From NCBI GenBank assembly GCA_964393815.1, contig CAYMUP010000001.1, forward strand, positions 1-62,799: a DNA stretch of 62,799 nucleotides, written 5' to 3'. The notes beneath the pieces were generated by a model that was given only the letters and a program-made list of their open reading frames with translations, did no database searches and was not told where the DNA came from. The position numbers and the translations under genes are program-made. The DNA comes from an uncultured Candidatus Saccharibacteria bacterium. Its GTDB lineage: Bacteria > Patescibacteriota > Saccharimonadia > Saccharimonadales > UBA4665. Below are positions 1 through 62,799 of this stretch, in pieces (position 1 is the stretch's first letter; each line of letters starts with the position of its first letter).

Positions 1-14
1 TAAACGCTGAGACA

Positions 15-3000
15 ATGGACGAAGCGCGCACAAATGCCACGAAATACGCCTACACTACTGCGGTCAAATATTGTATCGAAAATGATGGGCTCCACAGAGA
101 CGAAGATAAAGTGCAGCTAGGACAAAAGCCCGAGAACTGGATGAAAGGGTTTAATGTCAATGTTGGTTACTTAATTGATTCAGGGGATGGTGAGAGAGAG
201 TGTGGGAACCTCATAACGACTGCGCTCGCCCAATTTGGCTATGATTCAAACCATTATATAGATTTCTTTAAGGACATGGGCTATAGCTGTACCACTACAG
301 CATGTAAGTTTAGTGGAAGCAAAGAGGACCAGACACACAACTTCCAGACTGTTGTCAGAAGAAAAAGTTTACCGACTACTGCCACACCTGCCATGAAGAC
401 AGTGTTGTATCTGGCTGGCTTACAAGCAGAGTGCGAAGTGGAACAAGTGAATGAGCCAAACGACGCCGCAATTGAAGATGCAATAAACCTGCGCCACGAT
501 ACAACAGTTGTCTATTTTGCGCAGGCCAATGCAGGAGTTATGAGTCTTGGCACTACAGTATACAAGTACGATACAAACAACCTTGTACGTGTTGTTGATT
601 ACGGCTCAGATTTCCGCAAACAAGATACTTGCATGGATATGGCACCAAAGCTTCGAGATGCATCAAAAGCTGCAGCTGAGCAACAAATAAAAGAGTTCGG
701 CGAAAAGAAAAAAGAACTCTACCTTGAGGCCGCATTAAAGGCAGCTTGTGGCGAGCCTTCAACCTCACCTGGTTACATTCGCTGCTCAGACGGTGTAAAG
801 TCTGCTTTTGCGACCTGTTACGCAAAGGCATTTGGGGGAGGCACCGGCCTTGGATCTGGAGCCAACCCTGACGATGTTGCCACAAAGGGTGAGCAGGGTC
901 TAGCAAACTGTCTTTCTGCCGCCACAGGAACCTCTGCAGACACGTTTATGACCGGGTTTCAATCTGTAAAAGCAGAGTTAGATGCTCTTGCCAACTCATA
1001 TCAAACTTCGACTTCAACTCAGACCGATGACTCCGACGACTGTCCACTCCCGAGTGATGCCGAAATGCGCTGGCTCGGCTGCGCCGTATTTGGACTGCTC
1101 AGAAAGGCAACTGAAACACTACACGACTACATACAGCAGTTCCTGTACGTTTCGGTTTCAAACATCTTTAATGACAACATAAAGAATGTTTCAAACAGTT
1201 TTCGCGCTATCGCCATAGGCATAATTATTATAGCTGGCCTAACTATGATCATCTCTCAAGCACTAGGTTTCGAACTATTTGACGCCTACACAATCAAAAA
1301 ACTTTTGCCTAGGCTTATTGTGGCGCTACTCGGGGTCGCGCTCGCCTGGCCACTTATGAAACTTATGGTCATACTCTTTAACGATTTAGGGTTAGGCATG
1401 GGCTCAGTACTCGATGACATTAGTGGTTTTGGTGGGTCTTCGACGGATGGTGTTGGCACAGGATCTGGAATAATATCCGTCTTCTTTGGTGGGGCTGCCG
1501 TCGTGGGCACCGTCTGGGCAATGGGCGTACTGGGCGGGCTCTCACTCATCGGTACAGCCGTGCTTTCGATGTTTGTAGGCATGATTGTGCTTGCCGTGCG
1601 CCAGGTAATGATACTTATGTGCGTCATACTGGCACCTTTCGCCATTGCTTGTTATGTACTGCCTGGTACACAAAAAGTTTGGGCCTTTTGGAAAAATACA
1701 TTCATGACCGCGCTTTTTATGTACCCCATCATCATGCTTTTCATCGGGGCAGGGCGTGCCGCCTCAGCGATTATCGGTAGCAACGGCAGCAGTGGCGCCA
1801 TGAACATTTTGGCCATCATGCTGTATTTTGCGCCGTACTTTATGCTGCCATACGCCTTCAAGATGGCTGGCGGCCTGATGAGCACCATCTTTGGCCTTGC
1901 CAATGACAGGGGTCGCGGCGCCTTTGACCGTATGAAAAAATTCCGTGGTAATCAGATGGGCAAGCGCATGCAACACCGCGGCAACCGCATTAACCGAGCC
2001 ACTACCGAACGCCAAGCGTCTCTGCAGCGTGCCATGAAAGCCCGCGCCAGCCGTTCTGGCCGCATAGGAAAAGTCCTGTACGGCGCTGGAGCTAGTGCTA
2101 TGGATGGCTACCAGGGTAACTTAGAGGCACGTGTCTCTGCATTTCAAGCTGCAGGGTCGAAAGAACTAAACGACCAGATCGCAACCGGTATGGACGACGA
2201 GCCTCGCGGTCTCACTGTCAACAAAGTTGCTGCCTTAGATCAGGGGAAGGTAGTTCGTGGACAAAACGTGATAGGCGGTTATCACTACGCAGCAGGTCAG
2301 ACTGCCGCTAGTGCTCTTTACCGTGTTGGCGAAGACGGGACTCGTCAGTTTAAGTCACTCGGGGGTGCATGGGTTGATGAAGCTGCAGTCGACAGAGCTC
2401 ACAAACGATGGGGCAGCGACACCAATGCACAACAGGCCGCACTGTCATACGAAATGCGTAAAGCAAATAGCGAACAAGAGGTCGACGGCATCAACAGCAG
2501 ATACGCTCAGCTGGCGACAGGGGCAGGTGGCTGGGGCATGACAGATACTCAAGCTGGCGGAGCCTGGATCGGCGCTGCCTTCGAGAACCAAAATCAACAC
2601 ATTGAGTTTAAGAAAACTAACTGGGAAACGGGTGAGCTTGGTTCAGGTGGTTACCAGAGCCTGGTCGATGAAGTATATGAAAAGAAGGGAAGCTACCCGC
2701 TATCACAAATGCACTCCCGCACTATCGAGCGTTTGAAGCAGTCTTACGAGGATGCCGGCCGGATTATTCAATCTGGGCAATTCCAAAACGCTGATGGGTC
2801 TACTCGATCAGCAAGTGTAGAAGAAATTCAACAAGCCTATGACAGGCAAGAAAAGATCGCTGGGATCGCAGAAACCTTTATGCACGATGCAGGAATGTCA
2901 ATGGGACCAGATGGCAAAGAACAGGGGCCAAGGCCCGACGCTACTGGCCAACGCGTTGTTTCTGGTCAAGGTGCCGCTCACACCAATGAACGTGTATTTG

Positions 3001-3143
3001 AGCTAGCTCGACTCACCGGCGTTCTTGCGGACGAACCAAAGGGAAATTATGCCCCTCCAGCCGTTCACACACAGGTACCTGCCACAAACCCAAATACTGG
3101 TCTATCGACAACCCCAAATCAACGTTCGCAACACCGCGGTTAG
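15..3143 (+). CDS. VirB6/TrbL-like polytopic T4SS membrane protein with large soluble N- and C-terminal extensions (1042 aa)
   Basis: Complete ORF. The central third (about aa 390-650) is a run of at least 6 hydrophobic helices (IAIGIIIIAGLTMIISQAL, LIVALLGVALAWPLMKLMVILF, VFFGGAAVVGTVWAMGVLGG, ILMCVILAPFAIACYVL, FMTALFMYPIIMLFIGAG, ILAIMLYFAPYFMLPYAF) flanked by about 380-aa soluble regions. Lies in synteny with the PrgI-like and VirB4 genes. Family call rests on topology and context only. Confidence 0.55.
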   Translation: MDEARTNATKYAYTTAVKYCIENDGLHRDEDKVQLGQKPENWMKGFNVNVGYLIDSGDGERECGNLITTALAQFGYDSNHYIDFFKDMGYSCTTTACKFSGSKEDQTHNFQTVVRRKSLPTTATPAMKTVLYLAGLQAECEVEQVNEPNDAAIEDAINLRHDTTVVYFAQANAGVMSLGTTVYKYDTNNLVRVVDYGSDFRKQDTCMDMAPKLRDASKAAAEQQIKEFGEKKKELYLEAALKAACGEPSTSPGYIRCSDGVKSAFATCYAKAFGGGTGLGSGANPDDVATKGEQGLANCLSAATGTSADTFMTGFQSVKAELDALANSYQTSTSTQTDDSDDCPLPSDAEMRWLGCAVFGLLRKATETLHDYIQQFLYVSVSNIFNDNIKNVSNSFRAIAIGIIIIAGLTMIISQALGFELFDAYTIKKLLPRLIVALLGVALAWPLMKLMVILFNDLGLGMGSVLDDISGFGGSSTDGVGTGSGIISVFFGGAAVVGTVWAMGVLGGLSLIGTAVLSMFVGMIVLAVRQVMILMCVILAPFAIACYVLPGTQKVWAFWKNTFMTALFMYPIIMLFIGAGRAASAIIGSNGSSGAMNILAIMLYFAPYFMLPYAFKMAGGLMSTIFGLANDRGRGAFDRMKKFRGNQMGKRMQHRGNRINRATTERQASLQRAMKARASRSGRIGKVLYGAGASAMDGYQGNLEARVSAFQAAGSKELNDQIATGMDDEPRGLTVNKVAALDQGKVVRGQNVIGGYHYAAGQTAASALYRVGEDGTRQFKSLGGAWVDEAAVDRAHKRWGSDTNAQQAALSYEMRKANSEQEVDGINSRYAQLATGAGGWGMTDTQAGGAWIGAAFENQNQHIEFKKTNWETGELGSGGYQSLVDEVYEKKGSYPLSQMHSRTIERLKQSYEDAGRIIQSGQFQNADGSTRSASVEEIQQAYDRQEKIAGIAETFMHDAGMSMGPDGKEQGPRPDATGQRVVSGQGAAHTNERVFELARLTGVLADEPKGNYAPPAVHTQVPATNPNTGLSTTPNQRSQHRG

Positions 3144-3209
3144 TTTAACCAATTCGTAATTTCATAACAGCTTATTGACTTTTGTGTTTCATTGTGCTAA
3201 TGTATAAAC

Positions 3210-4412
3210 ATGAACTCGCACGAAGCAGCACCAGTCGTAGCAGAGATACAGCAGCTATCTACCGATCACCTCCGCTCAGTTGAGCTAAATGAAACTGCAT
3301 ACAAATGCCTAGGGAAAATAGTTTTGCAAAACCCAGAGATAAGTCTAGATACATTTGAAGGTCATTACAATTCTGTTTTCCCCGGCGCTACCGCTAAGGA
3401 TCCGGATCATGGCTACAAAGTAACCGCTGCATTTGAGCAACTGCAAGCAGAAGGTGTGATTGCCCTTGGCGCAAATGATATAACTGAAAGTAAACCGAGA
3501 AGATGGGGTAGGGACAAGCATCCAGGAAAGACTGTGGGCCCTGAGAATCTTACCTTTGCAGTAAGTGGCCATACACCACCGACATCCCTTCGGCAGAACA
3601 AAAAAGCCTTTTACAAAGCTAGTAAAGACGCTCGTAGAGACGCTAAAGCAAAAGCTAGGGCGGAGGGGAAACCCTTTGGCCAAGGCAGTGGAGAAATCAC
3701 CTGGTCAAAAGTAGCTTTTGGAAATAGAAAAGTTCAGCAATCAAGAAACAGAAGTGCAGCTATGGGGGCTCGTCTCAAAGATTTAACAACCCCAAATAGT
3801 GCTGACAGTGCGGCAGTAAAAGCCGCGAAGTCTGTGGCGCGGACAATTGGTAAAGATAGTATTTACGAGCACAATAAACGCTTAAAGGACAGGGCAGACA
3901 AAGAAATTAAGAGGCAAATCGGAATTGCAAAAAGGAGTCATTCAGCCCCAAGCCCAGCTATAACCGAAGCAACCCCAGCGAGCCGACAAACTGTTAGAAT
4001 TAGCCCAGAAGTTGCCGAGTGGGCCAAAGAAAGGGTTACAGTTGCTAGGTCTGATGGTGGCGGTGGAGAGAAAATTGAGGTTAATGACGCTAACCAACTT
4101 TCTCTAAAAGCTGTTAAGGAAAGCTTGTTTACGCAAGATCAAGTCGAAGTTACCATTTGCCGCGCCCACGACGCCTACATGGAGGCAATTCGTGGAAGCG
4201 GTATGACCCCAGAAGCCGCTCGCGATGTCAGGAAAACAGTTATTCGTGCTGAAGCCGAGAAAGCCATTTTAGAAGTAGCTGGCAACACTCGAGTACCTGC
4301 TAGTCTTCTTAATAGCTTTGTAGATCTGATCGCCCAACATTACTCAGGGCAAATTGGCCAGAATGCCATTCGAGACCACGAGCAGACAAAGCAAGACCTT
4401 CTAAGCACTTAG
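3210..4412 (+). CDS. hypothetical basic protein (400 aa), T4SS-locus associated
   Basis: ATG-initiated ORF filling the gap between the VirB6-like and PrgI-like genes. Lys/Arg-rich middle region. No motif recognised. Confidence 0.5.
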   Translation: MNSHEAAPVVAEIQQLSTDHLRSVELNETAYKCLGKIVLQNPEISLDTFEGHYNSVFPGATAKDPDHGYKVTAAFEQLQAEGVIALGANDITESKPRRWGRDKHPGKTVGPENLTFAVSGHTPPTSLRQNKKAFYKASKDARRDAKAKARAEGKPFGQGSGEITWSKVAFGNRKVQQSRNRSAAMGARLKDLTTPNSADSAAVKAAKSVARTIGKDSIYEHNKRLKDRADKEIKRQIGIAKRSHSAPSPAITEATPASRQTVRISPEVAEWAKERVTVARSDGGGGEKIEVNDANQLSLKAVKESLFTQDQVEVTICRAHDAYMEAIRGSGMTPEAARDVRKTVIRAEAEKAILEVAGNTRVPASLLNSFVDLIAQHYSGQIGQNAIRDHEQTKQDLLST

Positions 4413-4542
4413 GGCTAGGGCACTACGGCCTAAAAGTCTGTCTTATAGAAAAAGTCTGAGGATTTAGCTTGCACGTACTGACTACAGTCTGCGGTAAGAA
4501 AATCCCATCGGTAGCCGGTCAATAAGGTATACTATAAGCAGT

Positions 4543-5715
4543 ATGGGGACGTACAAGGTTATTCAAGATATCGAAGCGGACGATAAGCTCTTTGGGCCGT
4601 TCAGCTTAAGGCAGTTTATTTACCTCGCCATTGCAGGGCTGCTCGGGTGGTTGTCATTCGTTGCGGTAATGAAGGGTATTCCCTATGTGTTAATCTTGAC
4701 CGCGCCAATTATCATTTTTGCCGGATTCTTGGCTTTCCCTTGGGGCAAAGACCAACCGACAGAGCTTTGGTTGCTTGCGAAACTGCGTTTCTTTATAAAA
4801 CCGCACAAGCGTATATGGGATCAGACGGGCGCCAAAGACCTGGTGTCTATAACCGTGCCAAAAAAGATTGAGCGCGTGCTGACCGATGGTCTGAGCCAAT
4901 CAGAGGTACGTAGCCGACTGGGCGCACTCGCAAACACCATCGATAGTCGGGGTTGGGCGATAAAAAATGTCAATGTCAACGTCGGAGCGATGGCGCCGGC
5001 CTATGCCGCTTCAGATCGTTTGGTTGACGTCGCCACCACTCTGCCTCAAGAGGTGCAGAGTATTGATGTGACCGCTTCCGACGACATACTCGATGATGCC
5101 GCGAGCCCAATTGCACACCAGTTTGACGCCATGATCGAGCAATCTGAGTCAACCAAACGTCAGGCACTGATCACCCAGATGAGCCAGCCTGCCCAGACAA
5201 CTAGTCCCAACCCTTCTGTGGCCGGGCAGCCGGCCCCAGACTACTGGTTTCTAAGCCAACCGACTACGGTTCCGCCCGCCCAGAGTCATTCTGACGCCAC
5301 GGACGACGCCCAGACCACAAACTTCCCCCTGACTGATCCAACCCCAATAGCCATACCGAGTGCCGCCACGCCAACCGACGAGGAAGCGGCATTGCTTGCC
5401 GAACGTAGGACAGAAGATGATCAAGCAGACGCCACTACAAGCCACTTAAAGACTATCAAAACCCCTGAGCAGATTGCCGAAGAAGCCAAGCAAGCTCAAG
5501 CAGAGGCCGCACGTCAAGCCGCAGAAGCCGCTGCTGCTGCACACCGAGCAAAAGAAGCAGAAGAGGCCGGAAAAGCACAAGTGACTACAGACCGCCAAGT
5601 TGCTATAATGAACCTGGCAAGTAGAGATGATCAGGACGTCGCAACACTGAGCCGCCGTGCTCAAAAAGAAATCAAAGATAATGATGATGGCGAGGTCGTG
5701 ATACCGCTGAGGTAA
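4543..5715 (+). CDS. PrgI-family (VirB3-analogue) T4SS membrane protein with long Ala/Glu/Gln-rich C-terminal tail
   Basis: The N-terminus MGTYKVIQDIEADDKLFGPFSLRQFIYLAIAGLLGWLSF, followed by a second TM helix, matches my memory of the PrgI family. Located immediately upstream of the VirB4 module. Confidence 0.6.
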   Translation: MGTYKVIQDIEADDKLFGPFSLRQFIYLAIAGLLGWLSFVAVMKGIPYVLILTAPIIIFAGFLAFPWGKDQPTELWLLAKLRFFIKPHKRIWDQTGAKDLVSITVPKKIERVLTDGLSQSEVRSRLGALANTIDSRGWAIKNVNVNVGAMAPAYAASDRLVDVATTLPQEVQSIDVTASDDILDDAASPIAHQFDAMIEQSESTKRQALITQMSQPAQTTSPNPSVAGQPAPDYWFLSQPTTVPPAQSHSDATDDAQTTNFPLTDPTPIAIPSAATPTDEEAALLAERRTEDDQADATTSHLKTIKTPEQIAEEAKQAQAEAARQAAEAAAAAHRAKEAEEAGKAQVTTDRQVAIMNLASRDDQDVATLSRRAQKEIKDNDDGEVVIPLR

Positions 5716-5740
5716 GCGCTTTTAAAAGCACGAAACCGCG

Positions 5741-6589
5741 GTGGGCAATGAGGGTACAATGAATCCAAACCAACAACAAGGACAACCAGTCGGAGCGAGA
5801 GGCTATGGGCAACAGCCCACTGTTAGTGCACAACCGGCTAGCAGCGCAGGCGTCAAAAAATCAAACCCAAACAGTACTCAAAATACGCTGCAGATTGCCG
5901 AAATACGCGATGGTATTGTGATAATGAACGATGGCACTTTTCGGGCGGTCGTGATGGTAAAAAGCATCAACTTTGACCTGATGAGTCCGCAGGAACAGGA
6001 AGCAGTGGAGTACGCTTACCAGGGGTTTTTAAACTCGCTGTATTTCCCAGTGCAGATTTTTGTCCGCTCCCAGCGCGTCGACTTGCAGCCTTATATCGAG
6101 AAGCTCGATAAAATCCGCACCGAACATGACAACATGCTACTGGCACTCCTCATGGACGACTATGTCGGCTACATAGACCAGTTGAGCATGCAGACCAACA
6201 TCATGGACAAGAAGTTTTACGTGGTGATACCTTTTGAGCCGGCCGTCGACCCCAGCAAGCTGCTCACCAAGGACAAAAACTTCATCACTGGGCTAGTGGA
6301 CATGTTTAGCAAAAAAGAAGACCACGTCGTTATCAATGAAAATGATCTAGAAAATGCCAAATCAGAGCTGCGTAACCGCGTCCAGGCTGTGCTTGGAGGT
6401 TTACAACAGTGCAGCATACAGGGTTTGCCGCTTGACACCCAGGAGCTCATCGAGCTCTATTACGACACCTATAACCCAGACACCGCAACCCGGCAGCAGC
6501 TCAAAAACTTCAACGATCTCAGTGCTGACGTAATCACCAAGGGGCAGGGAGTAGCAGAGCAGCCACACCTGCAGAGGGAACTACAATAA
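5741..6589 (+). CDS. VirB4 N-terminal-domain-like protein (possible detached first domain of a Tn916-Orf16/PrgJ-type VirB4)
   Basis: GTG start at 5741 (alternative ATG at 5759). Its stop overlaps the next start (TAATG at 6587-6591). After a Q/P-rich leader, IAEIRDGIVIMNDGTFRAVVMVKSINFDLMSPQEQEAVEYAYQGFLNSLYFPVQIFVRSQRVD resembles the extreme N-terminus of Gram-positive VirB4 ATPases. Confidence 0.5.
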   Translation: MGNEGTMNPNQQQGQPVGARGYGQQPTVSAQPASSAGVKKSNPNSTQNTLQIAEIRDGIVIMNDGTFRAVVMVKSINFDLMSPQEQEAVEYAYQGFLNSLYFPVQIFVRSQRVDLQPYIEKLDKIRTEHDNMLLALLMDDYVGYIDQLSMQTNIMDKKFYVVIPFEPAVDPSKLLTKDKNFITGLVDMFSKKEDHVVINENDLENAKSELRNRVQAVLGGLQQCSIQGLPLDTQELIELYYDTYNPDTATRQQLKNFNDLSADVITKGQGVAEQPHLQRELQ

Positions 6590-8511
6590 TGGCTTTTGGC
6601 AAGAAACAAAAGATTGACCCCGTAGCGCTTGCCCAGGCTCAACAGGCAAGAGAGCAGGCAGAGGTTGCCGATGCCTTTCGGAAGGGCATTACGGCGCTCC
6701 GCGACTTTATCGCGCCGAGTAGCATCGAGTTTTCTGGCACATACTTTCAAATCGGCACACGATTTGCTCGCACCTACTACGTCTTTGGCTACCCAAGACA
6801 GATTTACACTGGTTGGCTAAGTGGGCTCATTAACCTCGACGAAGTGATGGATCTTGCCATCTACGTGTACCCGGTGGAGAGCCAGGTTGTGCTCGAAAAC
6901 CTACGCAAAAAAGTTACCCAACTCGAGGCGGGTCTGCAGATAGACGCCGAAAAAGGTCGTGTACGTGACCCGGCAAAACAGGCCCAGATTTTGGACGCCG
7001 AAGAAATGCGAGACAAACTGCAGGTTGGCGAAGAGCGATTCTTCCGCTTTGGGCTGTATTTCACCATCTATGGTGGCAGCCTGGAGGAGCTGGAGTTCAT
7101 CAGTCACAAGGTCGAAAGCATGCTCGGCCAACAGCTCGTCTACAGCAAGCCGGCCACCAGCCAGCAAGAGCAGGGGCTCAATAGTGTTGTGCCGCAGCTC
7201 GTAGACCAGCTACAGATTCGCCGCAACATGTCGACAGGTGCCATTAGCACCAGTTTTCCTTTCACGAGCGCCGACCTCACACAGGACAACGGCATTTTGT
7301 ACGGCATAAACATGCACAACTCTGGCCTCGTCATCTTTGACCGCTTTAGCCTCGAAAACGGTAACTCCGTAGTCTTTGCTAAGTCTGGCGCCGGCAAAAG
7401 CTTTACAGTGAAACTGGAAGCGCTCCGCAGTCTCATGTTTGGCACCGAAATCTTCATCGTTGACCCAGAGAACGAGTACGAGCGTATGTGCGACGCTGTG
7501 GCAGGCGCGTACGTGAGACTAAGCCTCAACTCAGCCACACGCATCAACCCATTTGATCTACCAAAAGTCGTCGATACCGATGAAGCAGACAATGCACTGC
7601 GGTCCAACCTAATCACTTTGCACGGGCTTCTTCGCCTCATGATGGGCGGTGCCCAGTCGCAGATGATGGGTAACACGGCGGTGGCACTACCCGCACTTGC
7701 CCCGAGTGAAGAGGCCGACCTCGACGCCGCTCTCATAGACACCTACGCCAAGGCCGGCATCACCAACGACCCGCTAACCCACACCGCCACTCCCCCAACC
7801 ATCTCCGATCTGTATGACACACTGCTACACATGGGCGGCACAGGGCCACAGCTCGCGCAACGGTTGCGCAAGTACACCAGCGGGACGTTCGCCGGCATTT
7901 TTAGCCAGCAGAGCAACATAAACATCGACAACCCGATGGTGGTGTTTAACATCCGCGACCTCGAGGACGAACTACGTCCGGTCGCCATGTATATTGTGCT
8001 CAATTACATCTGGAATAAGACCAAGAGCGACCAGAAACGCCGTATACTCATCGTCGACGAGGCGTGGCAGCTTATGAAATACGAAGACAGCGCCAACTTC
8101 CTCTTCTCCTTAGCCAAACGGGCACGTAAATACAACCTGGGCATCACCACGATCACTCAAGACGTCGAGGACTTTATGGGCTCTCGTATGGGCCGCGCCA
8201 TCGTCGCCAATGCCAGCATGCAAATACTGCTCAAACAGTCGGCCAGTGCTGTCGACGTGCTCAGTGAGGTCTTTAAGCTGACCAGCGAGGAAAAGAAGCG
8301 GCTCGGCCAATTCCCCGTCGGGCAGGGACTTTTCTTTGCCGGGCAAAACCACGTACACATTCAAGTCGTCGCCAGCCCTACCGAAACTGGCCTCATCACT
8401 ACCAACCCGGTCCAGGTCCAAGCCATGCAACAAGGCACCATGAGCCAACCCCAAGGCACCATCGACCTTAGCAACCAACTGTACCCCGGGAGTACCAATA
8501 ACCTCTCTTAG
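6589..8511 (+). CDS. virB4: VirB4-family T4SS ATPase (640 aa)
   Basis: Walker A FAKSGAGKSFTVK, Walker B RRILIVDEAWQL, and the N-domain pattern FIAPSSIEFSGTYFQIGTRFARTYYVFGYPRQIYTGWLSGL typical of VirB4/TrsE/PrgJ. Confidence 0.88.
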   Translation: MAFGKKQKIDPVALAQAQQAREQAEVADAFRKGITALRDFIAPSSIEFSGTYFQIGTRFARTYYVFGYPRQIYTGWLSGLINLDEVMDLAIYVYPVESQVVLENLRKKVTQLEAGLQIDAEKGRVRDPAKQAQILDAEEMRDKLQVGEERFFRFGLYFTIYGGSLEELEFISHKVESMLGQQLVYSKPATSQQEQGLNSVVPQLVDQLQIRRNMSTGAISTSFPFTSADLTQDNGILYGINMHNSGLVIFDRFSLENGNSVVFAKSGAGKSFTVKLEALRSLMFGTEIFIVDPENEYERMCDAVAGAYVRLSLNSATRINPFDLPKVVDTDEADNALRSNLITLHGLLRLMMGGAQSQMMGNTAVALPALAPSEEADLDAALIDTYAKAGITNDPLTHTATPPTISDLYDTLLHMGGTGPQLAQRLRKYTSGTFAGIFSQQSNINIDNPMVVFNIRDLEDELRPVAMYIVLNYIWNKTKSDQKRRILIVDEAWQLMKYEDSANFLFSLAKRARKYNLGITTITQDVEDFMGSRMGRAIVANASMQILLKQSASAVDVLSEVFKLTSEEKKRLGQFPVGQGLFFAGQNHVHIQVVASPTETGLITTNPVQVQAMQQGTMSQPQGTIDLSNQLYPGSTNNLS

Positions 8512-8529
8512 CAAGAGGGTAGGATCACC

Positions 8530-11496
8530 ATGGCTAATGCCGTATACGACGACAAAGACACTAATCTCGACGAACTAGAGAAAGCGTTTCATGCGCCGAG
8601 CGCCGAAACCTCTGGCTCAGATATTGCCCGTCAGCGAGAAGTCGATTCTCTCAACAACCAGTTCAATCACTCCCCAGACGAAGCAACGGAAACAAAAAAA
8701 CCACTAAAGTCAGATGACGCTGAAACCCTGAAAGACAAAGAAGAAACCCCCGATGACACAGTGGGAGAAGGTTACACTGGGGGAGGCAAGAAATCTGGTT
8801 CGGCTGCTTCGCGCATGCGAAACCGCTTTTTAAGATCGCCAAAGACAGTTTCTATCTTTGGAACCGGGGCACTCGTGCTCGGTGCCGGAACTTTTTTTGC
8901 TTTTATGTCTGCACCGCTCCTACAGATAGTCCATTACGCTAATATCCTACAAAACCCGATTAAGATTAGCGAAAACGCTAGCAACCAACGGCTTGGGCAC
9001 TTCCTGTGGGCACAGCGCTCAGTGGGCAAAGGCGGCGCAGGACAAAATGTCGTGGCTCGAACTAGAGTAAACGCTGTGGAATACAAAATGGTTAAGACGA
9101 TCAACGCGCGCATGGCCAAAATCGGTCTTACCTATGACTTTAGTGATCTTGGCCGAGTAAAAGGTATCACAATAGACATCTCCAAGCATCCTGACTACAA
9201 GTCACTTTCTGACTCTGGTGCTAGAGCCAAGCTTGCCGATGCGCTAAAGGTCTCGCCAGATCAAATAGAGCTGCCAAAACGAGGTGGTGTGCTCTTGAAA
9301 GTTGACGTCTCTAGACTGCCAATCAAGGTTCAGCGAAGCTTCTTCAAAGGTCAGGTCAAAACACTAGGAGAGGGGAGGGTAATCACTGCTTTAAATGCAC
9401 GTATTATTGGTAAATACCTAAAATTACCGCCAAGGTGGTTGCATCCTTGGGAAAATCAGAAGAAAAACCTAGGGAACGCATTACTTGAAACTAATACCTA
9501 TAAGAAGTTTAAGGCTTGGGAAGAAGAACGGCTGAAGGCCAAGTCGGCTCGCTCAGCAGCAGCAAAGGCTAAATTTGCAGAAGTAAGGGGTAAATTCTCG
9601 GCAAAAGCTGGGGTTGGGGGAGCAATCCTTGGTGGGCAAACAGTGTTGTGTGTCATTCGTGAAGCCGCAGAGAAAATTCCCGAAGCAAACCGAGCCAACT
9701 TTGTAGAGCCTGGGGTAGCATCAGCAGCAGACGCCATGGCTATGGGGTCACAGGTTGAGGCCGCTGATGACTTTAATGATGCTATGATATCTGCAACACT
9801 CGCAAACTGGACCGACAAGGACGGCAAGACACCTTTCCACGCCCAGGGAATTCATAATCTTGAGGGTAAGTCGGGTGGCACACCAGTAGATGAAGCTACC
9901 GCTAAAGCTTTCGACCCTGACAATAGCGCCTCAGCAATAACAAAAGTTCTTGACGAAAAACTTCAAGCAGACAGTATATGCAGTGGCGTTGGCCTGCTGA
10001 TTGGTGGGGTTGTTGGTATTAGTTTGATACTCTCCGGACCAGGCGGTTGGGCAATCAAAGCAGGTAGTGTAGCTGTAGGCGCCGCCACTGGCATAGCAGC
10101 AATTTCCCTTGTAATGAAATCTGTTGAGCATTTTCTCGTCGACGAGCCGCAGGAATTTATTGCCCACCAAGGTCCAGTAGGGGGTAACTTCGACGCACTA
10201 GGAGCCATCGAATTTGCAAACATCAATGGACGTGCGTCTGGTGGGGTTCGTCTAAACAACCAGCAAACGGCTCTACTCCAGCAAGAGGTATTTGATAATC
10301 AGTTATATGATTTTCAACAAAAAAGCTTTATTGCGCGCGTTTTCAACACAAGAGACTCTAAATCGCTAGCAGGTCAGGTTATCGATCAGGCACCGGTTAC
10401 AGCCAGTGAGCAGGTTGCCTCAGCAAAGCGCACGCTCTCAGATACACCCCGATTAGCTTATGCTGGTCTTGCCAATATATTTAGCAGTAAAAGGGTTAAG
10501 GCTGCACCCGTAGCGCCACTAATACCTTACTACGGTATGCCGGCGGGTACACTCGATCAGCCGGGGATGGGAGACCCGTATGAACTTGGCGACCACGTAG
10601 CTGACCTGCTTGATAGTTCAAAAGGCGGTGATCTGATAGAACATGCTTCTGTCTGCTGGGGAAATAAAATATCAAAAGAGAACGGTGTATGGGATGTGAA
10701 AAAAGATCGAGACGTCAACCCGGCATCTGCCGAGTTTCAAGAGGGGCACTGTGACGACTGGTCGGCCGATGTCCAGGCTATTAGTACCTGGATCGGCTAC
10801 GTCCACGACGCCGACGGATACCTTTGTGCGAACGCTACCAAAGAAGACACGGGTGATAGCTGCGACCGCGTGGGCGTCGGCACAGTCGCCTCAAGCGCTA
10901 CAGAGCAAACACCAGCAACGTTTAACCAAGATGATCTGCTCAAAGACTCCTCGAGTATGAATTGCCCAGCTGGCACCGAAGATTTGGGTGCTAATGGCGT
11001 CCAAGAGGGCTGGACGGGCGGCAATATGGTCAAGATCAGAGTTTGTGGTATACCTGGCATGAAAAACACCGGTGGGTCGCATGTTCCTGGTGACAATGGC
11101 AATGTCGTGGTAAATGTGCGCATAGCCGCAAACTGGCTAGCGCTTTTCAACAAAGCAAAAGCAGACGGTATTACGCTAGCAGCCGTCAGTGGTTTCCGTA
11201 CCTATGCCCAACAGGAGGCGCTTTGTCCATGTGACGGAGTAAATGTCGCCAAGCCAGGAACAAGCAACCACCAAATGGGTCTTGCGATTGACATAGCAGG
11301 CACAGGTATCATGGGAAGCAACTCGTCAAGCTGCACGCTCAGAGCGATCGACCCAAGTAGCAAAATATGGACCTGGCTCAACAACAACGCAGCCGCGCAG
11401 GGCATCAGGCAGTACACTAAAGAATCTTGGCACTGGGACCCAGACCCGACAAAATCCGGCAACCGCTGCGGCGGAGATGGGTCAATGAGAACATGA
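8530..11496 (+). CDS. membrane-anchored 988-aa protein with C-terminal M15 (VanY-like, LAS-fold) peptidoglycan peptidase domain
   Basis: RBS GAGGGTAGGA lies upstream of ATG 8530. TM helix VSIFGTGALVLGAGTFFAFMSAPLL plus a hydrophobic pair near aa 480-530. The last roughly 140 aa carry SGFRTYAQQ ... SNHQMGLAIDI ... ESWHWDP. Confidence 0.7.
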   Translation: MANAVYDDKDTNLDELEKAFHAPSAETSGSDIARQREVDSLNNQFNHSPDEATETKKPLKSDDAETLKDKEETPDDTVGEGYTGGGKKSGSAASRMRNRFLRSPKTVSIFGTGALVLGAGTFFAFMSAPLLQIVHYANILQNPIKISENASNQRLGHFLWAQRSVGKGGAGQNVVARTRVNAVEYKMVKTINARMAKIGLTYDFSDLGRVKGITIDISKHPDYKSLSDSGARAKLADALKVSPDQIELPKRGGVLLKVDVSRLPIKVQRSFFKGQVKTLGEGRVITALNARIIGKYLKLPPRWLHPWENQKKNLGNALLETNTYKKFKAWEEERLKAKSARSAAAKAKFAEVRGKFSAKAGVGGAILGGQTVLCVIREAAEKIPEANRANFVEPGVASAADAMAMGSQVEAADDFNDAMISATLANWTDKDGKTPFHAQGIHNLEGKSGGTPVDEATAKAFDPDNSASAITKVLDEKLQADSICSGVGLLIGGVVGISLILSGPGGWAIKAGSVAVGAATGIAAISLVMKSVEHFLVDEPQEFIAHQGPVGGNFDALGAIEFANINGRASGGVRLNNQQTALLQQEVFDNQLYDFQQKSFIARVFNTRDSKSLAGQVIDQAPVTASEQVASAKRTLSDTPRLAYAGLANIFSSKRVKAAPVAPLIPYYGMPAGTLDQPGMGDPYELGDHVADLLDSSKGGDLIEHASVCWGNKISKENGVWDVKKDRDVNPASAEFQEGHCDDWSADVQAISTWIGYVHDADGYLCANATKEDTGDSCDRVGVGTVASSATEQTPATFNQDDLLKDSSSMNCPAGTEDLGANGVQEGWTGGNMVKIRVCGIPGMKNTGGSHVPGDNGNVVVNVRIAANWLALFNKAKADGITLAAVSGFRTYAQQEALCPCDGVNVAKPGTSNHQMGLAIDIAGTGIMGSNSSSCTLRAIDPSSKIWTWLNNNAAAQGIRQYTKESWHWDPDPTKSGNRCGGDGSMRT

Positions 11497-12701
11497 GGAA
11501 ACGATTTCCCGGACTCGTATCTGTTGCGGTTGTAGTAGTGGTGGTTAGCGCCCTACCACATACCGCATATGCAGTACTGCCACCCGATCAACAGAGACTT
11601 ATCCGACAGCAAATCTACTACTACGACGCAGCTCCGGCCGCCAACTGTAGCGGGTCAAGCACCAGCCTGCCAAATGGCAACTCGGCCCAAAACGGCAAGG
11701 CGGTTTTCGACTTTTTAGTCTCCAAGGGACTCAAGGATTTTCAAGCTGCAGGGGTCGTGGGCAATATGGTTGCCGAGTCTGGCATATTGCCTCAGCGACT
11801 CGAGGGCACGGCAGCAGACAAAATTACCACCGCGGAAGATTATATCTCTAGAGGACTAAACGGAGGGTGGGGAATTGTCCAGTTTACGCCAGGCACAAAG
11901 TTTATTCTAGCCAAACATCCACAGGGGCAAAACCCGATGCACACCGTAGCAGAAGCCAACAATCTCGGTACGCAGATTGATTTCATCTGGCAACAACTAG
12001 AGGGTAAAACCTCGATCCCAGAGGCAAGGGCAGGCAAGCTTCTGATGGCTACCACGACGATCGAGGAGGCTACTACATCGTTTCAAAATGACTATGAGCG
12101 GCCTTATGATAAAGTCGGCTCGTTGCCACAACGTATCGCCAACGCTAAAACGGCCCTAGCAGCTTATGGCTCCGGCCAAACCACTACCGCTACTGCCGTC
12201 GCCGTTGGGGCCTGTGACAGCGGTGGTACGGGCGAAAACACCTCGCGCGATGGTTTTTCACTCCCTGTAGATCAAAAATTTTACGCGAGCAATCCAGATT
12301 GGTTCACAAAACCCCACCATGATTATCCTTCAGCAGACATACCCGTCCCGAGCAATTCTAAGATCTATGCAGTGGCAGCGGGGAAGGTCATCTCCGCGCC
12401 AGCTGGTGGAGCCTGCGGCAATGGTGTGATCGTGATGGGAGAAAACAACGTTCAGTATTTGTACTGCCATGGAAGCGACGGCGGCGCAGGCTCAAACCCA
12501 AAGGTGGGCGACATGGTCAAAGCAGGCCAAATGCTAATGAACTCTGACAACACTGGCCGCTCTACCGGGCCACACCTCCACTTAGGGATCAGGGTTAACG
12601 GCAAAGATGTATGTCCGCAGCCACTACTAAAAGCCCTTGGTGACAACGCCAGCACACTTCCTAAGGTTAGTTCACTACCATCGACAGGGTGTAGTTACTA
12701 G
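11493..12701 (+). CDS. secreted bifunctional cell-wall hydrolase: lysozyme-like domain plus M23/LytM peptidase
   Basis: Start placed at ATG 11493, which forms an ATGA overlap with the upstream stop. Signal-like MRKRFPGLVSVAVVVVVVSALPHTAYA. GVVGNMVAESG ... GWGIVQFT ... QIDFIWQQLEG ... FQNDYERP is phage-tail-lysozyme-like. C-terminal NSDNTGRSTGPHLHLGIRVNG is the M23 HxH motif. Confidence 0.72.
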   Translation: MRKRFPGLVSVAVVVVVVSALPHTAYAVLPPDQQRLIRQQIYYYDAAPAANCSGSSTSLPNGNSAQNGKAVFDFLVSKGLKDFQAAGVVGNMVAESGILPQRLEGTAADKITTAEDYISRGLNGGWGIVQFTPGTKFILAKHPQGQNPMHTVAEANNLGTQIDFIWQQLEGKTSIPEARAGKLLMATTTIEEATTSFQNDYERPYDKVGSLPQRIANAKTALAAYGSGQTTTATAVAVGACDSGGTGENTSRDGFSLPVDQKFYASNPDWFTKPHHDYPSADIPVPSNSKIYAVAAGKVISAPAGGACGNGVIVMGENNVQYLYCHGSDGGAGSNPKVGDMVKAGQMLMNSDNTGRSTGPHLHLGIRVNGKDVCPQPLLKALGDNASTLPKVSSLPSTGCSY

Positions 12702-12703
12702 CC

Positions 12704-14206
12704 ATGCAAAGCAATGGAAAACAAATCATAACTTCAAAAAGGCTATTCGTTTTGTTGCTACTGCTACTAGTAGGATTGTTGGTTATTTGGGTCTATAACC
12801 ATTCAGTGCTTTCTATTGAGGCAATTGGCAATAGCTCTAGTACAACAACCATCAAAGTTACAAACTCCGCCGGAGAAACCAAAACCTATCAATCAAAGTC
12901 CGGTAAAAAAACGCTACTTGTCAACAAAGGTGAATACGCAGTTGCGGTGATCTCGGGGAACAAAAGCGGCCTAACTAGCATTGAAACCAAAACCTTCCTG
13001 AGACGAAGCAGCGTCAAAGTCAAACTCAGTGACGAGTCCTCTAGGCGCTACGCCGCGTACAACCCAAGTCCTTGTATGTTCGGGGTAGGAGACGTGTTTT
13101 ACTCGATTGGTTGCGGCGATTATGGTACAAACATCGAACAGCAGCTCCCTGCCCGGGGCAACTTACCGCCCAGCACAACTTCTATCAGCAACTCAACACT
13201 GTACGACACCGTTCTTGCAGTTGCGCCACTGGACAGAAACACTGTGGCTCTATTAACAGAAAACAGCACCGACGAAGGCGCAGCCTATGGCCTGAAAATC
13301 GTTGATCGGTCACTGAGCACACTACGCAACATTAGCTTAAATGTAGGTAGAAATGTCTCGACATTGCAACTAACCCCCCTGTCCGCCAGCGAGATTATGG
13401 TCTACTCGCTTGACAGCGAAGCCGCCTGGCGTGTTGATGCAGTCTCCGGTGAAGTGAACGCCTTAGACCTCTCAACCAAAAATTCAGAGGGTATGACGCT
13501 GTCCGATGTTCGTAGCAATAGCGGCGTGATAGTCGCCCTTTATAGTGACGTTTCGAGAACAGACGCCCTAGAGGAAGACTCGCTTGCAAATGCAAATTCA
13601 ACACTCGTCGTATTAGATGATTCGGGGATGACAAGCTTCAAGGTAAGTGGTGGCTACAGGCAGGCGAGCGCGTGTGGTGAAGGATATATTTGCGCTGTCG
13701 ATTTCTATGGTCTACGCATATTCACCACAAACAAAACCATACACCAAACTGGTTTTATACCAAATGTGAAAGAGATCGTGTCGACCCCGAATGGTCCACG
13801 TTTTATAGACGATATCGGTGTTTTCACCTATGATCCGTCCGCTCAATCTGGTCACTACGAGTACTCTTTTGGACAATACAAGAGCTGTGGTACGCAGGCG
13901 ACATCAACCGGCTATCTACTATGCCTTATCACTCCCAAGCTAGAAAAGGTTGCACTAGCTATAGACCAAAACACTCCAGCCAAAGACCTTATCGATAAAC
14001 AAGTGCTAAAACTCCTTAATCACTCTGAGGTGGCAGGTGTCAACGCAGTGGGCAATGATCTATTTATCATCCCAAACTATGGAGAGGTGGATATGTTTGT
14101 GAAAAGCGCCCAAAAGCTCAAAGAAGTAAATAGCAAAATAACCACCATAATAAAAGACTCAGGTATAGACACGTCTGTCTACCGCGTGCGGAACGCTGCG
14201 GAGTAA
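12704..14206 (+). CDS. hypothetical N-terminally anchored extracytoplasmic protein (500 aa), last gene of the T4SS-like locus
   Basis: ATG lies 2 nt after the upstream stop. Single TM LFVLLLLLLVGLLVIWVY followed by about 470 aa rich in beta-type sequence. No motif recognised. Confidence 0.55.
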   Translation: MQSNGKQIITSKRLFVLLLLLLVGLLVIWVYNHSVLSIEAIGNSSSTTTIKVTNSAGETKTYQSKSGKKTLLVNKGEYAVAVISGNKSGLTSIETKTFLRRSSVKVKLSDESSRRYAAYNPSPCMFGVGDVFYSIGCGDYGTNIEQQLPARGNLPPSTTSISNSTLYDTVLAVAPLDRNTVALLTENSTDEGAAYGLKIVDRSLSTLRNISLNVGRNVSTLQLTPLSASEIMVYSLDSEAAWRVDAVSGEVNALDLSTKNSEGMTLSDVRSNSGVIVALYSDVSRTDALEEDSLANANSTLVVLDDSGMTSFKVSGGYRQASACGEGYICAVDFYGLRIFTTNKTIHQTGFIPNVKEIVSTPNGPRFIDDIGVFTYDPSAQSGHYEYSFGQYKSCGTQATSTGYLLCLITPKLEKVALAIDQNTPAKDLIDKQVLKLLNHSEVAGVNAVGNDLFIIPNYGEVDMFVKSAQKLKEVNSKITTIIKDSGIDTSVYRVRNAAE

Positions 14207-14209
14207 GCC

Positions 14210-15268
14210 CTAGCCCAGGGGGAGGATGGTGGCCTTGTCCATGAAGTGGTGGATGACGACGTCGGCGTCAGTGGTGGTTAGAAAGGTCTGATAGCGGTTC
14301 AGGTACGTCGTCAGGGCTTGGCGACGAGAACCGTCGAGCTCACTAAAAACGTCGTCGAGTAGTAGAAGGGGAGTCGTACTGGCCCTACCCCGCACATACT
14401 CTAGCTCAAAAACCTTGAGGGCGAGTATAAGCGTGCGGGTTTCGCCACGTGATGCCACCAGCGAAACAGGATTGTCGCCAAAAAACATCGCAAAGTCTTC
14501 TCGGTGGGGCCCACGTCCCGTAAACCCGCGCGCTACGTCGAGCGTCCGATGGGCGCTCAGCGCCTGCAAGAGGGCGCTGCTGTAGTTGTCGACCGGGAAA
14601 TAAGGCTGGTATTGCACGACGACTTTTTTGCTTTTATCTTTCGAGAGTTCGCCGTACAGCTCGTTCAACTGCTCGTTGACCGCCCCCACCAACTCAGCAC
14701 GCTCCCGCGCAATCACCGCACCAAGCTCACTAAGTCGCAGGTCCCAAGGGAAAAGCTCATGCTCGGACGGCGCTTTGGCCCGTTTCAACAAAGAGTTCCG
14801 CTGGGCAAGCACCCGTTTGTAGTTACGACGAAAGCCTTTAAACCCTGGTGAAGTCTGCTCAAGTATTTCGTCTAGGTAGCTACGACGTTGCTCGGGTGAT
14901 CCGTGAAGTAACTGTAGATGATTCGGTTCAAAAAGCACCACAGGTAGCTGCTGTCTTTCCGGGAGACGCTTGTAGTTGTGACCGCCAATTTCAAACGTTT
15001 TTTCAGACGCAGGGTTTACTACTATTTTTACCGTTCGCAGACTTTCGTCGGTTGTGTGGGCGTCTAGTCGTAGCCACTCGGCGCCGTGGCGAACCAGCTC
15101 GGCGTCTGCCACTCGGTACGAACTGCCGCGGGCGATGACGAGCAAGGCTTCGAGGAGATTTGTTTTACCGCTGCCATTTGGTCCGACCACTATGTTGACG
15201 CCGCTACCAAACTCAAATGTAACGTCTTCGTACGACCGAAAATGTTGCAGACGAATGTCACTAATCAT
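14210..15268 (-). CDS. recF: DNA replication and repair protein RecF
   Basis: MISDIRLQHFRSYEDV ... VGPNGSGKTNLLEAL (Walker A) ... LLLLDDVFSELD. Positioned after dnaN. Confidence 0.95.
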   Translation of the reverse strand: MISDIRLQHFRSYEDVTFEFGSGVNIVVGPNGSGKTNLLEALLVIARGSSYRVADAELVRHGAEWLRLDAHTTDESLRTVKIVVNPASEKTFEIGGHNYKRLPERQQLPVVLFEPNHLQLLHGSPEQRRSYLDEILEQTSPGFKGFRRNYKRVLAQRNSLLKRAKAPSEHELFPWDLRLSELGAVIARERAELVGAVNEQLNELYGELSKDKSKKVVVQYQPYFPVDNYSSALLQALSAHRTLDVARGFTGRGPHREDFAMFFGDNPVSLVASRGETRTLILALKVFELEYVRGRASTTPLLLLDDVFSELDGSRRQALTTYLNRYQTFLTTTDADVVIHHFMDKATILPLG

Positions 15269-15319
15269 ATGTTATAAGTGTATAGTTTTTAGTGATTGGT
15301 TTATAGGCTAAAAAGGTAA

Positions 15320-15367
15320 CTTCACTTGGGACGCCCGTTTCAACAGAGGCGGGTTTCACTTGGTTTC
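15320..15367 (-). repeat. dispersed dual-GTGAAA element, copy E (minus-strand orientation, 52 nt upstream of the recF start)
   Basis: The reverse complement reads GAAACCAAGTGAAACCCGCCTCTGTTGAAACGGGCGTCCCAAGTGAAG. The half-sites are 34 nt apart. Closest to copy D. Confidence 0.7.
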
Positions 15368-15635
15368 AAAATATCGAATATCGAATGCCGAATACCTAAA
15401 CAAAGTTTCAATGTTCTAAATCTCTAAATAATCTCGGCTTATGGTCGTCTCTAGGCGAACATAGTGAGTCGAAGGGTTTTCGCCTAAGGCGAAGTAGAAG
15501 ATAGTATGGGAAAAGCCAAAACGCAACCGTCCCAGGCTACCTAGCTGCATGTTTTCCATTCTTTGTTGTTTAGACATTCGATATTAGTAATTAGCGATTA
15601 GTCGACTTTAGAACCCCGATTCTTTGGGCCTCCGC

Positions 15636-16727
15636 CTATGATTTGAGGGGCATGATGATGTGTAGGTAGCTGGTGTCGTCGGGACTAGAAAGCAGCACCG
15701 CCTCAAGCTTGCCGTTGAAGCCAACTTGCACTTTTGCACCCTCGATCACCTGGAGCGCGTCAATCACAAATCGGGAGTTAAGCGTTATGGAGCCACTACC
15801 GACTGCTTCGACTTTGGCGGTGGCGTTGTTTTCCCCCAACTGTGAAGCCACGGCGCGCACCCATATACTCTCGCTGGCTTCATCAACACTCACCACCACG
15901 CTGCCGGCACTTTCACGCGCAAACAAGTTTGTAACCTTTACAATACTCGCGAGCTCACTGCGCGACATCGTCGCCTGAGTCGTGAAGCTTCGGGGGATAA
16001 GTTTACGATAGTCGGGATAGTTGCCGTCGATCAACCGTGCTACTAACTCGACCTCACTAGCCTCAAATTGGATCTGCTGGTCGTCGTGGGTAATCTGCAC
16101 TTCGCCAGTAAAATCATTGATAATACGCAGCACGTCGTGTAAGGCAGTCGCCGGCACCAGCACCCTTACTTCTTTATCGAGCTCCATAAGCTCTTTTTCG
16201 GCCAGGCGGTAGCTGTCGGTTGCAGCGGCGTAGAGTTTACCGTCAACCGTGTGGAGGAGCACACCAGTCAACACTGGTCGGCTGTCATCATTTGAGGCCG
16301 CAAAAATCACTTGCTGCAACGCCTGCTTTAGCACCGGTCCGGCGATGCTCCACGACACACCCTTTTCTACGCCCGGTACCACCGGGAATTCCTCGGCACT
16401 CATACCATTTATAACTGATTTATAACTGTCGGTGTTGATCTTGAGTCGCTGCTCATCTTGTTCTAGTTCGATCACGCCACTCGGCAACCCACTAATAAAA
16501 TCTTGAAACAAGCGGGCAGGGATGGTGATCGATCCTTCGGATTGCACCTGGGCACCCAGGTAGCTTTTGATAGCAATGTCTAGGTTGGTCGCCGTGAGGC
16601 TCAGCCGATTATCGGAAATTTTGAGTAGCACGTTGCCGAGAACAGGCAGGGTACCCCGCGAATTTGCAACCCTAGCCACCATAGAAAGGGCTCTTGCTAG
16701 GTTTTCTTGAGTGACCTTTAGTTTCAT
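15636..16727 (-). CDS. dnaN: DNA polymerase III beta sliding clamp
   Basis: 363 aa. MKLKVTQENLARALSMVARVANSRGTLPVLGNVLLK. Three-domain length. Sits between dnaA and recF. Confidence 0.92.
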   Translation of the reverse strand: MKLKVTQENLARALSMVARVANSRGTLPVLGNVLLKISDNRLSLTATNLDIAIKSYLGAQVQSEGSITIPARLFQDFISGLPSGVIELEQDEQRLKINTDSYKSVINGMSAEEFPVVPGVEKGVSWSIAGPVLKQALQQVIFAASNDDSRPVLTGVLLHTVDGKLYAAATDSYRLAEKELMELDKEVRVLVPATALHDVLRIINDFTGEVQITHDDQQIQFEASEVELVARLIDGNYPDYRKLIPRSFTTQATMSRSELASIVKVTNLFARESAGSVVVSVDEASESIWVRAVASQLGENNATAKVEAVGSGSITLNSRFVIDALQVIEGAKVQVGFNGKLEAVLLSSPDDTSYLHIIMPLKS

Positions 16728-16786
16728 ACACAGCTCCTTGTATTAATAATGTTTCTTGTACGTAATGTAGGGGTATTTATAGTGGG

Positions 16787-16860
16787 TGTGGAAAGAGTGG
16801 AAAAGCCAGGGAACACCACTGTTAGTTGACCAAAAAAGAGCGTGGAAAAGCCGTGGAACG
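16787..16860. promoter_or_regulatory. DnaA-box cluster in the dnaA-dnaN spacer (second half of a bipartite oriC)
   Basis: TGTGGAAAG 16787-16795, AGTGGAAAA 16796-16804, CGTGGAAAA 16841-16849 and CGTGGAACG 16852-16860. All are the complement orientation of TTWTCCACA-type boxes. Confidence 0.6.
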
Positions 16861-17009
16861 GACGGTGAAAAATGTGTGCAGAACCAGATAGTTTGTACAC
16901 ATTTTTTATGAGGGTATAGAAGGACTTGCGGAAAATCTTTGCCGTAGAGGGTGCTTTATGCACCACTTTGTCCTCAGGCACTCCACAGCGGCTGGTCCGG
17001 GGGCAGCGC

Positions 17010-18398
17010 CTAGGCATATAGTCGCTCCTTGATGTCCTGAATGGCGCTGCGAAGCTCGGGGTTAAGTTGCATCTCATGTTCGATTTTTTCGACGGAATGC
17101 ATGGCAGTAGTGTGATCTTTGCGGCCGAGTTCATGGGCAATTTTGGGAAAACTAAGGTGCAGCTCGCTCCGCAGCAGGTACATGGCAACTTGTCTCGGTA
17201 CGACAATATCTTTGTCGCGCTTAGGACCAACGATGTCCTCGAGGCTGACTAGGTAGTGTTTGGCGCAGCGCTCGATTATCTGTTTGGCGCTTAAGTGCTT
17301 TGGTCTTGAGTGGCCAGCGCCCAGTAGACCCGTAGCGATGGCTAGGTTTGGTTCGAGCGCACGCATTTCACAAAAGGCGAGAAGCTGGTTGAGCGCGCCT
17401 TCGAGTTCACGAATGTTGGTTTGGATGTTGACCGCCAGATACTCAACGACGTCGGTCGGCAACTGCACTCCTCGTGATTCGGCCTTTGACTGCAAAATAG
17501 CGCACCGGGTTTCATAGTCGGGGTTTTGCATGTCGATACTCATCCCCCAAACAAAACGGCTCTTGAGGCGGTTCTCGAGGGTGGGGATTTCGCCGGGGGG
17601 TTTATCGCTACTAAGGATAATCTGGTGATTGGCCTGGTGGAGAGCGTTAAAGGTGTGAAAAAACTCTTCCTGGATCTTTTCTTTGCCGGCGAGGAACTGC
17701 ACGTCGTCTACGATGAGTACGTCGGCGCTTCGGTAGTGGTCGGCAAAGGCGGTGTTTTTCTTGAAGCGCAGGGCGTCGACAAACTCTTGTACAAACTGCT
17801 CGCTCGTAACGTATACGACACGGGCACCGGGTTTGCTAGCGAGTACAGCATTACCGACAGCCTGTATGAGATGTGTTTTGCCTATTCCAGCGCCGCCGTA
17901 AAGAAAGAGGGGGTTGTATTTCGTGCCTGGTTCCGCGGCAATAGCTTGACAGGCGGCATAGGCGAGTTCGTTGGCAGCGCCGACAATGAAAGTGTCAAAA
18001 GTATAGCGTTCATTTATACCTTGTCGGTAGGTGTGGCTGAGGGGGGAGGTTGAGGGAATGGGAGGTGGGGTTGTGGCGGTGGGGGCGTGAACAGGACGAG
18101 GCTGGGGCGCTAAAACTTCAACCGGAATCTCTGGTGCTTTGGTTTGGGGTTGAGCGGGCAAAATTTTATAGCTGATTTTAGGCGAGGTTAGGCCATTTTT
18201 TTGCAGCGTCTTACTAATAAGGTCATTATATTTGCCTTCAAGCTGTTGCTTTATAAATATGTTTGGCGCACCAATGACCACGTTGTCGCCGTCAACACTA
18301 ACAAGCTGGGAGTTTTTAAACCACGTTAGGTAGCTGGCTCTTGATAGGCCAATCTCGACTTCTCCTAATACGGTTTGCCACAGGCGTTCGGTCTGCAT
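17010..18398 (-). CDS. dnaA: chromosomal replication initiator DnaA
   Basis: LFLYGGAGIGKTHL (Walker A), LIVDDVQFLAGKE, and the C-terminal DNA-binding helix region ELGRKDHTTAMHSVEKI. Confidence 0.97.
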   Translation of the reverse strand: MQTERLWQTVLGEVEIGLSRASYLTWFKNSQLVSVDGDNVVIGAPNIFIKQQLEGKYNDLISKTLQKNGLTSPKISYKILPAQPQTKAPEIPVEVLAPQPRPVHAPTATTPPPIPSTSPLSHTYRQGINERYTFDTFIVGAANELAYAACQAIAAEPGTKYNPLFLYGGAGIGKTHLIQAVGNAVLASKPGARVVYVTSEQFVQEFVDALRFKKNTAFADHYRSADVLIVDDVQFLAGKEKIQEEFFHTFNALHQANHQIILSSDKPPGEIPTLENRLKSRFVWGMSIDMQNPDYETRCAILQSKAESRGVQLPTDVVEYLAVNIQTNIRELEGALNQLLAFCEMRALEPNLAIATGLLGAGHSRPKHLSAKQIIERCAKHYLVSLEDIVGPKRDKDIVVPRQVAMYLLRSELHLSFPKIAHELGRKDHTTAMHSVEKIEHEMQLNPELRSAIQDIKERLYA

Positions 18399-18467
18399 AT
18401 GTTTAAACTATCCCCATTCCACCCATGTTCGATTACTGTGTATAACTATACGGCACAGTGGGGGTTG

Positions 18468-18589
18468 TTTTCCACAATAATTTATACAACTATTGTCTGT
18501 GAGAAAGATTACAGATAAGAGGTGAGTTATCCACAGGAGTTAACGACCCCTGTTATACTTGTGGAAAAGACTTGGCAAAAGGTGGAAAA
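18468..18589. promoter_or_regulatory. DnaA-box cluster upstream of dnaA (oriC / dnaA promoter region)
   Basis: Perfect consensus TTATCCACA at 18527-18535, TTTTCCACA at 18468-18476, TGTGGAAAA at 18560-18568 and GGTGGAAAA at 18581-18589. An AT-rich stretch follows at about 18660-18724. Confidence 0.7.
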
Positions 18590-18724
18590 GTTGCTATAGT
18601 TGACTCTAACGCTACGACAGGGAAGGGTACGGAGGTGAGCTAAACCCGCCGATGTGGTATACTACCAGTAGTAGCAAATCTTTGTAATACTAATGTAAAA
18701 AAGAGAGTTCAAGAGAGATTTTTT

Positions 18725-18862
18725 ATGCCAAAACGAACCTATCAGCCTAAAAAACGCCATCGCTCACGTGAGCATGGTTTTATGAAGCGAATGGCTAGCC
18801 GTGCCGGTCGCTTGGTGCTAAAGCGCCGCCGAAACAAAGGCCGCGTCCGTCTTTCGCACTAA
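18725..18862 (+). CDS. rpmH: 50S ribosomal protein L34
   Basis: 45-aa ORF not in the supplied track (below the length cutoff): [45 protein letters not shown]. Located upstream of rnpA. Confidence 0.92.
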
Positions 18863-18909
18863 AGTCTTATAGCGTATCTTCAGAGAGAAAGGTAGCTTCG
18901 TAAGCGAGT

Positions 18910-19290
18910 ATGGTTACCTCAAGACATCGTTTTCAAGGTAGAAATAGTCTCAGCGCCGCATATCGGCGCGGTACCGTAGTGCGCGGCCAGTCGTTGCAGC
19001 TGCGAGTACTCAAAAATCAAAGTGCTTCGTACCGCTTAGCGGTAGTGGTAAGTAAAAAGGTTCATAAGTCTGCGGTGGTCCGTAATCGCATTCGCCGAAG
19101 GCTGTATGAAATTGCTCGGCTTCGCTTGAGCGAAACGAACCGCGACGACCTCATAATTAGTGTCTTTGACCTGCGCCTCGCCACGATGCCAGCGGCCGAC
19201 CTACAAAAAACTGTTGTAAAACTCTTTGAACGTGCGAACTTACAGCTTACAGATAGCGCTCAGCGTGCTATAGTGGAGTTCGAGGTTTAG
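18910..19290 (+). CDS. rnpA: ribonuclease P protein component
   Basis: 126 aa. VVVSKKVHKSAVVRNRIRRRLYE (RNR motif). rpmH-rnpA-yidC synteny. Confidence 0.88.
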   Translation: MVTSRHRFQGRNSLSAAYRRGTVVRGQSLQLRVLKNQSASYRLAVVVSKKVHKSAVVRNRIRRRLYEIARLRLSETNRDDLIISVFDLRLATMPAADLQKTVVKLFERANLQLTDSAQRAIVEFEV

Positions 19291-19293
19291 TTT

Positions 19294-20316
19294 ATGTTTC
19301 ATAATTTTGTCGTTTTACCCATATTTAACCTACTCGTTACCATCTATGCCCTCATACCTGGGCATAATTTTGGCTTAGCGCTTATCATTTTTACGGTAAT
19401 TATCCGTCTTTTGATGTGGCCACTGGTCAAAAAACAGCTTCGTCAGGCTAAAGTAACCCGTGCGCTCCAGCCAGAGCTAAAACGCATCAAAAAAGAAGCC
19501 GCCGGAGACCGCCAAAAAGAATCCATGATGATGATGGAGCTCTACAAAGAGCGTGGCGTCAATCCGTTCGGCTCTATACCGACGCTTATCGTGCAGATGA
19601 TCATCCTCTTTGGGCTCTACGCCGGGCTGATGAAGGTCATCAAAGACCATAAGCAAATTGTTGATATGGCCTACCCTTTTTTGCAGGACTTGTCGTGGCT
19701 AAAACATCTCGATAAAAACATTCATCTTTTTGATAACTCCCTGCTTGGTGTTGTTGACCTAGCGCGGCCGGCGATCGGACCCAAAGGCTTTTACTTGCCG
19801 GCATTTCTGTTAGTCGTAGGCAGTGCTGCTATTCAGTTCTTAACTAGCCGTCAACTGATGCCAACCGACAAAGATAGCCGTAAGCTGCGAGATATTTTGA
19901 AAGATGCGGGTGACGGCAAGCAAGCTGACCAATCAGAAGTGAGTGCGGCTGTCGGTAAAAATATGCAGTACATCATCCCCCTAATGGTGTTTGTTTTTAC
20001 TATCAACCTAGCGGCAGCTCTCAGTCTCTACTGGTTAGTAGGTGGACTGGTCGCGTATGTGCAGCAAAAAATTGCGCTTGGCGAGGAGACAGATGATCTT
20101 ATGGAAAGCGTCGAAAAGCCTCGACGCACTACCGCTCGCTCTAACTCAAAGTCAACTCCAAAACGTCCCACCGTCTCTTTGCCTACAGAAGAAACAGACG
20201 TGATTCGCACCAAGAGTGGCAGCAAAATCACCTACGGCGATATACCTGAAGCAGAAATTATCTCAAACACCCAAACTACCACTAAAGCCCGCTCTAAAAA
20301 AAGAAGGAGGAGATGA
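19294..20316 (+). CDS. yidC: membrane protein insertase YidC (short Gram-positive type)
   Basis: Multi-TM protein. IIFTVIIRLLMWPLVKKQ ... MMELYKERGVNPFGS. Basic C-terminal tail. Synteny supports the call. Confidence 0.88.
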   Translation: MFHNFVVLPIFNLLVTIYALIPGHNFGLALIIFTVIIRLLMWPLVKKQLRQAKVTRALQPELKRIKKEAAGDRQKESMMMMELYKERGVNPFGSIPTLIVQMIILFGLYAGLMKVIKDHKQIVDMAYPFLQDLSWLKHLDKNIHLFDNSLLGVVDLARPAIGPKGFYLPAFLLVVGSAAIQFLTSRQLMPTDKDSRKLRDILKDAGDGKQADQSEVSAAVGKNMQYIIPLMVFVFTINLAAALSLYWLVGGLVAYVQQKIALGEETDDLMESVEKPRRTTARSNSKSTPKRPTVSLPTEETDVIRTKSGSKITYGDIPEAEIISNTQTTTKARSKKRRRR

Positions 20317-20789
20317 CGATGAACGATTCTATAGACGATGCAATTTTATACGGCAAAAAGTATCTTGAGGACCTCCTCTCGTTTTTTGGTCTCAATACTG
20401 ATGTGTATGCCACTAGTGAAGACGGCGAAGTTGTGGAGCTCAATGTGCCCTCGACACATCTCAACGGTTTTTTGATCGGCCAGCGGGGCGATACTATGCG
20501 TTCGCTGCAGTTTCTTGTCAGTAGCGCGCTCAAAAGCCAAGGCTACGCTAAAAACCGTGTCAACGTCGACATTGCTGACTACAAAAAGCACCATGCCGAC
20601 CGAGTAGCCGAGCAAGCCGAGGAATGGATCAAAAAAGTCAAAGAAACAGGCGAGCCGTACGAAGTAAAGTCTATGAATCCGGCCGACCGGCGTACCATAC
20701 ACCGCGTGGCGGCTGATGCTGGACTTGTGAGCGACTCTGTCGGCGAAGGCCGAGAGCGACACATTGTGCTTAAGCTACCAGAGGAGTAG
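20313..20789 (+). CDS. jag: Jag/KhpB-type KH plus R3H RNA-binding protein
   Basis: ATGA overlap with yidC. C-terminal R3H region PADRRTIHRVAADAGLVSDSVGEGRERHIVLK. Confidence 0.8.
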   Translation: MTMNDSIDDAILYGKKYLEDLLSFFGLNTDVYATSEDGEVVELNVPSTHLNGFLIGQRGDTMRSLQFLVSSALKSQGYAKNRVNVDIADYKKHHADRVAEQAEEWIKKVKETGEPYEVKSMNPADRRTIHRVAADAGLVSDSVGEGRERHIVLKLPEE

Positions 20790-20792
20790 GCC

Positions 20793-21776
20793 TTGCAGAC
20801 TAAGCGTATTGTTGTGCTTGGTGGCGGCACCGGTAGTTTTACGCTCCTCCAGTCGCTGAAGGGTTTGTCACCCAAGATTACTGCCATCGTTAATATGTGT
20901 GACGATGGCGGTTCCACTGGCGTGCTCCGCGATGAACTTGGGGTTTTGCCTCCCGGCGACGCCAGACAGTGTCTCGTTGCGCTCAGTGAAAGGCCAGAGA
21001 TCCGAGAACTTTTTGACTACCGTTTTGATGGTGGTCGCTTGAGCGGTCAGTCGCTAGGCAACATCATCTTATCTGGCCTAGAGCTGCAACATGGGAGCTT
21101 CGAAAAGGCCGTTGAGGTAGCGAGCCGCATTTTGCGCATCCGTGGGCACGTTGTGCCAGTGGTGCTTGGTGACCATAAACTAGTTATGGACGATGGAGGC
21201 AAAGAAGTTGTAGGCCAGTTTAACATTCGAAATCACGTCGTAGAGTCGGAGGCACCTCGGGTTCGCCTAGAGCCAGTCACAACCCTAAACCCCAAAGCAA
21301 ACCGTGCAATTCGTAAAGCCGACATTGTGGTTATCGCACCTGGCGGTTTGTATTATTCTCTTTTGCCCATATTTTCGGTAAACGGCATGAAAGAAGCACT
21401 GCAGGAGACGTCGGCGCAGGTAGTGTGTGTGTCGAATCTCATCGAACGTAAAGGTCGGGCGGAATCATGGCATGTCGTAGATCATGTGAAGACTATTGAG
21501 GAGTATGTTGGTGAGGGTACGATTGATGTGGTGCTGTATAACAATGCGCCTCTTGAACAGCACCTCATCGAAAGATATGCCGCAGAGGGTGATCATCCAG
21601 TGCTTATTACGCCCGATCGTTTTACTGAAATTGGGTGTAAGGCGGTAGGTGCGCCGCTAATTTCCCCCACACTACACGTGCAAGATGCCGCAGATAAGGC
21701 CATCCAGCGCACGCTTATCCGTCATGATGCCGACCGCGTCAGTGAAGAAATAGCGAAATTTCTTACAGAAAAATAG
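20793..21776 (+). CDS. YvcK/CofD-family (UPF0052) protein
   Basis: TTG start. VVLGGGTGSFTLLQSLKG ... IVNMCDDGGSTGVLRDELGVLPPGDARQCLVAL. Confidence 0.8.
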   Translation: MQTKRIVVLGGGTGSFTLLQSLKGLSPKITAIVNMCDDGGSTGVLRDELGVLPPGDARQCLVALSERPEIRELFDYRFDGGRLSGQSLGNIILSGLELQHGSFEKAVEVASRILRIRGHVVPVVLGDHKLVMDDGGKEVVGQFNIRNHVVESEAPRVRLEPVTTLNPKANRAIRKADIVVIAPGGLYYSLLPIFSVNGMKEALQETSAQVVCVSNLIERKGRAESWHVVDHVKTIEEYVGEGTIDVVLYNNAPLEQHLIERYAAEGDHPVLITPDRFTEIGCKAVGAPLISPTLHVQDAADKAIQRTLIRHDADRVSEEIAKFLTEK

Positions 21777-21835
21777 TTGACCATATTACAAAAACATGAG
21801 AAAATTTCTTCAATCGAAACGAAGGAGTAGACTTC

Positions 21836-24826
21836 ATGTGTGCGTCGAAGATGTTTCGGGTGGGAATGCTAGCTGGTTTTGCGGTTTTATTCGGTACTCT
21901 CGAGTTTGTGCGGGCTGAGACTGTTTCTGCGCCTATGCGGCCCGACTGGCTTCAGTCATCAGAGGTCAGTACCCTACGGGTGTCTGATCTGCCAGATAAC
22001 GTGCCGATTGAGACGCTTGGGTATAGTTGTCAGGGTCGCCAACCACAGTCTGGGATTGCAAACGGTTGGTGTATCGTGCAGACGCCTGTCGGTAAGGTGG
22101 CAAACCAAGTGCTGCTTGATGGCCCCAAGGGCGCCTACTCTCTCGACTATTTTTATGGGTTTATGGGGCCAAGCATCCCTGGCCACCCCGAAAAAGTTTT
22201 AACCTACTATTCGCCAAGCTCGGGTGGCTGGGTGATGCAGGTTAGCACCTATGACGCAAGCAAACTTGTTTACCACGAACAGTCCACGCCTGGGCTGGCT
22301 ACCAAAAAGTGGTACGATTACCGCCCGGTTTCACCCGTTTCGTTACTTGGTTCAGACGGTCAAACGGTAAAAGTAAACGCCAAATCTCTGGCTTTCTCGG
22401 AAAACGGCAACTGGATGGTCGTAGGACTAACGGCGGGCGGATTTATGCTGTATGACACGCAGACATTTACGGGTCGAGCCGTCAGCGTCGAATCCGTCAT
22501 GAATGTGCCTGGCTCTGACTTCGCCGGTGCGAATCTTGCAGTTAGCAACGACGGTAAATATATAGCGGTCAATGTAAATCTCGGTACGCCGACGCAACCA
22601 GTGCCAACTTTGCGGGTCTACGACACGACCACCTGTCTTGACCAGTATAAATATCTGCTGCTTGGCCAGCGGGACAAGAGTAATGCCTGCGAGTTTCGCG
22701 ATGTGTGGAGCGATACATTCAGGAGTGCTAGTGGTAGTCAGGCGGCCAAGACGAGCGCGGTGGGAGCCGAGTATCCGTACCATCTGCGGTTTATGGCTAG
22801 CAACTCGCTCACGTTCGATGCGGTCTACGCTCGGACCAGCTCCACCGCCTTTAAGGCCGCGCGGTACGCGGTGACAGTAGGCACTGAAGCCGCACCGCCG
22901 ATGAGCCTACTCGGTATGGGCGACTCGTACATCTCTGGCGAGGGAGCATTTAATTACCGATCGCCTACCGACACTCGGGGCAACAAATGCCACAACTCAT
23001 GGTCGTCGTACCCTTACCAGCAAGGCTATCGCTACTACCCGTGGGCAGCTTCGGTGGCGTGCTCTGGGGCGGTGATGTATGACGTTACTTTTGATAAGAG
23101 CAGTTATCTCGGCCAATCGCGCGTCAGGCCAAACCTGCGTTGGGATATGCGGGCTAACAACTTCCAGGAAATCGTTAAAAGTAACTTCATACCTGGTTAT
23201 CAGGGTCAAGTAAACTTCGCTAAAGATCTTCACCCGCGCGCCGTACTCCTTTCGGTAGGTGGCAATGACATCAACTTTGCAAATATCGTGACAGGGTGTG
23301 TTTCAAACACACAGGAGGGCAGCTGCTACCCGTACTACAAAGAGCGCAAAGAACTGATGATGGATATCGCCAGCAAATATGCTGACCTCAAGTTGACCTA
23401 TGAGACCGTAAAAAGAGAGAGCAAGGGCCGCGTCTACGTCATGGGCTACCCAGAGATCGCCAAGCCCGGTGGCGACTGCGGTGCCAACGTGCACCTTGAC
23501 GCAGATGAAGTGCAGTTCAGCTCTGACCTTGTAAAATTTCTAAACAAGGTTATCAGTAGTGCCGCCTCAGATGCAGGGGTCTTTTATGTCAATAACGAGC
23601 GAGCCTTGTACGGCAATCGACTCTGCGAAGTTGGGCCAAACAATCTACAGGCGGTAAACGGGCTAACATACGGACAGGAGGGCGGTTTTTGGTTTGTGCA
23701 CCTTGTCGGCAACGAGAGCTTCCACCCCAATGCGCTCGGGCACAAGCTGCTCGGCGCAAATGCCGTTAGTCGCACAGGCAACTTCACAGCCGCCATGCCA
23801 TACTCTACAAAACTCGGCGCACCTAAGATTTTAGATAGCGATCCGCTGCTCGCCGGCCGCAAACCCTCGACCGCAAACTACAACCGCATCATATGGAAGG
23901 GCGTGTCGAGTACACCGTCTGCCCTAAAACGGGGTGGCAAATACATCTTTGACGCTACTAAGGTGTCTTTTAAGGCGTTCACTCACACCATGGTGGTGCT
24001 GCACTCGGACCCAGTTACGCTCTATGAAGGCACGCAAGGCGCAGGGAATAGTACTATCGAGCTGACTATACCCCAATCGGTACCAACCGGTTTTCATATA
24101 TTGCACGTGTACGGCACGGGCGAAGACGGCGAGCTGCTAGACGTCGCCGAAGTAGTCTATGTGGCAGAGAGCGAGACCGACTATGACGGAGACGGCGTGC
24201 CAAACAACCAGAGTCCATGCAAAATCGTACCTGCGAGCGGCGTAGACACAGACGGCGACAGCGTAGACGACGCCTGTGATGCGCAACTTTTTGAGAGTGA
24301 AATTGCGAGCGACCCCGACTTGATTGCGCCGCAGAACAGTGAGCCTGTAGACGTCAATTTATTTGATGCGCCAAGCAACGAAGAAACATCGAGTGGCAGC
24401 CTGCTTCGTTACGTCCCGTCAGCTCCTCCGTCGCCGCCAGCGCCAGAAACCCCACCTCAACAAACACCAGAGGAGCCTAACGAGCCACCGACTCAGGGTC
24501 AAAATGCATCTGCAACCACAATCACCACTTCCGTTAGTAACCCTTCTGCTCCACTGCTACAGGCTGTAGCAGCCACTAGCACAGTACAACAATCCCCAAT
24601 CGGTATTGCCGACATCTTTACCGAGGAGATTTCACAACCGACAGCGCAATCTGCCGTGCTGGCCGCCGAGTCTAAACAGCCCAGCTCGCATCTAAACAAG
24701 CGGGTAGCTACGACAACCAAGCCAGAGAGCAGCAAAAAAGTACGGGTTACCCTACTGCTTACGGCGCTTTGCGGTAGTGTACTACTGCTTGTCCGCAGGC
24801 GCAGCCGTGCAAAAGACGTGCGCTAG
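21836..24826 (+). CDS. large surface protein: N-terminal signal, beta-rich region, SGNH/GDSL hydrolase domain, thrombospondin-type-3-like Asp repeats, Pro-rich linker, C-terminal TM anchor
   Basis: RBS GAAGGAG. LLGMGDSYISGEG (GDSL block I), SVGGNDINF (block III-like), DYDGDGVPNN ... DTDGDSVDDACD, PSAPPSPPAPETPP, and the terminal LLLTALCGSVLLLVRRRSRAK. Confidence 0.65.
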   Translation: MCASKMFRVGMLAGFAVLFGTLEFVRAETVSAPMRPDWLQSSEVSTLRVSDLPDNVPIETLGYSCQGRQPQSGIANGWCIVQTPVGKVANQVLLDGPKGAYSLDYFYGFMGPSIPGHPEKVLTYYSPSSGGWVMQVSTYDASKLVYHEQSTPGLATKKWYDYRPVSPVSLLGSDGQTVKVNAKSLAFSENGNWMVVGLTAGGFMLYDTQTFTGRAVSVESVMNVPGSDFAGANLAVSNDGKYIAVNVNLGTPTQPVPTLRVYDTTTCLDQYKYLLLGQRDKSNACEFRDVWSDTFRSASGSQAAKTSAVGAEYPYHLRFMASNSLTFDAVYARTSSTAFKAARYAVTVGTEAAPPMSLLGMGDSYISGEGAFNYRSPTDTRGNKCHNSWSSYPYQQGYRYYPWAASVACSGAVMYDVTFDKSSYLGQSRVRPNLRWDMRANNFQEIVKSNFIPGYQGQVNFAKDLHPRAVLLSVGGNDINFANIVTGCVSNTQEGSCYPYYKERKELMMDIASKYADLKLTYETVKRESKGRVYVMGYPEIAKPGGDCGANVHLDADEVQFSSDLVKFLNKVISSAASDAGVFYVNNERALYGNRLCEVGPNNLQAVNGLTYGQEGGFWFVHLVGNESFHPNALGHKLLGANAVSRTGNFTAAMPYSTKLGAPKILDSDPLLAGRKPSTANYNRIIWKGVSSTPSALKRGGKYIFDATKVSFKAFTHTMVVLHSDPVTLYEGTQGAGNSTIELTIPQSVPTGFHILHVYGTGEDGELLDVAEVVYVAESETDYDGDGVPNNQSPCKIVPASGVDTDGDSVDDACDAQLFESEIASDPDLIAPQNSEPVDVNLFDAPSNEETSSGSLLRYVPSAPPSPPAPETPPQQTPEEPNEPPTQGQNASATTITTSVSNPSAPLLQAVAATSTVQQSPIGIADIFTEEISQPTAQSAVLAAESKQPSSHLNKRVATTTKPESSKKVRVTLLLTALCGSVLLLVRRRSRAKDVR

Positions 24827-24842
24827 TGTTACTATGTAGCTA

Positions 24843-25448
24843 ATGCTTAAAAAATCTCAACATGGTTTTAGTGCACACTTACTTTTGCCGGTTGTAGCGA
24901 TTTTAGCTGTAATCGGCATCGGTGGGTTTCTGGCAAAACACTATTACGACATGAGCCAGCAGCGCAAAGAGTTTATGACCGCAAAAGCAGAGGTAAGTAA
25001 ACTCGGTGAACTCGTCGCAAAAGAAACCAAGCCAACAAAACACCAAGCTGTCCAGTTCTGCGACTACGGCCACGCTAAATGGGGTCCAGTCGGCAGGACA
25101 TGCTGGGCGGAGTATTTCTTGCAGTGGAACTTCGTGGATGAGCAAAAGGCGATTGATATCTTCAACTCTGAAACAGACACAATAAAAAAACTATCAACAA
25201 ATTATAAGGTTACACAAGACGGTACCAATAAAAACTACTCAGCTTTGAGGGGCGAGCTGTTTAAAACACCAAGCACTTCACTCCAGTGTGACAGGTATTT
25301 GTATTATAACGACGACAATGAAATCCAAAGCAATAATCGCTTGTCACTTCCGGGTTTGCCGTTTGAGCCAGAAAAAAACAGTGCTATCATGAACATCTCG
25401 TGCAGCGGTGATGCAATGGCAGAGTATTTCCCAGTCCGTAAATCTTAA
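24843..25448 (+). CDS. hypothetical N-terminally anchored protein (201 aa)
   Basis: ATG ORF with the TM helix LLLPVVAILAVIGIGGFLA. Several Cys residues. No motif recognised. Its last about 24 nt overlap repeat copy A. Confidence 0.5.
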   Translation: MLKKSQHGFSAHLLLPVVAILAVIGIGGFLAKHYYDMSQQRKEFMTAKAEVSKLGELVAKETKPTKHQAVQFCDYGHAKWGPVGRTCWAEYFLQWNFVDEQKAIDIFNSETDTIKKLSTNYKVTQDGTNKNYSALRGELFKTPSTSLQCDRYLYYNDDNEIQSNNRLSLPGLPFEPEKNSAIMNISCSGDAMAEYFPVRKS

Positions 25449-25493
25449 AATGAGGTGAAACTCACCTCTGTCAATAACATATCCCAGGTGAAA
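25425..25493 (+). repeat. dispersed dual-GTGAAA element, copy A (long form)
   Basis: TATTTCCCAGTCCGTAAATCTTAAAATGAGGTGAAACTCACCTCTGTCAATAACATATCCCAGGTGAAA. GTGAAA hexamers start at 25455 and 25488, 33 nt apart. Confidence 0.75.
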
Positions 25494-25649
25494 TGAATCT
25501 CCCATCACCTGACGGTCGGTGATTTTCTTGCCCCGCAACTCCGACCTGCGGTCGTAGTTGCGCCCGTACCCTACAAATGCTAGTGGCATTTATAGGTAGC
25601 GTTCGGTTCAACCCCGACCTGACGGTCCGGGTATGCACGCGTTAGCTAA

Positions 25650-26744
25650 TCAGCTTTTTAGGGCTTGGCTGTAGACGTCTAGGGTTTGCTGGGCCATGCG
25701 CCGCCAAGAGTATTTTGCGGCTTGGTGCTTGCCTGCTTCAATCATTTTGCTTCGTTTTGTTTCGTCGTTTATGACGAGGTCAATTTTATTGGCCATATCT
25801 TGGACGTCGTAGGGGTCAAAGTACTCGGCGGCGTCACCTAGTACCTCGGGTATGCTGGTGGCGGTGCTGGCAACGACTGGAGCGCCGTGGCGCATGGCTT
25901 CGAGTCCCGGCAGTCCAAAGCCTTCACTGAGACTGGGGAATATATAAGCGCGGCAGTTTTCAAACAGCCAACGGAGTTGGTCGTCGGGTATAAAGTCAGT
26001 GAAAATGACGTTCTTGATGTCCTGCTTCTTTACATAAGCCTCATGCAGCACATAATTGGCATCTTTTTTGCCGGCAAGCACCAGCCGCACCTCTGGGTTG
26101 GTTTTTTGTAGTAACACAAATGCGTCTATAAGGCGGCGCAGGTTTTTGTGCGGGGTCGGCCTGCCGACATACATTATGAAAGGTTTCTCGTGCACGGGCT
26201 CGTACGGTGCGCTGCCGGGTGGCATTTCGTCTGATGACTCGAGCGTGACGGTTATTTTGTCGAGCGGTATATGGCAGTAGCTTGCTACATCTTTTTTGAC
26301 GAACTCCGAGATGGCGATGATGTGGGCGCTCTTGTGTGCGACACGCTTGTTGAGCCATTTGTACACCTGCTGTTTTACCCAAAAGACTGCCACGTTCTTG
26401 GCAGGATTGCGAAACCTTACGGTGGTAAGGTCTTGCATGGTCGTGACGACGCGGCCACGATAAAACGCCGGTTGTTGCACCATGGGGAAATGTACTAGAT
26501 CCGGTTTAAGCATCTCTATTTGCCGCTTGAAACCAAGCTGCTCGCCAAGACTAAACTCTTCATACGGCGTCTCTACAACCTCAAAAGTCGGTGCAATACC
26601 GCGTAAGTACTCGAGCCGCTTAGACTTAGCCAGCAGCGTAACGCGGTGGTCGGTACCAATCCGGTGCATGTGTTCGATCATCTTATCGACATACCGGCCG
26701 CTGGTCGTCCCCGACTCTCTTGCATCAATCACAATGTGGCTCAT
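25650..26744 (-). CDS. glycosyltransferase family 4
   Basis: PSLSEGFGLPGLEAMRHGAPVVAS (E-x7-E region). 364 aa with a GT-B length profile. Confidence 0.85.
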   Translation of the reverse strand: MSHIVIDARESGTTSGRYVDKMIEHMHRIGTDHRVTLLAKSKRLEYLRGIAPTFEVVETPYEEFSLGEQLGFKRQIEMLKPDLVHFPMVQQPAFYRGRVVTTMQDLTTVRFRNPAKNVAVFWVKQQVYKWLNKRVAHKSAHIIAISEFVKKDVASYCHIPLDKITVTLESSDEMPPGSAPYEPVHEKPFIMYVGRPTPHKNLRRLIDAFVLLQKTNPEVRLVLAGKKDANYVLHEAYVKKQDIKNVIFTDFIPDDQLRWLFENCRAYIFPSLSEGFGLPGLEAMRHGAPVVASTATSIPEVLGDAAEYFDPYDVQDMANKIDLVINDETKRSKMIEAGKHQAAKYSWRRMAQQTLDVYSQALKS

Positions 26745-27925
26745 GCCTGCGTAGCTTCCTTTATTTTGCCGTAGACATCATGAGCGACCGTATCCCACGA
26801 AAAGGCCTTCAAGCGTTGTTTACCTGCCGCAATAAGGCGCTTTTGAGCAGCATCATCGCGTAGCAAGCTCGAAATAGCCTCGGCGATGCTATCGGGGTCG
26901 GTAGCGCAGTATTGTGCTGCGTCCTTTGCGACTTCACGCAGAACCGGTATGTCACTGACGAGCATTGGGCAACCATAGGTCATGCCTTCGAGCAGTTGCA
27001 TGCCGAAGCCCTCATAATGTGAGGGCATAAGGTAGAGGGCGGTGTTCATGAAAAGCGCCGCGCGGTCTTCATCGCTGACGTAGCCGGTCTGCATTACGTG
27101 TGCGCCCGATCGTCGGAGCCGCTCGAGCGTGACGAGGATTTCCTCGTCGTTCCAACCCTTTTTGCCGGTGATCACCAGTGTATATCGCTGTCGGATATCG
27201 TCCGGGAGCTGTTCGTACGCCTGCATAAGTCCGACGAGGTTTTTGCGTGGTTCGAGCGTGCCAAAAAAGAGCAGGTATGGGCCTGTGATACCAAGCTTAC
27301 TTACGCGCTTATCGGCTTCGGCCTGCGAGATCTCTACTGTATCAACCGTCGGAATGTGCTCGACCAGAATTTTGCTGGCTGGAGTCCCGTAGGCATCTAT
27401 AATCCCGCGTTTAGACGACTCGGAGTTTGTCAGCACAAAGCTAGCACGTTTCACCACCCCCGGCATAAGGTTGGTCAAATCGTAGCAGTTAGGGCCGCTC
27501 ACATACTCAGGATTGGTGATGTAGGTGATGTCGTGAAAAAAGGTGGTGCTGGGCGTGCGGAACACACTCGGCCAGCCAAGAAACCCAGGGAAAAGGTGGA
27601 AATCGCCCCGTTCTTTTACGAGCAACTCGTAGGGAACGGGCACACGCAGGCGACGTAGCATATTGTAGACTTTGCCTGGCACTAGCCTGCTGCGACGATA
27701 GCGGATATTGGGGGCAGTAGGGAGATTGAGCTGGTCATTCTTGCCTAGGAAGCTAAAATAGTGGCCGACGAGCTCAAGCTCATCAGGGTAGGCGCATGCA
27801 AGTGCTTCCACGAGACCTTTGGTCGTTCTCCCAACGCCAGTTAGACTCGTATTTGCCAGTGGTACAGCATCAAAAATAATCTTGATGCGTGCAGGTGACT
27901 CAGTTGTTCTCATAGAGCGGCACAA
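26741..27925 (-). CDS. glycosyltransferase family 4
   Basis: PSHYEGFGMQLLEGMTYGCPMLVSDIPVLREV. The start is either 27925 or the ATG at 27913. Overlaps its neighbours by a few nt, consistent with an operon. Confidence 0.85.
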   Translation of the reverse strand: MCRSMRTTESPARIKIIFDAVPLANTSLTGVGRTTKGLVEALACAYPDELELVGHYFSFLGKNDQLNLPTAPNIRYRRSRLVPGKVYNMLRRLRVPVPYELLVKERGDFHLFPGFLGWPSVFRTPSTTFFHDITYITNPEYVSGPNCYDLTNLMPGVVKRASFVLTNSESSKRGIIDAYGTPASKILVEHIPTVDTVEISQAEADKRVSKLGITGPYLLFFGTLEPRKNLVGLMQAYEQLPDDIRQRYTLVITGKKGWNDEEILVTLERLRRSGAHVMQTGYVSDEDRAALFMNTALYLMPSHYEGFGMQLLEGMTYGCPMLVSDIPVLREVAKDAAQYCATDPDSIAEAISSLLRDDAAQKRLIAAGKQRLKAFSWDTVAHDVYGKIKEATQA

Positions 27926-29024
27926 ACCTTTCTCGTACTATCTTGTCAAACTGGAACTTTTCAAGAAAAATTCGCCGACCGGCCTTACCCATCCTATGTC
28001 TTAACTCGGAGTCATCAATTAGTAGGGCGATGCCCTTTGCGAGCTCAATGTGGTTACCTACCTCCACTAACACGCCGCTTACGCCGTCTTCTACGATTTC
28101 AGGAATGCTGTCTACATTCGACGCCACAATTGGCAGGCTACACATCTCCGCCTCAACAAGAGAAAGGCCAAACCCTTCGTGGTACGTTGGGTGTACAAAG
28201 ACATCTGCTTCTTCTAACACACTGACCACATCACGTACGTGTCCCAAAAAACTAATATTGCCCATACCTTTCGCCGACGACTTGAATATTTCGGCGTCCG
28301 GGCCGTCACCGCAAATTTTCAACACAACATCATCTCGTTTAATCAATTTCATGGCTTCAATAAGTTCAGCTATGCCCTTATCTTTAACGAGTCGAGACGT
28401 GGAAACTATAACGACTTCTTCCGTGTTTCGCGTAACTGATGTGTATGAATCAACAACACCAATGTGTATTACGGAATAGTTCTTCGGAAGCTTCTTCCCT
28501 AACGACTCTTCAATAAGACGTTTCTCGCTATGACTCTCAATTGACACCTGTTTCGCAAGTTTACTCGTAGCAAATACCAGCTTGCCAACTGGATTTTTGT
28601 ACCACTTTCTATGGTTTGCATATATATACTTTAGGTCTGCGTGATCGGTCCAGATGACCTTCTTTCGGAGTAATTTGGCGGCCAAAGTGGCGGCGACGAA
28701 ATCGTCTCTGCCCTGAGGGTGAACGATATCTATACGATTATTGTAAAAGTAAACTACGTACCAAGCTGCAACTACCAACAACCATACTAGATAAGCCGGG
28801 AAAAGCACAATCCTTTTACCGCTTAAATTTTGTAACGACCACCATGGCGAATGTATATAGCGAAGCTTAGCAGCTTCTGCCATCTCAAGCGTTCGCATGT
28901 TTGAGGACAGTACGTAGGGAACGTATCCTAGCTTGTGCAATATCTTTGCTAAATTTATCGGAAATATCTCTGCTCCGCCCACATCGTACGAGTATGAGTT
29001 CCTAATAAGCGCTACTCTTTTCAC
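27900..29024 (-). CDS. glycosyltransferase family 4
   Basis: PTYHEGFGLSLVEAEMCSLPIVASNVDSIPEIVEDGVSGVLV. Visibly more AT-rich than the two downstream GT4 genes. Confidence 0.85.
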   Translation of the reverse strand: MKRVALIRNSYSYDVGGAEIFPINLAKILHKLGYVPYVLSSNMRTLEMAEAAKLRYIHSPWWSLQNLSGKRIVLFPAYLVWLLVVAAWYVVYFYNNRIDIVHPQGRDDFVAATLAAKLLRKKVIWTDHADLKYIYANHRKWYKNPVGKLVFATSKLAKQVSIESHSEKRLIEESLGKKLPKNYSVIHIGVVDSYTSVTRNTEEVVIVSTSRLVKDKGIAELIEAMKLIKRDDVVLKICGDGPDAEIFKSSAKGMGNISFLGHVRDVVSVLEEADVFVHPTYHEGFGLSLVEAEMCSLPIVASNVDSIPEIVEDGVSGVLVEVGNHIELAKGIALLIDDSELRHRMGKAGRRIFLEKFQFDKIVRERFVPLYENN

Positions 29025-29167
29025 ACTAGTATTTTAGTATTCTTTAGCCATCATTGGCAAACCACACCCAACCAGCTCAGTTTTTAGCGCCCAATAACTA
29101 TGATTTCGGATAGGACGAATTATTGCAGAGCAGACCGAAGTAAAATAATGATATAATCAGTGAGCAT

Positions 29168-29959
29168 ATGAGGTATTTTTCAGAAAAAAACCGTTCAATA
29201 TTGCGGGAGATGGTAAGTGCGGACTTCAAGGTGCGCTATCAGAGTTCCGCGTTAGGGTACCTCTGGTCGGTATTACGGCCATTGCTAATGTTTCTAATAC
29301 TGTACGTAGTCTTCACATACGTGTTTAAGCTTGGGAAGGGCGTCCCTCATTATCCCGTATACCTACTTCTCGGAATTGTTATGTGGAATTTCTTTACGGA
29401 GACAACGATTATAGGTATGAGTGCAGTTGTTGGGAAAGGAGACTTAATTCGCAAGATAGCTATTCCTCGCTACCTAACAGTTGTTAGTACTTCAGCGTCT
29501 GCGCTTATCAATCTGGGTATCAACCTAGTAGTCGTCGTCGTCTTTGCACTTATTGCTGGCGTAGAATTAACTTGGCGCTGGCCACTGTTATTGGTGTTGT
29601 TTGCTGAGTTGTTTATTTTTTCTACCGCGGTGGCGTTCTTTCTTTCGGCTCTGTATGTAAGATTCCGTGACATTATGTACGTCTGGGAGGTGGGGTTGCA
29701 GGGGGCATTTTATGCTACGCCAATTCTATACCCGCTTGCGATGGTGCCCGAAGTATACAGACAATACCTACTCATTAACCCAATGGCGCAGACAATCCAG
29801 GACGCAAGGTATGTTTTTGTGACGCAGGAAACTATTACAATATGGCATATAGCCCCATTCTGGTTCGCTATCGTGCCTGTCATTATTGTGATCGCGCTAG
29901 TGCTCTTGTCCCGCAGTTTCTTTAAGAAGGAAGCAAGACTTTTTGCGGAGAATATCTAA
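29168..29959 (+). CDS. ABC-2 type polysaccharide/teichoic-acid export permease (Wzm/TagG-like)
   Basis: 263 aa with six hydrophobic helices. N-terminal SADFKVRYQSSALGYLWSVLRPLL is typical of ABC-2 permeases. Followed immediately by the ATPase gene. Confidence 0.82.
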   Translation: MRYFSEKNRSILREMVSADFKVRYQSSALGYLWSVLRPLLMFLILYVVFTYVFKLGKGVPHYPVYLLLGIVMWNFFTETTIIGMSAVVGKGDLIRKIAIPRYLTVVSTSASALINLGINLVVVVVFALIAGVELTWRWPLLLVLFAELFIFSTAVAFFLSALYVRFRDIMYVWEVGLQGAFYATPILYPLAMVPEVYRQYLLINPMAQTIQDARYVFVTQETITIWHIAPFWFAIVPVIIVIALVLLSRSFFKKEARLFAENI

Positions 29960-31117
29960 ATGAATGAAAACATAGCCATAAAAGCACATAATTTACACAA
30001 GTCGTTTGTGTTGGCGGAGAATAAGCATAACTCTATTAAGCAGCTGTTTGTCAATGCCGGCAAGAAGAGCGGGGTGCGTAGGCAAAAGGTGCTGGACGGA
30101 CTCGATTTCGAAATAAAGAAAGGCGAATTCTTCGGGATAGTCGGCCGCAATGGTAGTGGCAAGAGTACTCTTCTCAAGATTCTGGCTGGTGTGTACGTTC
30201 CCGATAAAGGCGCAGTTGAGATAAACGGCAATCTCACGCCATTCATTGAGCTGGGGGTGGGGTTTAACGCTGAGCTCAGCGGAAGAGACAATGTGTATCT
30301 CAGCGCCTCGCTACTTGGGTACTCACGAAAAGAAGTAGACAAGATGTATGACGAAATAGTTACTTTTGCCGAGCTGGAAGAACATATGGATAAAAAGTTA
30401 AAGAACTATTCTTCCGGTATGCAAGTTCGTCTTGCTTTCTCGATCGCTATAAAGGCTAAGAATGACATACTCATTTTCGATGAAGTCCTTGCTGTCGGCG
30501 ACGAAGCGTTTCAACAGAAATGTTTGAGGGTATTTGAGGAATACAGAGAGGTGAAGCAGACGGTCGTTCTTGTTACGCACGATATGGGTACTGTTCGGAA
30601 CCTCTGTACGAGAGCGATGCTCATAGATAAAGGGAAGATAGCTCGGGTAGGCACCGTAGAAAGTATCGCAGAGATGTACTCAGACATGAACGTCAAGAAA
30701 GAAGATATCCAGGAGAAAGCAATTAAAGCTGCCGATATAGCAACGAGGTCCCATTTTGTTATAAAGCAACCAGTAAAGAAAACCTATCTTCCGTCTGAGG
30801 AAATGAGAGTTGGCATAGCGTGGAATGGGCGCTACGACCCGGATAATCATATTGTTGGTGTGGCTATCGAAAAGAATGAAGGCGAATATGTGTTTGGGAC
30901 AAATACAAGTAACCTCAAGTTGGGTGCTGCGAGCTTTGAGTTTACAGTAAAACTTGATTTAGGTCCCGGAAGGTATAAGCTTGTCGCTGCAATAATAGAT
31001 AAGAATGGCGCGGTAATTGAGAAAGAAGACAACGCACTCTCTTTTAGGGTGATTGATGATGGCCACACTTATGTTGGTGGATTAGTGAGGCTACAATATA
31101 GTTACAAGCAAAAGTAG
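29960..31117 (+). CDS. ABC exporter ATP-binding protein (Wzt/TagH-like) with about 140-aa C-terminal extra domain
   Basis: Walker A GRNGSGKST, signature YSSGMQVRLAFS, Walker B ILIFDEVLAVGD. The C-terminal beta-rich region (aa about 245-385) resembles the glycan-terminus-binding domains of Wzt proteins. Confidence 0.88.
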   Translation: MNENIAIKAHNLHKSFVLAENKHNSIKQLFVNAGKKSGVRRQKVLDGLDFEIKKGEFFGIVGRNGSGKSTLLKILAGVYVPDKGAVEINGNLTPFIELGVGFNAELSGRDNVYLSASLLGYSRKEVDKMYDEIVTFAELEEHMDKKLKNYSSGMQVRLAFSIAIKAKNDILIFDEVLAVGDEAFQQKCLRVFEEYREVKQTVVLVTHDMGTVRNLCTRAMLIDKGKIARVGTVESIAEMYSDMNVKKEDIQEKAIKAADIATRSHFVIKQPVKKTYLPSEEMRVGIAWNGRYDPDNHIVGVAIEKNEGEYVFGTNTSNLKLGAASFEFTVKLDLGPGRYKLVAAIIDKNGAVIEKEDNALSFRVIDDGHTYVGGLVRLQYSYKQK

Positions 31118-31163
31118 CGGAAATAGGTATAATAATAGCTGATAGGTACTGTAAGGAGGGGAG

Positions 31164-32165
31164 ATGTTCGAGGGGAAAGTTCTACTTATTACGGGGGGTA
31201 CAGGTTCGTTTGGTAATGAGGTTCTTAAAGGTTTTTTGGACACCGACATTAAAGAGATTCGGGTTTTTTCGCGAGATGAGAAAAAACAGGATGATATGCG
31301 GAAGAAGTATAACAACCTAAAACTCAAGTTTTATATTGGTGATGTACGAGATCCAGGGAGCGTAGATATTGTCATGAAAGGAGTTGACTACGTTTTTCAT
31401 GCGGCCGCCCTGAAGCAGGTTCCCTCTTGTGAATTCTTTCCACTTGAAGCTGTTAAAACCAATGTCATCGGTACGGACAATGTGTTAACATCCGCCATAA
31501 ATCACGGCGTTAAAAAGATAATCTGTTTGAGTACCGATAAAGCTGCCTACCCCATAAATGCCATGGGCACAAGTAAGGCAATGATGGAAAAAATCATCGT
31601 AGCCAAAGCACGACAGCTCGGCACTGATGCGGAAACTAAGATCTGTCTCACGAGGTACGGAAATGTTATGGGGTCAAGAGGTTCGGTAATACCTCTATTC
31701 TATAAGTTGATAAAGGAAAAGAAACCTCTAACCTTGACCGATCCAAACATGACGCGATTTATGATGACGCTTGCGGATGCAGTAGACTTGGTGGTTTTTG
31801 CTTTTCAGCATGGAGATCAAGGGGATCTGTTCGTACAAAAGGCTCCTGCGGCAACCATAGAGACATTGGCAAAAGCCATCAAAAAATACAAGAAATCAGA
31901 TGTCGATACCGTGGTTATTGGAACGCGGCATGGCGAAAAGGCTCACGAAGTATTGGTCACTACCGAAGAAATGTCCAAAGCAGAAGACATGGGGGAATTT
32001 TACAGGATTCCCATGGATAATCGTGACATGAACTATAACCAGTTCTACCCGGACGGCAGCGGTGAAGTTGTGGAGTATGGATCCTACAGCTCAGACATTA
32101 CAGATCGCTTAGATGTCGAAGGTACGATTGAGCTTTTGAAAAAAATGGGAGAGATTGAAGCGTGA
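31164..32165 (+). CDS. UDP-N-acetylglucosamine 4,6-dehydratase/5-epimerase (CapE/FnlA/WbjB/WbvB type)
   Basis: MFEGKVLLITGGTGSFGNEVLKGFLDTDIKEIRVFSRDEKKQDDMRKKYNNLKLKFYIGDVRD is nearly the canonical CapE/FnlA N-terminus as I remember it. RBS AAGGAGGGGAG. Confidence 0.88.
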   Translation: MFEGKVLLITGGTGSFGNEVLKGFLDTDIKEIRVFSRDEKKQDDMRKKYNNLKLKFYIGDVRDPGSVDIVMKGVDYVFHAAALKQVPSCEFFPLEAVKTNVIGTDNVLTSAINHGVKKIICLSTDKAAYPINAMGTSKAMMEKIIVAKARQLGTDAETKICLTRYGNVMGSRGSVIPLFYKLIKEKKPLTLTDPNMTRFMMTLADAVDLVVFAFQHGDQGDLFVQKAPAATIETLAKAIKKYKKSDVDTVVIGTRHGEKAHEVLVTTEEMSKAEDMGEFYRIPMDNRDMNYNQFYPDGSGEVVEYGSYSSDITDRLDVEGTIELLKKMGEIEA

Positions 32166-33013
32166 AGGCACTGGTATTAGGCGCTGAAGGAATGTTGGGG
32201 CATGTGGTGCAACTACATTTTAAAGAAAAAGGCTATGAAGTCAGTGGAACCTCAAGGACGGACGGCGCGGACTATGTGTTTGACGTGATGCAAAATGTAT
32301 CCGAACTCAAGCCCATACTCGATGATTTTGCTCCTGATGCAGTTGTAAATTGTATTGGCGTTTTAAATAAGGTAGCAGAAGATGACCATCCGCTAGCAGT
32401 AATGGCCAATAGCTACTTACCCCACTACGCTGATGAACTTTGTAGGGCAAAAGGAATAAAGTTCGTTCATATTTCCACAGACTGTGTGTTCGATGGGGAA
32501 AAGGGTGAATATACTGAGGATAGTTTTAAGGATGCAACATCTTTCTATGGCCAATCAAAGTCGTTGGGTGAAGTAAATAATGATAAAAATGTGACACTAC
32601 GGACATCCATAATAGGACCAGATAAAAACAGCTATGGTATTGGGCTTTTCCAATGGTTTATGAATCAGGAAGGTGAAACAAATGGCTTTGATAAGGTGGT
32701 GTGGACGGGCGTAACCACCGTAGAGTTGGCGAAGTGTATTGAGAAGGCAATCCAACACGATCTGACCGGGCTAAGACACGTGGTGAATAACGAAAAAATC
32801 GATAAGCACAATCTGCTGACCTTAATTAAGAACAGCTTTAATAAAGCGATCGAAATAAAGAGAAAAAGTGATTACGTTAGTGACAAGAGTCTGATTAGGA
32901 CGACTGACTTTGATTTTGAAGTGCCGAGCTACGAGCAGATGGTCGAAGAGATGGCGGCTTGGGTTACAAAACACGAAGCGCTATATAGCGAGAGTCAGAG
33001 GGTGCGCAAATGA
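32162..33013 (+). CDS. RmlD-fold SDR 4-reductase (short, WbvR-like rather than CapF/FnlB-like)
   Basis: GTGA start-stop overlap. MKALVLGAEGMLGHVV Rossmann motif. 283 aa. STDCVFDG ... YGQSKSLGE (YxxxK). Confidence 0.7.
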   Translation: MKALVLGAEGMLGHVVQLHFKEKGYEVSGTSRTDGADYVFDVMQNVSELKPILDDFAPDAVVNCIGVLNKVAEDDHPLAVMANSYLPHYADELCRAKGIKFVHISTDCVFDGEKGEYTEDSFKDATSFYGQSKSLGEVNNDKNVTLRTSIIGPDKNSYGIGLFQWFMNQEGETNGFDKVVWTGVTTVELAKCIEKAIQHDLTGLRHVVNNEKIDKHNLLTLIKNSFNKAIEIKRKSDYVSDKSLIRTTDFDFEVPSYEQMVEEMAAWVTKHEALYSESQRVRK

Positions 33014-34116
33014 AAGTTATGACAATCGTCGGTACGCGGCCAGAAATAATCAAACTTGCTTGCGTAATTCCTGAACTCGACAAATATACTGAGCATGTGC
33101 TGGTACACACTGGTCAGAATTACGATTATGAGCTGAACGAGATATTCTTTGATGGTATGGGCATACGGAAGCCCGATATTTTCATGGAAGCTGCCGGAGC
33201 AACGGCCGCAGAGACAGTTGGCAATGTAATCATCAAATCAGATGCGTTGTTTAAAGAACATAAGCCCGATGCCGTCCTGCTATATGGCGACACGAACTCG
33301 TGCCTCGCTGTTATTTCTGCAAAGAGGAACAAAATCCCCGTGTTTCACATGGAAGCCGGCAACCGATGCTTTGACCAGCGCGTTCCCGAAGAGCTCAACC
33401 GAAAAGTCGTAGATCATCTAAGCGACATAAATATGACGCTCACCGAACACGCGCGACGCTATCTTGTTGCGGAAGGCATCCCGGCAGAGACGGTCATAAA
33501 AGTTGGCTCTAGTATGAAAGAAGTGCTTGCGAAAAACCAACAGTCTATCGCCGAAAGTAAAGTACTTGAAAGTTTGAGTCTCGAGCCAAAGAAATATTTT
33601 GTTTTGAGTACGCACCGCGAAGAGAATGTGGATAGCGAAAAGAACTTCAATGACTTGGTAGAGTCCATAAACGCCATCTGCGAAACATACAAAATGCCCG
33701 TCATTTTTTCTGTACATCCTCGCACACAGAAGTTACTAGATACAAAGGGGATTAAGCTGCACGACTTGGTACGCCTCATGAAGCCACTTGGCTTCGCCGA
33801 CTACATCGCGCTGCAGCAGAATGCTTTCTGTGTAATCTCGGACAGCGGTACTATAACCGAAGAATCCTCTCTTCTCGGGTTTCCTGCCGTCACAGTACGC
33901 CAAGCACACGAACGCCCGGAAGGTATGGATGAAGGTACGCTCATAATGACTGGGCTAGAAAAAGACACTGTGCTCGATTCAATCAAGGTAGTTACATCGG
34001 CAAAAATGTCGGTAGTAAAAGACTATGATGCTGAACAAGTCTCCCAAAAAGTCGTCCGAATAATACTAAGCTACACAGGTTATATTAACCGGACGGTTTG
34101 GAAGAAGGGGTTGTAG
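33010..34116 (+). CDS. UDP-2-acetamido-2,6-dideoxy-hexose / UDP-GlcNAc 2-epimerase (CapG/FnlC/WbvD type, non-hydrolysing)
   Basis: ATGA overlap. MKVMTIVGTRPEIIKLACVIPELDKYTEHVLVHTGQNYDYELNEIFF. Confidence 0.85.
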   Translation: MKVMTIVGTRPEIIKLACVIPELDKYTEHVLVHTGQNYDYELNEIFFDGMGIRKPDIFMEAAGATAAETVGNVIIKSDALFKEHKPDAVLLYGDTNSCLAVISAKRNKIPVFHMEAGNRCFDQRVPEELNRKVVDHLSDINMTLTEHARRYLVAEGIPAETVIKVGSSMKEVLAKNQQSIAESKVLESLSLEPKKYFVLSTHREENVDSEKNFNDLVESINAICETYKMPVIFSVHPRTQKLLDTKGIKLHDLVRLMKPLGFADYIALQQNAFCVISDSGTITEESSLLGFPAVTVRQAHERPEGMDEGTLIMTGLEKDTVLDSIKVVTSAKMSVVKDYDAEQVSQKVVRIILSYTGYINRTVWKKGL

Positions 34117-34121
34117 TAGCT

Positions 34122-35156
34122 ATGGATTTTAGACAATATGCAAAAAAAAAGTATATCAAGTCTCAGGATAGAATATTGGAGTTTGGTCCGCTTATTAGGC
34201 CGACGGTGACTAAAAAAACACATCCGAATGTTTACTATGCAGATATTCGAAGCACGGAAGACATAAAGAAACTTTACACATCGAATGACTATCTCAAATC
34301 CACTGGCCTTACTGTGGATATTAATAAAGTTGTTGAAATTGACTATGTTATTAAAGATAGCTACAAAAATACCTTTAAAAACGTCGAGAAGTTTGATGTT
34401 GTTGTACTGTCGCATGTTATCGAACATATGCCAGATATAATTGATTTCTTTGGAGATATAACTCATACACTAAAAAAGGGCGGTCGACTAATAATTGTCT
34501 ATCCGGATGCAGAGTATTGTTTTGATCATTTTAGGAATGGCTCCTCTTTTATAGATGCATACGATGCACACATCAATAGTGGTGCTTCAAGCAAGCGTGT
34601 TTTTGACTTTGTTTATAATGTTGTCAATGAAAATGAAGCGTCCTATTACTGGGGGGATCAAGATCAGAACAGTAAAATACCGCGTAATGAGTTTCGTGAT
34701 GCAGTCGCCGCCTACGAAAGCGCAAAAAGTGGTGTGCTGCCTGACGACACTCATTTTTGGCCCTTTTCGAACTATCAGTTGATAAAGTTTCTGTACGACC
34801 TAGACAGGGCAGGTTTATCGAGTTTTGATATAGAAAAATTCTATCCTACCCCAGAAAACCTTCAAGAATGCCTACTGGTCCTGAGGCTTAAAAATAAACC
34901 CGGCGTGAAACACGCAACATATCGAAAAATATTTGATGACGTCAGTCCTTCGGCGAAAAGGATAAGAGCAGTGCGTATAGCCGAGGGTCTAGCAGGAGAA
35001 AAAGAAGCGCTAAAAAAAGAAATTGAAGAGCTTAAAAAAGAAAATCACTATATTTCGAACGAGCTTGGAAAGGTCTACGCAAGCAAGAAATGGAAATATG
35101 TCGAAAGCATAGCCAATATAAAAAATAAAATGACCGGCAGTGGACATGAAAAATAA
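34122..35156 (+). CDS. class I SAM-dependent methyltransferase with C-terminal coiled coil
   Basis: ATG 34122 preferred over the track TTG at 34098. VVVLSHVIEHMPDIIDFFGDITHTLKKGGRLIIVYPD. C-terminal EKEALKKEIEELKKENHYISNELGKV heptad-like region. Confidence 0.75.
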   Translation: MDFRQYAKKKYIKSQDRILEFGPLIRPTVTKKTHPNVYYADIRSTEDIKKLYTSNDYLKSTGLTVDINKVVEIDYVIKDSYKNTFKNVEKFDVVVLSHVIEHMPDIIDFFGDITHTLKKGGRLIIVYPDAEYCFDHFRNGSSFIDAYDAHINSGASSKRVFDFVYNVVNENEASYYWGDQDQNSKIPRNEFRDAVAAYESAKSGVLPDDTHFWPFSNYQLIKFLYDLDRAGLSSFDIEKFYPTPENLQECLLVLRLKNKPGVKHATYRKIFDDVSPSAKRIRAVRIAEGLAGEKEALKKEIEELKKENHYISNELGKVYASKKWKYVESIANIKNKMTGSGHEK

Positions 35157-36981
35157 CCCCAAAGTCTCAATAGTAATCCCCGTCTACAACGGCTCCAACT
35201 ATCTCAAGGAAGCTATAGACAGCGCCCTTGCACAAACCTATAAAAACATTGAAATTATCGTAGTAAATGACGGCTCCACTGACAATGGCGCTACTGAAAA
35301 GATAGCTAAATCCTACGGCAAAAAAATACGCTACTACAGCAAAGAGAATGGCGGAGTAGCCACTGCTCTTAACTTAGGCATCGAAAAGATGAAAGGTGAA
35401 TACTTCTCCTGGCTGAGCCACGATGATTTGTACTATCCGGATAAGGTTGAGAAACAGATTAGGTTTCTAAATGACAACAAACTAAAGCATATTGTTTTAT
35501 ATTCTAACTACGAAGTAATAGACAAGAATTCCCGGCATCTCGCGTTTATAGAACACGATCATTATATGCTGACAATTAAGCCCGAATACGCTTTATTGAG
35601 GGGCTGTGTTAATGGTATTACATTGTTGATACCGAAAGATGCTTTCGAGGGCGAAAATCCGTTTGATCCGGATCTTAGATGCACGCAAGACTATGAACTG
35701 TGGAGGCGCATTATCCGTAAGTATGAATTTGTGCATATGGATGAGATCCTGTCGAAGACCAGAGAACATGCGGGTCAGGATTCTGTCAACCACCCCCGAA
35801 TACTCGTGGAGGGCAATCCGCTTTGGATTGGCATGATGGAAGATTTGAGTGTGCAAACCAAGAAAAGGCTTGAGGGGTCAGAATATGTTTTCTACCTGAA
35901 CATGTACTTCCATTTGCGTAAGTCGCCCTACAAAGAGGCGGCGGAATTCGCCAAAGAAAAAGCACACAAGCTTTATGCAAAGTTAGCACATAAAGTAGTT
36001 GACAAAGACCCCCTAATTTCAGTGATAATACCCTGCTACAACCAAGGCAAATACGTTGATGACGCAGTCGAATCAATACTTAAACAGACCTACAAGAATT
36101 ACGAGATTATAATAATTAACGATGGCTCAACTGATGAATACACAAACAAATTACTAAGCGACTATCACAAGCCTAAGACAAGGGTGTATACGACAAACAA
36201 CCAAGGACTGACGCTAGCTAGAAACTATGGAGTATCGGCTGCAAAGGGGGGTCTAATTCAACTCTTGGATGCGGATGACTATATTAGCCCCGAAAAGTTT
36301 GAAGCCCAGGTAAAAGTTTTCCGAGCAGCCCCAGTAACGAAAGTTGTATATACCAGCTATCAGTATTATTTTGAAAAGGAAAACGAGTACAAACCACCTT
36401 TTCACGGGCTGGCTATAAGCAGCAATCCAGTAGATGACTTCATATATCGATGGCAGAGGGGATTAAGCATCCCAATACACTGTGCAATGTTCAGAAAGGA
36501 AGTGTTTAACTCTGACGCGCCATTCGTGCCGGACATAAAAGCTTTGGAGGATTGGATCATGTGGGTTGATATTGCAAACAGGGGCGCCAAGTTTGCTATG
36601 CTCAACGAGGACATGGCAACGTATAGGGTGCAAGAAAAAAGTATGACTCAAAATGGTGAGCATATGTTCTACTGGGCATGTAGGGCGGTGGCGTATATAG
36701 CTGACAGGTATGTAAAACCTGATGAAGCGAACAGGTTTGATAAGGCTCAGCAAGGCTACCTGAAGTTTTTGGCTAACTATTTGCTACTCGGTGAAAACAA
36801 GGAAGGGGAAACGACACCTGCTACTAAACAGCAATTGGATTCCAGAACTGCGCGGTATCTCTCCCGGATACCAAAAAATGTCAAGAAAAGCCTGCCATAT
36901 CGAGCGGCTCGCATGGTTCACCATAAAGGGTTGGTAAGTACTGTCAAGGCTGCCAAGAAAAGGATTGTATCGCATGACTGA
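35146..36981 (+). CDS. two-domain glycosyltransferase family 2
   Basis: ATG 35146 preferred, giving MKNNPKVSIVIPVYNGSNYL. Two GT2 cores: VSIVIPVYNG ... VVNDGSTD ... WLSHDD and ISVIIPCYNQ ... IINDGSTD ... LLDADD. Confidence 0.88.
   Translation: MKNNPKVSIVIPVYNGSNYLKEAIDSALAQTYKNIEIIVVNDGSTDNGATEKIAKSYGKKIRYYSKENGGVATALNLGIEKMKGEYFSWLSHDDLYYPDKVEKQIRFLNDNKLKHIVLYSNYEVIDKNSRHLAFIEHDHYMLTIKPEYALLRGCVNGITLLIPKDAFEGENPFDPDLRCTQDYELWRRIIRKYEFVHMDEILSKTREHAGQDSVNHPRILVEGNPLWIGMMEDLSVQTKKRLEGSEYVFYLNMYFHLRKSPYKEAAEFAKEKAHKLYAKLAHKVVDKDPLISVIIPCYNQGKYVDDAVESILKQTYKNYEIIIINDGSTDEYTNKLLSDYHKPKTRVYTTNNQGLTLARNYGVSAAKGGLIQLLDADDYISPEKFEAQVKVFRAAPVTKVVYTSYQYYFEKENEYKPPFHGLAISSNPVDDFIYRWQRGLSIPIHCAMFRKEVFNSDAPFVPDIKALEDWIMWVDIANRGAKFAMLNEDMATYRVQEKSMTQNGEHMFYWACRAVAYIADRYVKPDEANRFDKAQQGYLKFLANYLLLGENKEGETTPATKQQLDSRTARYLSRIPKNVKKSLPYRAARMVHHKGLVSTVKAAKKRIVSHD
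35156..35465 (+). repeat. 310-bp perfect direct repeat, copy 1 (5' part of the first tandem GT2 gene)
   Basis: Base-for-base identical by eye to 36981-37290. Identity ends at 35466 (T) versus 37291 (C). Confidence 0.9.
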
Positions 36982-38761
36982 CCCCAAAGTCTCAATAGTA
37001 ATCCCCGTCTACAACGGCTCCAACTATCTCAAGGAAGCTATAGACAGCGCCCTTGCACAAACCTATAAAAACATTGAAATTATCGTAGTAAATGACGGCT
37101 CCACTGACAATGGCGCTACTGAAAAGATAGCTAAATCCTACGGCAAAAAAATACGCTACTACAGCAAAGAGAATGGCGGAGTAGCCACTGCTCTTAACTT
37201 AGGCATCGAAAAGATGAAAGGTGAATACTTCTCCTGGCTGAGCCACGATGATTTGTACTATCCGGATAAGGTTGAGAAACAGATTAGGTTCCTTCGAGGT
37301 ATCCAATTTAAGAAAGTCTTTCTTTACGCAAACTACTCGCTCCTGAAAGATGGTGTGGTTACGCCGGTCGTCCACAATCACGAAATGCTGGTTAGGAAGC
37401 CGCGGTATTCCATGCTAAGGGGCTGTGTAAATGGTATTACCGTGTTGATACCTAAGGCAATCTTGAACGAGGCAGGATGGCTTAACCCTGATTTACGGGT
37501 AACCCAAGACTATGACTATTGGCGCAAAATAGAAGGCAAATATGACTTTGTACATATGCAGGATGTGATATCGGTCACTCGTATCCACTCAGATCAAGAC
37601 ACACAGATTTCCCCTAGGGTCGTTGAAGAGGGGGATGCGCTGTGGATTGATATGATTAAAAAGCTGCCACAGAAGACTAAAATACAGTACGAAGGCACCC
37701 TGTACAACTTTTATTTAGAAATGGCTAAGTTCCTGGAGTCGACACCATATACTGGTACGCTTCAATTTTGTAGAAATGAGTTGCAAAATCTCGAGCGGCG
37801 CGTCAATAAACAAAAGTTCGAGCCGCTTGTTTCAGTAGTCATTCCGTTCTTTAACCGGCTTGAAAAGACGGTACGCGCCATTAAATCAGTGCAGCAACAA
37901 ACATACAAGAATGTAGAAATAGTCCTAGTAGATGATTGCTCCACGGTTGATACTCGGGTGATAAAGCGGTTAGCAGACAGTCATCATAATATCAAACTAA
38001 TTACTCTTCCTAAGAATGCAGGGCCGGCTGCGGCAAGGAACGTAGGCATAAAGCGCTCAACAGGCGACTATGTTGCTTTTTTGGATTCTGATGACGAGTT
38101 CCGCAAAGATAAGTTATCCCTGCAGCTTCACAAAATGGGGCTACATAACCCGCATATAAGCTATACGCCTTATGTCAGGCGCAAAGGAGCCGGAGAAGAA
38201 GTTGTGGGAGACCCTAGCCTATCTGGCATCGTTGTTCCTCAAATAGTGAGAGGTTGCTCAATCGCGACACCTACGGTAATTGTCAAAAAGGAAATATTAA
38301 CAAAGAATAACTTTTTCTTTAACGAGAGCCTTAGGATAGGTGAGGATACGTGTTTTTGGCTAGAGATTGCAAAAAGACACGAATTCCTTTATGTCGATAG
38401 CCCGCTAACGGTGGTGAACGTGGACCAGGACACTCATTCGCAAGATAGCACCAAACTGGTAAAAGGAATACAAAATATACTGACTTATCTTCTCACGGAT
38501 GATTACTACAAGCAGTTTAGTGGTGAGATTGCCGAGCTGAGCAACTATTTTTATAAGATCGATATGAGCGCTTCTCAGGAAGAACTGCACAGGCAGCTGG
38601 CTATTAGCCATTCTCTATCTCGAGTTGATACTGATGAACAAAGAACCCTCCGCAAAACGGTGCGGTCGAGAGGCCGTCGGGTGCGTGGAGTGCCCAGAAG
38701 ACTATATCGAGTAGGAGCGAGACTCGCTAAGGGCACAATTAAGCGAGAAGATAAAACATGA
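36974..38761 (+). CDS. two-domain glycosyltransferase family 2 (paralogue of the upstream gene)
   Basis: ATG 36974 preferred, giving MTDPKVSIV. The first about 105 aa are identical to the upstream gene. Second GT2 core VSVVIPFFNR ... LVDDCSTVD ... FLDSDD. Confidence 0.88.
   Translation: MTDPKVSIVIPVYNGSNYLKEAIDSALAQTYKNIEIIVVNDGSTDNGATEKIAKSYGKKIRYYSKENGGVATALNLGIEKMKGEYFSWLSHDDLYYPDKVEKQIRFLRGIQFKKVFLYANYSLLKDGVVTPVVHNHEMLVRKPRYSMLRGCVNGITVLIPKAILNEAGWLNPDLRVTQDYDYWRKIEGKYDFVHMQDVISVTRIHSDQDTQISPRVVEEGDALWIDMIKKLPQKTKIQYEGTLYNFYLEMAKFLESTPYTGTLQFCRNELQNLERRVNKQKFEPLVSVVIPFFNRLEKTVRAIKSVQQQTYKNVEIVLVDDCSTVDTRVIKRLADSHHNIKLITLPKNAGPAAARNVGIKRSTGDYVAFLDSDDEFRKDKLSLQLHKMGLHNPHISYTPYVRRKGAGEEVVGDPSLSGIVVPQIVRGCSIATPTVIVKKEILTKNNFFFNESLRIGEDTCFWLEIAKRHEFLYVDSPLTVVNVDQDTHSQDSTKLVKGIQNILTYLLTDDYYKQFSGEIAELSNYFYKIDMSASQEELHRQLAISHSLSRVDTDEQRTLRKTVRSRGRRVRGVPRRLYRVGARLAKGTIKREDKT
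36981..37290 (+). repeat. 310-bp perfect direct repeat, copy 2
   Basis: Identical to 35156-35465. Offset is 1825 bp. Confidence 0.9.
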
Positions 38762-41097
38762 AACCAAAAGTAACTGTTGCGATCATCGCCCTTAGTAAAG
38801 CCGAGAACACCCTGAGGGATTCATTGGATAGCGTTCTTTCTCAAACGTATGGTAATATAGAGGTAACAATTGTTTACGATAGCTATCTTAATAATACTGT
38901 TGTTGAACAGATAAAGCGCGAACGCCCCAACTCGAAAGTAAACTACTATAGGACAAACGGTGTGAACGAAGCGACCGCACTTAATGTAGCGGTAAAAAAT
39001 GCGACCGGCAAATACTTCTCTTGGCTAACAGTAAACGACAGATACCTCGAAGATAAGATCGATGACGATATATCTCTGCTGATTGACGATAATACGGCTA
39101 TCGCTTCTGGGTGGACGATAGTGAACCAAAATACAAAACAGAGGAAGGTACACCATGCACCCCATGCCCTAGAAATGCACCCCGGGCCGCTACTCGCATT
39201 TGCCCAAGGTGTTGAAGTCAACACGATGGCTATGCTGCTTCCGATATCGTACTTGAAGAAGTACGGGTTTAGCGAAGTATCCTCGCCTGTGCGCGACTAC
39301 AAGTTACTTGGATCAATGATTGCCGGAGGTATCACTTTTAGAGTTTCAAAAAAGAATAACCAAAAAATCGCATATCGTTTAAGTGATGACTACTCCCACA
39401 ATCCAAAGGCCAAGACACACGATGACTTTTCTCGTTCTGAGATAATTGCCGACCTAACCCCCGAAGAAGTGTCAGCATATTTCTTCGAGTGCGGGATAAA
39501 TGTTGTTGACTACTACAAAGAAATGCTTACTGATGGGTATCCGAGGGTCTGCGCATTTCTAATGGAAAAAGTGATCAGAGGCTTGCTAGCTGCTGGAGAT
39601 GTGAGGTTAGCAGAAAGAATGCTAGTTCAAGATTTCTCAGGGCTAACTGAAGATCAGTTTGCGACTTCCGCAAAAGTGATTGCGAGTAAGATCACAGAAC
39701 CATCACATAGAAAAAAGATCTTATTTAGCTCGGCACAATGGTTGACCGGTGGGATGGAACGGGTCATGTCGGTCTTGTTTGAAGAGCTAAAGGACGAGTA
39801 TGAAGTAATGCTTATAACCCCCTATGATGACAGACAGAGCCAAATAGGGATTCCAAGTTACATAACCAACATTAAGATCGATGTAGAGTTATTTAAAAGG
39901 CATTTCGACTCTCTAATACTGGCTTATGCACTGTTGCTGGATGTCGATGCTGTCATTGGCTACATGAATCTTTTTGGCAAACAACAGAACCTATATAACC
40001 TATGTGTAGGGACAAAAATAAAGACAATCGCATCAAATCATGAGTATTATTTCTACCCATACAAAAGCAAAACTCACTATGATGCGGCTTTAACTAGGTT
40101 GGAGGCGTTTAAAAACTGTGATGCTATTGTTTGGCCAACCAATTTTAGTGCTGCACTCTGTGGTTTGTATGCTGAGAGGAACTATGTAATTGGTAACCCC
40201 AATAAGTTCCCGGTTGTCCAAAAGCCACTGCAAAAAAATCACAGAAAACAGATCATTTGTGTGGGAAGATTCAACGACCCGATAAAACGTATTGATCGGG
40301 CGCTAGAGTGCTTTTCAAAAGTTCTACAGACGGTACCTGATGCTTCGCTAGTGCTCGTCGGCAAGTATGAGTATGAAACACCCATTGATCGAACCGGTCG
40401 CACAATAAAGAGCATGATTGAGAGCCTTGCTATTCCTTTAGAGAAGATTACTTTTGCAGGAGAGGTAAGCAATGTCGAACACTACTTCAAACAGGCAAGA
40501 GTACTCTTGATCACATCCGTGAGCGAAGGTTTCGGCATGGTAGTCAATGAGGCGGCTTGTTTCGGTGTCCCATCGGTTTGTAACTATATGCCTGGTATCG
40601 AGGATATTGTAGTTGATAAAGAAAATGGGCTTATCGTAGAACAGGACGACATTAATAGTATGGCTATAGGGGTCTCGAGAATTCTAGAAGATGACGAGCT
40701 AAGAAGTAGGTTGAGTGATGCAGCCCTAAAAAATGCGCGGAGATTTGAAGCCCATCACATTGGGTACAAATGGCGTGTTTTAATCAATACGCTTTTGAAT
40801 ACAGAAGAGAAGGAAGCGCAAAGAGTATTGGCTTCTAGTCTGGCGTATAAATCACCCGACACGGACAAGCTCATCAAAGTCCTAGCCGGGGAAGCTAATG
40901 ATATATTAATGCAGGCTATTAAGAATGCCTCTCTGCAAGACGATCCCACAGGAATAAAGCTCCTGATGTCAAAGATATTAGGCGCACCTAAGCGGTTAAG
41001 GGCTAATGTTGAGTTTGAAGGATATACCAAGACTTTACGCAAGATACTAACTCGCTCAATGAAGCTAATACGAAAAAAGCTGTATGCTAAAAGATAA
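38758..41097 (+). CDS. bifunctional glycosyltransferase: N-terminal GT2-like domain plus C-terminal GT4 domain (779 aa)
   Basis: ATGA overlap. KVTVAIIALSKAENTLRDSLDSVLSQTYGNIEVTIVYDS is GT2-like. C-terminal ITSVSEGFGMVVNEAACFGVPSVCNYMPGIEDIVVDKENGLIV is the GT4 EX7E region. Confidence 0.8.
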   Translation: MKPKVTVAIIALSKAENTLRDSLDSVLSQTYGNIEVTIVYDSYLNNTVVEQIKRERPNSKVNYYRTNGVNEATALNVAVKNATGKYFSWLTVNDRYLEDKIDDDISLLIDDNTAIASGWTIVNQNTKQRKVHHAPHALEMHPGPLLAFAQGVEVNTMAMLLPISYLKKYGFSEVSSPVRDYKLLGSMIAGGITFRVSKKNNQKIAYRLSDDYSHNPKAKTHDDFSRSEIIADLTPEEVSAYFFECGINVVDYYKEMLTDGYPRVCAFLMEKVIRGLLAAGDVRLAERMLVQDFSGLTEDQFATSAKVIASKITEPSHRKKILFSSAQWLTGGMERVMSVLFEELKDEYEVMLITPYDDRQSQIGIPSYITNIKIDVELFKRHFDSLILAYALLLDVDAVIGYMNLFGKQQNLYNLCVGTKIKTIASNHEYYFYPYKSKTHYDAALTRLEAFKNCDAIVWPTNFSAALCGLYAERNYVIGNPNKFPVVQKPLQKNHRKQIICVGRFNDPIKRIDRALECFSKVLQTVPDASLVLVGKYEYETPIDRTGRTIKSMIESLAIPLEKITFAGEVSNVEHYFKQARVLLITSVSEGFGMVVNEAACFGVPSVCNYMPGIEDIVVDKENGLIVEQDDINSMAIGVSRILEDDELRSRLSDAALKNARRFEAHHIGYKWRVLINTLLNTEEKEAQRVLASSLAYKSPDTDKLIKVLAGEANDILMQAIKNASLQDDPTGIKLLMSKILGAPKRLRANVEFEGYTKTLRKILTRSMKLIRKKLYAKR

Positions 41098-42265
41098 GCC
41101 AAAAGTTTCTATCGTGATCCCGGTATTCAACGGGACGAACTATCTGGCGCAGGCTATCGACAGTGCGCTTGCTCAAACATACAACAACATCGAGGTACTG
41201 GTTATCGATGACGGCTCTACCGACTCAGGTGCAACTGAAAAAAAGGCACTATCTTATGGCGATAAAATCAGATATTTTAGGAAACCCAATGAGGGCGTCG
41301 CTTCCGCACTGAACTTTGGTATAAAGAAGATGGAAGGCGAATATTTCTCATGGTTGTCGCACGATGATCTATATGAGAGGTCAAAAATTGCCGACCAAAT
41401 AGAGTTGGTCGAGTCGCTGGGGGGTAGTCATAACATCGTAGCCTGCAATGCAAGAATGCTGTACCAAAATGGCATAAAAAAACCGATGAAGATGGATAGC
41501 CAAATATTCAAGCATCTTAGTATATTTCTTGCAACATCTGCGAGAGTTGGTCTGAATGGCTGCTCGTTACTAATACCCCGCCAAGCGCTTGTTGAAAGCG
41601 GGGGCTTTAATACAAGCCTACCTTTTACCCAAGACTACGACATGTGGCATAGGTTGGGCGATAAGCATGGATATCGATTTGTGTTACTTGAAAAAGAACT
41701 TGTTCTCTACAGGGTACATGCCAATCAAGACAGCTTGGCCAAGAGTGAACTATGCGTGAGGGCGGGAGATGAATTACGCAGTAAATTGTTAAAAGAAATC
41801 CCCTTCAGCGATTATAGAGGGTACTTTGCGGAAAGAGAAAGCAATATCGACATATTCATCAGTGACTACAAAGCGTATAAAGAGAGCGGGCACTTTCACG
41901 CAGCTTCGGAGATGCTGCGCATCCTATTCAAATATTATGATTTGCATGACAAAAATAAACTCTACGATATTTTCCTTAAGGAAGTTGATGTACATGCATT
42001 GAAAAGAATGCCTCTTTTTCGCATTAAAAGCAGCCACTTTAATGTGGACGATAAGAAGTATGTTCGTGAGGCTATACCATTACTATACTCGCGTATAATA
42101 GGGGATAACGACATACTTATCCCGCTAAAACTATCCATGCCCATAAATATGTCCGAGTTGTCTGCATCGAGGAGAATACTCTGGAGGATTAGTCAGAATC
42201 TAAAGAATGAAGGCATACGCATAACAACACAAAAGCTAATAAAGAAAGTTATTCAGTCTCACTAG
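41084..42265 (+). CDS. glycosyltransferase family 2 (diverged third paralogue of the PKVSIVIPV-type domain)
   Basis: MLKDKPKVSIVIPVFNGTNYLAQAIDSALAQTYNNIEVLVIDDGSTD ... WLSHDD. Confidence 0.85.
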   Translation: MLKDKPKVSIVIPVFNGTNYLAQAIDSALAQTYNNIEVLVIDDGSTDSGATEKKALSYGDKIRYFRKPNEGVASALNFGIKKMEGEYFSWLSHDDLYERSKIADQIELVESLGGSHNIVACNARMLYQNGIKKPMKMDSQIFKHLSIFLATSARVGLNGCSLLIPRQALVESGGFNTSLPFTQDYDMWHRLGDKHGYRFVLLEKELVLYRVHANQDSLAKSELCVRAGDELRSKLLKEIPFSDYRGYFAERESNIDIFISDYKAYKESGHFHAASEMLRILFKYYDLHDKNKLYDIFLKEVDVHALKRMPLFRIKSSHFNVDDKKYVREAIPLLYSRIIGDNDILIPLKLSMPINMSELSASRRILWRISQNLKNEGIRITTQKLIKKVIQSH

Positions 42266-43986
42266 TTAGGTGTTTTCATAGGCATAGGCATGCCACTGGG
42301 AATGAGATTGAGTTCTGTGTTCGAAACTAACAATGCGTCCGTGAATTTATACGAGTAGCTAAAATATGTCTCTTCGTTGGGGAAGGGTCTTTTGGTGCCT
42401 GAATCAATCACGAATATTCCACCCGCTGGTGATCTGACTAATATTCCATCTCTATAATGAACATTATATTCCATAGGTACACCATCGGGGATTATGGACA
42501 ACTCGGCTTCGCTTATAGAGGCAATACCCCCCCATGAATAATGGTTGCTTATGAAAACCAGTTCATTCGGAAAGGGACGTTTATATCCGTTTTCAACGCG
42601 GTAGATACCGCCTAACCTAGACATTAGTAGTAGATCATCTCTAAGGTGCGGGTTGTACTCAAGAGGCGAGCCTTCTGGTATAAGTGAGATTTCAAGATCA
42701 CTTATCGAAAGAGCATCCACCCAGCTATACCCATAGCTAAGGTAAGTGCCTTCATTCCGGAATGGTCGTTTAAAACCATTCTCCACAATGTATATGCCGC
42801 CTTTGGGGGACTTGACAAGTATCCCATCTCTAAAGTGGGTGTTGTACTCAATCGTCGCACCACGTGGCAAGCGATCAAACTCGGATTTGGAAATAGTAAG
42901 GACACTTGACCATTTATTCTTATAGCTCAAGAAAGTTATCTCATTCGGAAAGGGTCGTTTTAGGCCACTCTCCATCTGATAAACTCCTTCTCCAGCTGTT
43001 GTTATCAAGCTCCGAACAGTGGATCCGAACCAGTCGCTGTAGACGCGCCAGAAGTTGCGGTTGCCGTATGCACTACAGTTGTCGCCGGTGCCGTACATGT
43101 TGTTTAATGCGGCCTGATTCGGTTGATAGGGGGTGTAGGTGTATAAGGCGGCAGATGCTTTTGATTCCAGATAAACATTTCCGCCTCCACAACCGCTAGG
43201 TGCGACATTCCACAGAATATTGTTGGTCTGATAGGGGCGCTTGTATTGCCACCAACTCTGAGTCATGTTGTCAAGATACCAGCGTAGTAGAGCGGCCGCT
43301 TCGCGCATCTGGATAGAAAAGCCTGCGTAGTTGCTATCACAGTTGGCGCTACCACCTGGGCCGCTGTCTGGGCAGTGTGCGCCCATAGCGTATAAGTACT
43401 GGTTGCGAAATGGCCAGTCATCGGTCGTGAGCGGACCAGCCGACTCGGTGTGCAGTTTGACGAGTAGTACTTTCGGGCTGATGTTGTAGGCCTTAGCGGC
43501 GTCGGAAATCAGCTGGGCGGCACTGACCGCGCCGGCGGGGATAGGCGCGCCATTGGCGTTGCTTGCAGGCAAGCCGGGGCCGGGAGTTGTTTTGGGCACC
43601 TCATAGTACTCTTTTAGGCAGGTGAATGGTAGATTGGCGTCGGAAGTCTGGTTATAGGTATTGTAACGGTTTGCAAAAGTAGCACGCGAGGTCGTAACCC
43701 ATGTGCCGCCACTAAACCAGCTAAAACGTACCTGGCCGGTACTGGCATTGTAGTAGTAGCCAACGCTCTTTGTGCCGTTGTTATCGCAGGCTGGGTTTTG
43801 AGAGTTCAGAAAGTTCTGTATCTCCTGCGTGCTCATACTATTGGCATCTGTAAATATACCGTCATCAATTATGCGTCCTGCTTTCCAATCTGAGGCTGTA
43901 ACTGCGTTGGCTGTGGGGGTTAAAACCGTGAAAAAGCTTGAAGAAACCAGCACGCCAACAGATAAGGTGTATAGAATCTTTTTCAT
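42262..43986 (-). CDS. secreted protein with four C-terminal 63-aa tandem repeats (putative cell-wall or glycan binding)
   Basis: Signal peptide MKKILYTLSVGVLVSSSFFTVLTPTANA. The repeat GGIYxVENGxKRPFPNExxxxSYxYxW ... IPxGxPxEYNxHxRDGxLV occurs four times (aa 333-574, nt 42265-42990, period 189 nt). Confidence 0.65.
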   Translation of the reverse strand: MKKILYTLSVGVLVSSSFFTVLTPTANAVTASDWKAGRIIDDGIFTDANSMSTQEIQNFLNSQNPACDNNGTKSVGYYYNASTGQVRFSWFSGGTWVTTSRATFANRYNTYNQTSDANLPFTCLKEYYEVPKTTPGPGLPASNANGAPIPAGAVSAAQLISDAAKAYNISPKVLLVKLHTESAGPLTTDDWPFRNQYLYAMGAHCPDSGPGGSANCDSNYAGFSIQMREAAALLRWYLDNMTQSWWQYKRPYQTNNILWNVAPSGCGGGNVYLESKASAALYTYTPYQPNQAALNNMYGTGDNCSAYGNRNFWRVYSDWFGSTVRSLITTAGEGVYQMESGLKRPFPNEITFLSYKNKWSSVLTISKSEFDRLPRGATIEYNTHFRDGILVKSPKGGIYIVENGFKRPFRNEGTYLSYGYSWVDALSISDLEISLIPEGSPLEYNPHLRDDLLLMSRLGGIYRVENGYKRPFPNELVFISNHYSWGGIASISEAELSIIPDGVPMEYNVHYRDGILVRSPAGGIFVIDSGTKRPFPNEETYFSYSYKFTDALLVSNTELNLIPSGMPMPMKTPN

Positions 43987-43988
43987 TT

Positions 43989-44546
43989 CTACTTAACCTC
44001 CAGCGTAATTGTTTTTTGCATAGTGGAACCGTTAGTTGGCGTCGCTTCGACGTTGATAGACCACGCGCCAGCGCCAACCGCACTTATGGGGACACTGAAA
44101 CCAGCGCATGACGAAAACTCCGGCTGGTAGATGATTGGTGCAGTCTGGGAAGTTGTTTTGGCACCGTTTGAAACAGTAAGTTTACACGTACCACCAGCGA
44201 CATTTTGCATTTTTGTCAGTACGGTAACAGATTGATCGCTTTGTGAAGCGCTAAGCTCCAGAGATCCGGAGGGCGTGACAGCTGCTTGCGTCTGAGTAGC
44301 TGATTCGGTTGTTTGCGCTTGGCTGGATTTGTCGAGAAAACTTTGCTTGGCCTGTGTCTCTGCTTGTTTTTGTTCGGCAGCTTTTTCTTTTGTCGATCCG
44401 GAAGGGTTTTGTTTGCCAGGCATCTTTAGAAGGTCAGTTGTCTTGGTTTTTTCGAGCGCTAACAAAACTAGCGTACCGAGCACGAGAATAGCTACGATTA
44501 TGCCAAGAGTTTTCTTCCAATTTTTACGATGAGAGACTTTTGTCAT
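43989..44546 (-). CDS. hypothetical N-terminally anchored small protein (185 aa)
   Basis: TM LGIIVAILVLGTLVLLAL, a Gln/Thr/Ala-rich linker, and a beta-rich C-terminal domain containing two Cys. Lies 2 nt upstream of the next gene. Confidence 0.55.
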   Translation of the reverse strand: MTKVSHRKNWKKTLGIIVAILVLGTLVLLALEKTKTTDLLKMPGKQNPSGSTKEKAAEQKQAETQAKQSFLDKSSQAQTTESATQTQAAVTPSGSLELSASQSDQSVTVLTKMQNVAGGTCKLTVSNGAKTTSQTAPIIYQPEFSSCAGFSVPISAVGAGAWSINVEATPTNGSTMQKTITLEVK

Positions 44547-44665
44547 GTATGTATTTTCATTGCGAGATAATATACATAAGTAGTATACCCGCTTATTGAT
44601 CCAAAAGCAAGCTAGTTAGGAGGCTGCCTCGTCACAAAATATAAAACGTGGTGTCACAGATAGGC

Positions 44666-45679
44666 TTATGAGCCGTATCCCTCGGGATTGGCGGATTGCC
44701 AGCGCCAGGCGTCGGCGCAGCTTTCGGCGAAGCTTTTTTCGGTGTGCCAGCTAAGCTCGCGGGCAGCTTTGTCGGCGCTAGCGTAGCAGGTTGCAATGTC
44801 GCCAGGGCGGCGTGGTTTGATTTCGTATGGCACTTCGTGGCCGCAGGCTGCCGAAAATGCTGCGATGGCTTGTAGTACTGACACACCCTCGCCGGTACCA
44901 AGGTTATACACCTCGCAGCCCGCGTGCATGTGCTCCATGGCTGCCAGGTGCCCTTTGGCGAGGTCGACGACGTGTATGTAGTCGCGTACGCCCGTACCGT
45001 CCACTGTATCGTAGTCGTCACCAAACACGCCGACTTTTTCCAGCTTGCCAACGGCCACTTGTGAGACGTAGGGCATGAGGTTGTTGGGGAGGCCATTGGG
45101 GTCCTCACCGATGCGGCCGCTCGGGTGTGCACCGACCGGGTTGAAGTAGCGGAGCAGGGTAACTTCCCAGGTTGGGTCGGCGTGGGCTGTGTCGCGCAGC
45201 ATCTGCTCGATCATATATTTCGTCCAGCCGTAGGGGTTGGTGATACCTACTCCGGTCTGGCTTTCTTCGGTCAACGGCAGTTCAGAGGGGGTGCCGTACA
45301 CCGTAGCCGAACTGGAGAAAATCAGTTTTTTGACTCCGGCGGTGCGCATAGCTTCGACGAGGCTGAGCGTAGAGTCCAGGTTGTTTCGGTAGTACTCGAC
45401 CGGTTTTTGTACCGACTCGCCGACAGCCTTCAGACCGGCAAAATGTATAACGGCGTCGACTGGATGTTCAGCAAAAATCTGCTCCATCCCCTCACGATCA
45501 CAGACGTCTTGTTGGTAAAACACCAGCTCTTTTCCTGTAATCTCCTTGACCCGCGCGAGTGATTCTTCCGAACTGTTTGACAAGTTATCTACGACTACTA
45601 CGTCATGGCCCGCTTCCAGCAGCTCTACGGCGGTGTGTGACCCAATGTATCCCGCCCCACCGGTTATAAGTACATTCAT
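44666..45679 (-). CDS. galE: UDP-glucose 4-epimerase
   Basis: MNVLITGGAGYIGSHTAVELLEAGHDVVVVDNLSNSS ... YGWTKYMIEQ (YxxxK) ... RDYIHVVDLAKGH. Confidence 0.92.
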   Translation of the reverse strand: MNVLITGGAGYIGSHTAVELLEAGHDVVVVDNLSNSSEESLARVKEITGKELVFYQQDVCDREGMEQIFAEHPVDAVIHFAGLKAVGESVQKPVEYYRNNLDSTLSLVEAMRTAGVKKLIFSSSATVYGTPSELPLTEESQTGVGITNPYGWTKYMIEQMLRDTAHADPTWEVTLLRYFNPVGAHPSGRIGEDPNGLPNNLMPYVSQVAVGKLEKVGVFGDDYDTVDGTGVRDYIHVVDLAKGHLAAMEHMHAGCEVYNLGTGEGVSVLQAIAAFSAACGHEVPYEIKPRRPGDIATCYASADKAARELSWHTEKSFAESCADAWRWQSANPEGYGS

Positions 45680-46434
45680 GCTCGTTCCTCCTTGTTTTTA
45701 TACCCGAGTACAATGCCGTGATTTCTTTTTAGTAGAGTCGCCAAAAGCCCGGTCGTTAGGGCGCGTGCGAGTGTCCAGTTGCGTACCCGTCCGACCAGCG
45801 ATGTCGCATCGCGTGTGACATACAGCGCTCGGTGCGCTATGGCTGGGTAGGCGTAGGTCTGCAGGCCGGTAAAACCGGCGGCGCTCAAACGAGGGCGCAA
45901 ATATTTTGGTGGCATATCGCGTTCGTTTACTCCATAATGTTCCATAGCTTCAATTGATTTCGGGGTTTTGCTGTGTCCGACGCCCGGTTCGCAGGCCACG
46001 AGTCGTCCGCCTGGTTTTAGAGCGCGGTAGGCAGCCGCCAGGGCAATGTTTTCGTCTTCGGCGTGGTGCAGTGAATCAAAAAATATTACGGCATCAAATT
46101 CATTTTCGTACAGCAGCTCATCATAGTCGCCGGTTTTAAACGATAAAGTTTTGAGCGAAGCGAACTCTTTCTGAGCGGCATCAATCGCTTCTGGCGCAAT
46201 ATCGACCCCAACCACCTCATAGCCAGCGCGGGCATAAAACGCACTTGTCCAACCGCTGCCGCACCCGAGGTCAAGGATGCGGGCCGGGGCAGGCGGCAAT
46301 AGAGTAAATACGGCGGCAATATCGTGCAGCAGCGAACCTATATTGGCGGCGTCCGAAAACGGTTTGTTGAGCGTAAACGCCATACCGTCATCACCGATTT
46401 CCTTAAAATACGTTCGTTCTCCCGCCTTAGCCAT
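45676..46434 (-). CDS. class I SAM-dependent methyltransferase
   Basis: ATG 46434 preferred (MAKAGERTYF; 8-nt overlap with the upstream stop). ILDLGCGSGWTSAFYARAGYEVVGVDIAPEAI. Confidence 0.8.
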   Translation of the reverse strand: MAKAGERTYFKEIGDDGMAFTLNKPFSDAANIGSLLHDIAAVFTLLPPAPARILDLGCGSGWTSAFYARAGYEVVGVDIAPEAIDAAQKEFASLKTLSFKTGDYDELLYENEFDAVIFFDSLHHAEDENIALAAAYRALKPGGRLVACEPGVGHSKTPKSIEAMEHYGVNERDMPPKYLRPRLSAAGFTGLQTYAYPAIAHRALYVTRDATSLVGRVRNWTLARALTTGLLATLLKRNHGIVLGYKNKEERA

Positions 46435-47776
46435 GAATGAGCTCCTGTACCTTCTCGACGAGTTCATCGAGGCGAGCCTGGGTATCTGACTCGGCGTTCA
46501 GGCGCATGACTGGTTCGGTGTTGCTGGGGCGCACATTGAACCAAGTGTCTTCGCCGAGCTCCACGGTTAGGCCATCCATATCAGATTGCTCGTACTCGGC
46601 GTAGGCTTCGCTTAGACGTTGTATGGCAGCCTCTTTGTCTTCAACCACGAAGTTTATTTCGGGAATGGCCGCAAAATGAGTGTATTTTTCGCGCAGCTCA
46701 GATAGCTTTAGACCGCTTAAGCCTGCGGCGTAGAGCCCGATGACGGCTCCGATGAGCCCAGAATCGGCATACCAGTTGTCTCGGAAGTAGAAATGGCCGC
46801 TGGCTTCACCGCCAAACACCGCGTCGTGTTCACGCATGGTTTGTTTGATGTGTGCGTGTCCCACACGAGTTTTAACGGCCGTACCACCGCCGCTTGCGAC
46901 TACTTTTGGTACGCTGCGGCTGTTGCGCACATCGTATACGATCTTGGCGCTCGGGTGAACGCCGAGGAAATAGTCGGCCATCATAGCGCTCATGACACCG
47001 CCCGTTAGTACCGTGCCGGTTTCGTCGATCAAAAATGCGCGGTCCCCGTCGCCGTCAAAGGCGATGCCGCCGTCTAACCTCATTTCTTTAATCTTGGCGA
47101 CCAAATCTGCGAGAGTTTCAAACTTTAAGGGATTTGCTTCATGGTTAGGGAAGGTACCGTCGAGCTCAAAATACATTTCTTCAACTTCCCAGGGCACATA
47201 CGGCTCAATCTCGGGGAAGATCTTGCCCGCCATGCCGTTTCCCGCGTCGACGGCAATATGAAGCGGCTTAACTTTACTCGCATCGACAAAACTTAGCACG
47301 TGCTGTACCCAATCTTCGGCGAGGTCTTTTTTGGTAATTTGACCTTTTTGCTTCGCTGCGTCTTTGAAACGACCATCGAGTACCGCATCCCGGATATCTT
47401 CTAGCCCGGTTCCCATGCCAATCGGCCGAGCTTCTTCACGGCAAAGCTTGATGCCGTTATCGGCACCCGGGTTATGACTGGCAGTTACCATAGCTCCGCC
47501 AGCAAGCTCTAGGCTGCCAACTGCAAAGTAAATCATGTCGCTGGTAACTTCACCGATGTCGATAACATCGCGTCCTTGCGCCGTCAGTCCGTCGATAACA
47601 TTTTGCGCAAGCTCAGCGGAATCTGGGCGCATGTCTCGACCGACAGCCACGACACCGTCAGTAGGCAAAAAGTCAGCGAGTGCTCGCCCGACATCCCGGG
47701 CAACCGTCATTGACAGCTCGCTCCCGACTTTTCCACGTATATCGTATGATTTAAAGATACCACTAATGTCTGCCAT
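46427..47776 (-). CDS. phosphomannomutase/phosphoglucomutase (alpha-D-phosphohexomutase family)
   Basis: Active-site loop MVTASHNPGADNGIKL, metal loop FDGDGDRAF, GGEASGHFYF. Confidence 0.9.
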   Translation of the reverse strand: MADISGIFKSYDIRGKVGSELSMTVARDVGRALADFLPTDGVVAVGRDMRPDSAELAQNVIDGLTAQGRDVIDIGEVTSDMIYFAVGSLELAGGAMVTASHNPGADNGIKLCREEARPIGMGTGLEDIRDAVLDGRFKDAAKQKGQITKKDLAEDWVQHVLSFVDASKVKPLHIAVDAGNGMAGKIFPEIEPYVPWEVEEMYFELDGTFPNHEANPLKFETLADLVAKIKEMRLDGGIAFDGDGDRAFLIDETGTVLTGGVMSAMMADYFLGVHPSAKIVYDVRNSRSVPKVVASGGGTAVKTRVGHAHIKQTMREHDAVFGGEASGHFYFRDNWYADSGLIGAVIGLYAAGLSGLKLSELREKYTHFAAIPEINFVVEDKEAAIQRLSEAYAEYEQSDMDGLTVELGEDTWFNVRPSNTEPVMRLNAESDTQARLDELVEKVQELIHG

Positions 47777-47853
47777 AAAACCTCCTTAAGATAAACCAGT
47801 ACCCACAAACTACCTTTATAGTATATGCTACATATGCAACTTGAGGAGGGTAC

Positions 47854-48936
47854 ATGAAGATACTTGTAGTAGCAGGCGGACAAGGAACCAAGCTTTGGCC
47901 ATACAGCCGCCAAGACAAACCCAAGCAATTCCAGCCGATCATCGGTGAAAAATCACCATACCAAGAGGCTATCGAGACAATCCTAACTGCTTACCCGGCA
48001 GAAGATGTCTTTATCTCAACCAAGCATAAATTTATCAAGTACATCTCAGAGCAATCGCCGCAAATCCCGCTCAAAAACTACATTGTCGAGCCAGATATTG
48101 CGCTTGACCGTGGTCCTGGTGAAGGCCTAGCTTTCCTCAAGTTATCAATGTTGTTCCCTGACGAGCCAGTGTTCTACGTGCAGGCCGACATGGTGCGCGA
48201 GCCAGCCGAAAAATTCATCGACATGATTAAAGCGGCAGAAAAAATCGTCACCGAGACTGGTAAGTACATCACTGGGGGGGTTAAGGCAACAGAACCAAAT
48301 ATGGGTGCTGACTACCTAGAGCTCGGCGCCAGGGTTAAAAGTAATGGCGTTGAGGCCTACGAGCTAGCCAAGTTCCACTACCGTAAAGGCACTGTCCGTG
48401 AGACACGCGAGCTTGTAGAGAATTTCCGTGTTGTTACACACTGGAACCACCTATGTTGGTACCCAGCTAAAGTTATTGATGCCTATAAACAATACCGCCC
48501 CGATTGGTATGACGCCCTCATGCGCATCAAAGACGTTATGGATAAACCTGGTGAGCAACAAGCCATTCGCGAAATCTACGAAACGATGGAAAAGGGCCCC
48601 ACAGAAGACGTTACGCGTCACCTTATGGACTCGGGAGAAGCAATCGTACTACTTTTGCCGTTCCGCAACACAGACGTCGGTACCTGGGAATCTGTCCGTG
48701 AGTTTAGTGCTGACGACAAAGAAAATGACTTTGACGCCTCTGTCGTGGCCGTTGACACCACTGGTACCTTGGTGAAATCGCGTAACAGCAACAAGCTAAT
48801 CGCCGTAGCAGGTCTTAAAGACATGATTATCGTCGATAGTGATGACGCGCTGCTCATCATCCCAGCTGATGAAATTGATAAAATCAAAGATTTGCAAAAG
48901 CTGCTCACCGAGCGAGATCTCGATAAGTTTTTATAG
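47854..48936 (+). CDS. mannose-1-phosphate guanylyltransferase-like sugar nucleotidyltransferase (no cupin/PMI domain)
   Basis: RBS GAGGAGGG. MKILVVAGGQGTKLWPYSRQDKPKQFQPI matches the ManC-type GGxGxRLWPLSR..PKQF motif. Confidence 0.78.
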   Translation: MKILVVAGGQGTKLWPYSRQDKPKQFQPIIGEKSPYQEAIETILTAYPAEDVFISTKHKFIKYISEQSPQIPLKNYIVEPDIALDRGPGEGLAFLKLSMLFPDEPVFYVQADMVREPAEKFIDMIKAAEKIVTETGKYITGGVKATEPNMGADYLELGARVKSNGVEAYELAKFHYRKGTVRETRELVENFRVVTHWNHLCWYPAKVIDAYKQYRPDWYDALMRIKDVMDKPGEQQAIREIYETMEKGPTEDVTRHLMDSGEAIVLLLPFRNTDVGTWESVREFSADDKENDFDASVVAVDTTGTLVKSRNSNKLIAVAGLKDMIIVDSDDALLIIPADEIDKIKDLQKLLTERDLDKFL

Positions 48937-48960
48937 CCCCTCGGTGTTACACTAGGTGTT

Positions 48961-49626
48961 ATGACTAAAGAAACCATCGATACTAAAGAGCTTCGCGCCA
49001 CGCCGGAGCAAGAAGATTTTGCTGGCAAATACACCGAAGAAGGCACTGGAAAAGTGGGCGGTAAGCTGCTGGACAACTACTTTAAGGCTGTCAAGTCACT
49101 CTACAAGGGGGCTCACTTTGAAAAGGGAGCTAGGCTAAAAGCCGTTGAAATTGGCTGCGGTGAGGGTTTTTCGACCGAGCGGCTACGGGCAATGTTGCCA
49201 GGTAATGTTAGCTTGAGTGCGTCGGAGTACGTGGCCGAAATGATCCCACGAGCAGCAGAGCGCAACCCCAAGGTACCTATCGTACAAGAGAGTGCCTACG
49301 AGCTCAGCTACAAAGATAATTCACTCGACGTTGTTTTTCTGCTGGAAGTGCTCGAGCACCTCGACTATCCAGATAAAGCGCTGGCTGAAATTCACCGGGT
49401 GCTGCGGCCAGGCGGGGTGCTGATACTGGGCGTTCCACGTGAATTTTTATGGTGCACTCTCAATTTTGCACGTGGCAAATATTGGAAAAGCCTTGGAAAC
49501 ACTCCAGGTCATCTAAACCACTGGAGTACCTACACGCTAAAGCGTTTTATTGGTAAACACTTTGGTCCGGTTAGCGATCAGCGCACACCCTTGCCGTGGA
49601 CCATCATTCGCGCCCAAAAACGCTAG
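48961..49626 (+). CDS. class I SAM-dependent methyltransferase
   Basis: AVEIGCGEGFSTERL ... DVVFLLEVLEHLDYPDKALAEIHRVLRPGGVLILGVP. Confidence 0.8.
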   Translation: MTKETIDTKELRATPEQEDFAGKYTEEGTGKVGGKLLDNYFKAVKSLYKGAHFEKGARLKAVEIGCGEGFSTERLRAMLPGNVSLSASEYVAEMIPRAAERNPKVPIVQESAYELSYKDNSLDVVFLLEVLEHLDYPDKALAEIHRVLRPGGVLILGVPREFLWCTLNFARGKYWKSLGNTPGHLNHWSTYTLKRFIGKHFGPVSDQRTPLPWTIIRAQKR

Positions 49627-49733
49627 CAGACTAGAGTCGAAACATAGAGTGTAAGAGCCATAGGACGTTTCTTGTTTCTTCACCATCTTTTAGCTTGGTT
49701 GGAATCCAAAAACCAGACCAAAAAAACCCATTT

Positions 49734-49944
49734 CGTACACCAGCCGTTCCGGCTGACGTACGACCTTCTTTTTCTGCCGAAGAAAAAGAAGGCAAAACCC
49801 GGGGTCCCCATGAAACCTGTTTCATGGGGTGTTAGTGTCTCGGCACACTTCCTACTGCTCGGCAACTGTTGTGAACCAGCACAACTTGGGAAACACTAGC
49901 GTAGTACGCATTTTCGCCTTTGTTGTGCTGTATCACAACAGTTG
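49734..49944. other. array of four long hairpins in a 440-nt ORF-free gap (candidate structured RNA and/or terminators)
   Basis: Four hairpins. CGTAC-ac-CAGCCG/ttc/CGGCTG-ac-GTACG at 49734-49762. 12-bp CCTTCTTTTTCT/AGAAAAAGAAGG at 49764-49792. CCCCATGAAAC/GTTTCATGGGG at 49806-49829. CAACTGTTGTGA + AGCACAAC pairing with GTTGTGCT + TCACAACAGTTG at 49863-49944. Confidence 0.4.
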
Positions 49945-49998
49945 GACCGGGCAGTTTCCAGAGTGCCACTAACCCCGCAGCAATGAAGGTCTAACATC

Positions 49999-50065
49999 TA
50001 TTTTCCAACGTCCAACCTCAAATGAGGTGAAAGTCACCGAAGTTAATTATCAATCCCAGGTGAAA
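49999..50065 (+). repeat. dispersed dual-GTGAAA element, copy B (long form)
   Basis: TATTTTCCAACGTCCAACCTCAAATGAGGTGAAAGTCACCGAAGTTAATTATCAATCCCAGGTGAAA. Hexamers start at 50027 and 50060, 33 nt apart. Abuts the stop of the minus-strand GtrA gene. Confidence 0.75.
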
Positions 50066-50476
50066 TCAGTCTTTTGCTGTGGTAGGACGAAAGACCCAGT
50101 GCTTGTACCACAGCCACTTCCAAACAGTGAAAAAGAGTGAGGAAACCCAAAGCCCCACAAACGGTGACACGCCGAGCCATTTCAAGCCTCCAACTATGGC
50201 GTAGTCGATAAGTACATTGAGCAGGCTAAACGGTACATAGCGTTTTAAGACCTTTTTGTGGCCGGCTATCCGAGCTGTGCTCGCAAAAGCCAGGTAATGC
50301 TGGACAAGATAGTTCAGTCCCCAGCCAACAAGATCGGCGATACCTTTGGCAAGCAGCCAGTGCCAGTGCAGTAGCCCGTAGAGCAGGGCAAAGATCAAGT
50401 AGCCGCTGATAAAAAATACCACTCCACCGATGTTAAAATACAAAAACTGGAGCAGGGGAGCCGACCTAATCTTCAT
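50066..50476 (-). CDS. GtrA-family membrane protein
   Basis: Four hydrophobic helices. MKIRSAPLLQFLYFNIGGVVFF start preferred (track start 50497). Small size and location in a glycan cluster fit the family. Confidence 0.65.
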   Translation of the reverse strand: MKIRSAPLLQFLYFNIGGVVFFISGYLIFALLYGLLHWHWLLAKGIADLVGWGLNYLVQHYLAFASTARIAGHKKVLKRYVPFSLLNVLIDYAIVGGLKWLGVSPFVGLWVSSLFFTVWKWLWYKHWVFRPTTAKD

Positions 50477-51782
50477 GTGACTGCTTTTCCTTAGCACTAC
50501 TTAGGGCAATGGCAGTCAGCCCCCAAAAGACGTACGCCAGCGTATCATCCGCCCACGCATGAGAGAGCAAATTAACGACAGCGAGTCCGAGTAGCGCAGC
50601 GAGGCAGGCAAGTGCCAGAGGGTTGTTCCTACGTTGCCACAGCCTGCGCCAGACCATCACGAGGAGACTTACAAATAAAATTAGCCCCACCCACCCCATC
50701 TCCTGACCTATCTGTAGGATATAGTTTTCAGCAAGCTTTGTTTCTCCATGGGTGTTATGAACACTGGCTGGACCGGCGCTGCCAACCCCTCCGCCTAGTG
50801 GGTGGTCAAGAACGTCAAGTGCAGCCGTGCTGAGCGCAGAGCTACGCTGATCATTAGAACTCACCTCGACTTTAGAATTATCGCTGGTGTGAAAAAGAGC
50901 GTTTTGTACATGAGGGTTAGAATGAAATGCGGTAAAAGTTAACCCTGTTAAAAACAGTATCCCAAGTGAAGCAAGCCAAAGTTGTTTTGTTTTTTTAGCT
51001 CTCATCGAGCGGGTGATAATGACCACAAAAACTGCCACTGCAGCGCCAATCCACGCACTCCGAGAGAAGCTTGCAAGCAGCGCCCCGGCCGTCAGCGCAG
51101 CCAGTATTTCCCAGTACGCACCACGCCAACGCCGAGCGTAAAAAGCCGCTAACAGTCCTGTGATGACCACTAGGTATGCACCGAGCGGGTTTGCCCCCCT
51201 TAGCGTCGAAGCAAACCGTGGGTAAGCGTCGTCATTGTTGATCGTTTCGTAGGACTCAATCGTTGCAGCCGAGTAGCCAAAGTGCTTCAAAAAGTCGTCG
51301 GGTAGGACGGTGAGCTGCAAAACGGCAAAAGCGGCGACCACCAGGGCTGGCCCCAGTACAATCTGCTGCCAATGCTGCAAAAGCCAGTTACTACGACGAG
51401 CCACAAGTGAAACTAAAAGGAAGAATAGCCAAAAACGTAGATCCTGGAATATGCCAAGGCAGGCTGCACCGAGCGAAACTTTACCAGTTAGCAACGGAAC
51501 GACCGTCCAAAGCACCGTGAGAAGAGCAAAGAGCACAACCATCCTCACTAAACGGTCGCGCACTAACCACTGTCGAGTCGCTTTACTGCGCAGGGACCAT
51601 ACAACTGCACAACCAGCTAGTATAAGGAGTAAAACTGCGCTCCACGCGCGGAGTAGCGTGTAGTGTCCAACAAGACTGGCGCCCCACACCGTCAAAAAAC
51701 CATGGAAGGGCGCTATCATCAAGATGGCGGCGATCAAATAGTTGGCTACTTTTGTGCTGGTTGCTTCGCTTGTGCTTTTCAT
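50466..51782 (-). CDS. O-antigen ligase / Wzy_C-family polytopic membrane protein
   Basis: About 11-12 TM helices. ASFSRSAWIGAAVAVFVVI resembles the Wzy_C loop-entry motif. A large loop follows it. Confidence 0.65.
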   Translation of the reverse strand: MKSTSEATSTKVANYLIAAILMIAPFHGFLTVWGASLVGHYTLLRAWSAVLLLILAGCAVVWSLRSKATRQWLVRDRLVRMVVLFALLTVLWTVVPLLTGKVSLGAACLGIFQDLRFWLFFLLVSLVARRSNWLLQHWQQIVLGPALVVAAFAVLQLTVLPDDFLKHFGYSAATIESYETINNDDAYPRFASTLRGANPLGAYLVVITGLLAAFYARRWRGAYWEILAALTAGALLASFSRSAWIGAAVAVFVVIITRSMRAKKTKQLWLASLGILFLTGLTFTAFHSNPHVQNALFHTSDNSKVEVSSNDQRSSALSTAALDVLDHPLGGGVGSAGPASVHNTHGETKLAENYILQIGQEMGWVGLILFVSLLVMVWRRLWQRRNNPLALACLAALLGLAVVNLLSHAWADDTLAYVFWGLTAIALSSAKEKQSHED

Positions 51783-51812
51783 AGTCGTTAAGTGCTACAA
51801 TCACTAGTATAA

Positions 51813-53237
51813 ATGAAGAATGACGCATCACTCACGTATAACGTCTTTCTAGTGCTCGGCGATATCGCAGCGCTCATCGCTGGGTTTGCGGCAGCATTCA
51901 TCATCCGCGCGGCCTCGCCAGTGGCCGTCGCTCATCCGGTGGTTGGTGTAGACTACATGGTTATATTGCTAGCGTTACTCCCTTTTTGGATTATCATCTT
52001 TGCTATGCTTGGCCTCTACAACACAACTATCTATGAGCGTCGCTTCTCTGAGATAGCGCGGCTGCTCGTGGGTTCATTTGTGGGGCTGCTTTTCCTGATC
52101 TCATGGGATTATATGAGTCTCGATCAGCTGTTTCCAGCAAAACTGGTGCCCATTTACGGCCTTCTGATAGCTTTTGGGTTACTTGTTTTGTTCCGTAACA
52201 TCGCCCGCGCCGTACGGACAAGCCTTTTTCGCTACGGCGTGGGCTTGACGCGTGTTGTGCTGGTGGGCAACACGGCTATGACTAAAGAGCTTATCGACTC
52301 GCTTTCACACCGTGACTCTGGCTACAAAGTGCTAGGCGTCATTGGTTACCGCAAAAAACTGCCTGACGGGGTGCCGGAATATGCTAATTTTGCCAACTTC
52401 CTCCGAGCGACACCTGAGGACTTGCATGGTATCGTTCAAACTGAACTGTATGCAAACGAGGAGCGCAACGGCGAAATATTGAATTACGCCCAGGAAAACC
52501 ACGTCAGCTATCGCTTCGTGCCCGGTAATAGCGAGATGTTTGTGGGCAACTTAGACGTGGAACTTTTTCGTAACTCAGTCCCCGTTATTCATGTGCACCA
52601 CACCGCATTATTTGGCCCAGGACGTATCATCAAGCGACTCATGGATATTGGGCTTGGTTCGCTGGGGCTGCTTGTCGCCTCGCCGCTGCTACTTATCATC
52701 ATCCTCCTCCAGAAATTGTTTGGACATGGCTCGGTGTTCTTTGCACAAAAGAGACTCACACGCTTCAATACTCCCTTCAAAGTCTACAAATTCCGCACCC
52801 AATACGCCGCTTATGATGGCACGACCCCAGAAGAAGCCTTTAAGATGATGGGCAAGCCAGAGCTTGCGAAAGAGTACCGCGCTAATGGTGATTCTTTGTC
52901 GCATGACCCACGGATCACGCCCCTCGGCCGTTTCTTACGTGCGAGCAGTCTAGATGAGCTGCCGCAGCTCTGGAACGTAGTACGCGGCGATATTAGCCTT
53001 GTAGGGCCGAGGGCACTGATTGCTCAGGAGCTGCAGCAATATAGCAAAAGCCATCTCATTTTGAGCGTCAAATCGGGTCTGACCGGCCTCGCGGTGGTGT
53101 CTGGCCGTAGAGACATCAGTTTTGAAGAGCGTCGCAAGTTGGACTTGTACTATGTGCAGAACTGGAGTCTCTGGCTTGACCTGGTGATACTGCTTAAGAC
53201 AATCCGCATCGTTTTATTCCGCACGGGAGCCCGCTAA
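51813..53237 (+). CDS. polyprenyl-phosphate hexose-1-phosphate transferase (WbaP/EpsB-type bacterial sugar transferase)
   Basis: N-terminal 4-5 TM helices. C-terminal [25 protein letters not shown] ... FKVYKFRTQ ... [21 protein letters not shown]. Confidence 0.88.
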
Positions 53238-53240
53238 GTC

Positions 53241-54365
53241 ATGAATGCTCGTAAACTGCGAGTAGCCATTGTGCACGACTGGCTTTACGGCGGTGGGGCA
53301 GAGCTCGTGGTAGAGCAGCTGCACGAAATATTCCCAGACGCACCCATCTACGCCACATTCGCGACTCCCGAGTGGCGCAAAAGGCTTCACGGCAAAGTTC
53401 GTACCGGCTATCTACAGTGGTGGCCACTGCGTAAAGCCTACAAGTTTCTCGGTTTTCTCCGCATACTTTGGTACACACATCTCAAATTTGATGACTACGA
53501 CTTGGTTATTAGTAGCTCTGGTGCCGAGGCGAAGGGCATCAAAGTTCCACCTGGCGTTCTGCATATCAACTATTGCCACGCGCCTACACACTATTATTGG
53601 AGTCGCTACAACGAGTACATGAAGCGACCAGGTCTTGGCATCGTAAACCCGCTCGCTCGGGCCGGCCTGTGGCTGCTCGTAAAACCACTGCGTGCTTGGG
53701 ACTACCGCGCGGCTCAGCGACCTGACTACATGATTGCAAATTCAACCCACATCCAAAAAGAGATTCGCAAGTATTACAAACGTGACAGCACCGTCATTTT
53801 CCCGCCGGTGTACATGGAGCGCTTTGCGAAGCCCGAAAACCGCAGCAGAAAACGCTCGGGGCTACTCATTTCTGGTCGCCAGACACCATACAAACGTTTT
53901 GACCTGGCAGTTGTCACGTGTAGTAAGCTCGGCATACCCCTGACAGTCATTGGAGATGGCCCAGATCACAAGCGCCTGCGTGGGCTTGCTGGCAAATCGG
54001 TGACATTTCTAGGTCGTGTCTCTGACAAGGTACTTGAAGAGGAATTTGCCCGGGCTGGGGGCTTTATATTCCCGGGTCTCGACGACTTTGGTATTAGTGC
54101 GGTCGAGGCAATGGCGTCTGGTACGCCCGTCATTGCCTACAAAGCTGGTGGTGCGCTCGATTACATCCGTCCAGGGGTAACGGGCGAGTTTTTTACCCAC
54201 CAAACAGCCGCGTCGCTCGCGACCACCCTTCGCCGTTTCAAACCTAACGCGTACAGTAGCGCAGCCGTGCGGGCATATGCCAAACGCTATTCGCGTGAAC
54301 AATTCCAAAAGTCTATGCGCGCCTACGTGAGCGCAATGCTCAAAAAAGGGCCACCTACTCGCTAG
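53241..54365 (+). CDS. glycosyltransferase family 4
   Basis: DDFGISAVEAMASGTPVIAYKAGGALDYIRPGVTGEFF. Confidence 0.82.
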   Translation: MNARKLRVAIVHDWLYGGGAELVVEQLHEIFPDAPIYATFATPEWRKRLHGKVRTGYLQWWPLRKAYKFLGFLRILWYTHLKFDDYDLVISSSGAEAKGIKVPPGVLHINYCHAPTHYYWSRYNEYMKRPGLGIVNPLARAGLWLLVKPLRAWDYRAAQRPDYMIANSTHIQKEIRKYYKRDSTVIFPPVYMERFAKPENRSRKRSGLLISGRQTPYKRFDLAVVTCSKLGIPLTVIGDGPDHKRLRGLAGKSVTFLGRVSDKVLEEEFARAGGFIFPGLDDFGISAVEAMASGTPVIAYKAGGALDYIRPGVTGEFFTHQTAASLATTLRRFKPNAYSSAAVRAYAKRYSREQFQKSMRAYVSAMLKKGPPTR

Positions 54366-54409
54366 TTCGGGTTTTGTTTGCAGAGTAACGCTTATGTATA
54401 CTGTAGGGT

Positions 54410-54901
54410 ATGGATCAGACACCGGCCGCGTCCGAGAAGACACTTAGGCCGACCAAAAAGCAAAAAGAGCTCTTAGCCTACATCGAGCAGTTTATAGCTG
54501 AAAACGGCTATAGCCCGAGCTACCGTGAGATCATGAGTGGCCTCGAGTACACCTCGGTAGCGACTGTGGCATTGCACGTCGGTAATCTTATTTCACGTGG
54601 TCATTTACGCAAACGTGAGCATAGCGCTCGCTCGCTTGAGGTGGTGACTCCTTCGGCTGAATTTACTTCAGAGCCCAAGCTAAAGACAAACGAAGTGAAA
54701 CCATCAGAGGAGAAATGGCTCATCGAGAAGGTCGAACACTTGTTTAGCGAGGCAGAAGGTCAGGCAGTCGCCACCGAAGAAGACTTGCGCCCCATTGAGA
54801 TTATGTTGGCCGCTCTCCGTGTACTCGGGCTAGAAGCGGGCGCACAGAGCTTTGCGGAGCGTTACCAAGCACTGAAAGGGCAGGGTAAGTCAAGTGAATG
54901 A
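54410..54901 (+). CDS. LexA-type winged-helix DNA-binding protein lacking the S24 peptidase domain
   Basis: TKKQKELLAYIEQFIAENGYSPSYREIMSGLEYTSVATVALHVGNLISRGHLRK follows the LexA N-terminal domain pattern. The remaining about 90 aa have no Ala-Gly/Ser-Lys autocleavage signature. Confidence 0.7.
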   Translation: MDQTPAASEKTLRPTKKQKELLAYIEQFIAENGYSPSYREIMSGLEYTSVATVALHVGNLISRGHLRKREHSARSLEVVTPSAEFTSEPKLKTNEVKPSEEKWLIEKVEHLFSEAEGQAVATEEDLRPIEIMLAALRVLGLEAGAQSFAERYQALKGQGKSSE

Positions 54902-55583
54902 TCGCTACCATCTTGATCGTCGGACCCACCGCTATCGACGCGCCAGGCGCCGAGTGATCATTATCGCTGTGCTGATCTTTTTTATTGCACTTTTTTACTT
55001 TCTGTCTAATCTCCATATTACCCCCCAGCAAAATATTACAAATGACCAAACTATCATAAAAAAATACGATGCTGCCACAGCAAAAACTGTCTCCATCGAC
55101 AAGCCGCTTTTCAAGCTGGAACTACCAGAGGGTTGGAAAGAGTCTAAGCCAGACGCCTCTATGGTCCCAGCACCGCAATTCGTGTTTGTGAGCGACCCCA
55201 AAGACCAGCAGGCACTTCGTTTATATGTTGATGTTATTCCTGCGGCGCTTGGTATCAACAAAGCCCTAACCGTATCGGCTCGGGCTGATACCCTCGACCA
55301 TGACTCTGTGTCGGAAAACTGCGTTAACTACACTGAACTCAGTAAAAAAGATGGTCGCACGGGTCTAGCACCTGCCAAGTGGCAAAATATCGATTTTCTC
55401 TGTGACGTGGGCAATCCGCAGCGGCCATTAGTGGGCGCTATCTCTGCGGATGGCATGAACTATGTGAAGCTCACCGGACCCACGGTAGGCGAGCACAAAC
55501 TTTTCATTGTCTACACTGACTATAGTATCAACCCCAATTACACAAACCTCTACGATATATTGAACTCCCTCCACCTAAAATAG
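54894..55583 (+). CDS. hypothetical N-terminally anchored protein (229 aa)
   Basis: GTG start overlapping the upstream stop by 8 nt. Arg-rich leader, then TM VIIIAVLIFFIALFYFLSNL. No motif recognised. Confidence 0.5.
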   Translation: MNDRYHLDRRTHRYRRARRRVIIIAVLIFFIALFYFLSNLHITPQQNITNDQTIIKKYDAATAKTVSIDKPLFKLELPEGWKESKPDASMVPAPQFVFVSDPKDQQALRLYVDVIPAALGINKALTVSARADTLDHDSVSENCVNYTELSKKDGRTGLAPAKWQNIDFLCDVGNPQRPLVGAISADGMNYVKLTGPTVGEHKLFIVYTDYSINPNYTNLYDILNSLHLK

Positions 55584-55588
55584 CCGAA

Positions 55589-56395
55589 CTATTGCAGGTC
55601 TCTAAGAAAAGCTAAGGTGCCATCTTCATAAATTTTTCCGGGCCGAATAATGGTTACCTGGTCGTGTTGCGGCAACTCCTCGCTCTCCTTTCCTACGAAA
55701 ACGAAAGTGACCGGTATAGCTTGCTCGGAAAAAAACTGAGCCATGGCGTAGTCGCTCGCGCTGTCGCCAAAGCAAGTTCGACCTGTAACAATCATTGGCT
55801 TAGTAGCGGACCATTCATGAAGTAATCTCGACCCTGCATATTTACCAGCGGCGACAGACTCTATATCAGTAGAAATGGTCGTACAGTCAACCTTCACTTT
55901 CTCATTGCTCGCCGCAAAAGCTTCTACAAGAATGTCAGCAAGTACCTTTTGCTCTTGATGATATTTGGCGAGCGGTACATCGGGTCTTTTTTCAATGGTT
56001 GCCATCGTCGTTTTGCTAGTGTCCCAAAACATTGTTTTAAACTCATGGTCATGATCAAAAAAAATTTGTTTTGCCAGATTGTATTGGGCTGGGGTTAAAG
56101 CAAACGGGCTCTGAGCCGGTATGGTGCTGCCATGTGACCAGGTAATGAGTTCTCCACCTTTCTGGCAAGCAATTGCTAGGTGTGACTGGCCAGCCTGATC
56201 CATGCCTTCTAAAAGGTGGCCTAGAAGATGCTCTTGCAGCCAGGCGTAAGATCTACCAGTATTAATACCAACCAGATTCCCCTCTGCGAGGAGTGAACGT
56301 ATGATCGCCACCACTGCAGGGCTAAAAGCACTATTGTGAGGATTTGTTATAACGCCGTCTACATCAAATATAAAAAAATGAGCTGTTTTGGACAT
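55589..56395 (-). CDS. HAD-superfamily hydrolase
   Basis: Motif I FIFDVDGVITNP and motif IV-like CFGDSASDYAMAQ. Confidence 0.75.
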   Translation of the reverse strand: MSKTAHFFIFDVDGVITNPHNSAFSPAVVAIIRSLLAEGNLVGINTGRSYAWLQEHLLGHLLEGMDQAGQSHLAIACQKGGELITWSHGSTIPAQSPFALTPAQYNLAKQIFFDHDHEFKTMFWDTSKTTMATIEKRPDVPLAKYHQEQKVLADILVEAFAASNEKVKVDCTTISTDIESVAAGKYAGSRLLHEWSATKPMIVTGRTCFGDSASDYAMAQFFSEQAIPVTFVFVGKESEELPQHDQVTIIRPGKIYEDGTLAFLRDLQ

Positions 56396-56530
56396 GAAGC
56401 TAGCATACTACATTATTCTTAATAGGGCAGGTACCTACTCTGGACATGGAGAATGCGGTCAAAAATACTATATCTAGTGTGTCGGCTAGCATGATAGACT
56501 CTAAACACGTCTCTAAAAAGTTAACAAATT

Positions 56531-56607
56531 GTAAGCTGGAATCGGGTGTAAGTCCCGAACTGTGCCGCAACGGTAACCGCGAAAAACGGAAGTCCGAAAC
56601 AGCGTAA
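56531..56607 (+). promoter_or_regulatory. cobalamin riboswitch aptamer (compact architecture)
   Basis: GUAAGCUGGAAUCGGGUGUAAGUCCCGAACUGUGCCGCAACGGUAACCGCGAAAAACGGAAGUCCGAAACAGCG. Contains the GGAA junction, the UCGGG/CCCGA hairpin with a GUGUAAGU loop, CUG..CCGCAACGGUAA, and a B12-box-like AAGUCCGAAAC. GCUG 56535-56538 can pair with CAGC 56600-56603. Matched to the family consensus from memory, with no covariance-model run. Confidence 0.7.
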
Positions 56608-56663
56608 AGTCTTCCGAGCAGAAGCGAAGTATGTCAACATATAGACATAGTCTCTTGTCGCTG

Positions 56664-56688
56664 CCCTCGGAGTTACGAGGGTATTTTT
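56664..56688 (+). terminator. riboswitch expression platform: hairpin plus U-tract that also buries the SD
   Basis: CCCTCG (56664-56669) / loop GAGTTA / CGAGGG (56676-56681), then TATTTTT, then ATG at 56689. The GAGGG in the 3' arm is the only SD-like element. CCGAG at 56614-56618 can alternatively pair with CTCGG at 56666-56670. Confidence 0.6.
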
Positions 56689-57882
56689 ATGGTCTATACG
56701 CCCGAGCGATTGGCGAAAAATCCACACACTATCAGTAGTGAGATTGATCGATACTTGAGTGTTTATAACGACACGACAACCTGGTTTGCCGAAGCGCTCA
56801 ATGGCTCAATGCGCACTCCGTTTACGTACCAGTATGATGGCCATGAATTGCGCTCATCTGAGGGGTCGTCTATGGGTAACGTGTTCAAGGCGTCGTTGAA
56901 AGAGGCTGAAAGTATTGCAAACGAAGACCCGATTTTGGCTTTCGAGAAAAGACGTCGAAAAATTGAACTTGGGGAATATAGTGAGATGTTGTCAATGGCC
57001 GAGGGAACATTGCCCAATACGATGGTTGTCGTTTCTGATTTTCCTGCCGAGTTAATGGGGCGCACGAGAGATGTCGGTGGCTATAACGTTGAAAGGCAAC
57101 AGACGATGCTACGTGTTATTTATTGGCAGGACAATCAGATGCATATGCTTTCTCAGAGCCTCGACAGATCTGATCGTCTCGGACTTGAAGCGATCTACGA
57201 AGCGATGGGTGAAAGAGCAGCTCCAGGCGAGTTGCTCGGTCAGCGAATCCACAAAGACCTTACTACCGATGAGCAGAAATTTTTGATCGATAAGCTTATG
57301 GGGGTGTATGATCGATCGCTTGCCGAAAGATACGGGGGTCAGTTTCATGCTGGTCGGCGTGACATGTCTCAAGACACCTATCTCTTTGCTTGCTCACAGA
57401 CTGATTTGGTAGATAGGTGGGTACTTGCGGAACTTTCAGGTAACTTGGCTAATTATGATAAATACAATATTATTGCTGCACTTTCCGCTCGATATGATGC
57501 AGCTCACCACTTAAAACCCCAGGTATCACCACAGCTTCAAACAGCGTTTTCATACTCTGGGATCGCGTACGGGGCTTTACAGCCAGGTCATAACCTTGAG
57601 GTCGAACTTCGGCTTATGGGTGCCCGTGCCCGTGCGGAAGGCAAACAATATAGTGGTTGTGGCGGTACAATAAAAGCAGCTGAGGGTGGGTTAGAATACG
57701 AGCTGAATCAGCTTGGCTACGGGAACAAGATTGACACAGCACGTAGTGACGATGGGGGTGATGGTTTAGGCCCGTTAACTTTCAAGTGCGCAGAGGGGCA
57801 TACAAATACCCGCAAAAAAGGCGAGTTGCTGAAAGAATGTCGAGTGAAAGGCTGCAAAAAGGGTTCGGTTGGTTGTGGCTAA
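56689..57882 (+). CDS. hypothetical soluble protein (397 aa) with C-terminal Cys cluster, downstream of the cobalamin riboswitch
   Basis: ATG ORF with no long hydrophobic segment. The C-terminus carries YSGCGG ... FKCAEGH ... ECRVKGCKKGSVGCG. No family recognised. Confidence 0.7.
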   Translation: MVYTPERLAKNPHTISSEIDRYLSVYNDTTTWFAEALNGSMRTPFTYQYDGHELRSSEGSSMGNVFKASLKEAESIANEDPILAFEKRRRKIELGEYSEMLSMAEGTLPNTMVVVSDFPAELMGRTRDVGGYNVERQQTMLRVIYWQDNQMHMLSQSLDRSDRLGLEAIYEAMGERAAPGELLGQRIHKDLTTDEQKFLIDKLMGVYDRSLAERYGGQFHAGRRDMSQDTYLFACSQTDLVDRWVLAELSGNLANYDKYNIIAALSARYDAAHHLKPQVSPQLQTAFSYSGIAYGALQPGHNLEVELRLMGARARAEGKQYSGCGGTIKAAEGGLEYELNQLGYGNKIDTARSDDGGDGLGPLTFKCAEGHTNTRKKGELLKECRVKGCKKGSVGCG

Positions 57883-57905
57883 TGCGAGGAGTGTAAAATA
57901 AAGCC

Positions 57906-58073
57906 ATGATTGATGAGTTTGACCCATATGCCGAGATGGTAAAAGAACAGGCGCCGGAGCTGTTTTGTGAAGTGTGCGGACACTATCCTCTAGAGCCGGT
58001 ACATGGGCACTTTGCCTGTCCGAGCTGCAAGAGCGTCACTAAATGCTGCGAAGGTTTGCCACAAGATGTGTAG
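57906..58073 (+). CDS. small zinc-ribbon-like protein (55 aa), not in the supplied ORF track
   Basis: Translated by hand: MIDEFDPYAEMVKEQAPELFCEVCGHYPLEPVHGHFACPSCKSVTKCCEGLPQDV. It has CxxC ... CxxC spacing. AGGAG at 57887-57891 lies 14 nt upstream of the ATG. Confidence 0.45.
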   Translation: MIDEFDPYAEMVKEQAPELFCEVCGHYPLEPVHGHFACPSCKSVTKCCEGLPQDV

Positions 58074-58080
58074 GGAAAAG

Positions 58081-58127
58081 CAAACGAAGTGAAAGTCACC
58101 GAAGTTAAAAATACATCCCAGGTGAAA
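58081..58127 (+). repeat. dispersed dual-GTGAAA element, copy C (overlaps the nadD start region)
   Basis: CAAACGAAGTGAAAGTCACCGAAGTTAAAAATACATCCCAGGTGAAA. Hexamers start at 58089 and 58122, 33 nt apart. Both GTGs are in frame with nadD. Confidence 0.75.
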
Positions 58128-58712
58128 GAGCGTCGGATTGGAATATATAGCGGCACGTTTGACCCCGTGCACGCCGGGCATGTTGCGTTTGCACTCCAGG
58201 CGCTTGAGAAAGCTGATCTTGAGGCCATTTATTTTTTGCCAGAGAGGTTGCCGCGCTACAAGCCTCACGTTGAGCATTTTGGCCACCGTACAGCCATGCT
58301 AGAGCGGGCGCTTCGACCACATGTCGGGCTCAAGCTTATCGATGACCTGCCGGAGCCATATTTTTCTGTCGCCAGAACTCTGCCAAGGCTGCGGCAAAAG
58401 TTTCCAGAGGCTAAGCTGTGCTTTTTGATTGGGTCAGATGTAGCCACTCATATTTCAAGCTGGGATAGTGTTGAGGAGCTTCTTCGCTCTAGCGAACTCA
58501 TCGTGGGCCTACGAGAAGGGTCAGACGGCGTAGCCCTAACGGCAAACTTGCCTGAAGGGGCGAAAGCCAAGGTAGTCTCCGTAGCTAGACCAGGGATACG
58601 ATCATCGCTAATTCGGAAGTCTGTGTACGACAACGCAAGCCCTCCCGGACTATTAAAAAGTGTGTATAACTACGTTCGACGAGAATGGCTCTATCTCAAA
58701 AACCCCTCATAA
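58089..58712 (+). CDS. nadD: nicotinate-nucleotide adenylyltransferase
   Basis: RIGIYSGTFDPVHAGH (GxFxPxHxGH) and C-terminal IRSSLIRKSV (ISSTxIR-like). The start is ambiguous between GTG 58089 and GTG 58122, both inside repeat copy C. Confidence 0.85.
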   Translation: MKVTEVKNTSQVKERRIGIYSGTFDPVHAGHVAFALQALEKADLEAIYFLPERLPRYKPHVEHFGHRTAMLERALRPHVGLKLIDDLPEPYFSVARTLPRLRQKFPEAKLCFLIGSDVATHISSWDSVEELLRSSELIVGLREGSDGVALTANLPEGAKAKVVSVARPGIRSSLIRKSVYDNASPPGLLKSVYNYVRREWLYLKNPS

Positions 58713-58965
58713 ATACAGACAAAGTTACAACATATGTTTATTGCTAATGGCTACTATCAGTTGGTACACTAGAGGTACTTACGGTTGCAGTGCGAGTGCG
58801 ACGGTAGAGACAAAAATATTTCAACAAAAATAAAAACTCTGTGTTTTCAGAGGTGATAAGAGGTAGGACGCTATGTCTATCCCAGTTACAACAGTGTTTG
58901 ACAGGCCGTCGGCGGTTCACGTGCGCGTGAGACGACCGGGCTGGCAGCAGTTCATCCACTACTAA

Positions 58966-58992
58966 AAAAGAGGGGTTTTATACCCCTCTTTT
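58966..58992. terminator. bidirectional rho-independent terminator
   Basis: AAAAGAGGGG / loop TTTTATA / CCCCTCTTTT. The 10-bp stem has an A-tract on one side and a T-tract on the other. Lies 22 nt downstream of the minus-strand DsbA-like gene. Confidence 0.8.
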
Positions 58993-59013
58993 CATGAAAA
59001 TATGGTGCTAAGA

Positions 59014-59658
59014 CTACTTCTTTAGTGCCTCATCTAAAAGCTTGCTGAAGGCATCGAGGCTGGGTTGACCTTGAGCGTCTAGGAGCTTGCTTGAATCTAC
59101 TTTTTTACCGTTCAAGAAAAATGCTGGCGTGGCCTTTTGCTCCCCACTTTTATCAAATTCAGTGATGTCGGCCTTGATGGCGTCATTTATTTTTTCACTT
59201 TTAAAGTCTTTCTGGAAGGTCGCGACGTTGAGGTTTAGCTGCTTCGCATATTGATCAAAATAGCTGTTGGCGTTTGTCGCCTGAGTCCAAGCCTGCCAGT
59301 TTGAAGCAGCGTAAAGAAGGTCGTGCATTTCCCAGAATTTTCCTTGCTTATCGGCGGCTTCGGCAGCACGGGCAGCCGCATAGGCGTTTTGGTGAATTTG
59401 GGCCAGCGGCAGGTTGCGGAATTGGAACTTAACCCGGTCTTTGTACTTTTCGCGGACCTGCGCGGTGACTGGAGCAAAACTCTCACACGCCGGACACTGA
59501 TAATCACCATATTCAACAAGCGTCACCTTGCTATCAAGCTTGCCTACAACGTGGTTCGTCGGCGTAGCGACTGCCGTCTTTTTGTTGTTATTCACAAATA
59601 CAAGGCCTAAAAATGCCACAATGATAACACCGATAACAGCCCAAAATCGCTTATCCAT
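59014..59658 (-). CDS. DsbA-family thiol:disulfide oxidoreductase, membrane anchored
   Basis: N-terminal TM FWAVIGVIIVAFLGLVFV. Thioredoxin-fold active site EYGDYQCPACESF. Confidence 0.82.
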   Translation of the reverse strand: MDKRFWAVIGVIIVAFLGLVFVNNNKKTAVATPTNHVVGKLDSKVTLVEYGDYQCPACESFAPVTAQVREKYKDRVKFQFRNLPLAQIHQNAYAAARAAEAADKQGKFWEMHDLLYAASNWQAWTQATNANSYFDQYAKQLNLNVATFQKDFKSEKINDAIKADITEFDKSGEQKATPAFFLNGKKVDSSKLLDAQGQPSLDAFSKLLDEALKK

Positions 59659-59749
59659 AATTACGTCTAAAACTCCCTCTTTATGTACACCTATGTTAGC
59701 ACGCCGAGCGTCACTTTTAAAAACGCTTGGAAACTCGTAGTATTAAGTT

Positions 59750-60805
59750 ATGCTTACATTTACATTTGGACTTGGTCTTGGCTGTACGGCGGTGCTACTT
59801 GCGGCGGTTTACAGAGAGTACCACCATGTTCCCACGCTCGAGCTAAAGCGAAGGGCTAGGCAAGGGGATGAGGTCGCGGCTGCTCTTTACCGCGTAGCTG
59901 CCTATGGACTGAGTGTAAAGACGCTACTAATTGGTCTCGGTGTCGCTAGTCTTTATGGCTGCCTCTATTTTCTAGAAGAGGCTACGCCGCAGTGGGCGGC
60001 GGGACTAATCTTTACTGTGGTATGTGGTCTGTGTGCCTGGGTGCTCAGCGCAAGATCATCTTCTGTGTCGCTCAAAGTTGCAACCGCCACCGCCCCATTT
60101 TTTGCAAGAATCACCGAACGCTTTGACCCATTGTTCTCCCGCGTTGGCCGCATTTTTAGTCGTTTTCAACCTGTGAACTTACACACCGGAGTCTATACTA
60201 AGTCAGATCTACAGCAGCTGTTTGACAGACTAAAAAGGCAAAAAGATAGCTCCATTAGTCCTGTCGATATTGATCTGGTGTCGCACGCGCTTAGTTTTGG
60301 TGACAAGCTGGTTTCAGAAGTGATGACCCCCAAGCGTGTCGTTAGTGCTGTGCAGGCGAATGATACGGTTGCGCCAATTCTGGTGAGTGAACTGCACAAA
60401 ACAGGGCATAGCCGTTTCCCCGTGTACCAGGGGAAAGACGAGGAGGTTGTCGGCGTGCTGTATTTACACGACGTCACCGCTCATATGGACTCGCGCCCGG
60501 TTCATGAGCGAATGCGTACGCAGGTTCGGTATGTGCACGAGGAGTATTCACTCAGACAGACGCTGCAGGTGTTCTTAAAGACAAAACAGCATCTGTTTGT
60601 CGTCGTCAATGAGCTTGAGGAGTACGTTGGCATTATCACGATCGAGGATATTCTCGAGCAGGTGATTGGGAAACCTATTGTCGATGAATTTGACGAATAC
60701 GAAGACCTACGAGCTGTCGCTGCTTCGGCCGCTCGCAAAGAGCACATTGCGCATGAAAATAGTATGTCAAAACCAAACGAAGTGAAACCCACCCCTGATA
60801 AATAG
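59750..60805 (+). CDS. CNNM/DUF21 transmembrane domain plus CBS-pair protein (TlyC/CorC-like, no CorC_HlyC domain)
   Basis: Three to four N-terminal TM helices. VSEVMTPKRVVSAV ... HSRFPVYQGKDEEVVGVLYLHDV ... VVVNELEEYVGIITIEDILEQVIG (CBS pair). Confidence 0.72.
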   Translation: MLTFTFGLGLGCTAVLLAAVYREYHHVPTLELKRRARQGDEVAAALYRVAAYGLSVKTLLIGLGVASLYGCLYFLEEATPQWAAGLIFTVVCGLCAWVLSARSSSVSLKVATATAPFFARITERFDPLFSRVGRIFSRFQPVNLHTGVYTKSDLQQLFDRLKRQKDSSISPVDIDLVSHALSFGDKLVSEVMTPKRVVSAVQANDTVAPILVSELHKTGHSRFPVYQGKDEEVVGVLYLHDVTAHMDSRPVHERMRTQVRYVHEEYSLRQTLQVFLKTKQHLFVVVNELEEYVGIITIEDILEQVIGKPIVDEFDEYEDLRAVAASAARKEHIAHENSMSKPNEVKPTPDK

Positions 60806-60821
60806 CCAATCCCAAGTGAAA
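60774..60821 (+). repeat. dispersed dual-GTGAAA element, copy D (spans the stop codon of the CNNM/CBS gene)
   Basis: CAAACGAAGTGAAACCCACCCCTGATAAATAGCCAATCCCAAGTGAAA. Hexamers start at 60782 and 60816, 34 nt apart. Confidence 0.75.
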
Positions 60822-61054
60822 TAATCCTCTCTCACCAATCGGAGAAATATAACAAATATGATAAGTCCTTACACTTTTTGTTGTGTATTTGAGGAGGTGC
60901 TAGGAAGATGGTAAAATGTTAAAGATGAAATACGGGTTTTGGTCAAATATAAATCCACGGGTCGGCAGCTAGCTGACCGGTGGCACTTGCTGCGCACTCG
61001 ACCCGAAACGAACCCAACTAACTAGACTAAAACTCGTTATTTAAAGGACAGACC

Positions 61055-62799
61055 ATGCGAACACTTGCACAAGAAACAATTTCAAAAACTGGCGAAACAC
61101 TGACGGTAATGGGCTGGGTGCATTCGCGCCGAGACCATGGTGGGTTAATCTTTGTGGATATACGTGATCACACGGGGCTACTCCAACTGGTATTTCATCC
61201 CGACGCTCAAGACGCATTTAATCAGGCTGAAGAGCTACGTGACGAATACGTCATAAAGGTAACCGGCAAGCTTCAGGAGCGGGATGCCGCACTAAAAAAC
61301 GATCGGATTCCCACGGGCGGTGTGGAACTGGTAGTAGAGAACCTGGTCGTCCTGAACCGCAGTGAACCCCTCCCTATACAGCCGTTTGCGGAGGCACAGG
61401 CCAACGAAGAGCTGCGCCTAAGATATCGCTATCTTGATCTTCGTCGCCCCAAAATGCAACAGATGCTAAAAAAGCGCTCAGAGTATTACAAGTACATGCG
61501 CCGTTATCTTGAAGAGCGCGATTTTACAGAGGTAGCAACACCAATTTTGGCTAACAGTAGCCCAGAAGGGGCTCGTGATTTCCTCATTCCCTCGCGTGTG
61601 CACGAGGGTAAGTTTTACGCGCTACCTCAGGCACCGCAGCAGTTCAAGCAGCTTTTGATGGTAGGCGGCGTACCTCGCTACTACCAGATGGCAGCGTGTT
61701 TTCGCGACGAAGACCCTAGGGCAGACAGGCTCTACGGTGAGTTTTACCAGCTTGATCTCGAAATGAGCTTTGTTGAGGACGGTGAAGAAGTGCGCAGTAC
61801 CATGGAACCACTCATAAAGTCGCTGGTGACTGACTTTGCTGGGCTGCAACTAGTCAGTGACGAAGTCCCCCGGATCCCCTACAACGAAGCGATGGAGAAA
61901 TATGGCTCCGACAAGCCAGACCTTCGGTTTGGCATGGAACTTGTCGAGCTTTCGGACGTGTTTAAAGATTCAGCTTTCGGCGTGTTTAAGAATGCTGTTG
62001 AGGGAGGTGGGGCGGTCAAGGCAATTTGCGTCAAAAATGGCGCCAGTTTAAGCCGTAGCCAGATCGACAGCTTCACCGAGATTGCCAAGAGCGAAGGCGC
62101 GGGCGGCCTAGCCTACCTCACCTACAAAGAAGGCTCTGTGCAGTCGCCGATCGCTAAATTTATGAGCGAAACGGAGCTGAGTGAAATAAAGGCAAGAGTA
62201 GGGGCAGAAGACGGCGATGCAGTTTTCTTTGGCGCGGACACTCGCTCAGTGGTAAACAAAGTACTTGGTCGGCTCAGGAACGAGTTTGCAAGCCACTTTG
62301 AGCTGAAAGATCCTAGTAAAGTTGCACTGGCCTGGATCGTAGATTTTCCGTTTTATGAACGAGACGAAAAAACCGGCAAACTAGACTTTGGCCACAACCC
62401 ATTTAGCATGCCAAAGGCTACACTAGAAGAGCTAGACCACACCGAAGACAAACTGACGATTGTTGCCGACCAGTACGATATGGTGGCAAACGGCTATGAG
62501 ATTTGTAGTGGCGGTGTGCGCAACCATAACCCAGAGGTGCTCTACAAAGTGTTTGGTGTGCTTGGCTTTACGCCTGAGTATGTCGAAGAAAAGTTTGGCG
62601 CCATGCTAAATGCTTTCAAATACGGTGCGCCACCACACGCCGGCTGTGCCTTTGGTCTTGACAGGATATTTATGGTGCTAATGGGCGAAGACAACATACG
62701 TGAAATCGTAGCCTTCCCTAAAAATGGTAGCGGCCAAGACGTCATGATGAACTCACCCTCCACCGTCGACCCCGCCCAGCTCAAAGAACTAAACATCAC
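61055..62799 (+). CDS. aspS: aspartate--tRNA ligase, bacterial type (3' end beyond the window)
   Basis: Open to the window edge, so absent from the track. Translated by hand: MRTLAQETISKTGETLTVMGWVHSRRDHGGLIFVDIRDHTGLLQLVF ... FLIPSRVHEGKFYALPQAPQQFKQLLMVGG ... YYQMAACFRDEDPRADR ... EFYQLDLEMSF. Confidence 0.93.
   Translation, partial: MRTLAQETISKTGETLTVMGWVHSRRDHGGLIFVDIRDHTGLLQLVFHPDAQDAFNQAEELRDEYVIKVTGKLQERDAALKNDRIPTGGVELVVENLVVLNRSEPLPIQPFAEAQANEELRLRYRYLDLRRPKMQQMLKKRSEYYKYMRRYLEERDFTEVATPILANSSPEGARDFLIPSRVHEGKFYALPQAPQQFKQLLMVGGVPRYYQMAACFRDEDPRADRLYGEFYQLDLEMSFVEDGEEVRSTMEPLIKSLVTDFAGLQLVSDEVPRIPYNEAMEKYGSDKPDLRFGMELVELSDVFKDSAFGVFKNAVEGGGAVKAICVKNGASLSRSQIDSFTEIAKSEGAGGLAYLTYKEGSVQSPIAKFMSETELSEIKARVGAEDGDAVFFGADTRSVVNKVLGRLRNEFASHFELKDPSKVALAWIVDFPFYERDEKTGKLDFGHNPFSMPKATLEELDHTEDKLTIVADQYDMVANGYEICSGGVRNHNPEVLYKVFGVLGFTPEYVEEKFGAMLNAFKYGAPPHAGCAFGLDRIFMVLMGEDNIREIVAFPKNGSGQDVMMNSPSTVDPAQLKELNI

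Follow-up and report, generated by a model that had tools for sequence, protein, structure and literature searches.

What is the short sequence that recurs along a 62,799-nt stretch of DNA from an uncultured Candidatus Saccharibacteria bacterium (the window, by which we mean the whole stretch analysed), and does it behave as a gene switch, as an RNA signal or as a repeat that copies itself? Our comparisons indicated that it belongs to an undescribed short repeat family, restricted to one clade of Candidatus Saccharimonadales (CPR/Patescibacteria), and that it is, most likely, not a gene switch but DNA that copies itself.

Anatomy of the element and its copies in the window

The original prediction described five copies, each with two GTGAAA boxes. 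The pattern GTGAAA-N20..32-CCCARGTGAA gave exactly five matches in the window, at 15321-15359 on the minus strand and at 25455-25492, 50027-50064, 58089-58126 and 60782-60820 on the plus strand, and none of 100 dinucleotide-preserving shuffles contained a match. The core pattern GTGAAA..C.CC-N15/16-TCCCARGTGAA likewise occurred five times in the window and never in shuffles. All five copies were thus recovered, and the motif stood far above chance.

The consensus of the element is aAAtGArGTGAAAcTCaCC[GAAG/YCTG]TTAAAAa-N4-ATCCCAGGTGAAA, in which the 3' box, ATCCCAGGTGAAA, is present in nearly every copy. Copies in the window are 46-50 bp long, and a single copy amounts to a 33-bp sequence repeated about 1.4 times in tandem. 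The boxes are spaced 33 nt apart in copies A, B and C and 34 nt apart in D and E, as predicted. The same two values recurred over ~370 kb of related DNA (33 nt in 36-41 cases, 34 nt in 6-7, and essentially no other value), where the loci had been ascertained with a gap allowing 32-35 only, so that the comparison is one of 33/34 against 32/35. The middle of the spacer, described earlier as varying freely, proved semi-conserved: GTTAAAA and C.CC recur between the boxes, and the four nucleotides that follow C.CC define discrete classes (GAAG 14, TCTG 11, CCTG 9, CTTG 3, other 4). Judged from sequence, the 33/34 spacing and the central A-tract are compatible with a three-helical-turn protein-binding geometry.

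RNAalifold found a consensus fold on neither strand, the R of RGTGAAA did not covary with its would-be pairing partner, and an Rfam search matched the element to no family. Conservation is at the level of sequence and not of structure, in agreement with the prediction, and the element acts as a DNA sequence rather than as a folded RNA.

Copy E (15317-15370, minus strand; TCTG type, 34-nt spacing, profile E=8e-12) is flanked by a terminator-like hairpin of dnaN (15540-15523) on one side and by recF on the other, the recF ATG being 52 nt downstream. Copy A (25445-25495, plus strand; TCTG type, 33-nt spacing, E=6e-14) has its start on the ORF 24843-25448 stop codon; beyond it come a terminator-like hairpin with a T-run at 25504-25530 and a convergent gene. 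Copy B (50017-50069, plus strand; GAAG type, 33-nt spacing, E=3.5e-14) abuts with its 3' end the stop codon of GtrA, a convergent gene; on the 5' side, its 'left arm' adjoins a conserved structured non-coding region of ~300 nt, for which the opposite strand gives the best reading. Copy C (58081-58128, plus strand; GAAG type, 33-nt spacing, E=3.5e-13) lies at the 5' end of nadD with both boxes in the NadD frame, and the second GTG yields a NadD of canonical length (MKERRIGIYSGTFDP). Copy D (60774-60824, plus strand; CCTG type, 34-nt spacing, E=1.8e-11) spans the stop of a CBS/CNNM-type gene, whose protein tail NEVKPTPDK* is read from the element; an extended -10 promoter-like site for aspS follows ~68 nt downstream of the copy. 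Pfam agreed with the predicted gene contexts (RecF, DnaN, cytidylyltransferase-like NadD, CBS/CNNM-type protein, GtrA and LexA_DNA_bind protein).

The tally of five full copies stood, although a sixth, degenerate copy (50926-50973, plus strand, E=3e-4) had been missed. It lies antisense inside a minus-strand O-antigen-ligase-like (Wzy_C) ORF, where it encodes a membrane-helix peptide (..SLGILFLTGLTFTAFH..), and an orthologous remnant is present in Wzy_C of CP064992 (L050 1750-1727). Weak or intermediate copies were scarce in the profile search of the window. The 14-mer CAAACGAAGTGAAA was confirmed at 54687, 58081 and 60774; its match at 54688-54700 (plus strand; AAACGAAGTGAAA), where the LexA_DNA_bind protein has its linker, became doubtful as half a copy of the element. 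The CP064992 orthologue conserves this protein segment without the DNA motif (TNEVKPSEEKWL in the window versus TNEIKEAEEKWL) and carries a degenerate full copy at its own N-terminus. What was taken for half a copy may be native coding sequence with a likeness to box 1, and not a fragment.

Distribution, placement and reading frame

Outside the window, the pattern is nearly confined to Saccharimonadales. A scan of 185,579 species genomes returned nine loci, four of which (L001-L004) are Saccharibacteria or Saccharimonadales records; the others look like chance matches, except L007, whose mutarotase gene contains two perfect boxes. A metagenome scan gave ~25 true copies, most of them from two samples, and a profile search found 42 strong copies in 333 kb. 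Density is ~1 per 10 kb in the window and reaches 3-5 per 13-14 kb in contigs selected for their copies; copy number differs between lineages. The element had no match in phage or viral contigs, and a literature search found no description of it, consistent with the prediction, which knew of no described element of this architecture.

Copies are placed after stop codons, between genes, or in frame within the linkers or termini of proteins (NadD, RecA, DnaE, PolA, GatB, mutarotase and VKOR). The claim that all full copies sit at gene boundaries is no longer so simple once these in-gene copies of relatives are counted, and the related claim that the element has been absorbed into gene ends extends to gene interiors. 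The flanking genes are ordinary housekeeping genes; many of the matches lie in or near genome-maintenance genes, namely recA, recX, recF/dnaN, dnaE, polA and the lexA-like gene. Of 41 copies, 30 have an open GTG-AAA frame (mean hydropathy -0.73); this frame encodes a hydrophilic peptide, NEVKLTEVKNxSQVK, that is probably disordered. Of the two remaining sense frames, one is closed in 41/41 copies and the other in 31/41, and the antisense frames are open but hydrophobic. All ten strong in-gene copies are in sense orientation, and the antisense in-gene copies found are in membrane proteins only.

About 27 of 34 copies share their strand with the upstream gene, whose stop is often 3-100 nt away; in tandem spacers, with orthologous duplicates removed, the sense:antisense ratio is only ~9:4. 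The element ends 1-16 nt from the opposing gene's stop in ~10 convergent cases, and four copies are antisense to both flanking genes. The 20-60 nt upstream of copies are G-poor (C/G ratio 1.2-1.7), a hairpin with a T-run follows several copies (A, L037 and L021), and the second GTG is the canonical start in recA as in nadD. Canonical neighbouring copies are co-oriented in 11 of 13 pairs, and, once the coding strand is corrected for, the element tends to lie on the G-rich strand (13 contigs versus 5). A purely selfish model predicts neither of these two tendencies.

Orthologous sites and candidate explanations

Syntenic comparison revealed differences in presence and absence. The 20-kb syntenic loci of five other species contained no full intergenic copies. 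Copy B is missing after GtrA in CP064992 (L050), and both B and D are missing from CP064992 and L048. At the site of copy D, L048 and L050 have a protein 12 aa shorter and a spacer ~22 nt shorter, and the window has ~55-58 extra nt. Some species have the DnaE N-terminal extension, which L047 lacks. The differences at B and D fit the miniature mobile element that the prediction offered as one alternative, but the hallmarks of an IS or MITE are absent: neither inverted terminal repeats nor target-site duplications were seen at the copies, and no transposase was seen among the flanking genes. No copying enzyme was found either, so that mobility is deduced from distribution only; if mobile, the element would move by a non-classical or otherwise unrecognised route.

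Other sites are occupied across species. The nadD copy is common to four species (the window, L003/L050, L004 and L048), with both boxes intact and synonymous sites about half diverged. L012 and L019 also have a copy at the recF site; their spacers have diverged there except for the two boxes and GTT.AAA. In GatB, the TCC CAG of the 3' box is kept in 7 of 7 species, a single codon being kept in only 5% of invariant-residue columns, and the high-copy lineage shows synonymous changes from ACA GAG to ACC GAA, towards the consensus, as replacement of one copy by another would produce. Resident copies thus keep their boxes while the middle drifts, as in nadD of the four species, the codons of GatB and the footprints in the recF spacer. 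This speaks against a selfish reading, since it looks like purifying selection on each copy and a host-level function, unless conversion restores the boxes.

Copies also arose in place without a change of length. AspS of CP064992 and JBGAVA01 reads NEVELTEVKNRSQ, with the element's CTC, ACC, TCC and CAG codons, where AspS of the window reads SETELSEIKARVG at equal length; at least six residues have changed towards the element peptide. The mutarotase aligns to PDB 2hta with no 15-aa insert. Molecular drive on an uptake signal also predicts such an indel-free origin. Orthologous copies differ by discrete GAAG or YCTG middles with no intermediates, in polA (L028 vs L022), recF (window vs L019), nadD (window vs L004) and at copy A, which is of TCTG type in the window and of GAAG type in L029.

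We tentatively favour a lineage-specific, self-copying, translatable repeat that spread by templated insertion or short-patch conversion. New copies would be templated from existing ones, a process that would sometimes add ~50 bp at a gene end and sometimes overwrite a short stretch already resembling the element. Copies would persist where they are harmless, just after stops, between genes and, where they fall within a gene, only in the one sense frame that is open; the two boxes would presumably be recognised by a copying or binding protein. We infer both this mechanism and a selfish rather than useful nature.

It is unlikely, though deserving of weight, that the element is a genome-wide DNA signal for a sequence-specific protein, serving DNA uptake or self-recognition by the competence machinery, or the marking or organising of the chromosome. 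Biased uptake with recombination, or selection, would drive tolerant sites towards the motif, and two boxes on one helix face with an A-tract would form the recognition surface. The in-place origin in AspS and mutarotase, the synonymous-site conservation of the 3' box, the footprints in spacers and the strict 33/34-bp spacing all fit this proposal, as may the many matches in or beside genome-maintenance genes. So does placement after genes and in weakly constrained protein segments, where the uptake sequences of Haemophilus and Neisseria reportedly also lie. Saccharibacteria are, moreover, naturally competent (PMC10633639). However, the density is ~1 per 10 kb rather than ~1 per kb, a 46-bp bipartite motif is unlike the known 9-12-bp cores, the copies tend to co-orient whereas known uptake sequences have no strand bias, weak or intermediate copies are few in the window, B and D look like ~50-bp additions, and the literature search found no uptake signal reported for Saccharibacteria. 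Discrete GAAG/YCTG switching at orthologous sites also counts against it, because this needs replacement from a paralogous copy and not stepwise mutation. An unstructured RNA cis-element of untranslated regions, either a site for an RNA-binding protein, RNase or Rho in 3'-end formation or stability or a part of translation initiation, is distinctly improbable. Same-strand upstream genes, the hairpins with T-runs, the G-poor upstream stretch and the GTG starts of nadD and recA would suit it, and ORF copies would be tolerated as masked by ribosomes. Yet no conserved structure was found, the sense bias in tandem spacers is slight, the convergent cases leave no room for a terminator, and some copies are antisense to both neighbours. 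Inert ORF copies would leave synonymous conservation and in-place origin unexplained. With ~5 copies per 55 genes, the element cannot be a general terminator, and the prediction that it is not a canonical one was supported.

An operator for a direct-repeat-binding transcription factor controlling adjacent genes, with the LexA_DNA_bind protein (54410-54901) or a response-regulator-like protein as candidates, is very improbable. Its case consists of direct-repeat half-sites at fixed helical phase, copies upstream of recF, at the nadD, recA and dnaE starts and upstream of the aspS promoter, and the statement in PMC7739468 that LexA of some phyla including Patescibacteria is reported to bind direct-repeat motifs. 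Against it, many copies lie after stops between convergent genes or deep in ORFs (polA, gatB, mutarotase and aspS), beside unrelated genes and at no fixed distance from starts or promoter-like sites; B and D are absent from relatives that retain the same genes, and half-sites 33 bp apart do not resemble known LexA boxes. Nothing supported the link to the LexA-like protein that had been suggested. We give next to no credence to the idea that the conserved unit is a peptide motif, [ND]EVKxT[ES]VKxxSQVK, selected in many proteins and left as pseudogenised remnants between genes. The same peptide does occur in termini or linkers of at least ten unrelated proteins, and AspS did change towards it, but codons and not residues alone are fixed (TCC CAG GTG AAA; CTC ACC), the majority of copies are non-coding, stop-containing or 34-nt-spaced and so broken in frame, and antisense copies occur.

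Comparison with known systems

Sites such as parS, Noc NBS, SlmA SBS, matS and KOPS resemble the element in numbering tens to ~100 per genome, in lying often in genes, in their conservation among relatives and in being read at the sequence level. They are short palindromes or 8-mers, whereas the boxes of the element are direct repeats spaced by 33 bp, and its gains look like insertions; the window contains no canonical parS. REP/BIME and MITE-type repeats (REP, ERIC, BOX and Correia) are likewise small, non-coding and interspersed, lie mostly in transcribed spacers at gene ends and reach tens to hundreds of copies. They differ in their palindromy or terminal inverted repeats (and, for MITEs, target-site duplications), all absent from the element, and are seldom translated.

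The Haemophilus USS and Neisseria DUS are also lineage-specific, over-represented motifs in spacers after genes and in tolerant frames of weakly constrained segments; they may arise in place without indels, the host phylum of the element is, like their hosts, naturally competent, and the USS, a core with helically phased A/T tracts, can be likened to the element. USS and DUS have short cores at high density without strand bias, whereas the element is long, bipartite and sparse, with discrete subtypes and apparent ~50-bp insertions.

Another parallel is with the Rickettsia palindromic elements (RPE), mentioned in PMC1779305 and PMC10969869. The element is 46-50 bp long with direct-repeat boxes and no hairpin, and some Saccharibacteria copies arose without a length change; RPE, from an unrelated phylum, are hairpin-capable palindromes of 100-150 bp. 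Like the element, RPE are short repeats dispersed in a small reduced genome, in spacers and in frame within housekeeping genes, where the peptides that they add, on surfaces or in linkers, are tolerated; they have no associated transposase, and their in-gene copies are common to several species and decay slowly.

Anatomy of the repeat

The pattern GTGAAA-N20..32-CCCARGTGAA had exactly five matches in the window, one on the minus strand (15321-15359, copy E) and four on the plus strand (25455-25492, 50027-50064, 58089-58126 and 60782-60820, copies A to D). The shared pattern was read directly at all five places, as the original prediction had it, and the two boxes (RGTGAAA) were indeed 33 nt apart in A, B and C and 34 nt apart in D and E. 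The 14-mer said to be common to C, D and position 54687 was present, and Pfam bore out the gene names: RecF, DnaN, a cytidylyltransferase-like NadD, a CBS/CNNM-type protein, GtrA and a LexA_DNA_bind protein. Dinucleotide-preserving shuffles of the window contained the pattern in 0 of 100 cases; chance was thus ruled out as its origin, and the motif exceeded its shuffled expectation. A sixth, degenerate copy was found at 50926-50973, antisense within an O-antigen-ligase-like (Wzy-like) ORF. Details aside, the original description is accurate, and the repeat is a real, undescribed family of Saccharimonadales; our literature search found no description of dispersed repeats in CPR/Saccharibacteria genomes.

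The repeat is 46-50 bp long, contains no palindrome and has the consensus aAAtGArGTGAAAcTCaCC[GAAG/YCTG]TTAAAAa-N4-ATCCCAGGTGAAA. Either AAATG or TCCCA precedes the 5' box. Some copies have two AAATGnGGTGAAA boxes, and one and a half units, the most seen in any copy, were found in L002 (L numbers denote loci or contigs of other genomes or metagenomes); therefore, the basic unit is 33 bp, present about 1.4 times per copy. In related DNA, the box-to-box spacing was 33 or 34 nt and essentially nothing else, which is effectively a comparison of 33/34 with 32/35, as the loci were gathered with a gap of 32-35 only. The tetranucleotide after C.CC was GAAG in 14 copies, TCTG in 11, CCTG in 9 and CTTG in 3, with no intermediates between the GAAG and YCTG groups among the copies.

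The ends of the repeat are direct repeats (RGTGAAA), and a repeat search reported the copies only as direct families, or inverted over their whole length where two copies are oppositely oriented. RNAalifold analysis of 41 copies yielded no more than a 3-bp consensus stem (-0.5 kcal/mol), and the antisense strand gave no stem at all; with essentially no structure on either strand, the conservation lies in the sequence rather than in the structure, as had been argued. A small GGTGA/TCACC stem forms only where R is G, and its partner C never changes. A 5-7-bp stem of this kind, with no U-run after it, occurred in copies A and B only, the two to which the hairpin had been assigned.

A hairpin-rich non-coding region of ~300 nt adjoins copy B (49690-50000, minus strand) and recurs in L021 (7505-7839), L028 (7412-7754) and L024 (1026-1327), with 74-79% identity across the four contigs and different flanking genes. 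Its minus-strand consensus fold has many G-U pairs and 8 compensatory pairs among the four sequences, and closes with a 14-bp hairpin followed by a U-run (49763-49720). It had no Rfam, tRNA or tmRNA match and is a candidate for a new structured RNA, which would be transcribed opposite to the repeat. Copy B and this region are located at one edge of the Wzy_C/GtrA segment (50066-51782), which is inverted relative to the otherwise syntenic CP064992 (L050, 1460-3402).

The long dnaN-recF spacer holds a 34-nt inverted repeat (15370-15403 and 15566-15599; 71% complementary, 162 nt apart) directly upstream of copy E; the right arm of this inverted repeat and copy E's element are common to L018 and L030, where the left arm is absent. 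In the region 17010-18900, dnaA, dnaN and recF run on the minus strand and a ~500-nt spacer lies upstream of dnaA; oriC is probably located there, with copy E (minus strand) on its left and copies A-D (plus strand) on its right. Elsewhere, a 300-nt exact direct repeat and a third copy at 67% identity (35156-35455, 36981-37280 and 41097-41396) are located at the starts of three adjacent large ORFs in a low-GC block (28-42 kb, GC 0.40-0.45 versus ~0.51 elsewhere); the ORFs resemble paralogues from a recent duplication, perhaps within an acquired surface-polysaccharide island. Three 51-nt copies exactly 189 nt apart (42532-42960) within the minus-strand ORF 42262-43986 point to a 63-residue protein repeat.

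Distribution, gene context and reading frames

We scanned one genome per species from 185,579 species, a set that does not include the window's own species, with a stricter pattern (GTGAAAnnCnCC-N14..17-TCCCARGTGAA) and obtained nine loci. Four of them (L001-L004) have record titles naming Saccharibacteria or Saccharimonadales; L007, with 'bacterium' as its only title, had two perfect boxes within a mutarotase gene; the remaining four fall in unrelated or GC-rich coding DNA and appear to match by chance. A scan of JGI metagenomes gave 30 loci, ~25 of them true copies, most from two samples with close relatives of the window; L012 and L020 were the counterparts of copies E and B, respectively. 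IMG/VR gave 0 matches and the INPHARED phage collection none, and a phage or viral origin was rejected. The profile search of related DNA that the original prediction had proposed, with an nhmmer profile built from 34 copies, found 42 strong copies (E<1e-6) in 333 kb. The density was ~1 per 10 kb in the window, and contigs L024 and L027 carried 3-5 copies per 13-14 kb. The 20-kb syntenic loci of five other species contained no full copies, only GatB and DnaE remnants; therefore, the copy number is lineage specific.

Twenty-five of the 42 strong copies were intergenic, 7 overlapped a gene end and 10 were within ORFs, where they occupied linkers or termini of the proteins. In-gene copies were found in the PolA inter-domain linker (L022, L028), the GatB linker (L013), the VKOR N-tail (L001), a juxtamembrane segment of a membrane protein (L013), mutarotase (L007, L015, L033) and the NadD N-terminus (window C, L003, L004), and weaker ones in the N-termini of RecA and DnaE and in YchF and MiaA. 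The strong in-gene copies were all in sense orientation, because only one sense frame is both open and hydrophilic: the GTG-AAA frame was open in 30/41 copies and encoded the peptide NEVKLTEVKNxSQVK (mean hydropathy -0.73), with TGA or TAA interrupting the other two sense frames (in 41/41 and 31/41 copies). The antisense frames were open yet hydrophobic (e.g. FHLG..., FTWDAFLTG...), and the antisense in-gene copies sit in membrane proteins, namely the window's Wzy-like gene (..GILFLTGLTFTAFH..) and a GT39-like protein of L024 (FHLIRQIKRGEFHLIS).

For spacer copies, the upstream gene was mostly on the same strand, and in about ten convergent pairs the 3' end of the repeat was 1-16 nt from the stop of the other gene. 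The sense:antisense ratio in tandem spacers was only ~9:4 once orthologous duplicates were collapsed, and a transcription-linked orientation is not established. Genes adjoining 14 copies were housekeeping genes and none encoded a transposase, in ~0.5 Mb of related DNA made up of partial genomes; mnmA, pgi, tgt, metG, recX, alaS and the like flanked the copies. Some copies were at the 5' ends of recA, recF and dnaE, and many others at 3' ends or mid-ORF of unrelated genes. Immediately upstream of nadD, there is a small conserved Cys-rich ORF (..CPACKNITKCCEGMP..; window 57883-58073, L050 7951-8121), whose stop overlaps an ATG (ATGA) in CP064992 and JBGAVA01 that would start NadD with a repeat-encoded extension. 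A conserved TTTGAGGAGG...TGGTAAAAT block upstream of aspS (window 60889-60917; ~3010-3050 in L048, a 59%-identity relative) is an extended -10 promoter-like site.

Syntenic comparisons and in-place origin

We compared the window (50-62 kb) with the syntenic 21-kb region of CP064992 (L050). The proposed comparison of syntenic loci separated the copies: B and D were absent from CP064992, and a perfect nadD copy was retained there, likewise in L004 and L048, as was the Wzy remnant. The LexA-like protein of CP064992 carried a degenerate copy at its N-terminus. At site D, L048 reads TAG-TCAA-CCTCAC, whereas the window reads TAGTATGTCAA-(55 nt including the repeat)-CCTCTCTCAC; the extra segment sits between TCAA and CCTC without duplication, and the window protein is 12 residues longer. 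L041, L043 and L045 had a DnaE N-terminal extension with the repeat, and L047 lacked the extension.

A homologue search showed the GatB linker peptide or its decayed forms (..SQVKN) in many Saccharimonadales. The segment had identical length in the seven species compared at the DNA level; in its 3' box TCC CAG was kept in 7/7 species and GTG AAA in 5/7, whereas the 5' box decays. A single codon was kept in only 5% of the invariant-residue columns of the same alignment. In the high-copy lineage (L013), the synonymous changes ACA GAG to ACC GAA brought GatB closer to the consensus. The boxes also stood out as footprints in the recF spacer, and both boxes of the nadD copy were intact in four species. 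In GatB homologues of other Saccharimonadales (P0033, P0052, P0098, P0106, P0111), this same linker repeatedly carries another in-frame insert (..RSAGGERSEPGEGG.. / ..PEKGRAPS..) unrelated to the repeat, which suggests that there are more translatable repeat families in Saccharimonadales.

The AspS of CP064992 and JBGAVA01 contains KFMNEVELTEVKNRSQAEDGD, encoded by DNA 85% identical to the consensus with the CTC, ACC, TCC and CAG codons in common; the window AspS has KFMSETELSEIKARVGAEDGD at the same place, of equal length. The mutarotase aligned with PDB 2hta through the repeat, without a 15-residue insert. With no change of length in either protein, the motif can, besides making ~50-bp additions, take the place of an existing sequence that loosely resembles it. 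Orthologous copies also differed in type: polA (GAAG in L028, TCTG in L022), the recF spacer (TCTG in the window, GAAG in L019) and nadD (GAAG in the window, TCTG in L004 and L048). Such differences are what replacement by another copy, rather than stepwise mutation, would predict.

Nature of the repeat and comparison with known systems

At the RNA level, Rfam 15 gave no match at the gathering score in the whole window and none at E<=1 in 49500-50200, so the possibility that the copies are fragments of an annotated RNA family was discarded, and no tRNA or tmRNA was found. A conserved hairpin or an SD/anti-SD switch (AGGTG versus CACCT) was rejected because the 41 copies showed no consensus fold on either strand and no covariation, R of RGTGAAA included. 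The repeat is not an intrinsic terminator, in agreement with the original prediction: it contains no GC-rich hairpin plus U-run, and terminator-like sites are outside it (25504-25530). A Rho rut site was rejected too; the upstream region is modestly G-poor, but the repeat itself is not C-rich. The hexamers and spacings do not fit a sigma-70 promoter on either strand, and promoter-like sites lie outside the copies. The starts of NadD and RecA fall on the second GTG, but other copies do not follow such a leaderless-start cassette, and a mini-ORF ATG-AAG-TGA in box 1 was found in less than half of the copies. Nothing in this analysis connects the repeat with the LexA-like protein (ORF 54410-54901); LexA operators (SOS boxes) are 14-20 bp long and located at SOS gene promoters. 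The RNA-level, operator and peptide-motif readings each fit a subset of copies and fail on others.

Compared with MITEs or IS-derived elements, the repeat has neither terminal inverted repeats nor target-site duplications; the flanks of the 41 aligned copies shared nothing outside the repeat. REP/BIME elements are imperfect palindromes that form a stable hairpin and are extragenic only; the repeat has no such hairpin (RNAalifold) and at least 10 copies within ORFs. CRISPR does not fit two boxes per copy, no array, at most 1.5 units (L002) and a 'spacer' that is itself conserved; for integron attC or DGR VR/TR, the anatomy is wrong and the variation is not adenine-specific. The parS site, a 16-bp palindrome (TGTTTCACGTGAAACA) near oriC, was rejected: no canonical site was present, one match with 3 mismatches was at chance level, and the non-palindromic repeat shares only the GTGAAAC half-site. 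Two copies (L024c and L027b) share 135 and 82 nt past the core with the ~300-nt structured region beside B, but the region was dropped as a master copy for 5'-truncated retro-copies, as its RNA folds on the strand opposite the repeat and each contig has it only once. As for a replication-strand signal (Chi/KOPS-like), the repeat strand was G-rich in 13 contigs versus 5 by third-position GC skew (plus- and minus-strand genes averaged), and all window copies are on the leading strand if oriC adjoins dnaA at ~18.4-18.9 kb. The spacer orientation bias was not significant without orthologous duplicates, and the link is suggestive only.

The original prediction had offered a protein-binding site or a miniature mobile element, and both are still live. 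We lean to the latter, in its self-copying form: a lineage-specific, self-propagating DNA repeat fits best, with a likelihood we put slightly short of even. The repeat would be copied by a templated route, either insertion or short-patch conversion, and kept where the outcome is harmless. This reading does not account for the boxes at nadD and recF and the GatB 3' box (at its synonymous sites) being better conserved than a purely parasitic, decaying sequence should be; either conversion repeatedly restores them, or a protein uses them.

We also considered whether the repeat could be a DNA uptake or self-recognition signal, which would be the first in a CPR bacterium: a bipartite 46-bp motif that, in one Saccharimonadales clade, the competence machinery (type IV pilus/Com) would recognise. 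Biased uptake and recombination would then have placed it in spacers and, one codon after another, built it into tolerant stretches of RecA, DnaE, PolA, GatB, AspS and others. This would account for the in-place origin, the placement in tolerant frames and the numerous genome-maintenance genes among the hosts, and natural competence is reported for cultivated Saccharibacteria (PMC10633639). The motif length, the discrete subtypes, the insertion-like gains and the low density make it unlikely, and the literature on Saccharibacteria reports no uptake specificity. If true, it would be the first such signal beyond Proteobacteria-type examples, with direct bearing on new genetic tools that use this competence.

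CPR/Saccharibacteria genomes are ~1 Mb, and extrapolation from the window density gives ~100 copies per genome. A family of that size, which would be translated within RecA, DnaE, PolA, NadD and GatB and has overwritten a native AspS segment, would show a copy-and-overwrite process at work in such minimal genomes. The repeat affects gene calling, as copies extend N-termini, shift stops and give rise to spurious ORFs, and it provides a clade-specific marker and a handle on the protein recognising the boxes.

Like the uptake sequences USS/DUS, the coding copies arise in place in tolerant frames and segments (AspS, mutarotase, frame statistics). USS/DUS occur about once per kb and equally in both orientations, whereas the repeat, although over-represented relative to chance, occurs ~1 per 10 kb, and canonical neighbouring copies are co-oriented in 11/13 pairs. 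The closest analogue, judged by where the copies reside and not by sequence, is the Rickettsia palindromic element (RPE). The RPE is palindromic and 100-150 bp long, unlike the shorter, non-palindromic repeat; both reside in frame in housekeeping genes of a reduced genome, here as a tolerated hydrophilic peptide in PolA, GatB, NadD, RecA, DnaE, VKOR and mutarotase.

Follow-up and report, generated by a model that had tools for sequence, protein, structure and literature searches.

The window analysed here is a stretch of 62,799 nt from an uncultured Candidatus Saccharibacteria bacterium. Near its 3′ end, an intergenic gap of 293 nt (56396-56688) precedes the gene of a 397-aa protein, named X397 here (56689..57882, plus strand). 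The gene is followed on the same strand by C55, encoding a conserved mini-protein of 55 aa with four to six Cys residues (57906..58073; 53 homologue clusters), and by nadD, encoding nicotinate-nucleotide adenylyltransferase (58089..58712). A preliminary description of this DNA had read an aptamer string from 56531, the segment CCGAG at 56614-56618 and the ATG at 56689, and these coordinates were correct. The hairpin CCCUCG/GAGUUA/CGAGGG that it named was found at 56664-56681, followed by UAUUUUU, and its two ORFs were confirmed as 397 aa (56689-57882) and as 55 aa with CxxC...CxxC (57906-58073). The nadD gene that it had placed after them matched Pfam PF01467 and TIGR00482. The local gene order (LexA-like, p229, X397, nadD, DsbA, CBS) was broadly syntenic in the related loci, and the LexA_DNA_bind protein encoded two genes upstream of X397 kept this position in most of them. 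Across the loci, X397 had no conserved neighbour that could be its partner, for instance an activase or a reductant.

X397 was predicted to be a cytoplasmic protein, without a signal peptide or TM segment. The family had 328 homologues (510 representatives when counted at 50% identity). Searches of Pfam, NCBIfam, PHROGs and PADLOC returned no family, and the best E-value against PDB sequences was 0.31 with phmmer and 0.89 with a profile. AlphaFold models (AF2) were obtained for the window protein (pLDDT 86.5) and for a member of the distant subfamily (pLDDT 78.3). Neither had a Foldseek match in the PDB at E ≤ 1e-3 (TM <0.2), and the window model, the only one compared with BFVD, had none there at the same cutoff. 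X397 resembled no RNR, kinase or known corrinoid enzyme in sequence or predicted fold, and no similarity to MetE, CobA, PduO, EutT or CblC was found. With no profile-family match and no fold neighbour in the PDB, the protein is indeed uncharacterised, as had been supposed. X397 founds a family of enzyme-like cytoplasmic proteins that has not been described before. A hairpin with the motif SGCG holds the invariant Cys324, and many Arg, Asp and Glu residues are invariant as well. A flexible linker contains a GYGN motif, and the C-terminus has a Cys cluster that resembles a Zn ribbon. A single “SPPG...GSCGG...Zn-ribbon” superfamily for all riboswitch-linked orphans was also considered and was reduced to an architectural resemblance, since the hhalign support was partial. 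The test supported L150/L065 (98.9%) and L120/L147 (78%), L069 and its group aligned in the ribbon only, and groups C, E, F, G and H were not significant. The loci L094, L118 and L119 were regarded as positional orthologues because they have the promoter palindrome described below, the riboswitch and the downstream nadD in common.

The leader of X397 (56501-56618, plus strand) matched the Rfam family RF00174 (Cobalamin) in a local search with 31.3 bits (E = 2.1e-6). The gathering score of this family is 31.5, so the leader fell 0.2 bits short. A search of the whole window at the gathering threshold left the riboswitch unlisted, and standard annotation therefore misses it. Among 34 orthologous leaders tested, 19 exceeded the gathering threshold of RF00174 or RF01689, at 33-46 bits. 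A covariance model, R1, was then made from the leaders of X397 orthologues and applied to 57 loci, namely the X397-homologue loci with readable upstream sequence in Saccharimonadales genomes and metagenomes. Each of the 57 loci had exactly one match, upstream of X397 and on its strand, at 55-116 bits (104.7 bits for the window leader), and 17 of these loci had been left out of model building. No match other than X397 leaders occurred in 581 kb. We regard the RF00174 match of the window leader as beyond coincidence on these grounds. A subfamily of only ~26% identity (L059/L060) also carried an R1-matching leader, and the leader was kept at every X397-family locus examined. We found no relevant literature on cobalamin riboswitches in Saccharibacteria, Patescibacteria or CPR.

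Compensatory changes were observed at 12 of 23 pairs, in P3, P4, P6 and P13, and 96.9% of the cells in the alignment were paired, compared with 29-52% in slid controls. The core motifs (the GGAA junction, the L4 T-loop, CUGUGCCGCAAC and the B12 box AGUCCGA) were invariant across 41 leaders. The aptamer core spans 56535..56603 on the plus strand, as supported by the RF00174 match, the R1 score and the compensatory changes. Its helices are P3 (56535-38/56600-03; compensatory changes in 3/4 pairs), P4 (56542-46/56554-58; 4/5 pairs), which is capped by the T-loop L4, P5 (56561-62/56568-69), which presents L5 (UGCCG, 56563-67), and P6 (56571-73/56594-96; 1/3 pairs), which bears an extension hairpin of 13 nt (56577-89). 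The B12-box region lies at 56591-56603. The preliminary description had recognised this aptamer from its ordered core elements, with a possible GCUG/CAGC closing helix, which is P3, and a hairpin capped by GUGnAAnU, which is P4 with L4. The covariance-model matches and the compensatory changes bear out all three claims. Its suggestion of the compact class is in line with RF01689 matches among relatives; the P6 extension varied from none to >100 nt within one orthologous family. The published criteria for class II are the lack of a P6 peripheral extension and a J1/3 T-loop that docks on J6/3. A conserved single-stranded UUAACAA (56521..56527, plus strand), present in most of the 41 aligned leaders 8 nt 5′ of P3, may be the equivalent of J1/3. 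The 5′ flank showed no convincing P1 pairing with the sequence that follows P3, and the 5′ pairs in the Rfam alignment of the window leader were mostly non-canonical; we attribute this absence to a transcript that probably begins ~28 nt before P3. No simple published sequence rule for selectivity between AdoCbl and MeCbl/HyCbl was applicable to the leader.

About 7 nt after the aptamer, the leader forms the P13 hairpin CUUC-CGAGCA-GAAG (56611..56624, plus strand), with compensatory changes in all four stem pairs. Its loop L13 (56615-20) was near-invariant and complementary to L5 with one bulged A, and 98% of the cells were pairable with L5. Kissing loops of this kind require at least one unpaired nucleotide, an L13 presented in a stem-loop and a short linker (PMC5028336), and the L5-L13 candidate fits these rules with its bulged nucleotide, its stem-loop and its 7-nt linker. 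L13 could thus form the canonical kissing loop, which we infer to be the actual link between sensor and platform. The contact has no covariation proof, because the L5 and L13 positions are invariant. An upstream CCGAG had been proposed to compete for the terminator arm. This competition is supported by the conserved alternative pairings described below, and the proposal needs to be corrected in that CCGAG is part of the conserved P13.

Downstream of P13, a spacer hairpin UAUGUC-AACAUAUA-GACAUA (56630..56649, plus strand) appeared in the MFE folds before the terminator; it was variable or optional at other loci. The terminator scan detected the hairpin UGCCCUCG-GAGUUA-CGAGGGUA (56662-83, plus strand) with a dG of -13.6 kcal/mol, which is directly followed on its 3′ side by a U5 tract (56684-88) and contains the SD-like GAGGG (56678-82) in its 3′ arm. 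This hairpin ends 5 nt 5′ of the X397 AUG. The equivalent hairpins of 39 loci had a median dG of -13.6 kcal/mol and a median end 6 nt from the start codon, and an SD-like run lay in the 3′ arm at 30 of them. The alternative pairing uses an anti-terminator 3′ strand at 56659..56672 (plus strand), in which 56666-72 pairs with 56612-18 and 56659-62 with 56623-26. RNAduplex gave -15.0 kcal/mol for this duplex in the window, and none of 200 shuffles was as good. Across the 39 loci its median z was -2.6, with p ≤ 0.05 in 26. The MFE fold of the nascent RNA up to 56675 was the anti-terminator, and the two window folds were nearly isoenergetic (OFF, -23.1 kcal/mol; ON, -22.4 kcal/mol). The earlier proposal of a terminator or sequestrator that buries GAGGG thus received support from conserved and statistically significant alternative pairings. 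The U-tract has only 5 nt, and the choice between termination and pure SD sequestration therefore remains undecided.

From this evidence, we conclude with high confidence that the leader works as a compact cobalamin riboswitch and represses the gene behind it when B12 is present, the ligand and the OFF logic being inferred. In the proposed mechanism, the transcript would start at an extended -10 promoter ~180 nt before the AUG, and the aptamer would fold as a four-way junction of P3-P6. When a corrinoid is bound, L5 (UGCCG) is inferred to kiss L13 (CG-A-GCA), which would lock P13 and leave 56659-56672 free. The hairpin UGCCCUCG/CGAGGGUA with its U5 tract would then form and turn the gene OFF, stopping transcription and/or hiding the GAGGG Shine-Dalgarno sequence 5-6 nt from the AUG. 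Without ligand, the 5′ half of P13 together with L13 (UUCCGAG, AGCG) would instead pair with the 5′ arm of the terminator, and the resulting anti-terminator would keep the gene ON.

The same riboswitch subtype was found on related CPR contigs before DUF4430 genes accompanied by transcobalamin-like/Cobalamin_bind-like proteins, before DUF6580 and NrdD, and also before TonB-type receptors. DUF4430, transcobalamin-like genes and NrdD are textbook B12-repressed genes. In the L028 operon, the riboswitch is followed by DUF4430, DUF6580 and X397, and the start codon of X397 overlaps the stop codon of DUF6580; this was the only one of the 57 loci with X397 in an operon with uptake genes. Class II RNR genes adjoined uptake operons in 5 loci. 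The literature search found nothing relevant that links DUF4430 or DUF6580 to riboswitches. These data also bear on whether the leader could be an aptamer relic, a sensor of a non-corrinoid ligand or an ON switch. The window leader does score just under the Rfam gathering threshold, and activating corrinoid riboswitches exist (PMC10327014). Such readings seem highly improbable to us, given the strict conservation of core and helices over 57 loci, with compensatory changes, and the presence of the same subtype before the B12-repressed DUF4430, transcobalamin-like and NrdD genes. They are further opposed by the mutually exclusive pairings, which place the ligand-stabilised P13 on the terminator-forming side.

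With class-II riboswitches (the AdoCbl-variant family RF01689, e.g., env8HyCbl), the leader shares the compact P3-P6 four-way junction with little or no P6 peripheral extension, the L4 T-loop GUGnAAnUC, the core CUGUGCCGCAACGGU...AGUCCGA, and, as a candidate, the L5-L13 kissing loop with an unpaired purine, along with a ~7-nt linker and a P13 stem-loop; many of its orthologues exceed the RF01689 gathering threshold. However, L13 of env8 holds the ribosome-binding site, whereas L13 of the X397 leader (CGAGCA) is not an SD sequence, and what its P13 competes with is a separate hairpin further downstream that acts as terminator or SD sequestrator. It also differs from class II in that no P1 is evident, the P6 extension ranges from 0 to >100 nt and some members score better with RF00174. 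Class-I AdoCbl riboswitches (RF00174; B. subtilis btuF, T. tengcongensis) have in common with it the core, the B12 box and a terminator/anti-terminator coupled to the kissing loop (for the X397 leader, a proposed one), and RF00174 is the best Rfam match of the window leader. Unlike them, the window leader has no P1/P2 and lacks the large P6-P11 periphery.

The promoter of X397 carries a second control layer that the preliminary description had missed. A 16-bp palindrome, ATACTATATCTAGTGT, resembling the NrdR box, lies in the -35 region of the leader promoter (56465..56480, plus strand). It is followed by a putative extended -10 element, TGATAGACT (56492..56500, plus strand; family consensus TGnTAnACT), whose promoter role is inferred and from which transcription is predicted to start at ~56506-56508. 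In a box-anchored alignment of 43 loci, the -10 block was conserved 13-14 nt past the palindrome. The NrdR box is a 16-bp partial palindrome with conserved C4, A6, A8, T9, T11 and G13 (PMC13584703). The window palindrome, which occurs once in the window, met all six key positions, as did 43 of the 57 orthologous loci; another 10 met five. By strict criteria, 35 of the 38 NrdR-like sites in 1.3 Mb of scanned DNA were at the X397-promoter position.

The canonical NrdR operator consists of two boxes that are 14-17 bp (or 24-27 bp) apart. No second box was conserved at any spacing on either side of the X397 palindrome: the highest average, reached at 17 bp, was 2.5/6 where the background was about 1.6 of 6, and the window's own second site matched 2/6 positions. 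A left half-site, AnACTA, was conserved ~14 bp away and overlaps the -10 element. No nrdR gene was found in the 62.8-kb window, and two ORFs considered as candidates for it (158 and 126 aa) are Jag/R3H-like and RnpA. A related CPR contig, L139, encodes NrdR and has canonical tandem boxes. The palindrome was absent upstream of the DUF4430 uptake loci.

Whether the palindrome is a true NrdR site is, in our judgment, evenly balanced; NrdR binding is inferred, and there are no binding data. That it is the operator of another regulator, for example the syntenic LexA-like protein, with no specific link to dNTPs, is a serious possibility that we would rate slightly below an even call. There is only one full box, whereas published NrdRs require two and do not bind to single boxes (PMC12051234), and the second conserved block coincides with the -10 element, which could by itself account for its conservation. 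A LexA_DNA_bind protein is encoded upstream in most loci, and by our own estimate a generic palindrome would fit the three symmetric core pairs by chance in ~1/64 of cases. A regulator other than NrdR does not readily account for the agreement with the NrdR consensus at 13 of 16 positions, including all six key bases, in >40 species, nor for the very similar box CCACCATATATAGCGT in the promoter of a bona fide nrdR gene on a related contig. Moreover, no second palindrome lies upstream of the LexA-like gene, contrary to what autoregulation would predict.

The distribution of the downstream genes was also compared. C55 was found in ~20 of 56 loci and was missing from about two thirds. A same-strand nadD lay downstream in 40 of 56 loci, abutting X397 in about half of these, and in 15 the 4 kb around X397 contained none. 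In the window, the terminator scan was negative for the stretch from X397 to nadD, and C55 is probably co-transcribed in this genome. This arrangement and the frequency of the downstream nadD would be compatible with C55 and nadD (NAD synthesis) as the real riboswitch targets and X397 as a passenger, a reading that we consider very unlikely. In L009, C55 and nadD face the other way and the riboswitch remains with X397, and in 15 loci no nadD was found within that distance. The neighbourhood is generally syntenic, so adjacency is little informative, and we know of no B12-dependent step in NAD metabolism. As a riboswitch target in its own right, nadD was ruled out by synteny. The mini-protein had been described as a second regulated gene; its ORF stands, but its link to the riboswitch is doubtful, as C55 moves with nadD in L009.

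The conserved B12 leader and the NrdR-like palindrome together place X397 in a B12-starvation regulon. We therefore infer that X397 is a B12-starvation protein, in organisms whose relatives make dNTPs with a B12-dependent class II RNR. A B12-sparing role in deoxyribonucleotide supply is our tentative reading of its function, which is inferred and falls well short of an even call. In a more specific form, for which we claim little likelihood, X397 would be an unknown type of enzyme providing a B12-independent deoxyribonucleotide route in place of class II RNR. The hairpin Cys, the Gly-Tyr motif and the metal-binding ribbon would then be its catalytic apparatus, and an RNR substitute would explain the unique pairing of a B12 OFF riboswitch with an NrdR-type operator.

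The main alternative, which we regard as unlikely but by no means negligible, is a cytoplasmic enzyme of corrinoid processing or AdoCbl supply that serves NrdJ, either as a fourth, non-homologous ATP:corrinoid adenosyltransferase or as a CblC/BtuM-like dealkylase or chaperone. In such a role X397 would capture B12 after import and deliver AdoCbl to class II RNR, with the riboswitch as classic feedback on acquisition. Bacterial B12-riboswitch targets are mostly acquisition or salvage genes, as Vitreschak and Rodionov 2003 are said to have reported. X397 of L028 shares its riboswitch operon with DUF4430 and DUF6580, the relatives depend on NrdJ, and the invariant Cys with the Arg, Asp and Glu residues could bind cobalt, ATP and Mg. 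Yet such co-localisation with uptake genes is confined to that single locus, the uptake operons lack the NrdR-like box that marks X397, and no likeness to CobA, PduO, EutT or CblC was seen in sequence or fold. Furthermore, only some Saccharimonadales species have X397, while an essential supplier of AdoCbl should, by inference, be present in all users of NrdJ.

The combination of a B12 riboswitch with an NrdR-like site has a parallel in the nrdAB genes of Streptomyces coelicolor, for which Borovok et al. are said to have described dual control by NrdR and a B12 riboswitch. X397 shares with them a B12-repressing 5′ riboswitch, an NrdR-type operator and a lineage with class II RNR; in contrast to nrdAB, it is not an RNR by sequence or fold, has one full box instead of a pair, and its NrdR binding is inferred. 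The part of NrdR in the control of S. coelicolor nrdAB is documented (PMC13584703). The DUF4430/transcobalamin-like/DUF6580 uptake operons use the same riboswitch subtype, including P13, and in L028 the same operon includes an X397 homologue, but their proteins are secreted or membrane-bound and they have no promoter palindrome, whereas X397 is cytoplasmic. The C-terminal region of NrdD is superficially similar to X397, with what we take to be a Cys4-type ribbon by a Gly-aromatic motif (GYGN) and a Cys on a β-hairpin. Unlike in NrdD, the order of these elements is reversed in X397, the RVxGY context is missing, the AF2 models have no ten-stranded barrel and no activase gene is near. There is no sequence or fold similarity, and we make no claim of membership.

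Minimal genomes and a life on other microbes are typical of Saccharibacteria and of CPR bacteria in general, and to our knowledge it is largely unknown how they cover their needs for cofactors and DNA precursors. The present locus helps to define the B12 regulon of this group, which comprises DUF4430/DUF6580 uptake, NrdD and the X397 family, beside class II RNR. Standard pipelines see neither element, since the riboswitch lies 0.2 bits under the Rfam threshold and no Pfam model exists for X397. X397 is a widespread, conserved orphan without a detectable fold relative, whose expression is tied to B12 and may well be tied to the RNR repressor too. New transporters and enzymes have been discovered time and again with riboswitches as a guide, and the X397 locus offers a precise, testable entry to a new protein family. 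It points to X397 as a new player in the response of B12-dependent Saccharibacteria to B12 shortage.

The preliminary description had proposed a cobalamin-riboswitch-like leader in the 293-nt gap between a HAD-like gene on the minus strand, which ends at 56395, and X397, the 397-aa orphan ORF starting at 56689; C55, a Cys-rich mini-protein of 55 aa, and nadD follow with starts at 57906 and 58089. All of the sequence elements it quoted were located in the window where they had been reported. The HAD-IIB hydrolase gene (55589-56395, minus strand) is an insertion relative to the syntenic relatives, and in three loci (L001, L002, and L057) a 229-aa membrane-anchored protein lies directly 5' of the X397 promoter. 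A search of the whole window with Rfam at gathering thresholds gave zero matches, while a sensitive search restricted to the leader matched RF00174 (Cobalamin) at 56501-56618 with E=2.1e-6. The proposed cobalamin aptamer was thus recovered, but at 31.3 bits it fell 0.2 bits short of the gathering score of 31.5. With a match just under gathering and an empty whole-window search, the element is, at the level of sequence, real-looking yet invisible to routine annotation.

The comparison loci comprised 56 from GTDB species representatives and L057-L060, which were obtained by exact-protein look-up; in L051, L052, and L058 the sequence breaks off at the gene's 5' end. In 19 of the 34 loci tested, RF00174 or RF01689 scored above Rfam gathering immediately 5' of the X397 homologue. 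A covariance model, R1, was then made from 41 aligned leaders (alignment A3). R1 gave a single match of 55-116 bits in 57/57 loci with upstream sequence, always on the strand of the gene and 5' of it, and no further R1 match was found in 581 kb. Seventeen of the 57 positive loci had been left out of model building, among them L059 and L060, whose proteins share only ~26% identity with the window X397 and whose leader is still present. As an RNA, the leader adds a sub-threshold member to a riboswitch class already known.

Pairs were counted on A3 for an explicit structure of P3 (56535-38/56600-03), P4 (56542-46/56554-58), P5 (56561-62/56568-69), P6 (56571-73/56594-96), P13 (56611-14/56621-24), and an L5-L13 pseudoknot. 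Standard pairs occupied 96.9% of cells, compared with 29-52% when the partners were slid by 1-3 columns. Changes on both sides were seen in 12 of the 23 pairs (P3 3/4, P4 4/5, P6 1/3, and P13 4/4), and the observed covariation score was reached by 0/500 shuffles, which supports the helices. P6 carries a 13-nt extension hairpin in the window; inside the single orthologous family of X397 leaders this extension ranges from none to >100 nt, and this accounts for RF01689 being the best match in some members and RF00174 in others. Five pairs with a single bulged A are possible between L5 (UGCCG, 56563-67) and L13 (CGAGCA, 56615-20), and this candidate kissing loop meets the published rules of leaving one or more nucleotides unpaired, presenting L13 in a stem-loop, and keeping the linker short (PMC5028336). 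The contact is consistent with the data but unproven, because both loops are nearly invariant. A UUAACAA motif (56521-56527), 8-10 nt 5' of P3, was strongly conserved across the aligned leaders, and no pairing partner was found for it. It may be the equivalent of the J1/3 T-loop of class-II riboswitches or lie near the 5' end of the transcript, and is unexplained.

On the 3' side of P13, an optional spacer hairpin is followed by a hairpin with the 5' arm CCCUYGCUCG and the 3' arm CGAGGGU, a short U-run, and the start codon. In the 39 loci where automated parsing worked, this hairpin had a median dG of -13.6 kcal/mol and ended a median of 6 nt before the start codon. In the window the terminator (56662-69/56676-83, with U5 at 56684-88) was also flagged by a terminator scan, and an SD-like purine run lay within the 3' arm in 30/39 loci, which supports the terminator/SD sequestrator that had been suggested 5' of the ATG. 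The P13 segment can pair with the 5' arm and loop of the terminator (median duplex -13.8 kcal/mol over the same loci; median z of -2.6 against shuffles, with p<=0.05 in 26/39). The window anti-terminator, which pairs 56612-18 with 56666-72 and 56623-26 with 56659-62, reached -15.0 kcal/mol, an energy matched by 0/200 shuffles. Constrained folds gave -23.1 kcal/mol for the OFF state (P13 plus terminator) versus -22.4 kcal/mol for the ON state, and the MFE fold of the nascent RNA to 56675 was the anti-terminator. From these mutually competing folds and their energies, it was inferred that ligand would stabilize the kissing loop and P13, and that with P13 stabilized the terminator/SD sequestor would form and turn the gene OFF; this logic comes from predicted structure, with no measured response. 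The data firmly support a genuine cobalamin riboswitch of the compact kind with a terminator/SD-sequestering platform; the identity of the ligand, the coupling through the kissing loop, and the OFF logic are inferred.

The X397 protein had been described as uncharacterized, and each check agreed. There were 328 homologues in a 5.8-billion-protein collection, and an exhaustive profile search gave 510 representatives at 50% identity; all were unannotated, and the named ones came from Saccharimonadales, Saccharibacteria or Patescibacteria. HMM libraries recognized no family, sequence and profile searches against PDB chains recognized nothing, and no signal peptide or TM segment was seen by inspection. 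The AF2 model (pLDDT 86.5, pTM 0.76) had no Foldseek match in PDB or BFVD at E<=1e-3 (TM <0.2). The model of a distant subfamily (pLDDT 78.3) placed its secondary-structure elements in the same order as the window protein and likewise had no PDB neighbor. E35, R89, R142, S157, D159, D208, G222, and C324 are invariant across the family including distant members, and T31, E93, E96, S116, Y132, R136, Y207, and R223 are nearly so, a conservation pattern such as enzyme active sites typically show. C324 lies within an SGCG beta-hairpin, which is followed by a low-confidence linker with (L/A)GYGN and a Zn-ribbon-like domain. This family has not been described before, and no relative of its fold was detectable.

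With no terminator between X397 and the two genes behind it, co-transcription of C55 (57906-58073, plus strand) and nadD with X397 is probable in the window genome. The earlier view of C55 as a riboswitch-controlled gene was not borne out across loci, where neither C55 nor nadD is consistently linked to the leader; in L009 the two lie together on the opposite strand. C55 is a conserved Saccharimonadales protein (53 homologue clusters) with ~75-85% identity between genomes, versus 55-63% for X397.

Elsewhere, the window spans the chromosomal origin region, as judged from recF, dnaN, and dnaA (14210-18398, minus strand) divergent from rnpA, yidC, a jag/R3H-like gene, and a CofD-like gene (18910-21776, plus strand). 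In a type-IV-secretion-like cluster (4543-11496, plus strand), genes for a PrgI-family protein and a VirB4/TraG-type ATPase are joined by one for a 988-aa protein whose C-terminal domain is a VanY D-Ala-D-Ala carboxypeptidase. Large ORFs without a Pfam match (15-3143 and 3210-4412) flank the cluster. Almost half of the window (~25650-54365, ~29 kb) is a surface-polysaccharide biosynthesis cluster with several GT2 and GT4 glycosyltransferases, an ABC-2/Wzt exporter, epimerases, Wzy_C, and Bac_transf.

A metagenome scan with the core 15-mer gave 120 loci, of which 58 (42 + 16) matched R1 at E<=0.01. Fifty of these were full-length, and the first gene was classified in the 43 with a readable first ORF. 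About 19-20 first genes were X397 homologues or bore the C-terminal signature of G-S-C-G-G, linker, and CxxC...CxxC ribbon. In profile-profile comparison L150/L065 matched X397 at 98.9% and L120/L147 at 78%, while in the other diverged riboswitch-linked proteins the ribbon alone aligned, or nothing significantly. Because homology is supported for only some, a single superfamily for all signature-bearing proteins is not claimed. About 13 first genes encoded DUF4430, in many cases with large Cobalamin_bind/SQHop-like proteins or DUF6580 membrane proteins behind them; the remaining named ones were NrdD (n=1) and TonB-type receptors (n=2). A class II B12-dependent RNR (ATP-cone, RNR barrel, and PF21995; e.g., L160:3655-5967) adjoins five riboswitch/DUF4430 loci (L067, L125, L145, L160, and L164). 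Thus in related CPR lineages dNTP synthesis is B12-dependent and the riboswitch subtype serves a classic B12 OFF regulon. In CPR contig L138 (1-2730, minus strand; riboswitch at 2607-2730), DUF4430, DUF6580, and a heliorhodopsin (PF18761, E=5e-95) follow on one strand, an unexpected possible co-transcription with B12-uptake genes. In the literature searched, no paper connected Saccharibacteria, Patescibacteria or CPR to cobalamin riboswitches, and none mentioned DUF6580.

The aligned DNA 5' of the riboswitch contained a 16-bp palindrome (consensus ATACTAtATcTAGCGT; 56465-56480, unique in the window), with an extended -10-like TGnTAnACT 13 nt 3' of it. The exact 15-mer core of this palindrome occurred once per locus in 33 loci, including L028 and the highly diverged L094, L104, L107, and L118, and in none of the DUF4430 loci. 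By its published definition, an NrdR box spans 16 bp as a partial palindrome in which C4, A6, A8, T9, T11, and G13 are conserved, and the boxes come in twos, 15-16 bp from each other (PMC13584703); NrdR accepts spacers of 14-17 or 24-27 bp and does not bind a box on its own (PMC12051234). The window palindrome agreed at 6/6 positions, as did 43 of the 57 orthologous loci, with 5/6 in another 10. Counting flanking positions as well, a scan of 1.3 Mb of DNA gave 38 strict sites, and 35 of them were at the X397-promoter position. Of the three other sites, one (L139:1071) is the downstream box of a canonical pair, CCCATAGATTTAGTGT and CCACCATATATAGCGT with a 16-bp linker, directly 5' of a bona fide nrdR (both in L139:1039-1541; Zn_ribbon_NrdR and ATP-cone, 42% identity to E. 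coli NrdR), on a contig that also carries DUF4430, DUF6580, and the riboswitch. This gene with its paired boxes shows that NrdR and NrdR boxes exist in these lineages. No clear NrdR boxes were found at the four class II RNR promoters scanned (L067, L125, L145, and L160). At X397 promoters no conserved second box was found, only a left half-site coinciding with the -10, so membership of the palindrome in the NrdR system is unproven; without binding data, the chances that it is an NrdR operator are about even. Another candidate binder is a 163-aa protein (54410-54901, plus strand) with a LexA-type DNA-binding domain only and no S24 peptidase domain, encoded syntenically two genes 5' of X397 in most loci. 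At this locus the riboswitch and the undescribed protein family come together with an NrdR-like operator, a combination not known before.

Should the palindrome be an NrdR site, the regulatory signature of X397 is one that otherwise marks alternative RNR operons, and for this reason we lean, only tentatively, toward a B12-sparing role in deoxyribonucleotide supply, a function that is inferred. A role in corrinoid processing or AdoCbl supply is nearly as likely. It is favored by L028, where one riboswitch precedes DUF4430, DUF6580, and an X397 homologue, with the start of the X397 homologue overlapping the stop of the gene before it, and by how commonly B12-riboswitch targets in general are acquisition genes; neither DUF4430 nor DUF6580 was found near X397 in the other 56 loci. 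It is firmly supported that an orphan gene repressed by the leader, with repression inferred from structure, has kept that leader throughout its evolutionary history. X397 is probably part of the B12-starvation response in organisms that rely on a B12-dependent RNR.
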